Below are positions 1 to 64,000 of a DNA stretch of 64,000 nt, in pieces. Location of the stretch: the NCBI GenBank assembly GCA_030141605.1, contig JAQGDQ010000485.1, positions 62,001-126,000 of the forward strand. The letters run 5' to 3'. Made by a program: the position numbers and the translations under genes. Within the stretch, counting starts at the first letter, position 1, and each line of letters opens with the position of its first letter. The notes beneath the pieces were generated by a model. That model was given only the letters and a program-made list of their open reading frames with translations, did no database searches and was not told the DNA's origin. Source of the stretch: Tubiluchus corallicola. Taxonomy: Eukaryota > Animalia > Priapulida.

Positions 1-174
1 TCACTCCACGTGCAGACTAATGTGTAATATATAAGGTGCAAGTAAAACAACTGAAGTTACTGAACTGGTGTGGCATACGGCTTTGCTTTACATACCTGTC
101 ACACCACAGTTGTAGTTCAGATGCGTTGCTGTGGTACACTTAACCTTTGACCTACAGCAAGTGTGCGTGCACAC
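1..174. repeat. Interspersed repeat; inverted copy of 7905-8078, related to 8177-8330
   Basis: GTACACTTAACCTTTGACCTACAGCA here is the reverse complement of TGCTGTAGGTCAAAGGTTAAGTGTAC at ~7919 and of a near-identical stretch at ~8177; similarity extends over ~170 bp. Confidence 0.75.
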
Positions 175-624
175 CACGAAATTGTGAAAAAGCTCATTGT
201 TTCATAATGTCTACTTGATCACTTAAGAGTCTTATGGAAATGCCTAGAGTATGTCTGCGTATGGTCAAAATAAATGAAGATTTAAAAGGGAAAATAACAT
301 AATCACTCTGGTTAACTCATGTCAGATTAACTCTGGCTTTCTCTTAGTTCATCTCATCTAAAACCTCCTCGTTTCATCTTCCTTCTGATGCCCGATCTCA
401 TCATCTCTGGAAATTTCAGTTGTGCTGAGTTAACTTGATTGTAGGTCAAATAACATTTCACTTAACGTATGACGAAAATAAAATAAGCGTTCAAGAATGA
501 AAATTTATCGTCAAATTTTTCTTGTGAATTTGTACGGATTTTTTTTACGAGATTTTTACTTGGTATGGGATTTGGCATATATTTCATTACAGGGTCTCAA
601 TGATTGTGATTGGTTTGAATTGTA

Positions 625-1106
625 CAGTCCGCCTCGGATATAAGGGACACCTCGGGCTGGAAAAAACCTTCCGTGATATCCGATGTCCCTTAGAGCCGAA
701 GTTGAGTCAGGAGGCGGGTGTATCTAGACCTGTACTTTTTTGTACTTTTACCCATATTTTTATGGATTATTGCTACACATTCAATGCAAACGGTATGTAG
801 GAAGTTCCTTCAGTGATGCGAGATGTATGTGACCACAGAAACCGAGCTGTTCGAAGGCTGAGTTTGCGAAAAATTGAGGTGAAGAATCGATCAATTTCGC
901 TTTGATCACAGGGTTCCTTATATGCGAGGTAATTTACCTAGGTTTCTATTACGTAGGACCTGAAGATCTCGTCCCTTATAACCGAAAGTCCCTTATATCC
1001 GTGTACCTTATATACGAATATTTTTACATAGGAAAAGCGTTGCGAAAAATTGGGACCAGTGTTGGTGGTCCCTTATAAGCGACTACCTTATACCCGAGAT
1101 TGACTG
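625..1106. mobile_element. Tc1/mariner-pogo (Tigger-like) MITE
   Basis: TA on both flanks; imperfect TIRs CAGTCCGCCTCGGATATAAGG / CCTTATACCCGAGATTGACTG; second copy at ~9363-9815. Confidence 0.8.
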
Positions 1107-1405
1107 TATTAAGAGTATTGCAGATCCCAACTCCTTTCTGAGGATGATACTGTTGAAACAAAGACACAACTCTTAGTTATAATATGACCTATGTCAAGTA
1201 AGCTGTTCGTTTGTTGTTGCTGAGTATTTTATACATTCATTGCTTTATAATAGATACAGTTTGTTCTACATAAGTGCAGCACATCCAAATCAAGCCAGTG
1301 AATTAGGAGGGCTGCAGAGAGGACATGCAAACGTGAAAACAGTTCTAGAAAATAGATTTATTATAACTATTATGCTATTGATAGGTCTGTGAGGATGGCA
1401 TTCTT

Positions 1406-3009
1406 GATTCACGTGAGATTGTGCTTAACGTGAAGAATTGCTAGTAAAGATTTACTTGAGATTGTACTTAATGTGAAGAATTGCTTATAAAGATTTACGT
1501 GAGATTGCACTTAACGTGGAGAATTGCTTATAAAGATTTACGTGAGATTGCACTTAACGTGGAGAATTGCTAGTAAAGATTTACGTGAGATTGCGCTTAA
1601 CGTGGAGAATTGCTAGTAAAATTTACGTTGGATTGCGACTTAATGTGAAGAATTGCTAATAAAGATTTATGTTAGATTGTACTTAATGTGAGGAATTGCT
1701 AATAAAGATTTACGTGAGATTGTACTTAATGTGAAGAATTGCTAGTAAAGATTTACGTGAGATTGTACTTAATGTGAAGAATTGCTAATAAAGATTTACG
1801 TGAGATTGTACTTAATGTGAGGAATTGCTAATAAAGATTTACGTGAGATTGTACTTAACCTGAAGAATTGCTAGTAAAGATTTACGTGAGATTGTACTTA
1901 ATGTGAAGAATTGCTAATAAAGATTTACGTGAGATTGTACTTAACGTGAAGAATTGCTAATAAAGATTTACGTGAGATTGTACTTAACGTGAAGAATTGC
2001 TAGTAAAGATTTATGTGAGATTGTACTTAATGTGAAGAATTGCTAGTAAAGATTTACGTGAGATTGTACTTAATGTGAAGAATTGCTAGTAAAGATTTAC
2101 GTGAGATTGCGCTTAACGTGGAGAATTGCTAGTAAAGATTTACGTGGGATTGCGGCTTAATGTGAAGAATTGCTAATAAAGATTCACGTGAGATTGCGCT
2201 TAACGTGGAGAATTGCTAGTAAAGATTTATGTGGGATTGCGCTTAACGTGAAGAATTGCTAGTAAAATTTACGTGGGATTGCGGCTTAATGTGAAGAATT
2301 GCTAATAAAGATTTATGTGAGATTGTACTTAATGTGAAGAATTGCTAATAAAGATTTACGTGAGATTGTACTTAATGTGAAGAATTGCAAGTAAAGATTT
2401 ACGTGAGATTGTACTTAATGTGAAGAATTGCAAGTAAAGATTTACGTGAGATTGCGCTTAATGTGAAGAATTGCAAGTAAAGATTACGTGGGATTGCGCT
2501 TAACGTGAAGAATTGCTAGTAAAATTTACGTGGGATTGCGGCTTAATGTGAAGAATTGCTAATAAAGATTTTCGTGAGATTGTACTTAACACGAAGAATT
2601 GCTAGTAAAGATTTACTCGAGATTGTGCTTAACGTGAAGAATTGCTAATAAAGATTTACGTGAGATTGTGCTTAACGTGAAGAATTGCTAGTAAAGCTTT
2701 ACGTGAGATTGTGCTTAACGTGAAGAATTGCTAATAAAGATTTACGTGAGATTGTACTTAACACGAAGAATTGCTAGTAAAGATTTACGTGAGATGTGCT
2801 TAACGTGAAGAATTGCTAATAAAGATTTACGTGAGATTGTACTTAACACGAAGAATTGCTAGTAAAGATTTACGTGAGATTGTTCTTAACGTGAAGAATT
2901 GCTAATAAAGATTTACGTGAGATTGTGCTTAACGTGAAGAATTGCTAATAAAGATTTACGTGAGATTGTACTTAACATAAAGAATTGCTAGTAAAGCTTT
3001 ACGTGAGAT
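1406..3009. repeat. Tandem array, 43-bp unit, ~37 copies
   Basis: Unit GATTTACGTGAGATTGTACTTAATGTGAAGAATTGCTAGTAAA; period 43 measured (1750 to 1793); units vary by point substitutions. Confidence 0.97.
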
Positions 3010-3495
3010 AGTAAGGATTTCCAGAGATAAGAAGCATTTGCCAGAAAAACTGGATTTCTAAGCGACTGTACTGCAACTTATAGTGCAAAAATAAAAACCG
3101 CAGCACCAAAATGATTAAGCAAGATACTCCAAGCACGTTTGTCAGCATTTACGAAGCAATGATGAGAGATCCCGAGACCACATCATCCGTTAAAATAGCA
3201 ATAATTCATTGTATATCAATGTTATGGTTTTGTAATCTGTCAAGTGGATTAAGGTAACAGATTGAATGGCTGAAGGGCCAGCGCTGACTTGGCTGTAGTA
3301 AACCATGCAATCATACAGTACAATTTTCACACGAGGCACAGCATTTCCTAAAGCAATACAATTTTCATCAAAGTGACTTTGTAAAACTTGGTGTAATAGC
3401 ATATGTAACATGTAACAAATGGACACATTTTGTAAATTAATAAGCTGTGTGCATTTTAGGTTCAAACTGCGGAATAAATTGTTGAACAAAGCAAC

Positions 3496-3888
3496 ATGGA
3501 GCCAACGATCTACTTCAAATGTACAGCTTGTTCCGAATGTTTTATGTCAGAGGACGTCTTTTTTGCGCACACCCGTACATGGCATTGTAAGATACTCATT
3601 AGTGAAGGCCAAGGTGAAGAGTCTGCTTGCACCGAATACGCAACCACTGCCAAAGAAGGACTTGATGCTGTTGGTCGTGAAGTTGTTGTTGATTGTGATA
3701 GTAACAGAAGTGCATATGAAACTCGAAGTGAGCACAATGTTAGTTCTGATGCTTTTCTCGTAAAAAGTAGTTTTGCCGATGTTCATATTAAGGTGGAACC
3801 TGGATCGGAATTAGGCAACAATTGCGCACCGTACGGTATGAACATGGATGAAATGATATGCGCACAAAGCAGTGGTGATGTTGCTTTG

Positions 3889-3921
<33 letters not shown>

Positions 3922-4413
3922 AATGACAAGGAGGAGTATGAAACTGCTCGGTTGCCTAGCTCCTTGCCGCAGCCACCGTACACTCGGCAGAAATCATTTC
4001 AAACTGGCCGTGTACGAAAACCTCGTTCGCAACAATTTACTAAGCATGTGCCAACTGCAAGTCGTCGCGAAGAAACAAAGACCTTTAGAAGTCATTTACC
4101 AAGCACTCTGATTGTGCAAGCAGGTACAGAACGGCCTGCTGATGGGAAACCAAGAAAGCAGTCGGCTTTCATCTGCCGATACTGCAGAAAAGCTTTTAAG
4201 TCGTCTACGAATCTTCGACGCCACGAACGCGTTCACACCGGTGAAAGACCGTTCGTCTGTTACGTATGTTCAAAATGCTTCACAGATAAGTACGACCTAA
4301 AGACCCACATGAGGACCCACACAGGGGAAAAACCTTATGTGTGCTGCGTTTGCCAAAGAGCCTTCACCCAGTCCAGCCACTTGAGCACTCACATGAAGAC
4401 GCACCGTGATTGA
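3496..4413 (+). CDS. C2H2 zinc-finger protein, array copy 1 (N-terminal zinc module, poly-Asp tract, 3 fingers)
   Basis: 305-aa ORF; three CxxC...HxxxH fingers with TGERP/TGEKP linkers; acceptor TGCATTTTAG ending at 3459. Confidence 0.93.
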
Positions 4414-4438
4414 AGAGTATGGTTATACAACTGTACAC

Positions 4439-4919
4439 CGGGGGTGTGCAAATTATGTGACTAGCCGGGCCACGTTAAACTTTCCCGCAATTCCTGCGGG
4501 CCACAGGCAGTTTGATCAAGGAGCCAAGTACAGAAAGGCCTAATAACGATTTTTTTTGCATCCGACCTGCGTACATCATTACTACTACACTCAAGAAACT
4601 ATTTTAGAAGTTATTAAAATTTATATTACAAACCGTGTATTTCTACTTTCAGGACAGATAGTGGTAATTTCATTACAATGCATATTAGTAATGTGTATCA
4701 CACAGTCTGTGTAGTACAGTGACATCAAGCTTCAACCGTCTTGTAAGGGTTATTGGCATCCAATCTAGTAGAAAAAAATACCTGCATTAACTTTGGGATG
4801 GCGGCACGGACTTCAGCTGGATACACTCAATTAATCGTCTGGGCCGCACTTTCATTATGCTGACAAATCTCTTCGCGGGCTGCACAAATCCCCTGCAAGC
4901 CGCAATTTGCACACCCCTG
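4439..4919. mobile_element. hAT-type MITE in the 3' region of ZNF copy 1
   Basis: TIRs C(G/A)GGGGTGTGCAAATT; perfect 8-bp TSD CTGTACAC (4431-4438 and 4920-4927); same family at 33790-34270. Confidence 0.9.
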
Positions 4920-5277
4920 CTGTACACTATCAAGTACAATGCAAATTATATCTTAGATTGAATGAATTGTTGGCAAGGACTGTAATCTGCTTAATGTTTA
5001 TTAGACTGCCTACTTGACTTGAAATTATTTAACACAAGAATTAATTACCTATTCCATATCCAGGATGACATCTGTTTGTACACCTTTGTTTCTGCCATTT
5101 GTGAGTTGTCTGTAATCTAAGGGTCAGATAATGGTCTTCGTGTGTCCATTTTATGGCAACTTCTTAGTTTTTTCTGTTGGTCAACTGAAATAGACGCAAC
5201 TAATCTCTCTTCACCCTGATTTTTTCTTATTCATTCTAAAAACAAACAGAAAACTTAGTAGCTACTTATAGCAGCAG

Positions 5278-6285
5278 ATTTGATTTGATTTGATTTAACG
5301 CTTTATTTCGAATCAAAATTCATATTTACACGGACAAAATAAAAAACAAACATAGAAAATACATGTGCATCACAATTACACTTTATCTACAACATTACAT
5401 ACTACATGATGATGATGATGACGTTCGTCCTTCGAATCGAAGATTACCATAGTGACAGGGATAAAAGGTCAGTTTGGGGGGTTGTCGTTCCTTTGATGAG
5501 CTCGAAGGTGACTGACTAGGCCAAGTCTGGCCTGGAAACTTCTTTGGCATTTGGCTCAGGTGAGTCTGGGTGCTTGGACCTGTTGTTGTGTCACATGCCT
5601 TGCGTCTCTTGCGCTTCTCCTCTGCCTCCTCAATTCTTTTCGCCTCTGCTGTCTTAGCCCCTGTGGTGATGGCACTCCGCCATGCTGAGCGATCTTGTGC
5701 AAGGGTTTCCATTGAGCGGATATCCATGCTGAGCTCCTTGAGTGAGGCCTTCAGGCTGTTTTTGAAGCGTTTCTTTGGTCGTCCAACCTTTCTCTTTCCA
5801 GACACAAGTTCTCCATAGACCATCATCTCTATACTACATAGTACATACACAGAAGATAAATTACTATCCAGCTATGCTTAGCACCAGAATATGCCTAACT
5901 ATAATTTCGATATAACAAGATCCTCTACCGTCTTCTAATGTCAAAAATGAAAGCCACTTCACTTTCAGTTAAATCTTTTATTAATGAATTTCTACTAGGT
6001 GTTATTCTTAAGTACAAACTGTAAGCCATTTTCCTATGCATAACGTCAAAATATGTAACTTTATGATTTACTGAAAATATTTTAGCACTCTCATCGTACG
6101 AATAAGTGACTAGTTTCCGTTTAGAGATGTTATTTAACCTAAGTTTAGTTAAACTGTACTTATAAAAATGTCGCCATGTTGCCATACTATAGAATGAATT
6201 ACAATACGAGTTTTAACGCTTATTCTCAAGATGCTGTTTGCTCTAACATAGTAAATACTTCTTTATCTAATAATATCAATGTGAT
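5278..6285 (-). mobile_element. Degraded non-LTR retrotransposon 3' remnant (clade uncertain), interrupted by an RTE insertion
   Basis: Minus-strand AATAAA followed by an (AAATC)n tail at 5278-5308; ORF 5925-6185 (SAKIFSVNHKVTYFDVMHRKMAYSLYLRITPSRNSLIK) resembles a LINE ORF2 C-terminus. Confidence 0.55.
5408..5830 (-). mobile_element. 5'-truncated RTE-clade LINE
   Basis: Peptide YGELVSGKRKVGRPKKRFKNSLKASLK...LAQDRSAWRSAI is typical of the RTE ORF C-terminus; (CAT)n tail; TSD ATACTACAT at 5399-5407 and 5831-5839. Confidence 0.88.
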
Positions 6286-7038
6286 CTGTTGGTGTCAAGC
6301 AATTTAATCTAGCATTCTATCATCATTTGTTTTCTTTTCGTATTTTTACAAACATGCATTTCCTGAAAGTGTTTAAAACGAAGCCAGCCTTAGTCATGTG
6401 ACGTAAGCTTTAGTAGTATACGCCATCTATCAATCACAGTTGTTTTTACACGTAGTTAGATTTTCTGTTGCCGCTATGCTGATCATGCCGTTTGGTGATA
6501 CTTGCATTGCTTTTTCTATTTTGTTACAATTTAACAGTCACTAGTTGTATTTTCAAGCCAAAGATGTCACCAGTAAATGCAAGTCACCATCTACTTTAAT
6601 AATTAGTTAATAGTTTAATTTGGTTAGAATTGCTTCAAATCTCTAGAATCATAAAGAAATAATTTGTGTTTCAGTCTTCTTAAATCTAACTTTTCATTTT
6701 GTCTAAATAGTAATAACCTTTAGCACATTCTTAAGCACTTTTTGTGATCTGTTATTTTAATAAATTGCAGGTCTATTGCGCAGTTCAAATAACTGATTTT
6801 TGCCGTTTCTTTGCCTGGACTGGGTGCATCCACAGTCATCTCTATTATCTCTGGAAACTATGTGGCCAAGATACTTCTCTGTTTCGCACTTGTTGTATGT
6901 TTCTTACTAGTAAGGAGAGGCAAAACATACGGAGACAATGTTATTTTGGAATTATGTGGCAAGTTTTGCCACTAATGTAGCTATTTTTTACTTTGCAAAA
7001 TTATTATCATGTAATTTTAGGTACCGACTGAAGGGTAA

Positions 7039-7863
7039 ATGGCTGAAATTACCATGGAACGTACGATCTACTACAAATGTACAGCCTGTTCTGAATGTTT
7101 CATGTCAGAGGACATTTTCTTTGCGCACACCCGTACCTGGCACTGTAAAATACTAATTAGTGAAGGTCAGGATGCAGAGGCGTCTACGGAGGAGGAAAAT
7201 TCAGTGTGTCCAGAGAAATTTCTTAGTGTGGCTGACGGTAATTGCTTCTTGGTGTCAGACATGGTTGCAGACAACATCTGGGTTGATCATACAGTCGAAA
7301 GTACTCCATCCGTAGACTTGGATTCAGAGCAGTTAGGAAGTGGATTTGTTAAAAGTGAACCATCGCCTGACTTAGAAGAGAAATTTGACATTTACAGTAT
7401 GAATACACAGAGCTGTGGTACATCGGGTAATAATCAGTTGACGACAGGTAAATCCACACCTGATCTATCCGTGTTTCCTTTCAATATGCCATCCCCAACG
7501 TACATTCAGCAGAAGCCACATGGAATGCATCGTTCACAAAGAAAAATCTTATCAAGTCTACGGAAGAAATCAAAAATTGCGCTCTCCAGGAAATCTTCGT
7601 CGTCTGCAGGCCATTCAACGAAAGCGAGAATTCTTCCGACTCTTGCGGACGAGCCCGTGGAAGGGCAGATAATAAAAGAATCTGCTTATTTCTGTCGATT
7701 TTGCAGAAGAGCATTCAGCCGACCTGCGCACGTTAGACGACACGAACGAATTCACACGGGTGAAAAACCTTTTGTGTGCGCAGTTTGTCAGCGTGGCTTC
7801 AGTCAATTGTGTAACTTGAAGGGTCACATGAGGACACATGATTTGAAAGACGTCACAACTTAA
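7039..7863 (+). CDS. C2H2 zinc-finger protein, array copy 2 (2 fingers)
   Basis: 274-aa ORF with the conserved N-terminal module and two fingers; acceptor ATGTAATTTTAG ending at 7020. Confidence 0.92.
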   Translation: MAEITMERTIYYKCTACSECFMSEDIFFAHTRTWHCKILISEGQDAEASTEEENSVCPEKFLSVADGNCFLVSDMVADNIWVDHTVESTPSVDLDSEQLGSGFVKSEPSPDLEEKFDIYSMNTQSCGTSGNNQLTTGKSTPDLSVFPFNMPSPTYIQQKPHGMHRSQRKILSSLRKKSKIALSRKSSSSAGHSTKARILPTLADEPVEGQIIKESAYFCRFCRRAFSRPAHVRRHERIHTGEKPFVCAVCQRGFSQLCNLKGHMRTHDLKDVTT

Positions 7864-7904
7864 GCAAAGATTCGTCTTTAATATGACTTTTCACAGTTAC
7901 GTTG

Positions 7905-8330
7905 TGCGCACACTCAGTTGCTGTAGGTCAAAGGTTAAGTGTACCGCAGCAATGTGTCTTAACTACAACCGCAATGTGATGTGTTTGTAAAGCAAAGTCG
8001 TCTGCTACATTAGTTCAGTAGCTTCAGTTGTTATAAGTGTACTGTAACTTGTATATTATACAGACACGTGCAGGTGAGGATCTCGTCCACCCAGTAGTCC
8101 ACCCCTAGACAGCTGTCCACCCCTCACTTAATCTTGTCCACTATAAGGTGGACTGTCCACCCAGGTTGAATAGCACTGCTGTAGGTCAAAGGTTAAGCGT
8201 ACCACAGCAACGCATCTAGGCCTAACTACAATCGTCATGTGACATGTGGGAAACGCAAAACAGCAGTTCGATACCTTCAGTTGTCTTACTTGGACTTTAC
8301 TTGATTATGCACTGGTCTGGGTGCAGAGTG
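7905..8330. repeat. Two copies of the repeat seen at 1-174, separated by a GTCCAC-rich MITE-end fragment
   Basis: TGCTGTAGGTCAAAGGTTAAG at ~7919 and ~8177; five GTCCAC motifs at 8085-8160. Confidence 0.65.
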
Positions 8331-9362
8331 ATTTACTACCAGGATCTTGCTTGGGAAGAAAAAATGAACTAGGTAACATTCTAGCTAGGTGTTAAAACTG
8401 TTACTATTACAATAGCATGGGCTGTGAGGCATTGTTAGATGTACACAAATGCGTTGTCTGATACACTTAACCTTTAACCTTTTCGTGATCATCATCAATC
8501 GCTGGAACTGTGAAAGGCTGATAGATTGTTACGAACCATAAATGCGCTCAAAAGTTCGTCAAAGAATCATTTTATAACATGGCTGCCGGTATTGCCATCA
8601 ACTAATGATAATAACTGCTGGAACATTTCGTTTTTAATACAATTACTTCAAATTTTGTCAAAATATTTTATGAGAATGGTTTTGTTTAATTTTATTGGCT
8701 TCTGTATATTGACTGCAAGTAAAATAATTCGTTGTATTGGTTGTGTGAAGCTGATTATTGAAGCTTTAGGAATAGCAAAACTATGAAGAGTCAGACTATA
8801 AAACTACACGTTTATTAAACTTCAAACACAATGAATATAACAGATAGTAATGCTAAGCCCCCTGATCTAGCCTGCTCTCCTTCAGCTCCCAGACTCAATC
8901 CCCTGAGCTGGGCGCATCACAAGGCTTACATCTCGTGCGCCTACGCTTCGGTTCTGAATCGCTTCCTCACATGACACCACACCTTAACTGGGCTTCATAC
9001 CAGCATTCATCAGCATAATTATCTATCATAATGTAAAGCTTTTAACATAATTTAACAGGCTCTCTTTACTCCGCATTTTAAATGTTATCATTAATATGAG
9101 CACAGATACCTTGCTAGATGTTGCATTTTAATGACTTAGTAACCGGTTTGTTTTTGGGTCTTTAACTGAATTTGAATTTAGACTGAATTTTTCTTAAAAA
9201 TGGGAGTATGAAAAACCCATTCCAAATTTCTTGTTCAAAATATCGATAATTTATAGGTAACTAATAGAAAATAAGCTCAGCTGTAAAAGATCAATTCTTA
9301 TCTTATCTTAGCGAAATTAAAGTTTTCAACCATGTGTACAATATTTTGACTCAATAATAATA

Positions 9363-9815
9363 ATGTCAACTTCGGATATAAGGGACACCTCGGGACCGGA
9401 ATTAACCGTCCCTTATATCCTATGTCCCTTAAAGCCCAAATTGAGTCAGACCGAGGATGTATCTAGACCTGTGCTTTTACCCATATTTTTATGGATTATT
9501 GCTACACATTCAGTGCAAACGGTACGTAGGAAGCTCCTTCAGTGATGCAAGATGTATGTGACCTCGGAAACTGAGCTGTTCGAAGGCCGAGTTTGCGAAA
9601 AATTGAGGTTAAAAATCGATCAAATTCACTTTGATCATAGGGTGCCTTATATGCGAGGTAATTTACCTGGGTTTCTATTACACCTGAAGATGTCGTCCCT
9701 TGTAACCAAAAGTCCCTTATATACGAAGATTTTTACATAGGAAAAACGTTACAAAAAATCAGGACCAGTGTTGGTAGTCCCTTATAAGCGAATACCTTAC
9801 ACCCGAGGTTGATTA
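9363..9815. mobile_element. Tigger-like MITE, second copy
   Basis: Collinear with 625-1106 (CGGATATAAGGGACACCTCGGG...CCCTTATAAGCG). Confidence 0.8.
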
Positions 9816-10329
9816 TATTATGCATATTTGTCACATATGACAATATTAATGAAATGTTCAAAAATTTCATTTTAGCATAAGGCCCTAGGCCACCCACCAT
9901 GAGGGGGGCTCCCACCAATATAGACTGTGATGATATGTGTATACTGAATATAGGCATTGCCATTTTAAAGAAAGGACTCATACAATGAAGGATTTCCTAA
10001 CTAAAAGTGTCCTATTTATATTATTTGGCTTTTGGTTACTAGTCTGTGGTCTATGCAATAGGGGGAGTTGGAAAGGGAATCTCCCTTTCAAGCGGGACTC
10101 AGGCCTCCCACATGCTTGATCCAGCCCTGGTCAATGAAAATTCAGGCTTTATCGTTTAACACAGCTGCTTTGTTGTACGGGAATATATCACTTTGTGGTT
10201 TCTGTTGTATTTTCAAAATTATTTCTGGGCCTTCTGGTATATTTTTGACATTTTTGTTAGTTATAACATTAGTCTGCGAAACAATTACAAAATTTACTAC
10301 GCTCGTGTTAAGTGAGATGAGATCACCAC

Positions 10330-10653
10330 AGTGTGTGCTGACGCAATCAGAATGGTCACGTGACCGGCGATTGTTTCGGCGTGCACGAGTTTGCAGGAGA
10401 CGAGTGTGAAAAAGCGAACATGGCTTGGTTAGATTACTTGTGTTATAGAAAGTTTGTTTGTGAAATTGTCATAGAAGTTCTTGTTTCACACCGCAAGTTG
10501 TGTAATACAGAAGATATCAATATACAAATTTTTGTGGCAAGTTTCCACTGTTTACGATTTTTGATCTACAAGTAAATTATTGATAATTAGCACTGAAGCT
10601 TGTGCGAAGTGACAGGGCATCGCCACACAGTTTACTATATCTTGTCCGTAAGT
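10330..10653 (+). promoter_or_regulatory. Candidate promoter and upstream exon ending at a strong splice donor
   Basis: CpG-richer patch with TGACGCAAT and palindromic GGTCACGTGACC (E-box), followed by donor GTAAGT at 10648; inference only. Confidence 0.35.
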
Positions 10654-11082
10654 ATGGTCACGAGTTATGATGTAATCTTATAAGGTACTTATTCTAATCA
10701 ATCTAATGTTTAGACTTTGGTAAAACTAAATACTTGTAGTCCGTACCCATTTTAAAATGAAATAAATGATTAAAAACTGGAAACTCATAATTTTGTATTA
10801 TTTTTTATATTGATCAGCTTCTCAAGGTAGTGACGAAATATTGGCAAGGAAAACTCATCATTAATTTTGATAAATTAGAGAGCAGTGAGAGCTCACTATC
10901 AAACGTTGCAATTTTATTAGCACATTAAGGGTTAAGCTGATTTTTCTGGAAAGTATCTCAGAAAATGTGAATTTATGTAATTTAAGCCTTTCATTAGGTA
11001 GATAGAAGTTAAAACGCATACTGTCTTAAATATGAGTATTTGAAAATGATTTTTTTTGTAATTTTTGTGCTGTGCATTTTAG

Positions 11083-11168
11083 GTTTTGATTGAGAAATCA
11101 ATCGTTGACGAGCTGAACTAATTCAAACGACATGGGAGCCAACAATTTACTTCAAATGTACAGCCTGT
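11083..11168 (+). pseudogene. Displaced, decayed original 5' end of ZNF copy 3
   Basis: Acceptor TGTGCATTTTAG, then ATGGGAGCCAACAATTTACTTCAAATGTACAGCCTGT (MEPTIYFKCTAC with a 1-nt insertion), cut off at 11168 by the copied cassette. Confidence 0.85.
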
Positions 11169-11521
11169 ATAAACTGTACTTATAAAAACGTCGCCATGTT
11201 GCCATACTATAGAATGAATTACAATACGAATTGAATGCTATTTGTACAATGATAAAATTTTCTCAAGATGCTGTTTGCTCTAACATAGTAAATACTTCTT
11301 TATCTAATAATGTCAATGTCGTCCCTATTATCTCTGGAAACTATGTGGCCAAGATACTTCTCTGTTTCGCACTTGTTGTATGTTTCTTACTAGTGAGCAG
11401 AGGCAAAAAATACGGAGACAATGTTATTTTGGAATTATGTGGCAAGTTTTGTCACTTATGTAGCTTTTTTTTACTTTACAAAATTATTATCATGTAATTT
11501 TAGGTACAGACTGACGGGTAA

Positions 11522-12463
11522 ATGGCTGAAATCACCATGGAACCTACGATCTACTACAAATGTACAGCCTGTTCTGAATGTTTCATGTCAGAGGACATTT
11601 TCTTTGCGCACACCCGTACCTGGCACTGTAAAATACTCGTTAGTGAAGGTCAGGATGCTGATGTTTCCATGCACAATAGCTTCCCAGTTCCCGTGTTGTC
11701 TGCCTTTAATGTTTCTTGTGAAGCAGGCGACATTTCTGCTGTTGATGATAGAAGTGGATATGGTATCTCCATTAGCAATTCTGATGTTATAGATGGCAGT
11801 CATAATGAAAGTGTTATAAAGGCCGAGCCAGTCTCTCAATTGGACGATGGCTTTGCAACAGATTATGTGAGTATTAGTAAAATGGCATGTGCAGAAAGTG
11901 ACGCGGAAACTTTGGACACCGACGTGTTTCGTGTTGGTGAACATAGCAGCTGTGCTAGAAGAAATCAGAAAGAGCCGGAGAAGCCCTCTCACAGCTTTTC
12001 ACCTGGAGAACAGTACGTTGAGCAGGAAAAATTTAAAATGTACTGTGGGCAAACTGTCCCGCCCTCATTAAAGGGGACGCCAGCTAGATATCTTTTGAAA
12101 GAACCTAAGGTTTCTGGAAGTAGCAAGAAAACGTCATCCAGAGGACGCCTTACAAAAATAGGAAATTTGCAGCTCGGTAAAAAAGTAGCTTTAAAGGGAA
12201 GGCCATCTAAGCAGTCTGCTTACTTTTGTCGTTTTTGCAGGAAAGCATTCAATTCGGCATTTAAGGTTGAACAGCATGAGCGAATTCACACCGGCGAAAA
12301 ACCCTATTCTTGTATTATGTGTAAAAAACAGTTTAACGTTGAGTGCAACCTCAGAGCACACATGAGAATTCACACTGGAGGCAAACCTTTTGAGTGTTCT
12401 CTTTGTCATAAGAAGTTTTATCGCCATGACAGGTTAAAAAACCACATGAACACACATCTTTGA
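11522..12463 (+). CDS. C2H2 zinc-finger protein, array copy 3 (3 fingers)
   Basis: 313-aa ORF with the conserved N-terminal module and three fingers; acceptor ending at 11503. Confidence 0.93.
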   Translation: MAEITMEPTIYYKCTACSECFMSEDIFFAHTRTWHCKILVSEGQDADVSMHNSFPVPVLSAFNVSCEAGDISAVDDRSGYGISISNSDVIDGSHNESVIKAEPVSQLDDGFATDYVSISKMACAESDAETLDTDVFRVGEHSSCARRNQKEPEKPSHSFSPGEQYVEQEKFKMYCGQTVPPSLKGTPARYLLKEPKVSGSSKKTSSRGRLTKIGNLQLGKKVALKGRPSKQSAYFCRFCRKAFNSAFKVEQHERIHTGEKPYSCIMCKKQFNVECNLRAHMRIHTGGKPFECSLCHKKFYRHDRLKNHMNTHL

Positions 12464-12809
12464 TGGTTAGTTTTCAAAAGGTGCAGAAGTTTGAATTTCT
12501 TGACTTGTGTTATCGTTTACCTCGTGCATCAAGATTGTACATATTACCCTCGTGCGTAAAGATTGTACATCTTTTTAACAATTGTTTAACCAAAACAGTT
12601 TTTAAGTTGTATTGATTACTGATTGTTTTACAATCGTCCTGTTTTTGACGGAATAGCAGATCTATTATATTTCGAGCCCCTTGCAGGGATGAGAATTTTC
12701 CGCGGATACGCGGAATTCCGAGTTCTTGGAAGACCAGTAGTGCCATTTTTGTAAGTCGCGTAAATTCGTTGAGAACGTTTTTATGGACCCTGTACATTAT
12801 TTCACAAAC

Positions 12810-13150
12810 TGACCGCTAGTTGGCAGGCCGTCACTTTGTTTACATCACATACATCAGTGTAACCACGGGTAGATCTCTATGTATAAAAATATAGAATCAA
12901 TTGTGCGGAGTTCTTTGAGTCAATTGCAGACAGTTTTTATAGATTTTTGCATAGGAGCGGCCAGTACTTAGGCGTTTTTGAGACAATTAGGTATCATGTA
13001 TCCTTGATAATTGGGTATTTTAAATTATGCATGAAACAAGGTAACTGATATTTTAAGTCCACTTAGAGGCTCTTTATTGTCACAAAATTGCAATTTGTTG
13101 CTGCCTACGGCCTGTTTCAGAGTTTTTTGCAATTTGTCATTCCCATCCCT
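12810..13150. repeat. Interspersed repeat, related to 44790-44930, ~55200-55370 (inverted) and ~61005-61180
   Basis: Shared strings ACATCAGTGTAACCACG...TATAAAAATATAGA and GGTATTTTAAATTATGCATGAAACAAGGTAA. Confidence 0.65.
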
Positions 13151-13959
13151 GGCCCCTTGTGCAAGTTTATCACAAACGTTTTGCCAATTTTTGCTCAATT
13201 TGTGGTCACATTTTTGCTGAGTTTGTTTTTGAAGCACATAAGTTGTAATTATTTAAAAGCTGAATGTTCACTTCGTGTTTCGATGTTGAAGCTTTCGTGT
13301 GCGTTTCTAAACATACGCGATGCCGCTTATTGTGACGACATCTTGGCATACATATCTTTCTCAGGCGATGCACATTTTTTTCATATTCTGTATTAGAAAA
13401 TGCCTGGTGCAAGTCTGCTGCCAAATTTGTGACACAAGTACTTATATCTGCTTGGCACTTATGTATCAGCAACAAACTATTTTTATATTGCTTTTATGTT
13501 GTAGTGTCATGATTGTTGTTGTGTCATGCTTTCTATTAGAGTTGTTTTCTCAAAAGGACGTGGCATATCTGCATAGTTTTCTGCAATAAATGAGCTTGTT
13601 TTGTGCCACCAATTTCGTATTCTTTCAACACATGTCTATGGGCTTCAGCAATTTTGTATATATGGTTTCAGCAGATGCCTTAGTACTCTTGCATCTGCAC
13701 ACTTACTAGATTCTAATTTTATATAAAAAATTGCATTTAGTGTAACCTGTCTTACAGCTGTTGTAGGGGTCCGCCACCACAAGTTTTAATACCGATTGTG
13801 TGTCAAATTTATTGCTAAGCTAAAGTTGTATCATATATAGATTAATTAGATTTAGTATTTCAGAAGATTATTGGGTTGTTTTGGAATAAATCATCAATTC
13901 TATAAAATTTGCACAAATATTTTCTAAAAGCACAAATGATTTTCCATTTTATTAGTTTG

Positions 13960-14500
13960 ACACCTAGGTCCCAATTCAATTCAATTTTTATTTTCTCAAT
14001 AGCAGTTAAAATTTCTCATAACTATTTTTACATTTCATTGCAGCTGAGAACAAGCAGCGAAAGACCAATTGGTCACTTTCAGCTGCCCCTTATTAAAAAT
14101 ACAAGTTTACTTACAGGCTCATGACATTTTTTAGGTGTTTGTGTATATATATATATATATATATAAAAGGCAAAAGCAACAAAAATCAACTCAATGCAGA
14201 AATGCAATTCAAAGCATAACAATGCATAAGGTCAAGCAAAAAATTAATGAAATTCAATGTAGAGAAAAAAATAGTATCAAATAAAAAAAGCAACAAAAAT
14301 CTACTCAAAGCAAAAACTCAGAATAAAAGGAAGTTTTCACAAGCAATGCAAAACGCAATTTAACTTGTAGCAAAAAATTATATCAAACAAAATGAAACTC
14401 AAAGCGAAAATTTTATAAAGCAAAAGCAATTCAACTGAAATTAAAAGAATTTGTCAAAACGAAAGCAAAACAGAATTCAACTTAGAGCAAAATTATATCA
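13960..14500. repeat. Repeat related to 54405-54640 (inverted), followed by a degenerate A-rich tandem array
   Basis: CAGCTGAGAA...GGTCACTT...CAGCTGCCCCTTATTAAAAATACAAGT is the reverse complement of ~54503-54570; AAAGCAAAA-like units run to ~14500. Confidence 0.6.
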
Positions 14501-15529
14501 CACAAGTCCCAGTTTTTATCAAGATTATAAAATAGACTGAATGGCAAAGGTTAGTCTAATTATAGCACCAAATTAGGGTACCTGCGTTTAGGAAACCTAA
14601 AAACACACGAAGCTGAGCCACTTTTACCCAAAAAACTCAGGGTCAAATTTGAGTCGGGAATTGCCTCGTCCTACCCCATAATGAAAAAATGCCCGGATTT
14701 CGGACACTGTTTGCTGGCATGGAGAAACTTCGAGATTTCCTTTTATCAATAATATTATTTTATTTCATTCAATATATGGCCGGTGCCCGAAAAAATGTGT
14801 TTGCCCGATTCCGTCATTTCCGATTTCACGGAAAAAAAGCACTTGAGATCATTATTGTTTGGTCCTTGGAGCTCTAAAAGTTGAACCAAAACGGACGTGA
14901 TTGTAATCTATCGATAATTAGAAGCGCCGACTGGCAGCACAATTTGTTCTCCAAGAGAAACTTTCAGAAGCGCTTTATAACATGTTATTTTCTGGATTGT
15001 TTCTGCTAAAATTTAATATTTTTTTATAAATAAGATAATTTTATGTTGTTTTTCAAAAATAAACAATCTTAGGTGGACAGTAGTTAAACTGATAATATCC
15101 CTTAGATATTTACAGCACGAATGAAACAAAACACGTAATTATAATTGCAAGCTAAACTAAATACAGTAACAAAAATCAGGAAGACAGTCAAAGGACCGTG
15201 TAGGATAGACAGAAATTAATGATAAGAGAAAAGAATAAGACTGTGATCGCCAGGGGAAAATCTTTCAGTAGGACCAATAAAATTTGGACTAAGTTAAAAA
15301 CAAATACATTTTGGTCATAATTAGAAATGCATTACCATGGATTCGTGGATTTGATGTTGAATAGATGGCAGGACTTTGGAAACATTACAAATTATCAAAA
15401 CTGCACTACTCCCTGCAAACAAAGGACAGTCGAGCAAATAATGTTTGGCGTCTTCAGTAAGCTAATCACAGGTATGTCTTTGACAAAGCGTAGTTAAAGC
15501 GTTATTCTTTTAACCCTGATTGTTTTGAT

Positions 15530-16030
15530 GATCGTTTAAAGGGAAGAAAAGGTAATTTTAAAGAATGTGTAAAAAAACTTTCCCTGCAAAGTTATATTTT
15601 TTAGAATTACGCTTAGCTATTGGAAAGACTCACGCAATTGGCAAATAAAATTAATAATAATTAAAAAATATTAGTGCCACTTGGTAAAACAAAACTGCAT
15701 CGCTATCCCAGTGTGCACCACTTGTTCACAAAAACACACATTACTGATCTTTATTGACAAAAATAGAGTAATTTACCCTATTGCTCAGTTTGTGAAGAAG
15801 AGTGTATTACGAATGTTATGATTATTTTTTCAAACTTTACACAATGTTATCTAAACGGCTTAACGGTTATATAGTGGGAGTTTAAATTTACAAGTTTTAT
15901 ACAGCGCCTGTTAATGCAAGTTCTGTATCAAATAAGACAGCATGTAGGTTTAAGTGATACAAAATTTCTGGACGATTTTTTAAGCTTTATTTATGAAGGG
16001 TGTTTTTTGTGCTTTAACTTAACAAAGTCA
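15530..16030. repeat. Interspersed repeat, related to 18215-18720 and ~52980-53260 (inverted)
   Basis: Shared GGGAAGAAAAGG...TGATTATTTTTTCAAACTTTACA...GTTATCTAA...GTTTAAATTTACA. Confidence 0.6.
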
Positions 16031-17421
16031 ATTTGCAATGTATGATGCACCGAATTCAGTCTAGTGCCAAACGTGAAATATTTTACGCTACTAAAAAATC
16101 AAAAATGTGGTATCATATTCGATTTTAAATTCTTCTAAGATGAAGATAGTTTTACATGGGTGAGGATGATTGTTCAAAACACTTACAGTTGCAGGAAAGA
16201 ACAATTACGAAGATTATAATGATTAGTATAAAACAAAGCAAAATCATTACAATTTTGAAACGAATAACAAGTACTGTCTCTATTACAATGTGGCAACAAA
16301 TAGTTCCAATGATTTATTGCGATCGCGTTCCAATTTAGATTAAAAAATCCACCAGTAATTATAATAATGCATCATTTTATCGAAATTTTTATATTTGTAA
16401 GCGTGCATACGCAACATAAACTGAAACATTTAAACAAAAAATTGAGCTAAGCATTATATGAAAATCACACTACATATAAAGTTAAAGTTGAAAATGAAGT
16501 TTTTGCCTTTGGCTAGCATTAATCCATGTAAAAATGTAATTTGCAAATTATTACTAAATCTTCTAGCTAATTAGAAATATTGTTCATTAATCATTATACT
16601 TCAAAATTTAAATGACTGTTGCTAATCCGCAAATCTCACCTATATAAATTATATTCCATTTTTGGCGAAACAATTAGCAGTGCAAATAATGACAATTATT
16701 ATTCAATGTAATACTATATGATTTATATATTAATGCGGAATAGAGGAAAGTCGGGTATCTTTTTATTCGTTTTTTAATGTAAATGATTTCATTTCCTTGT
16801 AAAACAATGCACTTAACTTTGTTTCTCTGTTAAAAAATTGCAGCAAGCAGAAAGAAGCCAAATAATGAGTTTGCTTAATTATTTCTCTGTACATTTATAG
16901 TCACAACAGATGCTTATAAAGCAGCAACGAATGCTATGTAGACCGATGTTTTATTTTGTTGTTTTATTTACTCTTTTATTTCGTCTCGTAGACATTCACA
17001 ATCTTAAGCCATAAAAATGCATACAAAATTTAAATAGAAAAAGATGAAATAAAATTAGGTGGCTGAATCGGTTGCTCTGTGACAGCGAATCATCGTAAGC
17101 GTATCAAAGCATTCCGGCGTTCATATCATTCATTAGTTAGCCAATAGGAGCTATCTTAACATCTACGCGCTGTGCTTGAACTACACGTGTTAAGTTGTTC
17201 TTATTTTTTGGTACCCGATATGTGCGTTTTGTAAATTTTGTTATAAGTTTCATTTATATGGAAACTTCTTAGATATATCTATAGTATATTGGATGCGATT
17301 AATATTAATAAAGGGTTTGAAATTAGTGATTACTCAAATAATTACTAGGCAATGTTGAATACTGATGTTGAAATTTGAAAACGGGAGTGTGCGTATTTTG
17401 TCATTATCACACTGTCGAGTC

Positions 17422-18140
17422 ACATAGACATATACATAGACATAGAACATTTATTTTCTCCATTTGTTTGACATGACAAGCTTTTTTAAATATTACTTAA
17501 TTATAGTAGTGGAGCAGGGCAGGGAAGGACCATAGGGTCATCTAGTCTCCTGCCCTGTCTTAGTATATTAAAAGTAAATGGTGAGACTGCGGATAACAAA
17601 ATCAAATAGGAAAAAAATAATAATAATAAACAGTATAAATGAAAACAAAGTATAAATGAAAACAGTATAAGTGAAAACAAAAAAATAATAAAGTTAGATG
17701 ACATCTAAATCTAAACAAAACAATACAATTAATACAAGTAATTATGATTATTATATATATTTTCAAATAGGGGCCTAATTGACAGGGGATTTTGACTGTA
17801 TGGAGAGATAAAATAAGTATCAAAAAAGTGTAATATAGAAAATTTAAGAGAAAAAGTAAGTATAAGAAAGAGCAACAATTACTTAGGAGATGAGAAAAAA
17901 AACACTTGATAGCTTGCTTATTAGTCTTACAAGTTATGTATTACAGGTATATTCATTTAGTAAGAATTTTGTGTATTTTTTGGAAGCAGAAAATAAGCTA
18001 CCTCCAAAGGTATCTTTTGGCAACGAGTTCCATAATTTAACTCCTCGTGATTTTAAGCTATTGAAACCATGTCGGGTAAAAAATCTCTCACAAAACTGGT
18101 CAAAGGCAAAGACTGAAAGCGTGAGAATGAGGCGGTAGGG
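17422..18140 (-). mobile_element. CR1/L2-type LINE 3' remnant
   Basis: Minus strand encodes SLKSRGVKLWNSLPK (typical ORF2 C-terminus); 3' UTR with AATAAA and a (TCTATG)n-like tail at 17422-17455. Confidence 0.65.
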
Positions 18141-18993
18141 ATTAGCAAGCTCCCCAGTAAATGTCAGCGCTGTGCTTCATTTTCAATCTCCCACAATCAT
18201 GTACCAAACGTAAATCAAGGGAAGAAAAGGCAATGTTAAATTATGTCTCAAAAGACTCCGTGCCACATAGATTTTCGCTTACTTGCTGGAAAGACTTATG
18301 TAACTGGAAAAGAAAATTATTAATTATTTAAAATGTTTTCACCAATTGGTAAAATGTCGCTGACTCACTCTCCAGGGTGCCCCACTCACTAACCAAAAAA
18401 CGTATTTTTAGTCTTATTGACAAGATACAGTGATTTTAAATTTTGTTTAGTTAGTGACTTGTGCACTACGAATGCTCTGATTATTTTTTCAAACTTTACA
18501 AAATGTTATCTAATCTTGTTTCGAATGACCTGTCGTGAAAATGGCTGCGTCTAACGGTCATCGCGGAAGTTTAAATTTACATGTTTTATACAGCGTGACT
18601 GCCGATTGAAGTCCTGCATGCAAAAAGGCAGTATGTAAGTGATATAAAATTTCAAAACGAATTTTTCAAGTTTATGTTTATGAAGGGTTTTCTTGTGCTT
18701 TAAGCAATTTTTTTTGTTCACTCTGAAAAATATTTGTTCTGCACCAATCAAATATGCTTGCTTTGAATACTGCCATTTTTAATTTATCATGAGATGTGTA
18801 AATGAATGTGTGTGAATGTGTATTTTCTATTTCATACAAAGATTTACCATGCTCAAACAAACTTTTTGCACTACTCTATAAATAGTCACTGTGTTTGCAT
18901 ATAGTGATAGTTTCTTGTTTGCCGAAATGCAAATTAAAGTGTTTGGGAAAGAAACTAATAATAGTCGTTTGGATTTTAGGCTGATGTAAGAAA

Positions 18994-21900
18994 ATGGCGG
19001 ATCATACTTCATCTACATCATCGTTATCTGTGGATGAGGAAATTGAACGCCTGCGCAGTTTGTACCCGGAGAAGTTTACAGAGTTGTGTCTCATGCATCT
19101 TACATTTGCCCTAGAGCTAGGGACACAGGCGCTAAATGCACTACTAACTGACAGAAATTCTAATCCTAAAAAGCCAAGACCCCAGACGCCATTCTCCAAA
19201 AGAGAAAATTCTGATGCTTGTATGAAAAGTAATAATTAATGTTATGCACATACACGTTCCTTCCCTGTTAAATTTGGTCTTGCCCCTTTAACTGTCATCA
19301 GTCATGTGACCAGGTAGTTGGCCAGGTAGACATTACCTGACATGCAATTCAATTGATACGATGTGAAATTTGTAGTAGATTTCAATTGTTTTTTTTGCAA
19401 GTTATCAGTGCCAAAACTCAGGGAGACCACATGTAAGTGTCTAATTATGTTTATTGAACTGCTTTATGCTATTAGAACAATTTCGCTTTTATTTTTTTGT
19501 ATAATTATAGACGAAAATCACGTAACCTAATTTAGTAATGTACCTTTATCAAACTTATGTTTTTCGTTGAAAAGTTATTGCTGTAATTTATTATTACAGA
19601 TAAAACGACAAATGCTGCATATTAAACATATTTAATGTTCTGGAGTTTAAATGTAGTACAATTAAGATTCTGGTTGCAACAGAATCTTCTTGATTTACCC
19701 ACGTTTTTTTTATTTTCTTATTTATTTGTTGTTGTTAATTTTGAATGGCATTGTAACTTCTAACAAATATGTGTTGTAGCTCAATTTTGTGTCATGCTTC
19801 CATTAGTATTACTGTCATAAAAACTTTAAAGTAAAAAAAAAGTTTTTGAGATTCCTTTACTATTCAGAAATTTAAAAATATACTGATCTTACTAAAGGAT
19901 GCTAATAACCAAATCTGTAATCGCAAAAAATGTGTGTTTTTATCTTTTAATCAACTGATACATTGAGTTTCTTGTAGTACTTTTTTATTTGTTTATCTTG
20001 AAAGTTTTTGCCTTTTTTTCCAGGAGAGCAAGGTATATTTGGTGCACCTTTGACACGGGAAGGCATTTCCAAAGTCTTTCAGCTGATACAGTTTTTAGAA
20101 AGAGATGACAGTAAGTTTTACTGTCATCAATATGAGCTACTATAATCAATAATGATCTGTAGAATTCAGTACAATATCAAGCATGTGGTATGAATCTTTA
20201 TCATACTTTAATCTTCTACAAACTGGACTAGTAAATTTCTAGAATTTTTACTGAAAATAGAAGTAGAAATGTTCATTTATATTCTAAGATGTTGTGTAAA
20301 AATGATCGCATTTATCAGGTCTTGTATAAACTGATTATTTTTATTTGTGTAATTTTCTTATGTCTATCCTATTACCAAAGAATCGTTTACCATTGCTTTT
20401 ATGCTACCACAAACATTTCTTGTCCATAATACATCTTTGTCTGACCTTCCAGACATTAAACAAGTGGGACTATTCAGAAAAAGTGGGCAAGCCACTCGAC
20501 AAAAGGAACTGAAGTCTCTGCTGGACAATGGAATTACATTCGATTTGGACTGTGGTTATTTCAGTGCGCACGATTGCGCTTGTGTCTTGAAGACCTTTTT
20601 GGGGGAGTTGCCTGAGCCGTTACTAATCGACAGCCACTATGCTCCACACTGTTTGGTGCCAGGTAATGTTCCATGGAATGTGAACTTTATCAAGCAATGT
20701 TCCTGCTGTCCTGTTCTTTATGCTATTTCCTGTTTTCAATTAACGATGAAAATTCATTTTTTTTTACATTTTTTCATGCACACAGTAAAGTATTATAAGA
20801 TAGAAATGTAAAGCATAGGGTAGGGAAGTCAGTTTTAAATCTCATATTTACAAACTTTTCCGAGAATTATGTGGCGTCTAAACTAACATTATAATATTAA
20901 AATATTGCCAGTAATTTACCATTTGGGTTTCGTATATTTATTTCTGGAGAAATTCTGGAGCATTAGAAATCTAAAAATTATCTGGCTATCTAACTTTTCT
21001 AATTTTAACTTTTAAAGAAATCTGTCATGAAGGGTCAGTGGGAGATGCAAAGAAAAAAGCCTTTCAACAGCAAATTAGAGCCGTACAGCTTTTAATACTT
21101 TTACTGCCACAAGAGAACTGCAGGTCAGACGTTTTTTTTTCTACTTCCAGTGTTTAAGACTGAGAAAATGTTTTAGTTTAGAGAATGTTGTAAAGTGAGC
21201 AGAAGTAAGCAAATATGTTTTAACCCTGTTTGAAGCATGTTAACGGGGGTTAGGATCTTCTTTGGATAAAGGTATTTTTTCCTAGCTTTTGTGTGTAAAT
21301 GAATACAAACTCATTTCATTTGTAGCAAATGTTTACATGATAATTTACACGTAGGGCAATTTCCATGCCTACACAAATACTTAGACAAGTTCAGTTAACC
21401 AAACACCGGAACATAATACCTCACGGTTCAGCAAGTTTGCAAGCATTCTATGATTTCAAAAAAAAGGGGTGGAAGTTACCAACATTAATCACGCGAGGAC
21501 CCTAATATTAGTTAAACAAGATAGCTATCACTACACAACCAACCAACCAGGCGATCTATAAAAAAACTGCACAAAATCTTTACAGGACAAACAGATTAAA
21601 TTTAGTGTGCAAGTGTTTCCATTATAGTATAAAAGCATAAATGCAATCCAGAGTCACATTCAAAATTGCACAGCAAACTAATTACCGATACTGCATTTTG
21701 AAGATAAGTTGTACAATTGAAAAAAAGGCCAAACCCTCTGGGATGTTAGGCTTATTTCAATGTTTGTGAAAAACTTTAGAAGGAATAAAGGTGCAACAAG
21801 CCCCTCGTGCAATTAGTAAAAGCATGTTAAACAGTTCGCGTTTGGGCGCTCACACTTTAAACGTCTGTTCTCCCACCAATGATGTCATTTGTCGACTGAA

Positions 21901-24900
21901 AAAAGCAACACGCTGTAAATTTACATCAAAACATCAAAAATAAATGTTTTCTTACAAAAAATTAAATTTTATGATATTTTTGCATGAATATTAGGTAAGC
22001 TACAGCATGTGCTTATGGAAAGCCACGAGGCACTTTATGAATTCGACCAGTAACATCATAGTTTTCAAGTGAATGGCGGTTGCCACCTAGCTTAAAAATT
22101 TCTTTATAAGATAGTATAAATTAGCTTTATGCTTCACAAGACAGTTTGTTTTGCAAATTTGTCATATTTTCGTAAGTCCAAATGATAACAGTAAAATAAA
22201 GCCAACGTACTAAATGACTCGTATTTGCCTTTAATAGCTTGTAATCATAATTAAATACGTATAAAATATGTCAAGACGATGGTAATAATAAAATATAGAA
22301 ATCAATGATCACAACAGCTTACCTCAAACAATTTTGGAGCATTCTGAATCATAAATGATACAGCTTTGGTCATATTTGCAGCAGTTTTATGCAGTTCTGT
22401 AGCAGTCATCTGGTAAATAAAGGCAACGTTAGTAAAACCAATTTTTAACTTTTAAAATTGTCGTTTAAAAAGTGAGATAACCTATACAACATACAGAAAG
22501 CACAGTGATTATTTCATCCGCTGTGCTATAGGTCCTAACCACAAAGGATGCAGAATGAAAACCCAAGACCCATACTAACCTTAAAATGATAGACTTTACC
22601 TTTTTCCTTAAAGCTCTCTGATCCAACTATTAATGAATTTTGTAATTTTTACATTACGAAAGAAGAAGCAAAATTCCTGTCAAACGCAAATACTTTTAAG
22701 GCAGTAGTCAGGTAACTAGGGAATTAAAAGGTGGTGAATGAAGTATTAGTAGGGTTAATGAACAGGGTGCATGAGATTATGGATATCCATAAAATAAGAC
22801 CAAAAATCCATAAAATGAAATTTGAAAAATCCATAAAATAAGAAATGCATAAAATAAAAAAATATTTTTTTTTGACATTTTTTTGTACAAAATAAGGCAA
22901 TCAAAACTGAATACAGGCATTGGATCGGAAACTTCAGCCTAGAGGGCATTCTACATTCGTACCAAATAGATGAATTATTTGAACTGAAGTGATGAATTAC
23001 AAGGCACTGTCTCGTAAAATTTGATTAAATTTGAAGTGATATGAAACCGATAAAATTAAAACGAAACCGATAAAATTACAACTGAGTCCTGGGTGTTTAA
23101 AAACACGTTTCAAGCACTCCTGTTTTTTACTTTTTAATTGATTTCTCCCTGGGCATCTCTTTCCACATATAGTCTATTTCTTATTTTATTGATATCCATA
23201 AAATAAAATTTCAAAAATCCATAAAATAAGCTATTTTATTTATTTTATACATATCCATAATCTTATGGACCCTGTTAATGAATGACAAAAAACAAGGGAA
23301 TTTGATGCTACTTTTTTGAAACACTTTAGCTAAATGCCTTATTTAACTTTTTTACAGATTGCTAAAAGATCTTTTAAACCTCTTACACCGTGTTACAGAA
23401 GCTCAGTCTGATAACAGAATGAATGCCGATAACCTTGGAATGATGTTTGCTCCACACATTTTGTGTCCTCGAAAGGTAATTATGTACTGACTAGTTGCTT
23501 TCACTAAAAACTTATTACAGTCTAGTCTCGTTATCTCGCCACTGTCCGTCTAGGGCAAATTTTTGGCGAGAGGCGAGTATGGCGAGATAACGGGAATATA
23601 ACGAAGTTAGTCTATATGTATATACATAATAGTTGATTAACATAGTGTTCCTCTATGTGCATGTAAAATATATTTCGCACTATGATACCAACCAACATTA
23701 GATAAATACAAATTTCCTTTTTTTGTTCAGGATTAAGACAAAACAGTTTTCGCTTCAGAGACATCATGTAAAGTTGCTCACACTTTGTGGAAACTCAAAC
23801 TTAAACGCAGCTTTGGTGTTATAGAGTAAGGTTATCGGTGACGCTTTAGTTTCTCTGCGCATTAACCAACCAACGCACTCCTAATCTAATCCTGGTGAGA
23901 CACACACTAGACTAATTATGTCTGTTTATTGAGTACAGCAGCATTGTCTACATACCGCGGTTATATTGATCGACACGCGGTATATGTATTGATCGATTCA
24001 CCTCTGAGTTTGTCTGTTTGGCGACATAACGAATATAGTTTACATAAGCACTCATCCTAGCATGACGTGGCGAGGGCGAGAAGCGAGGGTGGTGACTTAA
24101 CGAGGTAAATATCAAAGCAGGAAATCCGTCCTGGTACTTTCTATGGCGAGAGACAAGTTTGGCGGCATAACGAGGCTATAGTATACATTGTTTTTCATTT
24201 GCTTGGATTGCCTTACTTATCATAATTTTTTTGTCTTTGTACTATCATTTTTGTACTATCAAGTCCCTAGTTACCTGACTACTGCCTTAAAAGTATTTGC
24301 ATTTGACAGGAATTTTGCTTCTTTCGTAATGTAAAAATTACAAAATTCATTAATAGTCGGATCAGAGAGCTTTAAGGAAAAAGGTAGAGTCTATCATTTT
24401 AAGGTTAGTATGGGTCTTGGGTTTTCCATTCTGCATCCTTTGTGGTTAGGACCTATAGCACAGCGGATGAAATAATCACTGTGCTTTCTGTATGTTGTAT
24501 AGGTTATCTAACTTTTTAAACGACAATTTTGAAAGTTAAAAATTGATTTTACTAACGTTGCCTTTATTTACCAGATGACTGCTACAGAACTGCATAAAAC
24601 TGCTGCAAATATGACCAAAGCTGTATCATTTATGATTCAGAATGCTCCAAAATTGTTTGAGGTAAGCTGTTGTGATCATTGATTTCTATATTTTATTATT
24701 ACCATCGTCTTGACATATTTTGTACGTATTTAGTTATGATTACAAGTTATTAAAGGAAAATACGAGTCATTTAGTACGTTGGGTTTATTTTACTGTTATC
24801 ATTTGAACTTACGAAAATATGACAAATTTGCAAAACAAACTGTCTTGTGAAGCATAAAGCTAATTTATACTATCTTATAAAGAAATTTTTAAGCTAGGTG

Positions 24901-27900
24901 GCAACCGCCATTCACTTGAAAACTATGATGTTACTGGTCGAATTCATAAAGTGCCTCGTGGCTTTCCATAAGCACATGCTGTAGCTTACCTAATATTCAT
25001 GCAAAAATATCATAAAATTTAATTTTTTGTAAGAAAACATTTATTTTTGATGTTTTGATGTAAATTTACAGCGTGTTGCTTTTTTCAGTCGACAAATGAC
25101 ATCATTGGTGGGAGAACAGACGTTTAAAGTGTGAGCGCCCAAACGCGAACTGTTTAACATGCTTTTACTAATTGCACGAGGGGCTTGTTGCACCTTTATT
25201 CCTTCTAAAGTTTTTCACAAACATTGAAATAAGCCTAACATCCCAGAGGGTTTGGCCTTTTTTTCAATTGTACAACTTATCTTCAAAATGCAGTATCGGT
25301 AATTAGTTTGCTGTGCAATTTTGAATGTGACTCTGGATTGCATTTATGCTTTTATACTATAATGGAAACACTTGCACACTAAATTTAATCTGTTTGTCCT
25401 GTAAAGATTTTGTGCAGTTTTTTTATAGATCGCCTGGTTGGTTGGTTGTGTAGTGATAGCTATCTTGTTTAACTAATATTAGGGTCCTCGCGTGATTAAT
25501 GTTGGTAACTTCCACCCCTTTTTTTTGAAATCATAGAATGCTTGCAAACTTGCTGAACCGTGAGGTATTATGTTCCGGTGTTTGGTTAACTGAACTTGTC
25601 TAAGTATTTGTGTAGGCATGGAAATTGCCCTAAATTATTATTTTTTTAATGATTTTGTAAAGCAGACCCAACTTGTTGTTACTATCATCGAATACAGTGT
25701 TCCCTCACTTATCGTATGTGTTCCGTTCCTGGCCCACCCGCAATAAGTGAATTTCCGCGAAGTAGGGACACTATACTTATTAAGTAGTTATACATTATTT
25801 TAAGTCTTTATAAACCCTTATACATAACCCTTTCCCATTCCCTTAATAACTTTTCCCATATTTTTAATATATTTTTATACATTTGTGATTTTTTGTGCAA
25901 AATTCATCAAATCTATACATTACTGTGCAATACATACTACGCATGTGCAAAAATACTTTAGACGGAGTACCGCAAAACCCGCGAAACAGCGAAAATACAG
26001 CGATAAATATTTTACATTAATATTTTTGAAAACCCGCAAAACAGCCAGTCCGCGATAAACGAACCGGGAAGTAACGAGGGAACACTGTAGACGGTGCTGT
26101 ATTTATGCTTAGGTTATTCTTTACTGAGAAACGTAATATATCAGGATTAAATAGCCCTAGCAATAATATAAGTAACATTAAACTATCCAAGTCAAGCACT
26201 ACTTACCTTTATAAATGTATGAATAAAAGTAACGACTGAAATGTGTCTGCTACAATTAAGATGTCGTTTAATTTAGCATATGGCAAGAATATAGAGTTTT
26301 ATATACCTTGTATTATCATAACTTGTATAAGCATGTATTATGAAGAAGCTTATTGTTAGATACCAGAAGAGCTGCTGATAGACATAAGAACATCTTGGAA
26401 TGAAGAGCAAAGCAAAAAGCAAACGCAAAGGATGGATAGTAGCGCTAAAACAAAATCGCAAACAGGATCTAAGAATTCGGTAATGCAACTACATCAATCG
26501 TCTGATTTCTGTGGAATTTTTGATGTTAAGTGCATTCAAGATAAAAAATGTGTTTCCTTTACAATTGTAGCGGGTGCATAGGCCCTTTTTGGTTTTTATT
26601 TAGTTACTGCCACGGTGCTGCCACCTGTTTGTTTATTTAGTAGACTTTTTACCTTTTACAGTAGTCACTCTTTTAAAATTGAAGCACCTAATATCCTTGA
26701 ATACATTGGCATTTTGATCTTTGAGCTATAGCTACAGTAGTTGTATGACATTTTACCCGTCTTTTGGTTCTCTCCGCCATTGCTCTATTTTTCTGACTGT
26801 GATGAACATTATGACTCTAAATTTCTTACGAGTTTATTGTTCTGACATCGTTGTTTCGTTGTTCTTAAGGCCTTGGAGTTCTCATTCCTGTCTTTGTAAC
26901 TATTAAAGGCTCTAACAACGTAAGTCATTATTAATTAATTTCAATATAGTTTACATAATTTTTATATCAGTATTCTTAGTTATAGTCATACATCTAATCA
27001 TGCGATGAACTCTCTTCTACTCAATGCAAATTAAACTAATTGTTAATTATTGTATTACAGAATAAAGAAACTTTTGGTCAACACATTAAACTGGTGTTTT
27101 GCATCCATTTCAACAATATTGTAAATTTGTAGTGATGATGAGCATAATGATGGTGACAACATGGGTACGGGTTACCATACTCTCTTTTTATAGGTTTCTT
27201 GCGTAATCTTAATTTACCGGCTCATTTTATACAACTTTTTATTTTTTATTGCATGTAGAAGCATCAGAAAAGAGCATTGGCAGTGACGGAGCCGGTTAAG
27301 ACAGTTGTTAGCTTTGCTGATCATCAACAAAGTTTACAGGATGATGTTTGTAATGATACAGAATTTCATCTTGCTCAGCTATATGCACAGGTTCAAAGCA
27401 TGCCGGATTCTTCTAAAAAACGCAAACTCATTAAGCAGGTGCGTTGAACTAGAATAATAATTTTGGACGAGTGTAAGGCGATAAATGTAGTATTACTGAT
27501 ACAAACTTTGATCTGAAGAGTAGATAGTAGATGCTTTAATAGTAGACCCTTAGCTATAACTACTGCTTACACACGTTTGCAATTATTTTCATTTACGTAG
27601 AAAAAGAAGAAAAGAAATTACTGTACCTCAAACCGGGGCCTATTTCAGCCTAGGCGAGGCCCGGGGAAGTGGGGCGTGTGAGGCTGCATCGGGGTGGGGG
27701 GAAAAGGGGCGGGCGCTGCCGCGGTTGGCACCCAGAAAATTTTTGAACTGCTAGAACGCCGGAGAAGCATTTTCGAAGAGAAAATATGGAGTTATACTGC
27801 TGTTAAAGGAAAGAACAAATGAAAGAAAAACTGCTTTATTCTCAAGACCAGTCCTTAATTCTTGTCAATACTGGCAAACGGCACTCGTGCGGCAAGAGAG

Positions 27901-28397
27901 GGAGAGAGGAGGCAGTATGTTCGCATGAAGCAAAAAAATGTTACCTTGGCGCGAGGCCCCCCTGGAGGGTGAGGCCCCGGGGAAGTATCCCCACTTCCCC
28001 CCCTTGAGATAGACCCTGGCTCAAACTAATTTTACTGAAGCACTTCCTAGTTCTCTCAGCAGTAATTTTTGTCCAGATATTGTCTGGTAGATTAGTATTT
28101 ATATTCAATTCTAACGATTCTGAACATAAATTGTATGATGTTAATATTATTTATATTACGGAGTTTACAAGTTACGATTCTTGTTTGACTTTCACTTCAC
28201 GTGATGCCAACATATTTTTCATTCTTTTTGCTGCTGCAAATATGAAAGCAGGACTGTTTATCTTTATTTTATTATGTGCCGTTTTTCAGTTCAACAAGCA
28301 AAATGGTTATGGAACACCTGAACACCCGTCCAAGAAGCATGTGCGGAGCAAGTCAGGTGGCGAGGCTTTTTCTTTGTTATATAAAGGTTCCGTGTAA
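18994..28397 (+). CDS. ARHGAP19: Rho GTPase-activating protein, ARHGAP19-like, multi-exon; 3' end uncertain
   Basis: Phase-consistent GT-AG exons: 18994-19228, 20024-20110, 20453-20662, 21018-21123, 23358-23475, 24575-24661, 26360-26479, 27259-27438, 28290-~28387/28397. Peptides PEKFTEL, GIFGAPLTREGI, GLFRKSG, LKTFLGELPEPLL, NRMNADNLGMMFAPHILCP and MPDSSKKRKLIKQFNKQ match ARHGAP19 as recalled. An acceptor ending at 18979 precedes the ATG. Further exons (~29535, ~32021) are possible but unresolved. Confidence 0.9.
21352..22722 (-). repeat. Inverted duplicate of 24264-25632, with an antisense copy of RhoGAP exon 6 at 22323-22409
   Basis: Continuous reverse-complement match over ~1.37 kb with a few substitutions. 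Confidence 0.95.
22763..23274. mobile_element. hAT-type MITE
   Basis: TIR CAGGGT(G/C)CAT(G/A)AGATTATGGATAT; perfect 8-bp TSD TTAATGAA. Confidence 0.9.
23518..24183. mobile_element. Tigger/pogo-like MITE
   Basis: Starts TA|CAGTCTAGTCTCGTTATCTCGCC; right end GGCGGCATAACGAGGCTA is a degenerate inverted match; internal GGCGAG repeats. Confidence 0.6.
25695..26087. mobile_element. Tigger-like MITE
   Basis: TIR CAGTGTTCCCTC / GAGGGAACACTG with TA flanks; related copy at ~56706-57188. Confidence 0.88.
27634..28018. mobile_element. GC-rich hAT-like MITE
   Basis: TIR C(A/G)GGG(G)CCTATTTCA; TSD CCTCAAAC/GCTCAAAC; an inverted shorter relative lies at 29008-29242. Confidence 0.8.
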
Positions 28398-29007
28398 ATT
28401 ATTATTCATTATTTTTATTGGCATTTAAATGTTTCTTGCAATTATTGCTTTTGCATTTCCTCTCAATCATGTGGCTGTTTCTGACGAAGTTGGTACTTGT
28501 TACATTTCTGTTTAGCGGTGATTAGGGTCCAGAACCCTTTGCCAACAAATGTTCTTAAAATTTGCTGATTTCTGATTTGTTACTGGGATGGTCATCATGA
28601 AACCTAATGCAAAATTATCTTTCAATTGCTGTATTCTGGGCCTTCAAAAGTTCTTATTATGCTCTAAGCATTTTTGTTGTTTGGTTTATGTTTTGAAATG
28701 GTCGTGATCATTACAACACACGATGTTTAGTCTTAAATTGTTTTATGTAACAAGTCAATCATTTTGTAAATTTAGAAACGGGTGTTTAATCCTAAGAGAG
28801 GAAAATCCAATTATGGAAGCGACGTGGAAAATTTGTTCGAGAAGGTAAAATGTTTTAAATGACATTTTTGTTTTACAGCTTATTGTACTTCTTTCAAAGC
28901 TGACGAATATCTGATACTGATTGTTCCATAATTCTTTTGCAATCATGCCACTTATCTAAAGTAATGACATACTAAAATCTGAAGCTTCTCGCTGAAGATA
29001 ATACAGG

Positions 29008-29115
29008 CAGGGCCTATTTCAAGGGGGGAAGTGGGGATACTTCCCCGGGGGCCTAGGGGGCCTCGTACCAATGTAACATTTTTTTTAGTTTATGTGAACA
29101 TACTGCCTCCTCGCC

Positions 29116-29162
<47 letters not shown>

Positions 29163-29242
29163 TCTCTCTCTCTCCCCCACCCCCCGAGGAGGCCTCACAC
29201 ACTCCACTTCCCTGGGCCTCGCTTAGGCTGAAATAGGCCCTG
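29008..29242. mobile_element. MITE of the same family as 27634-28018 (inverted), containing a (CT)n microsatellite
   Basis: TIR CAGGGCCTATTTCA / TGAAATAGGCCCTG; flanks ATAATACAGG / ATTATACAGG; (CT)n at ~29120-29174. Confidence 0.8.
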
Positions 29243-29856
29243 ATTATACAGGCATAAAGTAATTTTTACTTACTGATAAAAAAATAACAGGGCGATTATT
29301 GAAGTATAGTGTGTTATTTCACTTTAGTATGTATAGAAACTACTGGACAATACTTTAAAGTCAGTTTCTCCTTCTGTGAGCAAACTTCCAATTGATATCA
29401 GACATGTGACAAAGGTTGAGACACATTTAAAAACACGCCAAAGGGTTTTCTGTTTGATCACCACACTTATTTATCATTTTTGCAATAACTATAGTATCAT
29501 TTTTATCATAGTATCATTTTTGCAATAACTATAGAAAGAAGACTGTAGATCAAAGGCACAGGTTTCTGGTATGGAAACTGCAAGGTGTTTTGATGTGAAT
29601 TCGAATCTGCCAAACGTTGCCAATACGAAATCAGATCAGCCTTTGCAGAAAACTGGCAAGTGCACAGTGTGGTGAAGTTGTCCTCCGAGGTTCGTTTTAC
29701 TATGTATTAAGCATAGTTTATTATGGCTATGGCAGAAAAAAACGTGTTAATTAAGTTTACTTATTATTCATTATTTTTATTAGCAAAAATTGTTCCTGGC
29801 ATACTCGACTAGTTGTTTCTGCTTTGATAAGAGGCTACTGCTGTTCTTGTTGGAAT

Positions 29857-30290
29857 CTGGGGCGGAACTAGGGGGGGGGGCGCCCCCCTTGTCAAAATTT
29901 GTGCCCCCCCTCCCTGCAAAATCGAACAAATAATTTTTTTGCAGTGAAAATTGCAGTTCGCATGTAATCATTTTCAATATGAATTAGAATTAGGTAAAAA
30001 AATGTTTGGTAGCTTCGGTGTATTATTTTCTTAAAACTTGTGTGTGATAAATTTCTGTAAATAACAATTTAGTTAGAGGCACATTAATAACGTTAGGTTA
30101 ACTGAGAGTTAATTTTCTCATTATTGCTCTGTCTGCTACGCCGTCCTACACACATGCTAATTATAGGCCTGCATGCAGTATGAAAGGGGTTAAAATTGGC
30201 TTAACCATTATTAACCACTTCGGATACCTCGCCCCCCAGAAAATTTTTGCGCCCACCTCCCCCTGCTTGCCACATCTAGTTCCGGCCCTG
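29857..30290. mobile_element. hAT-type MITE
   Basis: TIR CTGGGGCGGAACTAG / CTAGTTCCGGCCCTG; perfect 8-bp TSD GTTGGAAT. Confidence 0.88.
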
Positions 30291-30767
30291 GTTGGAATGT
30301 ACAAGATTGGTTTGTAACGACTGCTAAGATTTCCCGCATTGGTTTTGTTCCTGATCTGTTGCTTAGCAGGTTTATCATACAGTTTATTTATTTGCGTCTG
30401 AAATAAATCAGTTAACCACCTAGGTTAATGAGTTTTGTCTGATCCTTCGATCATGCACAGTTCCAGTATGCTTAATATTCACAGCACGTATTGTTTTCTG
30501 CTTGTCAAATGACACTTTATAAAAAAATACCTCACATTTAGGTTGTATTGTGTCATCACGATATATAATTCTTACTATTATTTCAAAAATGCTTGAAAAT
30601 TGCAGTAAAACTGTAGTTCACTAATGCTGAAAAGTAGTTTTCATGAAATTTTAGCGAGAAGGCTGTAGTTACTGCAATTAGCCCAGAAAGTTCTCACTAG
30701 CAGCCAATTCAAGAGTTGAAAGAAAAACTCTTTATGCTGCTATATTTGCTAGTGAACAGTATCCAAG

Positions 30768-31524
30768 TATAGGTTTTACATGTCAAATGTAGACACAGGA
30801 AAGTTCAAATGTGACTTAGGTAAGTCAAATGTAGACATAGGAATTTCGAATGTGTTTTGGTAACTCAAATGTGACTTAGGTAAGTCAAATGTAGATGTAC
30901 TACTTTGAATAAATCGGTAATTACCTTATTTAAGTGCAAATTACGAAAGATAAATCAAAGATAGTCATCACCTCTTTCATAACTTTGAAAAATGTGTTGT
31001 TTATCGTCAAATTAAATTCTTTGATAAACCATAACGTCGGTAGAAAAGAATATATTGGTCTCCACTTCCCAATGAACAGTGAATCACTAATTAGTTTTTT
31101 AAGTAATGCATTAGCTTTGCATTAATGAATTAGTTTCTCTCAAGAAACATTGTTTATTTTAAGAATGTATTGTTTTCTCTAACAGTTCCAATGGTATGTC
31201 AAGTTTGCAGAATGAACTATTACTAGACCTATAAAGTTATTATTTTAACATTCTTAAGAGCAATTATTAAGTTAAGATCAAAGAAGATTAAATAGATTAA
31301 ATTTTACTTCATTAAGCTTTACCACCTATCCACATTTGAGATACCATTGTCACATTTGACTTGACATGTGATAAGATTTCTTAAAAACGCTTAAGATTTT
31401 TTGAAAACCATTGTTAACACATTTGAACTACCAAAGTCTACATTTGAGTTACCAAGACACATTTGAATTACCTAAATCTACATTTGAGTTAACGCAGGTC
31501 TACATTTGACATGTAAAACCTATA
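30768..31524. mobile_element. Foldback-like non-autonomous DNA transposon with repetitive inverted arms
   Basis: Perfect TIR TATAGGTTTTACATGTCAAATGTAGAC; subterminal TCAAATGT repeats mirrored by ACATTTGA repeats; CAAG on both flanks. Confidence 0.85.
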
Positions 31525-33789
31525 CAAGAAGATCGAGCATGTTTTGCTGTATGGCATATTAGCAACAGTATGCAAAAAAATGCATAGAACTTTTCAGAAA
31601 ACAGATGAGCGTGTGCTCTAGCTATGAAAAAATATTTGCAAATATTCCCGTATCCCTGACTGCATAGCCGATTGTCGCGGCCTAATTTTTCTATTGTGAT
31701 CAGTGCTTTCTCTTGTGGTTTTCATTCACTGAGATTCTTCTAAATTTAACCTCTGATTGCGCGCTTTCGTAAGTGGTGGTTAGTTTTCATACACTCAAAT
31801 TAGGTCATGTGACATTGACTGGCTTTTTATAGAATATATAAAACATTAATGCAAATACAAGGGCAATCATTGAAAAAATCTAAATTTTTTTACCGACATT
31901 ACCCCAATACGCACTATTTAATGACCGTTTCTCCTCCATCTTTTTTTCTTTTTCACCTGACAGCACACAGTGGTAGGCTGAAATGTCCTTTGTTCGCTTT
32001 CATATTACATGGCATTGTAGGATGTTTTGGTGGGGTGTGTTCTCCAACACTGTATTAATAAGCATGTCTGGTATGATGAAACTTCGACTGATCAACTCCG
32101 TGATTGTAAAGAGCTGACATCGAAGAACAAAAAGAGAGAAAAATTTGTTTCGTGTGAACAGCGAGTATTATGAAAAGCTTTCAAGGGTACTGAGTACTGA
32201 CAGACACTCAGTTTACTAAAGCAATTAGAAAATTGCATTTTTTTTATTCTTTCATCCCCCCCCCCCCAGAAAACATGGTAATGAGAATTTGGCTAGCACT
32301 GACTGATCCCAAGTCACCTTGGGCTCTTCTTTCAGGAAAATGTTGACTATCGTACGGAAAAGCTACAAAAAGATCCACGAAATGTCTGTGAAACAATAGA
32401 TTACACCTGGCATAGTGTTTTACTTTTTGAAATTTTCACACGTTATGGTATTCAGTGCTTGTTAAAAGTTGGGCGAGTAAAGTGTTTTATTTTCTGTAGT
32501 TTCAAATGATGTCAACAGTTTCAGAACAAGCAAGTTAAAAAATAAGATAAAGTACAAGTGAAAGAAGTCATACTAGAATTGTGATAATATGTGCTGTGAC
32601 AATCAACTTTCAAGTTGTCTATAGCACGGGTGTGCAAATTGTGCAACTAGCCGGGCCACATTAAACTTTGCCGCAATTCCTGCGGGCCACAGGCACATTG
32701 ATCAAGGAGCCAAGTACAGAAAGGCCTAATAATGATTTTTTTGCATCCGACCTGCGTACGTCATTTTCTATAGTTTCAAATGATGTCAACAGTTTCAGAA
32801 CAAGCAAGTTAAAAAATAAGATAAAGTTTAATAAAAAAAATATTTCAAGATGACTTCTGCCCGTGCAGTTTTTGTGTTTTACCATGTATTGTTAAAAGCA
32901 CTAGAGATACCAGTGATATCGTTCAAAAACTAACATGGCTTATTTGTGCCTGTACAAAACTTATCAATTTTTAAATATAATATAGTTATCAGCTATGTCT
33001 AAGCTGCATTTTGAGGTCCAGTCATATTTCTGCTTTAAGAGAAGATACGTGTGTCTGTTCTTTATGAAACTAAAGTTTAATCTCGCATTTTCATTACAGG
33101 CCGGGAATGGACGATGAAATGTGCAATTTTTACATCATGTACTGGGTGGATGATGGTAATCTCCTTCATAAGAAGAACTGCTTGACGGCTTATTATTGAA
33201 ATGCATTATTGAAGTTTTGTTTCACTTACTGCTGTAAGTTGCTCTAAGTTGTGACAAGAATTTTGTAGTTTTTTTGCCATTCTAGTTAACTAATCATTGT
33301 ACTCTCAACTCAAAAATAAATTCCATCTAAATGTGATATATATTATATTGTAATTTAATACAATTCACAGTTATTTTTGTGTATGTGAACACTGAACATG
33401 TTGTAATTACAACAAGAAATTTACACATATGGCACTAGAAGCATGCTTTATCTTCATTGCTCTAGTCAATTATTATAACTTGGTTAGCTTTTTGCAAAGA
33501 ATAAATTCCAGTTAAGTTTCAAATGTCATTTACATTATACCGTTTTATCATTGGTCTAATATCTAGCCTCGGTATTACGAATTAGAGAGAACTAGTTAGC
33601 ATAAAAACTACTTCTGAGGTAATCCTACCTAATTTATCATTATCAGGTCAATCTTGGGAAGTTAATGATGACCATTACTTTCTATACGTTTTTTAGCTGT
33701 ATTCTGTTACGCACAATGACAAGTGAAAGAAATCATACTAGAATTGTGATAATATGTGCTGTGACAATCAACTTTCAAGTTGTCTACAG

Positions 33790-34270
33790 CACGGGTGTGC
33801 AAATTGTGCAACTAGCCGGGCCACATTAAACTTTCCCGCAATTCCTGCGGGCCACAGGCACATTGATCAAGGAGCCAAGTACAGAAAGGCCTAATAATGA
33901 TTTTTTTGCATCCGACCTGCGTACGTCATTACTACTACACTCAAGAAACTATTTTAGAAGTTATTAAAATTTATATTATAAACCATATATTTCTACTTTC
34001 ACGACAAATAGTGGTAATTTCATTACAGTGCATATTAGTAATGTGTATCACACAGTCTGTGTAGTACAGTGACGTTAAGCTACAACCGTCTCGTAAGGGT
34101 TAATGGCATCCGATCTAGTAGAAAAAACTACCTGCACTATCTTTGAATCGTGGCACGGACATCACCTGGATACACTCAATTAATCGTCCGGGCCGCATTT
34201 TCATTAGGTTGACAAATCTCTTCACGGGCCGCACAAATTCTCTCAGCGGGCCACAATTTGCACACCCCTG
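33790..34270. mobile_element. hAT-type MITE, same family as 4439-4919
   Basis: TIR CA(C/G)GGGTGTGCAAATTGTG; TSD GTCTACAG/GTCTATAG. Confidence 0.9.
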
Positions 34271-35868
34271 GTCTATAGCAAGTTGTGAAATCAGACAACA
34301 TAACACAATCACCATCACCCATTCTGTAAAATAATACATTACTATTCTTAAGTATTGATTTTATTCATTAACTTGAATTCTTGATGACTGTTTAAATTTT
34401 CTATTCAGTTTTTAACTTATAGTAGATATTTGTATTTTGCTAGAATAAAATGAAATTTTTTGTTTTGAATTTAATTTTCGGCTGAAATGAAACAATTAAT
34501 TATTCACTGGCATGTAACTTGTCATGTATAGTTCAGGATGTAATGTAGATAAACTGCCAACAGCGAGTTTATAAACTACTTAAAAATTTCATAGAGATTT
34601 ATATATACAGTAATTGTTTATAATTCATCCATTCTGTAAACATAGTTATATTAATTTTTGCTAGATTTGAAATTACATTTTTTATTTTTAATGCACATTT
34701 TATGAATATTTACATTGTCATAATATAATAACTTACGAATTTAACTGCATTTAACAGTTCTTGCAAGATTTAGTAATAAACAAAAAAGACCAAGATTGCA
34801 ATTAATGTAAATTTGCAAACCTAGTTTGATAAATATTATATCATTATTATTATTTATTAAGCCATTTGCAGGACGCACTATATTATTTGATCAAGGTCAC
34901 GCCCTACACTGCTTCAAGACGAGCAATTAAATGATCCTTTATATTTTTTGTTGTAAATAACGTATTTATTTATTGTACTTTGTTTATTTGTAAAAGTTAA
35001 TGAAATGATGCTACTAATTTATTTTAATATGTTTTGTTTAAAAGATTTATACACATACTATTGGTGAATTTACCCTTAAATTTCAATTTTTAGTGGTGAA
35101 TTTAGCATATCATTTGTTTAGTTATCACCTTGGCAACTTATCAAGTAATTTAAGCTGGTTTAGATGTGTAACTTATGTTAAGAGATATAGCTTCAAAATC
35201 AAAGACATTTTTTGCCTAAATGTAGTGTTTTGTTTTCTGTCTGAAAACGTCATCGATCATACCATCAGATACATCTATAATAGCCTCTAGCCTAGATACC
35301 ATACACTTTCTTCTAGACTAGTCACACCACGTTTTAGATAATATGACATAACAAACTACTTACATGCCTGAGGTGAGTGTGTTGCCAGTAAATTAGAGAA
35401 GTAGTTTGGAAACTAATGGAAACACATATTTTATTTGAATAAATTTTGTTGTCAATTTTCTTGTAAATAGAATTTGCATATGATAAGCAATAGCTTTTCT
35501 TGAAGTATAACGTTTAACTGATTGTTAATACTCCTTAAACAACAGAAAGTACAAAGTGAAGTACAAGTTGACTTTTTAAAATTTGCTGCACTGCCTTGTC
35601 TATGGCATTTTAAGTTAAACATTCAATGCAACAGTACTTATGCTGTACAACATTCACTGTAAGTACATATTCAATGCCTTGCACAAAAATATCTAAATCT
35701 ATTAACTCTCGTATTGTAATACGTTTGGCTCAGTTTTCTCCACTGCTTAAGTTTATAGTAACTTCCATTTAAAGTTATGGTTTTAAAAAAAACTCAGTAT
35801 GACAAAAAGTATAATTGCTGAAAGGTAAGTAGAACAATTTCTCCCTAGAATATAAAGCAATACTTTAC

Positions 35869-35987
35869 CTGATTATGTAAAACATAATATTTTAGTGAAT
35901 GTACCCTTTTTGGCTTTCCTGCCAGATTCCTCTGCCTCCTTGTAGCGATGTTTTGCTACCAACCAGTGCATGGTTTCTGGAACTAAC
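35869..35987 (-). pseudogene. Isolated exon-like fragment resembling an SLC22/MFS transporter
   Basis: Minus-strand acceptor CTACAG, then LVPETMHWLVAKHRYKEAEE (compare the PESPRWL..KGR.EEA motif), an in-frame TAA and donor GTAAAG; no other exons recognised. Confidence 0.5.
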
Positions 35988-37248
35988 CTGTAGAGACAAA
36001 GCAGTTAAATAAATCTGCTGTAGTAGTATAGTTCCGTAGTATGTCTCTGCAGAATCAATCTTTGGATTTGAAATTTTATCGCTGAGTATTAATATGAATT
36101 CTACTTGTGTAACCCTCGGAAAGAATAGGATATTTATTGCGCAAAATATTTCTAATTTCAATAACGTTGCTATTAGTAATTGTGATATACTTATCTATGA
36201 GCTGTACTGGCTTACTTGAAGGGGAAAACCACCTACCTCGTTTTCGTGCAAAGAAATTCGTCGGATTTTGTATTATATGCTCAGTGACTAATGTAAGTAT
36301 TCTTGTAAATTATTACTCATAAATGTTTATCAATTGCACTGTTTTAACGTGTAATCTAATCCTGATTTATGCTATAGGTAACTGAGCATGTATAATCATC
36401 ATTACGTTATAGTCATCATCAACTGCATTTCAAGACGCATGAGATGCAAACTTACGTTCAACATGCGTCTCTTAGGTTAAGTTATTAGTAGTTGGATGAT
36501 ATTTAGTTACCATTTATTCGTATATCACGTTGCATTCACGTTAGCGAAATAAAAGAACGCAACATTGGCCTAATTATAACACACTCGCACAACATACAAA
36601 ATGGATAATAACGGTTCCAAAGGAACAGATTTGCAAGTAAAATTTAAGGCATGAAAAGTTTACATAAACAGCACAAGCAAAAAATGGGGAACTAACCTTG
36701 ACCGTTACAATTTCAAATTGTGGGTGCAGATGCCTTCGTTATGTTTCTTGGGAGGCCGACAAACTTGCGCCACCTGCATTTTTCAACTGCACTTTTTTCA
36801 AATATTGCAAGTTCATCCATGACAAAACATTCGAAATTTGCGTTTCTCGGGAGAATTAGCCACAGGAGTCAGACTGTACGCTGTAGCGCTTTGGAAAAAG
36901 TGATGGTTCTTCTGGACTGAGTTGTTGCGTAATTGTATAGCACATGAACGATGATTTTACTCCTTTGCAGCTTTTTAGCTTTGACCCTTGCAAGTCGCAT
37001 AGCACTTAACCACAAGTTTCAGATGTTTTAATGATAAAGTAATTTTAAGTTCTAATTAAATTCGAAGGTTTCCCTTGCCAAATGCTTGTAAATTCAGTAA
37101 TGTTAGCTGAGTAATCCTTTTAATGTATTTAAACTTATTTACAGGTTAGATGTAGGTGTCTTTTACACGTGAAAGCCAACACAAATACTTAGTAGGATAA
37201 ATTAGCATATTTACTAAAAACACACAGGCAATTCTGGCAAAGATATAC

Positions 37249-38396
37249 ATGATTACAATGAAGACTGATGGTCAAAATACTGAAAAATGCGATCCTGAGG
37301 TCACTTACCTCTCGAGGTATTTAGAAGAAGATATAAAAAATATAAATATGGCATTTAGTCATTACAAGCTAAAAATGAATAATGACAAAACAGAATTCAT
37401 GATACTGTCACCCTCATTAAATACTAATGATGCATCATCAACCACTTTGACAATAGATAATGCTGTAATCAAACAAACTAACAATGTTAAATTCCTGGGC
37501 ATACAAGTAGACAATAATCTTTCATGGGATGATCACTTTAATAACATATACACAAAAATGGCATCTAGCACATCATATCTCCGACAAGTTAAAGGGCAAC
37601 TAACAAAGGAAACTAAAACACTAATATATAAAACTTTAGTTCTACCACACTTCTTATATGGATGTACGCTACTTCAAAAAACCAAAAGAGAAAATTACTT
37701 AAAATTAAATCTCCTTCAAAACTATGCATTGAGATTGATAGCTGGGTACTCATACAAACACAAGGCAGGTAGACAAAAATTCAAAGCTTCAACAACTAAC
37801 CTGAGAAAAACTTTAAAATTCCCAATCATTGAAGCACACAAAGAATATTTTACTCTGCTTTTTATATTTAAATACATTAACAACATCAGCAAACCATTCC
37901 AGAATAACAGATTTACCTTTTTTCCAAATCCTATCGTTAATTCCAGAACAAGCAATCTAAAACAAATTAGGACAAATACCCACTATGGAACGAACTCTGT
38001 AATCAAACAAGCAATTTTACTTTGGAATTCTCTACCATTACAGGTTAAACAAATCAAGTCCCTATCAGCATTTAAAACAAAATTAAAATCACTAATATTA
38101 ACCAGATATGAAATACCATCACACCAGTACGACAACATACACACTAATTCCGAATTCATATACCCACGGCCATATTAATTAAATCATAGTTTTTTTAATA
38201 TTTTTTTGTGTATAGTTGTAAATATGTTTGATTTTATTCGTCATTACTGCACAGTAGTTTAGATTGCACTGACGCATTTGCCTTCAGCAGTGTAAGTTTT
38301 TATTAACTAACACTGATTGATTATCTCTATAAAGTTTTTATCAGTGATTATCAATGTTTTTAATGGCAAATAAAGATTATTATATATATATATATA
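37249..38396 (+). mobile_element. 5'-truncated CR1/L2-type LINE (ORF2 C-terminal part and 3' UTR)
   Basis: 309-aa ORF 37249-38178 with LKMNNDKTEFMIL, VKFLGIQVDNNLSWDDH, IYKTLVLPHFLYG and LWNSLP; AATAAA and (TA)n tail at ~38368-38396; true 5' junction probably near 37290-37320. Confidence 0.88.
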
Positions 38397-39437
38397 GGTA
38401 ACCAAAGATCAGATACAAAATGCATCCACATCTGAAATAAAACCTGGGTGTATGAAGATTATGCTGAAATTTTCATGCTTTAATGATAAATGCACAATTG
38501 TTTGGCTTATTAGCTCCACTATTGTCTGGTCTGCTTGATTGACAATGACTGTGTCAAATTTTGCTTCTGTGGCTGCGTCTGCACTCGCTCAGTCAAATCA
38601 GTTTAGACTTTTCTGCTAAGACATTTCATTTCCGCGAAGATTTCCCTTATTGTTATTGCTGTTATTTTGCAAAAGTAGTAATTGCCTGTCTACCTGAACG
38701 ACTACTATATTTTTGGAAGTTGTGCTTACAGATCACTGGCATAGCAGTGTTTAGGTTTTTGCTGGATTACGACAGTGCTTGAGTTGCCTTGAGCCCGTAT
38801 TTCTTTTATTTTAGAATTCTGCCTGTCCAGTGTCCACAATAGGCTTAAGGCTTACGCCCAAGGTAAGGAGCGTAACGATGGTGATAATATTATGATGTTT
38901 ACATCTATGCGTTCTGTTTTTATCGTGATGTTCGAGGCAGCTACTTAAAAAATTTCTGAATTTTAAAGCTAAGCAGATAGTAAAGCATACCCTTGAATGA
39001 ATTCATTGTTCCTTTCGAAGATTGTGGTAGTCGTCGTGCAGGGCTATATTTTTGTCAGGCATTACAATTGTTTATTTTGAAAGTGTTTCACTATTTCAAT
39101 TTATTTATTTCACATCAATAGTATGTCATAGTAACATACCTTTTACATATGATATTTATATATATGTACATCACTGCATAATTTTAGTTCAAGTTAACAG
39201 GTATAATGATAACAATTCGTGTTTGTTTATGATTAGACTACTGCAGCAATTCAAGATGCTTGTAATCGCTATAAGAATGGCTGAATGTGAAATAGAAACA
39301 AGAGGGAGAATCTATGTACTATGTTATGGCTAAAATGAGAAAATTATGGAAGAAGATGTGAGAATTATAGTTGTTATGATAGCGCCAACGTGCAAGCACG
39401 TGTAATAATGAACTCAGTAAATGATGAAATTATTAAC

Positions 39438-39808
39438 TGTTGTGTTTTGTTTCTCTCGGAAGGCTCGTAGAGAAAACCAGAAAACACTTCGTCAAATTAA
39501 ACTAATTTATTAAGCGAGAATTCTACAACACAAAAGTATGAAGGAACGCAAAATGATTACACTAAACGTGAAAATCTGGAAAACGTTTAAGTGTATCTGA
39601 AAATGTAAGTATACGAGAGAATGTGTAAGTGGCGTCCGTGTGAATCTGTGTGCTCCCGTCTCAGCGGCCTGCTTCGCCTTATATAGCGTGCCCGAGAAGG
39701 TTCTAGAAGTTTTGTTCCATAACATTCTACAAGGTAAGACGGTTATTCTAACGGAACATTCTACAATGTTCTATGTAATTCTAATAGATGCCAGCGATCT
39801 CTACAACA
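39438..39808 (-). mobile_element. Solo LTR
   Basis: TGTTGT...ACAACA termini; 5-bp TSD TTAAC; inverted copy at 47412-47775. Confidence 0.88.
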
Positions 39809-40664
39809 TTAACAATAATTAATAAATACAATAATAATATTGTTTCGATGGGTTGATCTTCTTTGCTTGCTACAAGTTCTCAGTCACTCTTAATCACCCT
39901 GTACATTGAATATTTATCTATCAAAATTGTTTTTAACAGCAACAGTTTCCAATCCCTTAACAGTAACAACTAGTCCACAACAGTAACATCTTTAGCAGGG
40001 ATGCGCGGAGTATTCGGATCACCGACTTTTTCCGGAATATATATATATGTTTGGGCTTTCAAAACCAAATTTGAAGCTAGATTACATTTTGCTCTTTCTT
40101 CCTTCTTTATTTACCAAAACATATCATTCCATCTAAACAAAACCATAAACAAATGACAAAAAATAAATAACACTAGCCAAAAGTCAATTTTACATAATTC
40201 AGAGTTTCATACTGCACCGTCGCATTAATCAATAAATAGCTGTTATCTAATAGTAAATTTAAATTTTATAAAGTAATTAGAGTATATACGTACGTTTTTA
40301 GCCCCAAATCATAAGCAATTGCAACAGATAACGACTACATTTAATCAACCCACCATGACACGTCCTCACTTCACACGCCTCTGACACCGATCAAACTGAT
40401 CACGTGTCCACGCCAAAAAAATCACCACAAGGTGGCCAAAGCCAACAACAAGTGGAGGCCACCAAGCATACCAATGCCAGATTTCTAGTACAATATACAT
40501 ATGTAAAATGTTGGAAGCTGCTATTTTGAAATTGAAGAGCAAATTTATTTATAAACACTTCTGGGTGCTGAGTTAAAAGTAGAGTGTTATCGTGCAATGA
40601 TTTATAGATTTAATAACTATCTGAATTTTTTCTGCCACTTAAGAAATAACATTGTAATTTCTCG

Positions 40665-40720
40665 GTTCTTATTTGGATGGTAATCATTCGACGAAAAGAA
40701 GACTGATACCTATGGAGCCA
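40665..40720 (+). pseudogene. Displaced, decayed original 5' end of ZNF copy 4
   Basis: Mutated acceptor TGTAATTTCTCG|GTT, then ATGGAGCCA at 40712 fused through GCCA to the copied cassette. Confidence 0.6.
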
Positions 40721-41059
40721 TACTATAGAATGAATTACAATACGAATTGAATGCTATTTGTACAGTGATAAAATTTTCTCAAAATGCTGTTTGCTCTAAC
40801 ATAGTAAATATTTCTTTATCTAATAATGTCAATGTCATCCCTATTATCTCTGGAAACTATGTGGCCAAGATACTTCTCCGTTTCGCACTTGTTGTATGTT
40901 TCTTACTAGTATGGAGAGGCAAAAAATACGGAGACAATGTTATTTTGGAATTATGTGGCAAGTTTTATCACTAATGTAGCTTTTTTTTTACTTTGCAAAA
41001 TTATTATCATGTAATTTTAGGTACCGACCGAAGGGTAAATCGTATTGGCTGAAATCACC

Positions 41060-42061
41060 ATGGAACCTACGATCTACTTCAAGTGCACAGCCTGTTCTGA
41101 ATGTTTCGTGTCAGAGGACATTTTCTTTGCGCACACCCGTACATGGCACTGTAAAATACTCGTTAGTGAAGGTCAAGATGCAGAGACATCTACGGACGAC
41201 TTTGAAGTATTCAGTGGTAAATGTAATTCAGATAACATTTATGACATTTCTTCCAATGACAGTATGACTGAGTGTACTACTATAAGTGGCAATGCGAGTC
41301 CCGATGTACATGTTACAAAACAGAACTTCATGGGAAATGCTGTACAGCAAGAATCTGTTTTAGAGGAAGACATTATGATTGATGGTATAGATGTCTACAA
41401 TGGTACAAGTTTTCAAACAAATACCGACACTACTGAATTACATAATCACGCCAGTGATGTCTCAAGTAACGAGGAAGAGTCGCAGAAATGTAATGATCCA
41501 TGCGAATTACATTATGTTAAGCAGGAGCAGTACCAATCGTGTCACGGAGAGCACAAAGTGTTGACACAAACGCTAAGCCAAATGGTATCTCAAGCATTTT
41601 CCAATCAGCTTGAAAATACAAAAATGCTGCAAAAAGTTCATTCGGCAAGAACTAATTGTGTCAGGAGAATGAAAAAACTGCAATGTAGCAGTGCAGTGCC
41701 CTTTGAAGGAAAGATTATGAAGCAGTGTGCTTATTTGTGTAGATTTTGCAGAAAAGCATTTAGATCTGCTGCACATGTTGAAATGCACGAACGAATACAC
41801 ACAGGTGAAAAACCTTACTTTTGCAACGTGTGTGGAAAGGGTTTCAGTCTTGAAGGTAACCTCAAAATTCACATGAGAATACACACGGGCGAGAAACCGT
41901 TCTCGTGTAATGTTTGTGAAAAAAGCTTTAATCTCAAAGGGAATCTGAAAACACACATGAGAGTTCACACTGGTGAGAAACCCTACGTGTGTTACGTGTG
42001 CCACTGGCGCTTTTCTCAATCATGTAATCTGAAGTCTCACATGAAAACACACTGCGATTGA
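41060..42061 (+). CDS. C2H2 zinc-finger protein, array copy 4 (4 fingers)
   Basis: The ORF track starts at TTG 41045, but a 5-nt insertion removed the first ATG, so the likely start is ATG 41060 (MEPTIYFK); acceptor ending at 41020. Confidence 0.92.
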   Translation: MEPTIYFKCTACSECFVSEDIFFAHTRTWHCKILVSEGQDAETSTDDFEVFSGKCNSDNIYDISSNDSMTECTTISGNASPDVHVTKQNFMGNAVQQESVLEEDIMIDGIDVYNGTSFQTNTDTTELHNHASDVSSNEEESQKCNDPCELHYVKQEQYQSCHGEHKVLTQTLSQMVSQAFSNQLENTKMLQKVHSARTNCVRRMKKLQCSSAVPFEGKIMKQCAYLCRFCRKAFRSAAHVEMHERIHTGEKPYFCNVCGKGFSLEGNLKIHMRIHTGEKPFSCNVCEKSFNLKGNLKTHMRVHTGEKPYVCYVCHWRFSQSCNLKSHMKTHCD

Positions 42062-42304
42062 ACGCCATTAATTTTGTGACTCAAATTTGTGAATGTGTAA
42101 ATCTGAACTGAACTGAAAATTTTATTAGGATTGTGTTTACAGTTTTTCTACATAAATGGAATCTGAAAGTACCAAGATTATCAACCGGAAAAAGGTGTGA
42201 GCTAGGCAGAACTGGCTTCACAAAGCGCAGATTGTGTGATGCTTTTCTATCTACCCGACAAACTCTGCTTTTTTGTTTTTAGGGACTGATATGAGGGTCT
42301 TTGC

Positions 42305-42665
42305 TAGGGGTGAGCATTCGAGTCAAACCGAACTTCAGTGTTTAGAATTTGAATCAAATTTGAATTACGATTGAAAGATTTTCAAACAAGTTTTCGAACC
42401 ACCAGTATAAAGTGGTCTTACAAGGCTCGCCCATATTACTCGATTTTGTTCTGCAGTAAAACCACTAATAATTTGTTTAAAAATGGTGCACAGAAATCAC
42501 AGCTAAACTGTGCTGAGTGCACGATGTTTCAAACGTTTTAATGATAAAGAACATATGTAGTTGAAGTGCTGAAATATTCGAATCTATAATTTTAGGTTTG
42601 AGTCGAATTCGAACGTTGGAATTCGATTCGATTTTTCGAACTCGAACGTTTGATGCTCACCCCTA
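42305..42665. mobile_element. hAT-type MITE
   Basis: TIR TAGGGGTGAGCAT / ATGCTCACCCCTA; TTCGA-rich subterminal motifs; degenerate TSD GTCTTTGC/ATCATTGC. Confidence 0.78.
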
Positions 42666-43180
42666 ATCATTGCATGTCATTGATTTGTAATCTTTCATTT
42701 ATGACTTTTGAGGATGCTAGTTGGACGGCGTTTCTGAGTTTTGATTTGGTTATTGTCCAAAAGTTCCGTTTAGTGTGCCATGTATTGCCGTAACATCATT
42801 TTATCTGGTGCATAACCATCTTTAGCTGTTTTGTTTCTGGTAGTCTCATGTACTAGGTTGTCTTATTTGCTTGCAATTATTTATGCACTTTGATTATTTT
42901 AAGGCAGTCAATTACTCGTCCAAAAAATTTGTGGTGATATGTACATTTCTGGCATACATTTTTATAATCATGTTTCGATTATGTGTAAAAATTTTTACTC
43001 TTTATAATATGTAACATATATACAGTTAGACATTTAAGGAAACCAATATGTATCGAAACACTTTTTTGTTTTCTGTATGATATTATCACTTTACGAATTA
43101 CAAATGTGAGAATTCGTACATGGGAACATTTTTTATATGTCGTACTAGTCGGTGAAGATTTGTACAACCTCACTACTTAA

Positions 43181-43695
43181 AGGAAAACCGGGCAATTGCA
43201 TAGAAGTTAGTTCAAAATAAAGTATGCTCTAACATGTTAAAAACTACAACAGCGTTCTTTAAATCGAAGCTTAGGTTAAGAATTAGTTTACCTCGGATAC
43301 TCAAATTTTGTTAAACTTTCAAAGCTACGTACCGCTTGGCAAATCCACTAAACTGGCAATGGCGCCCTTTTCTCAAGGCGCAGTATCGTTATAAGCAAGA
43401 TCATATTCGTGTGTGAGGTAAGTGGATGTAGAGCTCATTTTCGTGTTATCAGATCAGCGTCTTATAGAAATCTTCGCTTATGCAAGCTGATTATGCAGGA
43501 AGATGCCTGCCAGTGAACAAACTGTCGTTAGTTTGTGACATAAGCGATTGCGGTGTTTGGTTGCGGTAATTGTTAATTAACTATAAGGTAATTATTCATT
43601 TATTGGAAACAATTGCTAACTTTTATAGGCACAAAATGTATGTTTTGGACAGTAATTAAAATAAGATTGAGTCTAATAAATCCTCCGGTTTTCCT
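43181..43695. mobile_element. Kolobok-like MITE, older and diverged copy
   Basis: TTAA|AGGAAAACCGG ... CCGGTTTTCCT|TTGA; internal similarity to 45001-45518. Confidence 0.75.
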
Positions 43696-45000
43696 TTGAA
43701 AGACCTGTCAGAATAACAGCTGATTTAAACAGGTTATAGAGCAGTGTTTAGGCCTATAGTTAGCATGTAGTGGTATTTTAGCAACATTTGTTAATAGGAC
43801 CTATGATTTTAAGCTAGCAGCATGTTAAAAATTTTATGTATTTTGACTGAGTTAATGTAATGCTTTTACGTGAAGTTCTAAAAAATACATAAGATTTAAT
43901 GGTTTTAGTCTTCATTATTTGTGACAAAAAATAAGTAATTATAGTAACAAAGTTTCACGCATTTACAAAAATTGTTGTGGTGAATATGGCTTAAAAAAGT
44001 GCAAGGTTCTAACAAGATATATTATATATCTTATATATATAAATATAGTCTTATTATATATTGCAAAATGCACAAAGTACCATAATACTCATGAATTCAG
44101 TCGTCATGACTGAAAAATTATATAAACTGATATACATGTAATTAAACTTTTATAAAATGTATGGGCTTCTAAAGCTTGGAACGATGCCTTAAAATGGTTT
44201 AGTATCAATGCAATACAAATAGAATGCATGTTCCCAGGATTCACGGGGGAGAGAAGAACGTATCTTTGCTACGTTACACATGTAGCTTCAATGTCTGACT
44301 GTTCCTGCACGGTAAGTATGGTTACTTGGTGCAGACTTAGTGCAAATTAGTCAGCGTCAAGTGATAATTGTGTTGGCACCTTTCAAGTGTAGGGGTGGAG
44401 AAGGAAGGCGGTTTTCGTTTCGGAAAAGCTGATGCGTCACTAGTTCAGAGATGTAAGCGAAGGTTTCTGCGCTCGTTTGTGAATTTGTCGTTTTATTTGT
44501 TTTCGCGAGTACAAAGCATTATTAAATTTACAATTACTTTTACTAGTGCATTTTATGTGAATGAATTTGGACTTTAATGGCTTTATTTTTTATCGCAGAT
44601 ATAGTTCGACTGTATTAAGACAAAAATAAAAAACACATTAACTACAGCGTGTTTCCTTTTTATACCAAAACAAGAATTTTCAATTTGGAGACTGCCGTCT
44701 CGTCAAGAAAGGACGCTTGCACATTTTGTAAGTGCAACTATTGTGCCTGTCTTTCCAAAGTTATATTTATAATGTATCCTTAATAGTTAGGTATTTTAAA
44801 TTATGCATGAAACAAGGTAATTGATATTTTAAGTCCACTTAGAGGCTCTCTATGGTCACGAAATTGTAATTTGTTGCTGCGTACGGCCTGTTTCAGAGTT
44901 TTTTGCAATTTGTAATTCTCATCTCTGCTGTTAATAATGAATATAGTAATTCTATGCATTGGCTACTCAGAAATACAAATAAAAATGAGTAAACCATTAA

Positions 45001-45518
45001 AGGAAAACCGGATGATTGTGTTAACACGAGTTCAGAATAAAGAATACAATAGCTTTTTTTAAATCAATGCTTAGATTAAATAATAATTACCTCGGATACT
45101 CAAATTTCGTTAAACTTTCAAAGGTACCCGCGACTTAGTGAATCTACTAAGATTGGCAACGGCCCCTTTTTGTCACATTCGCATGGCCGATAAATAGAAG
45201 GCAGTACCGTGATAAGCATGATCATGAACTGCAGTGTTTGTTTCTGACGTCATATGACGTAGAGCCCGTTTTCGTGGCATCACGTGTTTAAGCAGTAACA
45301 CTTACGTAAACATGCTTGACACGCAAGTTAAGATGCCTGCCATTGCACAAACTGTGGTTAGTTTCTGATGTAAGCAATAGCTGTGTTAGGTTGCCGCTAA
45401 TTAACTTTCTAAGCTAATTATTTAAAATATAAGAAACAATTGCTAACTTTTATAGGCAAGAAAATGTGTATTTTGGGCGGTAAATTTAACTGAGCCTAAA
45501 CAATCGTCTGGTTTTCCT
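45001..45518. mobile_element. Kolobok-like MITE
   Basis: TTAA on both sides; TIR AGGAAAACC(G/A)GA(T/C)GATTG; AG termini with a TTAA TSD fit Kolobok rather than piggyBac. Confidence 0.82.
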
Positions 45519-45687
45519 TTAAACAAGATAGTAAAATTAAAGTTACGTATAAACTGTAAATAACAAATCACACACTCTAGCCTCATCAAACATGTTATTG
45601 TTTTCATTATCATACAGTAAATTGTCGCTAATAAAAACAACTTTAATCCTTGCATTATATGATTGTAATTATTATATTACCCTAAGT

Positions 45688-46254
45688 CAGTGGTTCTTAA
45701 CCTTGTTGGATGTACCGAACCCCACCAGTTTCATATGCGCATTCACCAAACCCCTCTTTAGTGAAAAATAAAATATGATTTTTTTCAAATTCAAGACATA
45801 GATATGTTTTTTACTGGTACACAAAATGAGCCGTGCATGAACATCACCTTGTTCAAAGAACAAAACCAACACAATGCATAAACTCACAACAAATTACATA
45901 CCTGCAAATCAGTGTGCTTCTGCTGTTGCCTTTGAGAGACCAGTTCAGATATGCGTGCCTTCACCTCAGCAAGTGCCACTCTCATGTCATTTTCACAGCA
46001 AAGTCTGTTCCTTTTCTTCGTTTTTATGTGTAGCATCCTCGAAAAGGATTGCTCACAAAGATATGTTGTAACAAATGGTATAAAAAAATCCAGGGCTTTC
46101 TTAGCAATAACTGGATACTTGTTCATTTGTCGACACCAAAACGTTGAGAGCGTTGTTATTCTGAAAAGTTGCTGTTGAACCTGGCTCTGCCGAACCCCTG
46201 AGATCGACTCACCGAACTCCTAGGGTTCGATCGAACCCAGGTTAAGAACCACTG
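45688..46254 (-). mobile_element. Internally deleted hAT (Buster/Charlie-type) transposon with a transposase C-terminal fragment
   Basis: TIR CAGTGGTTCTTAACCT; TSD CCCTAAGT/CCATAAGT; ORF 45884-46126 YPVIAKKALDFFIPFVTTYLCEQSFS...KTKKRNRL is the hAT dimerisation domain. Confidence 0.93.
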
Positions 46255-46789
46255 CCATAAGTACAATGAAAATAAGTTTTCTTTCACTACATTGTTGGCA
46301 CAGGCGTATAAGTATGTTTCCAACTGGCTTTAATTTATTATTTGGAGTCAAATTAATACAAGCTGCTATGCTTTAGTTGACTGATTCGTAACATGTTGCA
46401 TGAAGTTACATTGACCGAGGATTTTCAGCGCTTTTTTTAAATTTCTTCGGCAACTGAACATTGTATGAGGAGATGTTTGTGGAAATTAATTTTGCATTAG
46501 TTCACAAGGTTCTTCAAAGGTTATCTGGTTGTATCGAGGTTTTAATAGTTAATAATCAGTAAAACCGCTATCAAGAGCAAGATAATGCCCACAGAGAGCC
46601 ATAATCTTGTTTCTTGTCAACTTTGATCTATTTTACTGCGACGTGGAACAGGTGCTGACAGCACAATGTGGGCATAAATCGATTTGGGTTTACACGTTGT
46701 TCAGCCATTTGGACTAAATTCCTTTTAGCACAAACTTGTTTGCTAGGTTGTGTTTTCATTTGATATCAGTGGTGTTATAACATTCTGAT

Positions 46790-47164
46790 CATATTGAAAA
46801 CTGGAGCCTCGTCTGATCACCGAAGTTAAGCAACATAGAGCCTGGTTAGTACTTGGATTGGTGACCGCCTAGGAATACCGGGTGCTGTAGGCTTACGGGA
46901 TGCCCACACTGTATCTTGACACTAGCAGCCAATGGCTAGAGGGCGGAGGAGGTCAAGTGACTCAACAGTCTTGTGTAGAGGAGTAAACCTTCCTGATCAG
47001 GAGTGGAGCCCCGAAGGCGGACCAGTGCAGCATGCTCACTGACTCCGGCAGCTCCTGCAGCCAACCTGGTGCCAAACATATCGCTCCGCTTTCCTTTGGA
47101 CTACACCAGGGAGGAAGAGAGGGGGTTCCTGTTGTCTGGGCAACTCAGTATGCCAACAACAACA
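46790..47164 (+). mobile_element. 5S rRNA-derived SINE-like element
   Basis: 5S-derived head, GC-rich ~260-bp body and (AAC)n tail at 47154-47164; TSD not identified. Confidence 0.7.
46808..46894 (+). rRNA. 5S rRNA-derived sequence (5' part degraded; pseudogene or SINE head)
   Basis: CTCGTCTGATCACCGAAGTTAAGCAACATAGAGCCTGGTTAGTACTTGGATTGGTGACCGCCTAGGAATACCGGGTGCTGTAGGCTT matches the 3' three quarters of metazoan 5S rRNA; no oligo-T terminator follows. Confidence 0.9.
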
Positions 47165-47411
47165 ATGTAAATGTAAGCAAAAGTTTGTACACAAAACGAT
47201 ATGATTGTTTTGGTGCAATGAATGCAAAGGAGCCTCTTCAGAATAACAAATAAAAAACAGTATCATCAAAAGCAATACCACATATTTGTAAAAGATTTGA
47301 GAAGCAGCTTAGGAAGGTATCCAAGGACTATTTAGTAAGAACTACTATAGTGTCAACAAAGGGCTTGCACAAATTATTCAGTCCAGGGAAGGCACTAAAA
47401 CAGTTGATTTT

Positions 47412-47775
47412 TCTTGTGGAGATCGCTGGCGTCTATTAGAATTACATTGTAGAATGTTCCGTTGGAATGATCGTCTGACCGTGCGGAATGTTCTGGAACA
47501 AAGCTTCTAGAAACTTCTCGGGCATGCTATAGAAGGCAAAGCAGGCCGCTGAGAGGGGAGCACACTGATTCACACGGACGCCACTTACACATTCTCTTGT
47601 ATACTTGTATTTTCAGATACACTCAAACGTTTTCCAGATTTTCACGTTTACTGTAATCATTTCGCATTCCTTCATACTTATGTGTTGTAGAATTCTCGCT
47701 TAATAAACTAGTTCAATTTGACGAAGTGTTTTCTGGTTTTCTCTATGAGCCTTCTGAGAGAAACAAAACACAACA
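47412..47775 (+). mobile_element. Solo LTR, second copy
   Basis: TCTTGT (from TGTTGT)...ACAACA termini; 5-bp TSD ATTTT; internal AATAAA at ~47702; reverse complement of 39438-39808. Confidence 0.85.
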
Positions 47776-47815
47776 ATTTTGCAAGAAGGTATTTCTAATT
47801 TTACATAATATATAT

Positions 47816-47817
<2 letters not shown>

Positions 47818-47858
<41 letters not shown>
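47818..47858. repeat. (TA)n microsatellite
   Basis: About 20 TA units. Confidence 0.95.
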
Positions 47859-47863
<5 letters not shown>

Positions 47864-48136
47864 AGTACAGATACATTTTATCTATATATTTATTTATCTA
47901 ACGAGCCATTAATCACAGAAAAGGGGAAGTTAGAGCTCAGTATTCCACTTAAAATCAAGAATTTATAGTGAAGAATGTTATATTTTGAATTACTCAAATT
48001 ACTGAGCATGATTTGCACCTAGGACCTTCTTATTGGTGGTTAACTGTATTCTTATTGTTTCTGTAATAGCAAACAACCAAACTGGTTATAAAGACATTGT
48101 GAAACATGATAGCAAAGAAATGCTTTTGGTGGTCAC

Positions 48137-48563
48137 CAGGGGCGTATCAGGACTTTACGATGCCCTAGGCTGCTAGTTTTGTCCAGCCTATCTCTATTGT
48201 GAATTCATGGTTGTTTATCTAATAAGCAGATTAAACAATTACTTGTGGTGTATTAGAAACATTATTATCCTAGTTTCTACGTGGTCATTGTTAATTACAT
48301 CTACTTGCATAGCACTCGTATAAAAGCATGCCGCACAACTGTTTGTTGTGTAATACCTTGCACCTGTTCATTATGTGGCACTTATATAAAAACTTCTCTC
48401 AGTGACTGCTTGTGTGGTGTGTTATAAAATGTGATTATTTACATGAATATGAAAGAACACACATTTTTCGAGGAGAATAAGAACTTTTTCTAAAATATGA
48501 CACCCCTCAAACTTTGGCGCCCTAGGCTATAGCCTAGTTAGCCTATTGGTTAATACGCCCCTG
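48137..48563. mobile_element. hAT-like MITE just upstream of the ZNF copy 5 acceptor
   Basis: TIR CAGGGGCGTAT / ATACGCCCCTG; degenerate TSD GTGGTCAC/GCTGTTAC. Confidence 0.75.
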
Positions 48564-48647
48564 GCTGTTACATGGCATATAATTTGACTGAAAAGCTATG
48601 ATGTGATTTTAGGTTCTCACTGAGAAGTAAACCATTATTGAACAGCA

Positions 48648-49454
48648 ATGGAACCATTGGTCTACTTTAAATGCACAGCCTGTTCTGAATGTTTTGTTTC
48701 TGAGGACATTTTCTTTGCACACACCCGTACCTGGCATTGTAAGATCTTGATTAGTGAAGGTCAGGATGCGGAAACAGAGGATGAAGATGAATATTCTATC
48801 TGTGCTGGCGAGTTTGAAAGTGCAGCTGACGATAATTCTTGTACAATATCCAGTGCTTCTGTATGTGAGAAAATCATTGATTATACAGCTGGTGATTCTG
48901 AAAGTGACAAATACGTTGATCATAATAAGGAAAGTGATATTAAAAGTGAGCCAATGCCTCAATTCGGTGAGGATTTTCCAATTTTCGAGACTAATGCTCG
49001 AAGCAATGATCACAGTGCGGTATTAGATGATGGTCCAGCCAGCACCATAATAAATCAACTACATCTTTCTGACTTTTATTCAGGGGTGCGACATATTCAG
49101 GAGAAACCACATCAAATACCTGCTAGTCAGAGCAATGTTTTACCACAGATAACACTACACCAAAGTCAAAAGAAAATTAATAAAATATGCTACGCGAAAA
49201 AATTATTATCGTCTAAAGGACAGTCGGTAAAAACGACAATCGAACCATTCGGCTCGGCTGAAAAGCAGCCGCGAAAAGAGTCGGCTTATTTCTGTCGCTT
49301 TTGTCGGAGGCCATTTTGTGCGCCTGCACATCTAATACGACATGAACGAATTCACACAGGTGAAAAACCTTTTGTGTGCTCCGTGTGTCAGCGGGGTTTT
49401 GCCCAGGCGGGTAACTTAAAAGCTCACATGAAGACGCATCGTATGCCTGATTGA
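48648..49454 (+). CDS. C2H2 zinc-finger protein, array copy 5 (2 fingers)
   Basis: 268-aa ORF with the conserved N-terminal module; acceptor ATGTGATTTTAG ending at 48612. Confidence 0.92.
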
Positions 49455-49526
49455 TGTTAGTGGTAATTAGTGGAGCAGTGTGGATTACTTGCATGGACCT
49501 TAAGGGAAAGGACAAGTCATTCAGCT

Positions 49527-50060
49527 TGTTGGGTTTATTTTACTGTTATCACTGTTAGAAAACTCTAACAAAGAAATTTGCAAAGAACTGCCCATATAGT
49601 ATAAACTTAAAATATACTACCTCTGAATAGAAATTTTCAGGCGCAGTGGTTGCCGCCATTCACTCGACAATCATGATGTAACTGGGAGACTTCGTGACTT
49701 TTTGTAAACTCGTCATGGCTTTCCGTAACCATGCGCTGCTTAAAACTGATTCAAACTTCTGCAGCTTACATAATGCTCATGAAAAAATATTACAAACTTA
49801 GCTTTGTAATTTCTTTGTAAAAACTTAATACACTTTTGGTGAAGATTGACAGTGCGCTACTTTTCTTCAAGACGAATGACGTAGCTGGAAGAAGAATGGG
49901 TATTGAAAATTGGAGCGCCCAAGCATGAAATGATCGCGACTTTAAAGTGATTTTACTAGTTACACAAGGCGCTTATTGCAGCTTTATTACTAAATCCTTT
50001 TAGCATTTTTTGTGAACATTGAAATGAGCGTAATCTCTTGGGAAGCTTGGCCTTTCCTTT
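49527..50060. repeat. Old interspersed repeat related to 24778-25260
   Basis: Shared GTTGGGTTTATTTTACTGTTATCA, CCGCCATTCACT, GAGCGCCCAA and AACATTGAAAT in the same order. Confidence 0.65.
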
Positions 50061-50195
50061 AAGTATGTGTGAACAGAACCATTATGAAAGTAACAACAGC
50101 AGTGTTTCAGTTGAAATAGAATCTTGTCAACTCTTATGTGCAGCTGAGCCTGTATGAAGTCATTAAATTATTTTTCATTTCTATGACTTTATTAA

Positions 50196-50728
50196 AGGAA
50201 GACCGGACGATTGTTTAGACTCAATCTCATTTTAATTTACTGTCCAAAATATACATTTTCGTGCCTGTAGAAGTTAACAATTGTTCCTTATATTTGAATA
50301 ATCAGCTTAGAAAGTTAATTAACGGCAACTGAACACGGCCATTGCTTACATCAAAAACTAACCACAGTTTGTGCAATGGCAGGTGCCTACCCTTGCGGGT
50401 CAAGCACGTTTGCGTAAGTGTTACTTCTTAAATGCATGATGTCACGAAAAATGGGCTTTACATCATATGACATCATGAAACTAACACAGCAGTTCATGGT
50501 CATGGTTATCACGGTACCGCCTTCTATTTGTCGTGACAAAAAGGCGCCGCTGCCAATCTTAGTAGATTCACTGAGCCGCTCGTAGCTTTGAAAGTTTAAC
50601 TAAATTTGAGTATCCGAGGTAATTATTATTTAATCTAAGCTTTGATTTAAAAAGAGATATTGTAGTTTTCAATATTTTAGAGCATTCTTTATTCTGAACT
50701 CGTGTTTACACAATCATCCGGTTTTCCT
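50196..50728. mobile_element. Kolobok-like MITE, opposite orientation to 45001-45518
   Basis: TTAA|AGGAAGACCGGACGATTG ... CAATCATCCGGTTTTCCT|TTAA. Confidence 0.85.
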
Positions 50729-51048
50729 TTAAGGATTTTAGGAAAATGAATCTTTTTTTCTGTTTTTGTTCAGTGCCTCGCTTTCCGGCATTTCACAATT
50801 AATTTATTAATCCTGTGACTTAATGTGTACAAAGCTGAATGCAAATTTAAACTATTTTTGTAATGTATAAAATTCAATAAAACAATCTAATTTCTTAATT
50901 TAATCTGTTAGTATCTTTGCAAATAAGAATAGAACAAAATAGATCACCGGAAAGTTTAAAATATCACATGAACCTAAACTGTCCTTTGTACTGCTTTCAC
51001 ATGCATTTTAGGTTTTTCTTGGTGAATAAAGATTGATGAACAAACACA

Positions 51049-52074
51049 ATGGAGCCAATGATTTACTTCAAATGTACAGCTTGTTCTGAGTGTTTTATGT
51101 CAGAGGATATTTTTTTTGCACACACCCGTACCTGGCACTGTAAAATACTAATTAGTGAAGGTCAGGATGCATATACCTCTACCTTGCATAGAGCCGGATC
51201 AGTTTTTGACGCGAAGACTTACATTTCCACTGAGGAGAGTTTTCATGCAAAAAATGACATTTATAGATCCAGTGGTGTTCAAGCTAATGAAGAGAAAAGC
51301 AGATGTACACCGGCAGTTTCGACTGACCTTCGTGGTACCCCCCATTCTCTCCTTGATGAAGGTACTTTAAAAGTGGAGCCAAGCTCTGAACTTGATTACT
51401 GTTTAATGGCAGGAAGTGGGAGTGCAAGCGAAATGGTAAGTTCGCTAAATTATGCCAGCAGCATTACTGTAAGTAATGTAGCGTGGAAACAATCACCTCG
51501 TCTTTTGTCAAGTGAATCATCTGTTTATCAGGCCGCACGGGGAAAGGTTTTTTCCCAGGAAGTAAATCAGACATCAGAAAATAAAGTGAAACAGTGGGAT
51601 AAGAAAAGTGTGCTTGGTAAAGCAAAGATGTTCAAAGATCAGTACAGTACAAGCAGAATGCAACCTTCTCCAAGAGCAGATTTTTCGCAGCCAAACAAAG
51701 AAGTGCATATTGAAACGCAAAGACCTAAGAGAAGGACAGTGTATATCTGTCACGTTTGTGGTAAAGCGTTCAGATCAGCTGCTCTTGTTGACCAACATGG
51801 ACGCATTCATACAGGTGAAAAACCTTACTCCTGTGATGCGTGCGGAAAAAAGTTTACTTTTGAGTGGAACCTAAAAACTCACACTAGAATTCACACCGGT
51901 GAAAAACCATATTCCTGTCACGTGTGTGGAAAAAGTTTTGCTGTAGTGTCCAACTTGAGAGCCCACGTGAAAATTCACACAGGTGAAAAACCTTTTACAT
52001 GTTCAGTTTGTGAAAAAGGTTTTACTCAGAATCGTGACTTAAATAAACACTTGCTGATACACAGTAATTTCTGA
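51049..52074 (+). CDS. C2H2 zinc-finger protein, array copy 6 (4 fingers)
   Basis: 341-aa ORF with the conserved N-terminal module and four fingers with TGEKP linkers; acceptor ATGCATTTTAG ending at 51011. Confidence 0.93.
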   Translation: MEPMIYFKCTACSECFMSEDIFFAHTRTWHCKILISEGQDAYTSTLHRAGSVFDAKTYISTEESFHAKNDIYRSSGVQANEEKSRCTPAVSTDLRGTPHSLLDEGTLKVEPSSELDYCLMAGSGSASEMVSSLNYASSITVSNVAWKQSPRLLSSESSVYQAARGKVFSQEVNQTSENKVKQWDKKSVLGKAKMFKDQYSTSRMQPSPRADFSQPNKEVHIETQRPKRRTVYICHVCGKAFRSAALVDQHGRIHTGEKPYSCDACGKKFTFEWNLKTHTRIHTGEKPYSCHVCGKSFAVVSNLRAHVKIHTGEKPFTCSVCEKGFTQNRDLNKHLLIHSNF

Positions 52075-53851
52075 TGTTTGAAGCACTGCGTGTAAGAAAT
52101 TTAATTGGAGATGAAATGCTGTTAGTTTTGCCTTGTGAATAATGTGGCTTGTGGTGTACATATGATAGCATCTCTGGAGACTGCAGAGATAGGATCTCTG
52201 GAGACCCTATAACCAGGGCTGGATTACCCTAATTAGGCTATTATAGGCTACAACATAAGGCCCTCAAACTTGATGCGTCCTAAAATATTTTGAAATATAA
52301 CTTTTTTTTAAATATAATTTTTTGGAAAATGAGTATGATATTTTGACATTTTGCATTGCTGAATAATTCATTTAACTTTAAAAAAAGAAAACCTAAGAGT
52401 ACGAAAACCCAATTTTAAAAGGGGCCTCTGTTTGAGACCCTTTATTTAAGATAAAAGGCCTATGTTTCAGGCAGCTTATACAATGCATGGCAAAGAAATG
52501 TTCTAAGAAAATGTACACTGGCATATAACATGCTAGCTATTTGCTCACAGGGTACTGAAAAGTCATGATGTGGTTTTAGTAAAGCACACATCTATAGGTG
52601 AAAAACCTTACTCTTTCTGTCTGTACAGAAAAAGCGTTTCTTCAGAATAGTGTAAGTATTCTAACTCCTCCTCGGCTGGAGCTGCCCTCAAACTCTTTCG
52701 AACCCGTCTGAAATATATTTCACTTGTGATACAGTGTATATTTTAACAACATTTACATACAAGGAAGTAAAATTATTGCAAATTCTTTAAGCAAACTAAA
52801 ATAGGTTGTTTGTCAATAAAAATATTATTCAAGAAATACCAATATTTTACTATTTATTGCAAACCAAATTAGCACATTTTTTAACACAACCGTAGTGAAA
52901 AAAAAACAGATTTTACAGATGTTACCAGAACTTGATGAGCCCCAAGCCTAAGGCACCAGAAAACCCTTCATAAACATAAAGCTTAAAAATTCGTCTTGAA
53001 ATTTTATACCACTTACATACTGGCTTTTTACATACAGGACTTCAATCGGCAGTAACACTGTATAAGACGCAAATTTAAACTCCCGCGATTATCTTTAGAC
53101 GCAGCCATTTTGACGATAAGTCATTTGAATAAAGTTTAGATAACATTGTGTAAACTTTGAAAAAATAATCAAAGCATTCGTAGCACACACGTTGCTAACT
53201 GAGTAAAATTTTAAATTACTGTATCTTGTCAATAAGTTTAAAAATACGTTAAACTTATTTTTGCGGATCTGGGAAACCCGCGCACAGGTCCTGGTGGCAC
53301 CTCTTAGACAACAGAGAGGGCGCAAAGAAATACGCCGATCACTGCAAAGTCACAAATAATTGTATGGCTGATTGCCACTATGGATTTGAATAATTGTTAA
53401 TTTAATTTTTATTGTCGGTTTTTATCGGTGCATTGTTTCCGTAATTAAAACGGACTAGCAGTTATAAACAAAGAAAAGCAATGGTGGTTTTTAACTAGTG
53501 TTAAGCTGATATTAAAAATTGTAAGTGAATTTCTATTTCGTTCTTGAAAATTTTTTGTGAAAAAGTTTGTACTTCACAAAGCTTGCATGACAACGGAGAA
53601 GTTTCTAAGCCTAGTAGTACTGCAAAAATTATAATTAAAATTATGATTCTGCCTCTCAGCGGAATCTTTTTGATTTAACCGCGGTTTTTATTTATTATTA
53701 TTTGCGTCTGCAAACTCACAGGTTTAGGGCCAAACTCTTCTGATTCTATAACTTGCTTGCCACTTGCGAAGTCTGAGAGACCTAATCATAACACGGTTAC
53801 CGACATTTTTACCGAAATTGAGCTATATTTGATGCTTCAACAATTTCACTA

Positions 53852-54385
53852 TTAAGTGAATTCCAACACGAGATATGAAGAAGTGGGCTCTGATGTTAGT
53901 GCGAGAGTGGTGTAGAAATAATTTAGAGTTGTGCTCACTGATGTCTTTATACTGATGCATGCTGGTCTAGAAATAAATTTACCACTACATAAAATTGAAT
54001 TACCACTGATGTCTATAGCAGTAAGATCTATAGCATCACAGCATTGTTCAAGAGAAGATACAGAATCTGATTCAATATCAGAAGTTGAACTAATACACCG
54101 CCATTGAGTTCTTTCTAAAGCATCCCTTAGAGTAACATACTGAGGTGAGCCAAACAATGCATCATGCTCAAGTATTGTCCTAACTACAGCTTTGTACAGA
54201 GGGTTCACTCTCCATGTAGGGGGATTTATGTGTGATCTGTCACCCACTGTATCAAAGGTCATAGAGCCTGTAGGTTTCAGGTTATTTTTACAGTTTTCCA
54301 ATAGTTTTATAGCCTCCTGTAGTTTTTGAATTAAGGTTTTACACAGTTTTAGTACGTGGCTAGGCGGGGTTGAGTGCTTGTGCAT
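53852..54385 (-). other. Unassigned 177-aa ORF
   Basis: Long for this AT-rich background and protein-like in composition, but no family recognised. Confidence 0.3.
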
Positions 54386-55670
54386 GAATAAATGTGGGCT
54401 GAAATGCTTTGAATTGCATTTCTGCTTTGAGTTGATTTCTGTTGCTTTTACCTTCTATACATACACAAACACCTAAAATATGTCATCACCCTGTGAATAT
54501 ACTTGTATTTTTAATAAGGGGCAGCTGACCAAGTGACCAATAGGTCTTTCGCTGCTCCTTCTCAGCTGCAATGAAATGTAAAAGTAATTATGACGAATTT
54601 AACTGCTAAATTGAATTGGATTGAATTGTGGGCCATATGCATTTAGAAAATTTCCATCAGGAGCAGAGACAGAGATCACGGAAGTTGGCGACACCATTGT
54701 TCAGTGTTTCTAAAGTCAGGTAAAAATTATGCCCCAAATTGGCTGATTGCTGACCCCACTGTTGGAAGAAAACCGAAAGTAAGGTCAGGGAGACTTCCTT
54801 TCATTGTTAATTAACGATGGCTTGTAGTATACCAATTGAAAAGTCTCGGTGAGACAGACAGAATTGTATGAATTATGCCTAGATTGGCTGACCTCTGAGC
54901 CCATGACCTCCCTGGGGAAAAATGAAATTGGGGAGTGGGATTAATGTTTCCAAACTCAAACAACGGCAAATGAAAGGTCTCCACGAGAAGAAATGAATGG
55001 TATGAGCTAAGCTCAGACTGGCCAACCATTGACTAGGAGGGAAATAACTAATGAGACTTCACAGACTAAGTGATAATTTTTTGTGGTCGGGGATACAAAT
55101 GCTTCAGGTGGAACAGTGGGTTGTAGTACACCCATATCTCGGTTTGCCGGATAACTTGGGGGGACGTTTGTCCGAATTTGCCAATTGTTCGCATTACCGA
55201 TACTAAGCTAATAAAGTAGGTGCCATGTACGTATTAGGCTCACAGTAATGTAGAATCAATCACCAAATTGTCTCAGAAACGTTTCCTAGGCCGCTCCTAT
55301 GCAAAAGAATATATAAAAACTATCGGCAGTTGACTCAAATAACTCTGCATAATTGACTTTACATTTTTTCTGCACATGCCTAAATAAGATACTTTTGTGC
55401 GATCAATGAGCTTTTACTATATTTATTTTGTTTTACTTCTCTTTTTTGCACTATAGTACACGTAGAAACAATCATGTTAAGTACAGTTGTTACACACTGC
55501 TTGGTAACACTAATGTAACAATGTAAACAAAGTGGCGGGCCACCAACAAGCGGTCAGCTCGTGAAACATTAAATTGTGTCCGTAGTATGCTGGACTTTTT
55601 AACGGTCCAGATTTTGTCCGAATCTTCCAGTATCCGTAAAAGTGAGGTCCGGCAAACCGAGATATGAGTG

Positions 55671-55843
55671 TGTATCAAATGAAAGGTCTTGTTAAAGTGA
55701 ATTGAGTGGCATGAGTCACACTCACATTGGTTGACCCCCGACACCTTAGTCATGTGTCAAATGAAAGGCCTTGATAAGGTGAATTGAGTGGCATGAGTCA
55801 CACCCACATTGGTTGACCCTCGACACCCTAGTCATGTGTCAAA
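55671..55843. repeat. Tandem duplication, ~82-bp unit, ~2.1 copies
   Basis: TCAAATGAAAGG(T/C)CTTG...GTGAATTGAGTGGCATGAGTCACAC at 55675 and 55757. Confidence 0.85.
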
Positions 55844-56224
55844 AGTGAGAAGTTTCAATTTTAGTTTCTATGCAAGTTTTCAGTGAGGCAAATCAAATGA
55901 TGAACTTTGACCCACATCTGATTGACCCTTGCCCCCAGGTCACGGTCAAGAAGTGACAAGTTCTGATTTCATTGAAATTTGAAACTGTTAATATCAAGCT
56001 CAACAGTACTTAAGTACATATTATTTAATTATTCTGAAAAAAATTTCAATGTAAATACGAAACAAAAACTGTTACTTAAAACATCTCCCTGTCCCAGAAG
56101 CAGAATCTTACCAGAGTTTCTGTCACCATCAAAACTGTTCACTAGAGATTCATAAATTATTATGATGTTACATGATGTCGAACTATTACTTAGTCGTCGG
56201 ATTCACTGAACTCAAGATTATGGA

Positions 56225-56620
56225 TTAGAAATGACGTCAGTGCCGCCGTCTTGAATTTAAGAGGGCAAATCAGAAATCTGACTCTGTCAGTCGATGCAGT
56301 GTGCGTTTTAATTTATTTCTGTAAAATTTCATGATGGTGCATTGAGAATTGGCTGAGTCTTAGGCTTTTTGAAAATCACGCTATTGTCACCATCATGAAT
56401 TTAATAAGGCAAATCAAGAATTTGACTCCAACAGTCGATGCAGAATTCATTCTAGTATATTTATATGCTTCGTGCGAATTGGCAGAGCCTTAGCCTTTCT
56501 TCTAAAGTAATGTTGTCACAGCTATCTTGAATTCAGAATGACAATTCGAAAATCGGACTCCATCAGTCGATGCCAATTTTCCTCTAGCATATTTCTGCAA
56601 AGCTTCATGACAATCTTTTC
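56225..56620. repeat. Degenerate tandem repeat, 3 units
   Basis: Recurrent (C/A)T(C/T)GAATT...AAAT...GACTC..CAGTCGATGC at ~56250, ~56395 and ~56525. Confidence 0.6.
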
Positions 56621-56705
56621 CAAATGACGTTATTTTGTAATTACAATTATGTTACTAATTAATTATGAAATCTAAATTGAGAATGGGGGATCAAAAACCC
56701 AACTC

Positions 56706-57188
56706 CATGTTCCGTTCCAGGCCCACCCGCGATAAGTGAATTTCCGTGAGGTAGGCACACTATACTTATTTTAGTAGTTATACATTATTTTAAGTTTTCA
56801 TAAACCTTCCCCACACTCTTATGCATAACACTTTCCATCAGTCAACCAATCGTATATTGTGTACAATCTCACCTGGGCAAGTAGTGTCTCAAGCGGGCAC
56901 AAGTACTACATTTCGTTTTTGGTGTGTATTCATCCGCCGAATAAATACACTATTTACTGTAAATGGTAATTTTTCATGATTTATAATATTCTTTTAATGT
57001 TAGAATTAATATTTTTAATATATTTTTATACATTTTGTGATTTTTTATGCAAAATTCATCAAATCTATACTTTACTGTACAGTACGTACTACGCATGTGC
57101 AAAAATATTTTAGACGGAGTACCGCAAAAACCCGCGAAACAGCGAAAATACCGCGATAAACGAACCGCGAAGTAGCGAGGGAACACTG
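56706..57188. mobile_element. Tigger-like MITE, relative of 25695-26087 with the left end missing
   Basis: TGTTCCGTTCC.GGCCCACCCGC.ATAAGTGAATTTCCG ... GAGGGAACACTG|TA. Confidence 0.8.
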
Positions 57189-58498
57189 TACACTAATGCA
57201 GTCAGTTGATGTTTTGCAAAGCTTGCAATCTTTTTGACAAATACGATGATGATACTCTGTAGTGGGTTTCTGTGCCAATAATTACAGCCATTGCCTACCT
57301 TTGTGCCTGCTCTGCTTACCTAACCACCACGCGACAGCAACATTCCACATGCTCCTCTGCTTGACTGTCTATTATCTATCACTAACTTAGTGTCAGTAAA
57401 CAATAACCTGTTTAGGTTCAACACCTCTAACCATTATATCTATTTTTATGCTTGTTAGAACTGACAAAAATATACCTAAACCCTTTCTTGGTGTAGTGGC
57501 AAATGGTGTCAGCCACTTTTTGTTTTCACTGTAGTGACGTCTGTCGCATTTTTTTCAGATACTGTGTAGTATCTGATCTGTATGCAAAATTTCTCTCCAT
57601 GAATACAAGCTATTTTATGATTATAATTACACTCCTGCAAAAATGAGAATATAATCACCTCTCAAAAAACTAGAACTATAATATGTAAACCTACTCCCAT
57701 GACCTTCTTTCTCCAAACTGTTTTTAGCACTATCCTGTTCTCACTGACCTACCTTGCTTTTCCTTTTTCACATTTATTACATATTTTTTTCTCTCTAGTA
57801 CAAAGTACATATACTAACAAATGCCAGGTGCCACTTGCTGGTTGGCCGCTGCTTTGCGATATGCTTCAGTGAAACCTAAAGACATGTGCTCACACTTAGC
57901 ATAGCCTCTGTGGTTAACGCATTTCTAGGACCAATTTTTACGTTTGTTTTCATAAACAAGAAATCTGTTCAAATCTGTTCATAATTGTTCAAAGAGGAAA
58001 AAAGTTCTATTTGTAATGTTAAGAATGAGGACAATTGAAATGAACAATGTATTGTTAAACTAATTCATATTGAATAGAATGCTAGTCTAACTGTATTTCT
58101 ACTGGCTGTGCCACTTAAATTTAGGTCGTGAGCCGCTACTGTGTTACATGTTGCATCTGTAGGTTGAGTACTAGTGTTATTGAACCTAGGTAATAACGCA
58201 AACTTGAGCATTAATTTTAGTATTTTAATCACATAATCACTATATGTATATATAGTTACATTGACTTAAATTTAACCTTCAATTGTTTATGTGTGGAGCA
58301 TAGAATTGTCTTATGTGGAAGAAAAAATGCCACAATGAAAAACAAAAAACATCTATTGAGTCACATGTAAACATTGGTGACGAGGTGTTTAGAAATGTTT
58401 CGTTGTGTAGATACTACGTGTAGATAGCTGAACATTTCTCATGTAATTTTAGGTTATGACTGAAGGCTAAACATTTTAAGACAAGCAAACGATTCAAC

Positions 58499-59869
58499 AT
58501 GGATCCTTTAATCTACTTCAAATGCACGGCCTGTTCTGAATGTTTTATGTCAGAGGACATTTTCTTTTCGCACACTCGAACCTGGCACTGCAAGATTCTT
58601 GTCACTGAGGGTCACGATGCAGAGACTGTGCTTGATGTTAGCTTACATGCTTTTAGTGAAGATGACTCTGATATAGTTGACCTCAGTTCTTCTGGCATGT
58701 GTAACTCTACTGCGATGAATGACAGAAATGAATGTGCTACTCCAAAAGGCAATGCTGTTGATACTAGCTCACTTGCAAAGAAATATTTGGATGATAATGG
58801 TGTAAAGATTGAGCCAGTCTCTCAGTTAAACGATGGTATTACAACAGATGATGCGAGTGAAGAAGACCAAATCATGCGCATTGAAAATAGTGCAAGCATT
58901 GTAGCTCCATTTGATACTCGAGATGCAAGCATGAAGGATCCAGAAAGTGAAATCCTACCTCAGCCAGTAGATGAGACATTTGTCCAACAGGAACCGACTT
59001 TCAAGTTTATAGATGACAACGCTGGCATTGTAGCGCTGGCTGACGCTCATAGTACTAACAGAAAAGACCAGCAAAGCAGAAGCCCACCTCCGTTTACAAC
59101 AAAGGAAACACACATTAAACAGGAACCATCAGTCATGTGTGTAGGAGATAGTGCAGGCATTTTAGTTTCAGATGATGCTCATGACACTAATGTAGAACAT
59201 CAACAAAGTCCGAATCCATCTCAGCTTGCTGGTGGAAAGACGTGTATTCAACAGGAATCGTTCAAATTATCTGATGTGTCTGATTACACCTTGCTGGAAG
59301 CAAAGTGCTTGCCTCATAGAGGGAGGTGGACAGTGAGAAAAAGGACACATCTTGATAACTTGCCAGACATGTTTAAAAATCATATTACGAAAAAGAAAAA
59401 ATCCGAAAGAAAACAAGTGCCAACGCTCAAGCCTTTTGGAAAACAAAATACAAGAGAATTTGCATATCAGTGCGGGAAAGCATTTCAATCAGTTGCAGAA
59501 GTCGAAATGCATGACCGCTTTCACACTCATGCAAAACAGTACTCTTGCAATATCTGTAAAAAAGTCCTTTCTTCTAGAAGCAGTTTGAAGTCGCATTTTA
59601 GAAGTCATACAGGTGAAAGACCGTTTGTGTGTTCGTTTTGCAAGAAAGCTTTTCTACAGACCGACGCTCTGAGATCACATTTAAGAATTCACACGGGCGA
59701 AAGACCGTTCATTTGCTCTTTTTGCCAAAAGGGTTTCGCTCAGTCTAATAATCTGACGGCACATATTAGAATTCATACTGGCGAAAAACCGTTTGTGTGC
59801 CGTTTTTGCCAAAAGGGTTTTGCACAGTCTTCCAACTTGAGAAGTCACAATAAGACGTGCCGTAATTGA
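58499..59869 (+). CDS. C2H2 zinc-finger protein, array copy 7 (1 degenerate finger plus 4 fingers; internal 44-aa repeats)
   Basis: 456-aa ORF with the conserved N-terminal module; last finger ends HNKTC (C2HC); acceptor ATGTAATTTTAG ending at 58452. Confidence 0.93.
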   Translation: MDPLIYFKCTACSECFMSEDIFFSHTRTWHCKILVTEGHDAETVLDVSLHAFSEDDSDIVDLSSSGMCNSTAMNDRNECATPKGNAVDTSSLAKKYLDDNGVKIEPVSQLNDGITTDDASEEDQIMRIENSASIVAPFDTRDASMKDPESEILPQPVDETFVQQEPTFKFIDDNAGIVALADAHSTNRKDQQSRSPPPFTTKETHIKQEPSVMCVGDSAGILVSDDAHDTNVEHQQSPNPSQLAGGKTCIQQESFKLSDVSDYTLLEAKCLPHRGRWTVRKRTHLDNLPDMFKNHITKKKKSERKQVPTLKPFGKQNTREFAYQCGKAFQSVAEVEMHDRFHTHAKQYSCNICKKVLSSRSSLKSHFRSHTGERPFVCSFCKKAFLQTDALRSHLRIHTGERPFICSFCQKGFAQSNNLTAHIRIHTGEKPFVCRFCQKGFAQSSNLRSHNKTCRN

Positions 59870-62018
59870 AAGGAACAACTGTGAAGCCGCTATAGTATTT
59901 GCAATTGTTACTGTGTCGGTTCCCACGCAACATTTGTGACTCGATTTCTGCTCAGGAATGGGCGCAGTAATTATTGAAAACGTCAATGAAAAGGCTTGCT
60001 GCTTTCAAGCGCATGAAGTTGGTAAAGCTAAATGTTTGTCTTTAATAGTGACCCAAGAAGTAGCCTTGGAATTCGGTGTAATGGTCATCATGTGTGCTTG
60101 GCAACCGATATTGCACAATGCAGATCTTAGTCAGTAAATCGATGTGTGACTTCTGTGAAAACTGAATGGTTTCATCTACCAGATTGGCTCCGTATAAAGA
60201 TCCTTTTGGTGGAACCCGTATGTCGTATAGTCGTTCAAATGCAGCAGCGACTTCTGCTGGTTCAGCGTCACATCTTAGAGCTTTAGCATTGGAAATGAGC
60301 TCTTTCTGTTAATGGTTGATTAATAGATTAATTGATATTACAACCATGTATGAATCGACGATATACAGTAATTCAATTAATCGAGAGCAAAATATGCTAA
60401 AGGAACTAAAAGGAAGTATGCTGGCATAAATTAACCGAGTCCTTCTATTTTTTCTGTATTTTTCTCATCTTCCACAATGCAGACAATTGTGAACGACAGT
60501 GTTGCAAACGCTGGGCTCCAAATTTGCTGATGTGTGATGAGTGTAGTGATGTACTCATAGAGTTATTAATGAAAAAGCAGGTATGTGTTTATAAAAATAG
60601 TTTCCGAGTATGAAAAGTGGCAAGCTACGATGAAGACGTGAAGAAGTTGTAGGCTATATCTCACGGCAATCATCGAAAAATGTGGCTAAAACACTAAAAA
60701 TTATCGCAAAAGATTAATCGTGATATCGAATTACAAGATAAGAGTGTAGCCGAATTGCAAAATTTCAAAATCGCCCATGTTTAGCTCTTACTGAGCGATG
60801 GATAATGGATTCCCAGTTTTTGCTGAGTAGTTGCAGGTGTTGTAAAAGGTAAACGTAGAAACTTTACTCTTATGTTGCTCTTACTGAACTCATATCTCGG
60901 TTTGCTGCACCTCGCTTTTACTGATATCGGAAAAATTGGACAAAATCTGGACTGTCAAAAAGTACCGCATACTACGGACACACTCTCTTGTTTCGCAAGC
61001 TTATCACTAGTTGGCGGGCCTTCACTTTGTTTATATCATTACATCAGTGTAACCACGTGTATATCTCTGTGTATAAAAATATAGAGTCAATTATGCAGAG
61101 TTGTTTGTGTCAATTGCTGACAGTTTTTATATACTTTTGCATAGAGGCGGCCTGTAGAAGAAGTTTTGGAGACTATTAGGCATTTGATTCTACACTACCT
61201 AATGTAGTCTACATTACCTATGAGTCTGATACATGGGGCCTACTGCGTTAGCTTAGTATCGTTAAAATACGGACAATCAGCGAACTCGGACCGACGTCTC
61301 GCCGCTTTTGTCTGGCAAACCGAGATCTGAGGGTAGTTCATTTTAAACTTTTTTTGTGCTTCTTTAATTTGAGAATTCACTATGAGTGTTTTAAGTACAG
61401 TAGAAGTATGTTTGAATTTTCACTATTCAGTATATTGTAGTTTCAGATAAGATAGTCTTTATCGGCTACCAAAAAATAGAATGTGTTTTGAATTTTAAAT
61501 TTATTACGGGAATATTAACCCGCAAACTCTGAAGTACTGTATATTTCAAAAAAGGTTATAAAATAAATTTGTACATGTATCACTCCTACATGTTTAGAAA
61601 GGTCCAGGTTAGCAAGAAAGAAAACTAGTGATTTATTTAGCGCATCTGATAAGAAATTATCGTATAATATCATTACTGCATGCTCTCAGGCATCAGCTGC
61701 TCGTAAATAATTGTTCAGTTTTCATGCAAGATAACGTAATTTCTTATAATACTATGTTGAAATGTTTTCACGTCATAATTAGTACTGGGGTTTAAGTTTT
61801 GAAGTTTTATAGACCACAAAATTTCAAGGCAAAAAATTTACTGATCTTTTAAATGTTGAATATCGCACATAGTTTCAAATGCATTACAAGCAAACAGTTT
61901 TTTGTATTCACTTGCATTTTAGAATATCTGTAATATTTTAGCAATACAACAATGTCAATATGTTATAGGTTACGTATGTTTTGCTATTGTTATTTAAAAT
62001 TTCTTATATAATTTTTAG

Positions 62019-62257
62019 GCCTGTCTGCAGAGTAGACAATTGTTGATGGACTAAGAACTTAAGATGGAGCCAATAATCTGTGTCAAATCACAGGCCGTTC
62101 CGAATGTTTTATGCCAGTGAACATTTTTTGCATGCACCTGTACTTACTACTTAGCAATGTGTAGGATTCTGATTAATGTAGGTCAGAATGCATTTGACAA
62201 TTCTTGTGGATCCAACATTGTGAAGGTTAACGATACCATGCAGAGTGACCTGTATTA
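62019..62257 (+). pseudogene. ZNF array copy 8, pseudogene
   Basis: Acceptor ATAATTTTTAG, then ATGGAGCCAATAATC at 62064 and a frameshifted TTCCGAATGTTTTATG...GGTCAGAATGC; interrupted by a Kolobok-like MITE. Confidence 0.85.
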
Positions 62258-62261
62258 TTAA

Positions 62262-62810
62262 AGGAAGACCGGACGATTGTTTAGGCTCAATCTCATTTTA
62301 ATTTACTGTCTAAAATATACATTTTCTTGCCTATGAAAGTTAACAATTGTTCCTTATATTTGAATAATTAGCTTAGAAAGATAATTAATGGCAACTGAAC
62401 ACAGCTACTGCTTACGTCAGAAGCTAACCACAGTTTGTGCAATGACAGGCATTTTCCCTTGCGCGTCAAGCACATTTGCATCAGTGTTACAGTACTGTTT
62501 AAACGCGTGATGTCACAAAAAATGGGCTCTACGTCATATGACGTCAGAAACTAACACAGCAGTTCATGATCATGCCTATCACGGTACCGCCTTCTGTTTG
62601 TCGGCCACGCGCACGTGATAAAAAGGCGCCGCTGCCAATCGTAGTAGATTCACTGAGCCGAGCGTAGCTTTGAAAGTTTAACGAAATTTGAGTATCCGAG
62701 GTAATTATTATTTAATCTAAGCTTTGATTTAAAATAAGCTATTGTAGTTTTCAATATTTTAGAACATTCTTTATTCTGAATTCGTGTTTACACAATTATC
62801 TGCTTTTCCT
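62262..62810. mobile_element. Kolobok-like MITE inserted in ZNF pseudogene copy 8
   Basis: TTAA flanks; collinear with 50196-50728. Confidence 0.85.
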
Positions 62811-63156
62811 TTAACAACTGCTTCCCTGTTACACCAAAGGAGGATTTTGATAATTATAGTAAGTGGGCCAAGAGTATCTCATGTGAAATATATGGTGGTC
62901 GCTCTGTGTGTCTCCGTGATGAAAAATTAACCTTTCATGAAAGCTATTTGTAACAAAAAACTGTTGCCTATGGCAGATAATGAGTTTGCTGTCGATCATT
63001 TGTGTTTTTTCGACTGTAAAGTAAAATTAAAAAATAAAATAACAAATTTCTCCAAAAGTGAATCTCTTTCTTTTAATAGTTTAGATTATTGCACAAGAGA
63101 ATTTAGTAATGCCTACAACATTTCTTTGTCCGTCTGTCGTTCTGTCCATTCATAAG

Positions 63157-64000
63157 TCTGTTCGTCTATAATTCTGTTTCTGGCCTTGTGAATAAAGTTT
63201 CAAGCCAAACTTTCTGTTCATCTATAATTCTGTTTCTGGCCTTGTGAATAAAGTTTCAAGCCAAACTTTCTGTTCATCTATAATTTTGTTTCTGGCCTTG
63301 TGAATAAAGTTTCAAGCCAAACTTTCTGTTCATCTATAATTCTGTTTCTGGCCTTGTGAATAAAGTTTCAAGCCAAACTTTCTGTTCATCTATAATTTTG
63401 TTTCTGGCCTTGTGAATAAAGTTTCAAGCCAAACTTTCTGTTCATCTATAATTCTGTTTCTGGCCTTGTGAATAAAGTTTCAAGCCAAACTTTCTGTTCA
63501 TCTATAATTCTGTTTCTGGCCTTGTGAATAAAGTTTCAAGCCAAACTTTCTGTTCATCTATAATTCTGTTTCTGGCGTTGTGAATAAAGTTTCAAGCCAA
63601 ACTTTCTGTTCATCTATAATTCTGTTACTGGCCTTGTGGATAAAGTTTCAAGCCAAACTTTCTGTTCATCTATAATTTTGCTGGCCTTGTGAATAAAGTT
63701 TCAAGCCAAACTTTCTGTTCATCTATAATTCTGTTTCTGGCCTTGTGAATAAAGTTTCAAGCCAAACTTTTTGTTCATCTATAATTCTGTTACTGGCCTT
63801 GTGGATAAAGTTTCAAGCCAAACTTTCTGTTCATCTATAATTCTGTTTCTGGCCTTGTGAATAAAGTTTCAAGCCAAACTTTCTGTTCATCTATAATTCT
63901 GTTTCTGGCCTTGTGAATAAAGTTTCAAGCCAAACCTTCTGTTCATCTATAATTCTGTTTCTGGCCTTGTGAATAAAGTTTCAAGCCAAACTTTCTGTTC
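63157..64000. repeat. Tandem array, 56-bp unit, at least 15 copies, running off the window
   Basis: Unit TCTGTTCATCTATAATTCTGTTTCTGGCCTTGTGAATAAAGTTTCAAGCCAAACTT; period 56 measured (63181 to 63237). Confidence 0.97.

What the first reader, a model, noticed from the sequence alone, without database searches (positions are those of the whole stretch)
3448..58501. Every intact ZNF exon starts with five codons (mostly V-x-T-E/D-x) and TAA before a separate ORF: candidate array of bicistronic alternative terminal exons
Seen: reading phase 0 from each acceptor gives VQTAE* (3460), VPTEG* (7021), VQTDG* (11504), VPTEG* (41021), VLTEK* (48613), VFLGE* (51012) and VMTEG* (58453). TAA is always at exon nt 16-18, and third positions vary (GTT/GTA, ACT/ACC, GAA/GAG/GAC). 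The stop-to-ATG spacer varies freely (18, 0, 0, 21, 17, 19 and 28 nt), so the ZNF ORF cannot be a conserved in-frame extension or readthrough product. The three dead copies act as controls: 11083 has TCA instead of TAA, 40665 has 16 nt before TAA, and 62019 has 14 nt before TAG. Copies 2-4 share a converted cassette, so about five observations are independent. Inference: an upstream exon supplies an ORF that terminates inside whichever ZNF exon is chosen, and the ZNF is translated as a second cistron by re-initiation or leaky scanning. This resembles the alternative-last-exon logic of Drosophila lola and mod(mdg4), but with the constant part uncoupled by a stop. I found no repeated upstream coding exon before each copy, which favours a shared exon outside the window. 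Alternative: the motif (all have TAAA) is an RNA-level splicing or translation signal.
Basis: partly seen in the sequence, partly recalled or inferred. Interest (0 to 1): 0.92.

Follow-up and report, generated by a model that had tools for sequence, protein, structure and literature searches.

The report
Zinc-finger genes behind one shared leader
In a worm that is likely a priapulid, seven complete zinc-finger genes each open with a splice-acceptor sequence, five codons and a stop codon at a fixed place, and they are likely alternative endings of one shared leader whose short reading frame would stop there before each protein is started afresh.

Summary
All 7 intact exons read TTTTAG|GT, five codons, then TAAA, and 3 of 3 decayed copies have lost this. 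Neutral drift rarely gives it (P 0.0007-0.025).

The host is priapulid-like. Each exon encodes a whole protein with an unnamed N-terminal zinc domain; all 16 named relatives are from Priapulus caudatus.

Two new results favour a shared upstream exon:
- Only 447 non-transposon bases, with no credible donor, separate copies 5 and 6.
- In P. caudatus, three family members with no shared coding sequence are named isoforms X1-X4 on one scaffold.

The translation half of the claim is untested. No splice junction or upstream ORF was seen, codon periodicity is borderline (p=0.065), and a same-strand RhoGAP19 gene splits the array.

Best reading (0.45): a shared leader with a short ORF ending at the TAA, followed by re-initiation or leaky scanning. 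Boldest reading (0.15): the five codons are the tail of a split-off copy of the zinc domain.

The parts
3460..4413 (+). Copy 1: acceptor at 3460, five codons, TAA 3475-3477, ZNF ORF 3496-4413 (305 aa)
7021..7863 (+). Copy 2: acceptor 7021, TAA 7036-7038, extra ATG 7039, homologous ATG 7054, ORF to 7863
11083..11200 (+). Decayed copy: acceptor intact, TCA in place of TAA, frameshifted and truncated ORF start
11201..11503 (+). Cassette about 95% identical upstream of copies 2, 3 and 4 (also 40717-41020; 6150-6286 plus 6835-7020); no donor-like site above 2.7 bits
11504..12463 (+). Copy 3: acceptor 11504, TAA 11519-11521, extra ATG 11522, homologous ATG 11537
18980..28370 (+). RhoGAP19-like gene on the same strand, splitting the array; its first coding exon also starts at an ATTTTAG acceptor 14 nt before the ATG, without the five-codon/TAA pattern; C-terminal third not found
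40665..40730 (+). Decayed copy: broken acceptor, 16 nt before TAA
41021..42061 (+). Copy 4: acceptor 41021, TAA 41036-41038, ORF 41060-42061 (333 aa)
48613..49454 (+). Copy 5: acceptor 48613, TAA 48628-48630, ORF 48648-49454 (268 aa)
49455..51011 (+). Spacer between copies 5 and 6: two TTAA-flanked transposon-like inserts (about 49500-50062 and 50190-50736), 447 other bases, single AATAAA at 50876, no credible donor outside the inserts
51012..52074 (+). Copy 6: acceptor 51012, TAA 51027-51029, ORF 51049-52074 (341 aa)
57859..57890 (+). Stretch antisense to the acceptor block of all live copies; marginal against controls, an unconfirmed lead
58453..59869 (+). Copy 7: acceptor 58453, TAA 58468-58470, ORF 58499-59869 (456 aa)
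62019..62254 (+). Decayed copy: 14 nt before TAG, frameshifted domain, cut by a transposon-like insert at 62255
41060..41185 (+). Example of the conserved N-terminal zinc domain (about 40 aa: C2H2 core with a strand on each side) that opens every ORF; no Pfam family's best-scoring stretch falls on it

Best explanation
The seven exons are likely alternative last exons that are spliced, one per mRNA, to a shared upstream leader outside the window, and the leader likely carries a short AUG-started frame that would run five codons into the chosen exon and stop at the fixed TAA. Each exon encodes a complete transcription factor (own N-terminal zinc domain, linker, 2-4 DNA-binding fingers; shown), which would be made from its own strong-context ATG 15-28 nt further on, by re-initiation or leaky scanning (inferred). 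Selection would keep the first 15 nt free of frameshifts and keep the stop, because otherwise the leader's frame would run over the ZNF start; the spacer after the stop is free (pattern shown, cause inferred). A stop in the last exon would also avoid nonsense-mediated decay. The RhoGAP19 gene in the middle means copies 4-7 need same-strand nesting, a second leader, or trans-splicing (undecided).
For: Fixed TAAA in 5 of 5 lineages against 45% identity of the bases before it; neutral P 0.0007-0.025; lost in 3 of 3 dead copies. Identity by codon position in codons 2-5 is 0.62/0.40/0.27. Only copy 7 has a second phase-0 stop before the ATG, so the TAA is the only terminator in 6 of 7; all seven homologous ATGs have A at -3 and G at +4. 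From the copy 5 stop to the copy 6 acceptor there are 447 non-insert bases, with AATAAA 136 nt before the acceptor and no credible donor. No upstream element other than repeats and the cassette is shared among copies. P. caudatus XP_014668407/408 (X1/X2), 410 (X3) and 411 (X4) lie on scaffolds of the same length (269,587) and share at most 9 identical residues in a row; that NCBI groups models by a shared splice site is recalled, not verified (one search found no source). Several P. caudatus members have 2-4 accessions for one protein, as spliced UTR variants give. Re-initiation after short ORFs: PMC6013234 passages. Stop in the terminal exon is NMD-immune: PMC3951408 passages.
Against: No junction, leader or upstream AUG was observed, and no listed run is on record as RNA. 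Periodicity is borderline (p=0.065). The stop is always TAA plus A, never TAG or TGA in live copies, which fits a nucleotide motif as well. The +2 frame is also closed in 7 of 7 copies. The P. caudatus locus is another branch of the family, not the orthologue, and its DNA could not be read, so the five-codon pattern is unchecked there. The second isoform-named P. caudatus group is explained by chimeric models with shared coding sequence and gives no support. A same-strand multi-exon gene interrupts the array. The other spacers hold 1.7-4.9 kb not matched elsewhere in the window, enough for private promoters. A 15-28 nt gap is short for efficient re-initiation (recalled).
Confidence: 0.45

Rival explanations
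1. The exons share a non-coding leader, and the conserved block from about -12 to +19 is an RNA-level signal for exon choice (a splicing-factor site, or a selector that pairs with a docking sequence). The TAA is then not used as a stop.
For: TAAA is invariant at all four bases, and conservation extends into the intron (TGYA before TTTTAG). One stretch, 57859-57890, can pair with the block of all seven live copies at -20 to -25 kcal/mol. Sharing of non-coding first exons is known: 130 fly genes (PMC4528330 passages).
Against: No common structure is predicted. The antisense stretch is matched by 1 of 31 column-permuted controls and lies inside the array, just before the last intact copy. Third positions vary most. 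One dead copy has TAG at the homologous place.
Confidence: 0.2
2. These are ordinary separate tandem genes, each with its own promoter and small first exon (with or without an inherited uORF that ends at the TAA).
For: This is the usual layout of clustered C2H2 genes (recalled). The c1-c2, c4-c5 and c6-c7 spacers hold 1.8-4.9 kb of sequence unique in the window, with about one donor-like site per kb. It needs no splicing across RhoGAP19. Other P. caudatus members on one scaffold are named as separate genes (XP_014674169 and XP_014674171).
Against: The copy 5-6 spacer has no credible donor outside two inserts. Upstream regions share no homologous first exon, though the acceptor block is still alignable. 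The cassette shared by copies 2-4 carries no good donor.
Confidence: 0.18
3. The array is operon-like: each exon is trans-spliced to a general spliced leader, with the upstream poly(A) site close to the next acceptor. An AUG in that leader would be ended by the TAA.
For: AATAAA lies 136 nt before the copy 6 acceptor. The first coding exon of RhoGAP19 also begins at an ATTTTAG acceptor 14 nt before its ATG. It would remove the problem of the interrupting gene.
Against: One search returned 3 papers, none about priapulids by title or abstract start (listing only). No SL RNA family matched the window. RhoGAP19 lacks the phase-0 stop. A general leader would not align in cis and so would not join models into one annotated gene (inference).
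Confidence: 0.07
4. The pattern is only inherited and homogenised by gene conversion; it has no function.
For: Conversion is evident: copies 2-4 are 93-97% identical in the domain, and synonymous identity is higher in the domain than in the fingers for 20 of 21 pairs. Only five lineages are available and the motif was picked after the fact.
Against: Bases on both sides of TAAA are diverged and the spacer has six different lengths. Even 'any invariant 4-mer' arises in only 0.07-8.4% of neutral runs. All 3 dead copies lost the pattern.
Confidence: 0.1

Closest known systems
Drosophila lola and mod(mdg4) (BTB constant region plus alternative 3' zinc-finger exons, partly or wholly trans-spliced; PMC11426971 and PMC4528330 passages, PMC13490949 abstract)
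   Same: Tandem array of acceptor-led single exons, each with a different set of C-terminal fingers; likely one exon per mRNA.
   Different: There the variable exon is fused in frame to a constant BTB domain. Here a stop closes phase 0, no phase gives a fusion in all copies, and every exon brings its own ATG and N-terminal zinc domain.
Genes that share a promoter and 5' non-coding exons but no coding sequence (130 genes in FlyBase, e.g. Ip259/RpS27A; PMC4528330 passages). The cholinergic ChAT/VAChT locus is a recalled example.
   Same: One leader, alternative downstream exons with complete and non-overlapping ORFs.
   Different: The examples seen are pairs of genes; here it would be a paralogous array of at least seven, with a stop held at a fixed phase.
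uORF-controlled and bicistronic animal mRNAs (MTPN-LUZP6, SNURF-SNRPN, LASS1-GDF1 in PMC3951408 passages; DENR-MCTS1 re-initiation in PMC6013234 passages; 159 fly dicistronic pairs in PMC4528330)
   Same: An upstream frame that ends before the main start, with its stop placed so that the mRNA escapes decay.
   Different: Those are fixed pairs. Here the second cistron would be exchangeable by splicing, and the end of the first frame is repeated in every exon.
Lineage-specific N-terminal modules of C2H2 families (arthropod ZAD, seen in search listings; KRAB and SCAN recalled)
   Same: A conserved small N-terminal domain in front of a fast-evolving linker and finger array, expanded in one lineage.
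   Different: A different, unnamed domain (C2H2 core flanked by two strands); every named hit is from Priapulus caudatus; self-association was not tested.

Membership tests
lola/mod(mdg4)-type BTB-ZF locus | Variable exon continues the constant reading frame | tested here: not met
   Phase 0 is closed in 7 of 7; the ZNF frame differs among copies
lola/mod(mdg4)-type BTB-ZF locus | Constant BTB domain at the N-terminus | tested here: not met
   In the 56 credible family hits the zinc domain starts within the first 100 residues; no BTB in 80 + strand frames scanned from the two large intervals. Sequence outside the window is unseen.
lola/mod(mdg4)-type BTB-ZF locus | Several alternative 3' finger exons joined to one upstream exon | tested here: inconclusive
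   Array and acceptors present; no junction seen; indirect support
lola/mod(mdg4)-type BTB-ZF locus | Trans-splicing from separate promoters | not testable with these tools
   Needs allele-resolved RNA; all copies are on one strand, so there is no strand clue
Genes sharing 5' non-coding exons | Complete, non-overlapping ORFs with own start codons | tested here: met
Genes sharing 5' non-coding exons | Same donor spliced to more than one acceptor | tested here: inconclusive
   Not seen in this species; implied by isoform names at a paralogous P. caudatus locus
uORF or bicistronic mRNA | AUG-started frame upstream that ends at the TAA | not testable with these tools
   Leader not found in the window; no whole genome held
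uORF or bicistronic mRNA | Frame and stop kept by selection | tested here: met
   that the cause is translation is inferred (periodicity p=0.065)
uORF or bicistronic mRNA | Conserved peptide product | tested here: inconclusive
   Only five residues visible; Val is forced by the splice consensus, Thr in 4 of 5 lineages, the rest vary
Spliced-leader operon | SL RNA in the organism and the same leader on unrelated mRNAs | not testable with these tools
   No SL family in the window; no priapulid report evident in the listing
Spliced-leader operon | Poly(A) signal about 100 nt before the next acceptor | tested here: inconclusive
   Met for copies 5-6 (136 nt); the nearest AATAAA lies 262 nt to 1.5 kb upstream of the other acceptors checked
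Docking/selector exon choice (Dscam-like; recalled) | One site complementary to a conserved selector at every exon | tested here: inconclusive
   57859-57890 pairs with all live copies, but 1 of 31 controls does as well; covariation untestable

The most novel reading that the evidence does not exclude
The array arose by fission of a gene with two tandem zinc domains. The shared leader encodes the first domain up to its last strand, every alternative exon supplies that strand (the five codons) and stops, and the second domain plus fingers is made from the same mRNA as a separate protein. Each mRNA would yield a constant domain-only protein of about 40 residues and one exchangeable transcription factor. 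Support: the five codons match L-I/V-S/T-E-G, the end of the exons' own domain, best of 260 positions; 3 of 60 family proteins have two tandem domains, two of them with linkers about as long as the stop-to-domain distance here. Against: found after the fact, the column-shuffle p for the DNA match is only 0.04, position 2 tolerates Pro and Gln, and no such leader exon is in the window.
Probability: 0.15. Interest if true: 0.9.

Novelty: new variant of a known kind. Interest (0 to 1): 0.62.

Why it matters
If confirmed, it is a way of running a transcription-factor repertoire that differs from lola and mod(mdg4): one promoter and leader would choose among whole genes by splicing, while a frame ending in each exon sets how much protein is made. 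New paralogues could enter the repertoire by copying about 300 bases of cassette, without a promoter. It would give a natural series of seven stop-to-start spacings for testing re-initiation against leaky scanning in an animal. It also points to an unnamed N-terminal zinc domain, with at least 56 distinct relatives, in a phylum that is central to ecdysozoan evolution but barely studied. One long-read transcriptome would settle the main question.

Tried and rejected
RNA evidence. No RNA holder was listed. Laying runs X1 and X2 on 40500-60200 showed no joint at a ZNF acceptor among the rows printed (15 joints shown, 76 not shown). X1 covers introns like genomic DNA. X2 is only guessed to be RNA, and one of its contigs lies on 49387-49465, which I do not count as expression. 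A closer read-level look at copy 7 was not obtained, so the splice partner stays unknown.

DNA of relatives. No whole genome is held, and no relatives were found in metagenome contigs (0 of 58 pattern matches confirmed), so the motif could not be checked in other paralogues or species.

Search for the leader in the window. All negative: blastn among upstream regions; Pfam on 80 + strand stop-free frames from 12464-18980 and 28246-40680 (not all frames listed were sent; one hit, a lone PHM exon); domain profile over six frames (best stray hit E 0.2; a TWHC-like stretch near 31980 has E 0.49). A three-codon ATG-donor candidate at 35364-35372 is at chance level (0.29 such donors expected).

RhoGAP19 as the constant part: rejected, because three copies lie upstream of it. 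Each ZNF splicing to the next: rejected, no phase-0 donor near the ORF ends. PHM as the constant part: rejected, only one exon is present. The second P. caudatus isoform group (XP_014670583-595) was dropped as evidence because its models share long coding stretches.

RNA structure and pairing. No consensus structure at the acceptors. The antisense stretch at 57859 first looked strong against 4 independent shuffles, but that control was too lenient; with column-permuted controls p is about 0.06. It does not align as an inverted dead copy. The acceptor block also weakly resembles the reverse complement of finger-coding DNA (E 0.4-5), which shows how easily 30-nt likenesses arise here.

Protein structure. 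Atlas and fold search (no match with E<=0.001) gave only generic C2H2 likeness. The domain tree has few columns and weak support.

Literature. Nine searches listed no paper on this family or arrangement; the library lacks most subscription journals, and no supplements were read.


Full report
What is there. The + strand holds seven intact single-exon ORFs of 268-456 aa. Each has 2-4 C-terminal C2H2 fingers and a nearly invariant 40-residue N-terminal domain (88% mean column identity). Each is preceded by TTTTAG|GT, five codons, TAAA, and a spacer of 15-28 nt before the homologous ATG. All seven of those ATGs have A at -3 and G at +4. Three decayed copies have lost the pattern.

Is it more than chance? 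Copies 2-4 share a recently homogenised 5' cassette (94% in the intron, while their fingers are 59-69% identical), which leaves five lineages. Among them TAAA is invariant, exon nt 3-15 are 45% identical, and synonymous fourfold sites of the domain are 53% identical. In a neutral star-tree simulation (15,000 runs for each of 6 settings), the first phase-0 stop stayed at nt 16 in all five in 0.07-2.5% of runs; any invariant 4-mer arose in 0.07-8.4%. The observed retention of 0.66 is closest to the strictest setting, and the simulated indel rates gave fewer distinct lengths than observed, so the test is conservative. By hand, 0 of 5 live against 3 of 3 dead disrupted gives 1/56. The block is therefore under some constraint. 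Whether that constraint is translational is less clear. Identity by codon position is 0.62/0.40/0.27 (permutation p 0.065). The stop is never TAG or TGA in a live copy. The +2 frame is also closed in all seven, at varying places. A conserved fusion is impossible, because the ZNF frame lies at offsets 0, 0, 0, 0, 2, 1 and 1 from the acceptor.

Organism and family. A RhoGAP19-like gene lies on the same strand between copies 3 and 4; its best hit is Priapulus caudatus at 72%, with the next at 59-62%. A profile of the N-terminal domain found 58 proteins among 1.84 billion representatives, two of which look spurious. Of 30 looked up, 16 are named, all P. caudatus, and 14 are unnamed assembly records. 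In all credible hits the domain starts within the first 100 residues, leaving no room for a BTB domain in front. The model is a C2H2 core with a strand on each side (pLDDT 75), with no significant fold match. These exons therefore encode self-contained proteins, unlike the variable exons of lola or mod(mdg4) (PMC11426971 passages; PMC4528330 passages; PMC13490949 abstract).

Evidence for a shared upstream exon. A kept acceptor needs a donor. Between the copy 5 stop and the copy 6 acceptor lie 1,557 bases, of which two TTAA-flanked high-copy inserts take all but 447. The remainder has one AATAAA, 136 nt before the acceptor, and its best GT scores 1.3 bits, against 2.5-7.0 for six RhoGAP19 donors on the same recalled matrix. 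Donors inside the inserts (up to 3.5 bits) and GC donors are not excluded. No element other than repeats and the cassette is shared upstream of the copies. In P. caudatus, three family proteins that share at most nine identical residues in a row are named isoforms X1/X2, X3 and X4, with near-consecutive accessions on scaffolds of identical length. I recall that NCBI's pipeline groups models that share a splice site; I found no source for this. Three similar proteins from an unnamed record each list a longest contig of 7,155 nt, which suggests a compact array in another species. A second isoform-named group is explained by shared coding sequence and was dropped. The supporting locus is on another branch of the family (weak tree), so it is an analogue, not the orthologue.

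Evidence that is missing or awkward. No RNA run on record holds the stretch, and no junction at a ZNF acceptor appeared among the rows shown. No leader was found in the window by Pfam (80 frames), domain profile or donor scan. The same-strand RhoGAP19 gene means copies 4-7 need nesting, a second leader or trans-splicing; FlyBase curators treat same-strand nesting as unremarkable (PMC4528330 passage). The other spacers could hold private promoters.

Mechanism. The most economical reading is a shared leader whose short frame ends at the TAA, followed by re-initiation or leaky scanning. Re-initiation is described for short upstream ORFs (PMC6013234 passages), which argues for a small uORF over a long first cistron. 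A stop in the terminal exon escapes decay (PMC3951408 passages). Shown: the anatomy, the constraint, the lack of fusion, the tight copy 5-6 spacing. Inferred: the shared donor, the upstream AUG, translation of the five codons, the mode of restarting. I put the shared leader at about 0.7 and the whole model at 0.45.

Two leads. First, the five codons score best against the last strand of the exons' own domain (rank 1 of 260 five-residue windows, about 4 SD above the mean). The DNA block also scores best there among 254 windows, with a column-shuffle p of 0.04. Three of 60 family proteins carry tandem domains. This suggests fission of a two-domain gene and predicts a domain-coding leader. Second, 57859-57890 can pair with the acceptor block of every live copy, but 1 of 31 proper controls does as well. 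Both were found after the fact, and a third weak likeness to antisense finger DNA warns against over-reading them.

Novelty. Alternative finger exons, shared non-coding leaders (130 fly genes) and dicistronic mRNAs (159 fly pairs) are each known. Nine searches (listings only, apart from the five papers cited) showed no report of this family, or of an array of whole genes behind a phase-locked stop. Earlier scan notes on other genomes describe in-frame lola-like arrays (unchecked); none was found for this genome or sequence. Verdict: a real, selected pattern and probably a new variant of alternative-last-exon arrays; the bicistronic claim awaits RNA data. Interest 0.62.

Noticed in passing
window 33101-33199 (+): A lone exon of peptidylglycine alpha-hydroxylating monooxygenase (82% to P0078, 72% to the P. 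caudatus protein), with a good acceptor, no matching donor and no other PHM exon in the window; it lies between two 212-nt repeats that are 99% identical (32554-32765, 33719-33930). Probably a captured gene fragment.
   Followed up: partly
window 21352-22725 and 24261-25632: Inverted duplication, 98.8% identical, inside the RhoGAP19 gene; it includes one coding exon (24572-24664, mirrored at 22412-22320). Recent duplication or assembly artefact.
   Followed up: no
window 28290-28400: The last RhoGAP19 exon found matches residue 406 of 672 in P. caudatus; the C-terminal part was not detected anywhere in the window. The gene may be truncated or too diverged.
   Followed up: partly
window 46776-46893 (+): 5S rRNA-like sequence (50.5 bits, above the gathering score) at the head of a very high-copy repeat; probably a 5S-derived SINE.
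   Followed up: partly
window 6150-7180, 11170-11670, 40717-41193: Gene conversion tract covering a dead-copy remnant, the acceptor and the N-terminal domain of three copies whose fingers are only 59-69% identical; copy 2's fingers are closest to copy 5's.
   Followed up: partly
P0057, P0058, P0074-P0076 (P. caudatus): Annotated isoforms combine three versions of the N-terminal domain with different bodies at one breakpoint; either real combinatorial splicing or mis-joined models of near-identical paralogues.
   Followed up: no
window 1406-3013 and 63157-64000: Tandem arrays of 43-nt (37 copies) and 56-nt (15 copies) units near the two ends of the window.
   Followed up: no
window 37201-38178 (+) and 5395-6185 (-): Open frames that look like the ends of LINE retrotransposons (by eye; no Pfam hit for the first). 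The second abuts the dead-copy remnant upstream of copy 2.
   Followed up: no
window 43176-43697, 44997-45522, 50190-50736, 62256-62814: Four copies of one TTAA-flanked element, 73-88% identical to the third; the last cuts the dead copy at 62019.
   Followed up: partly
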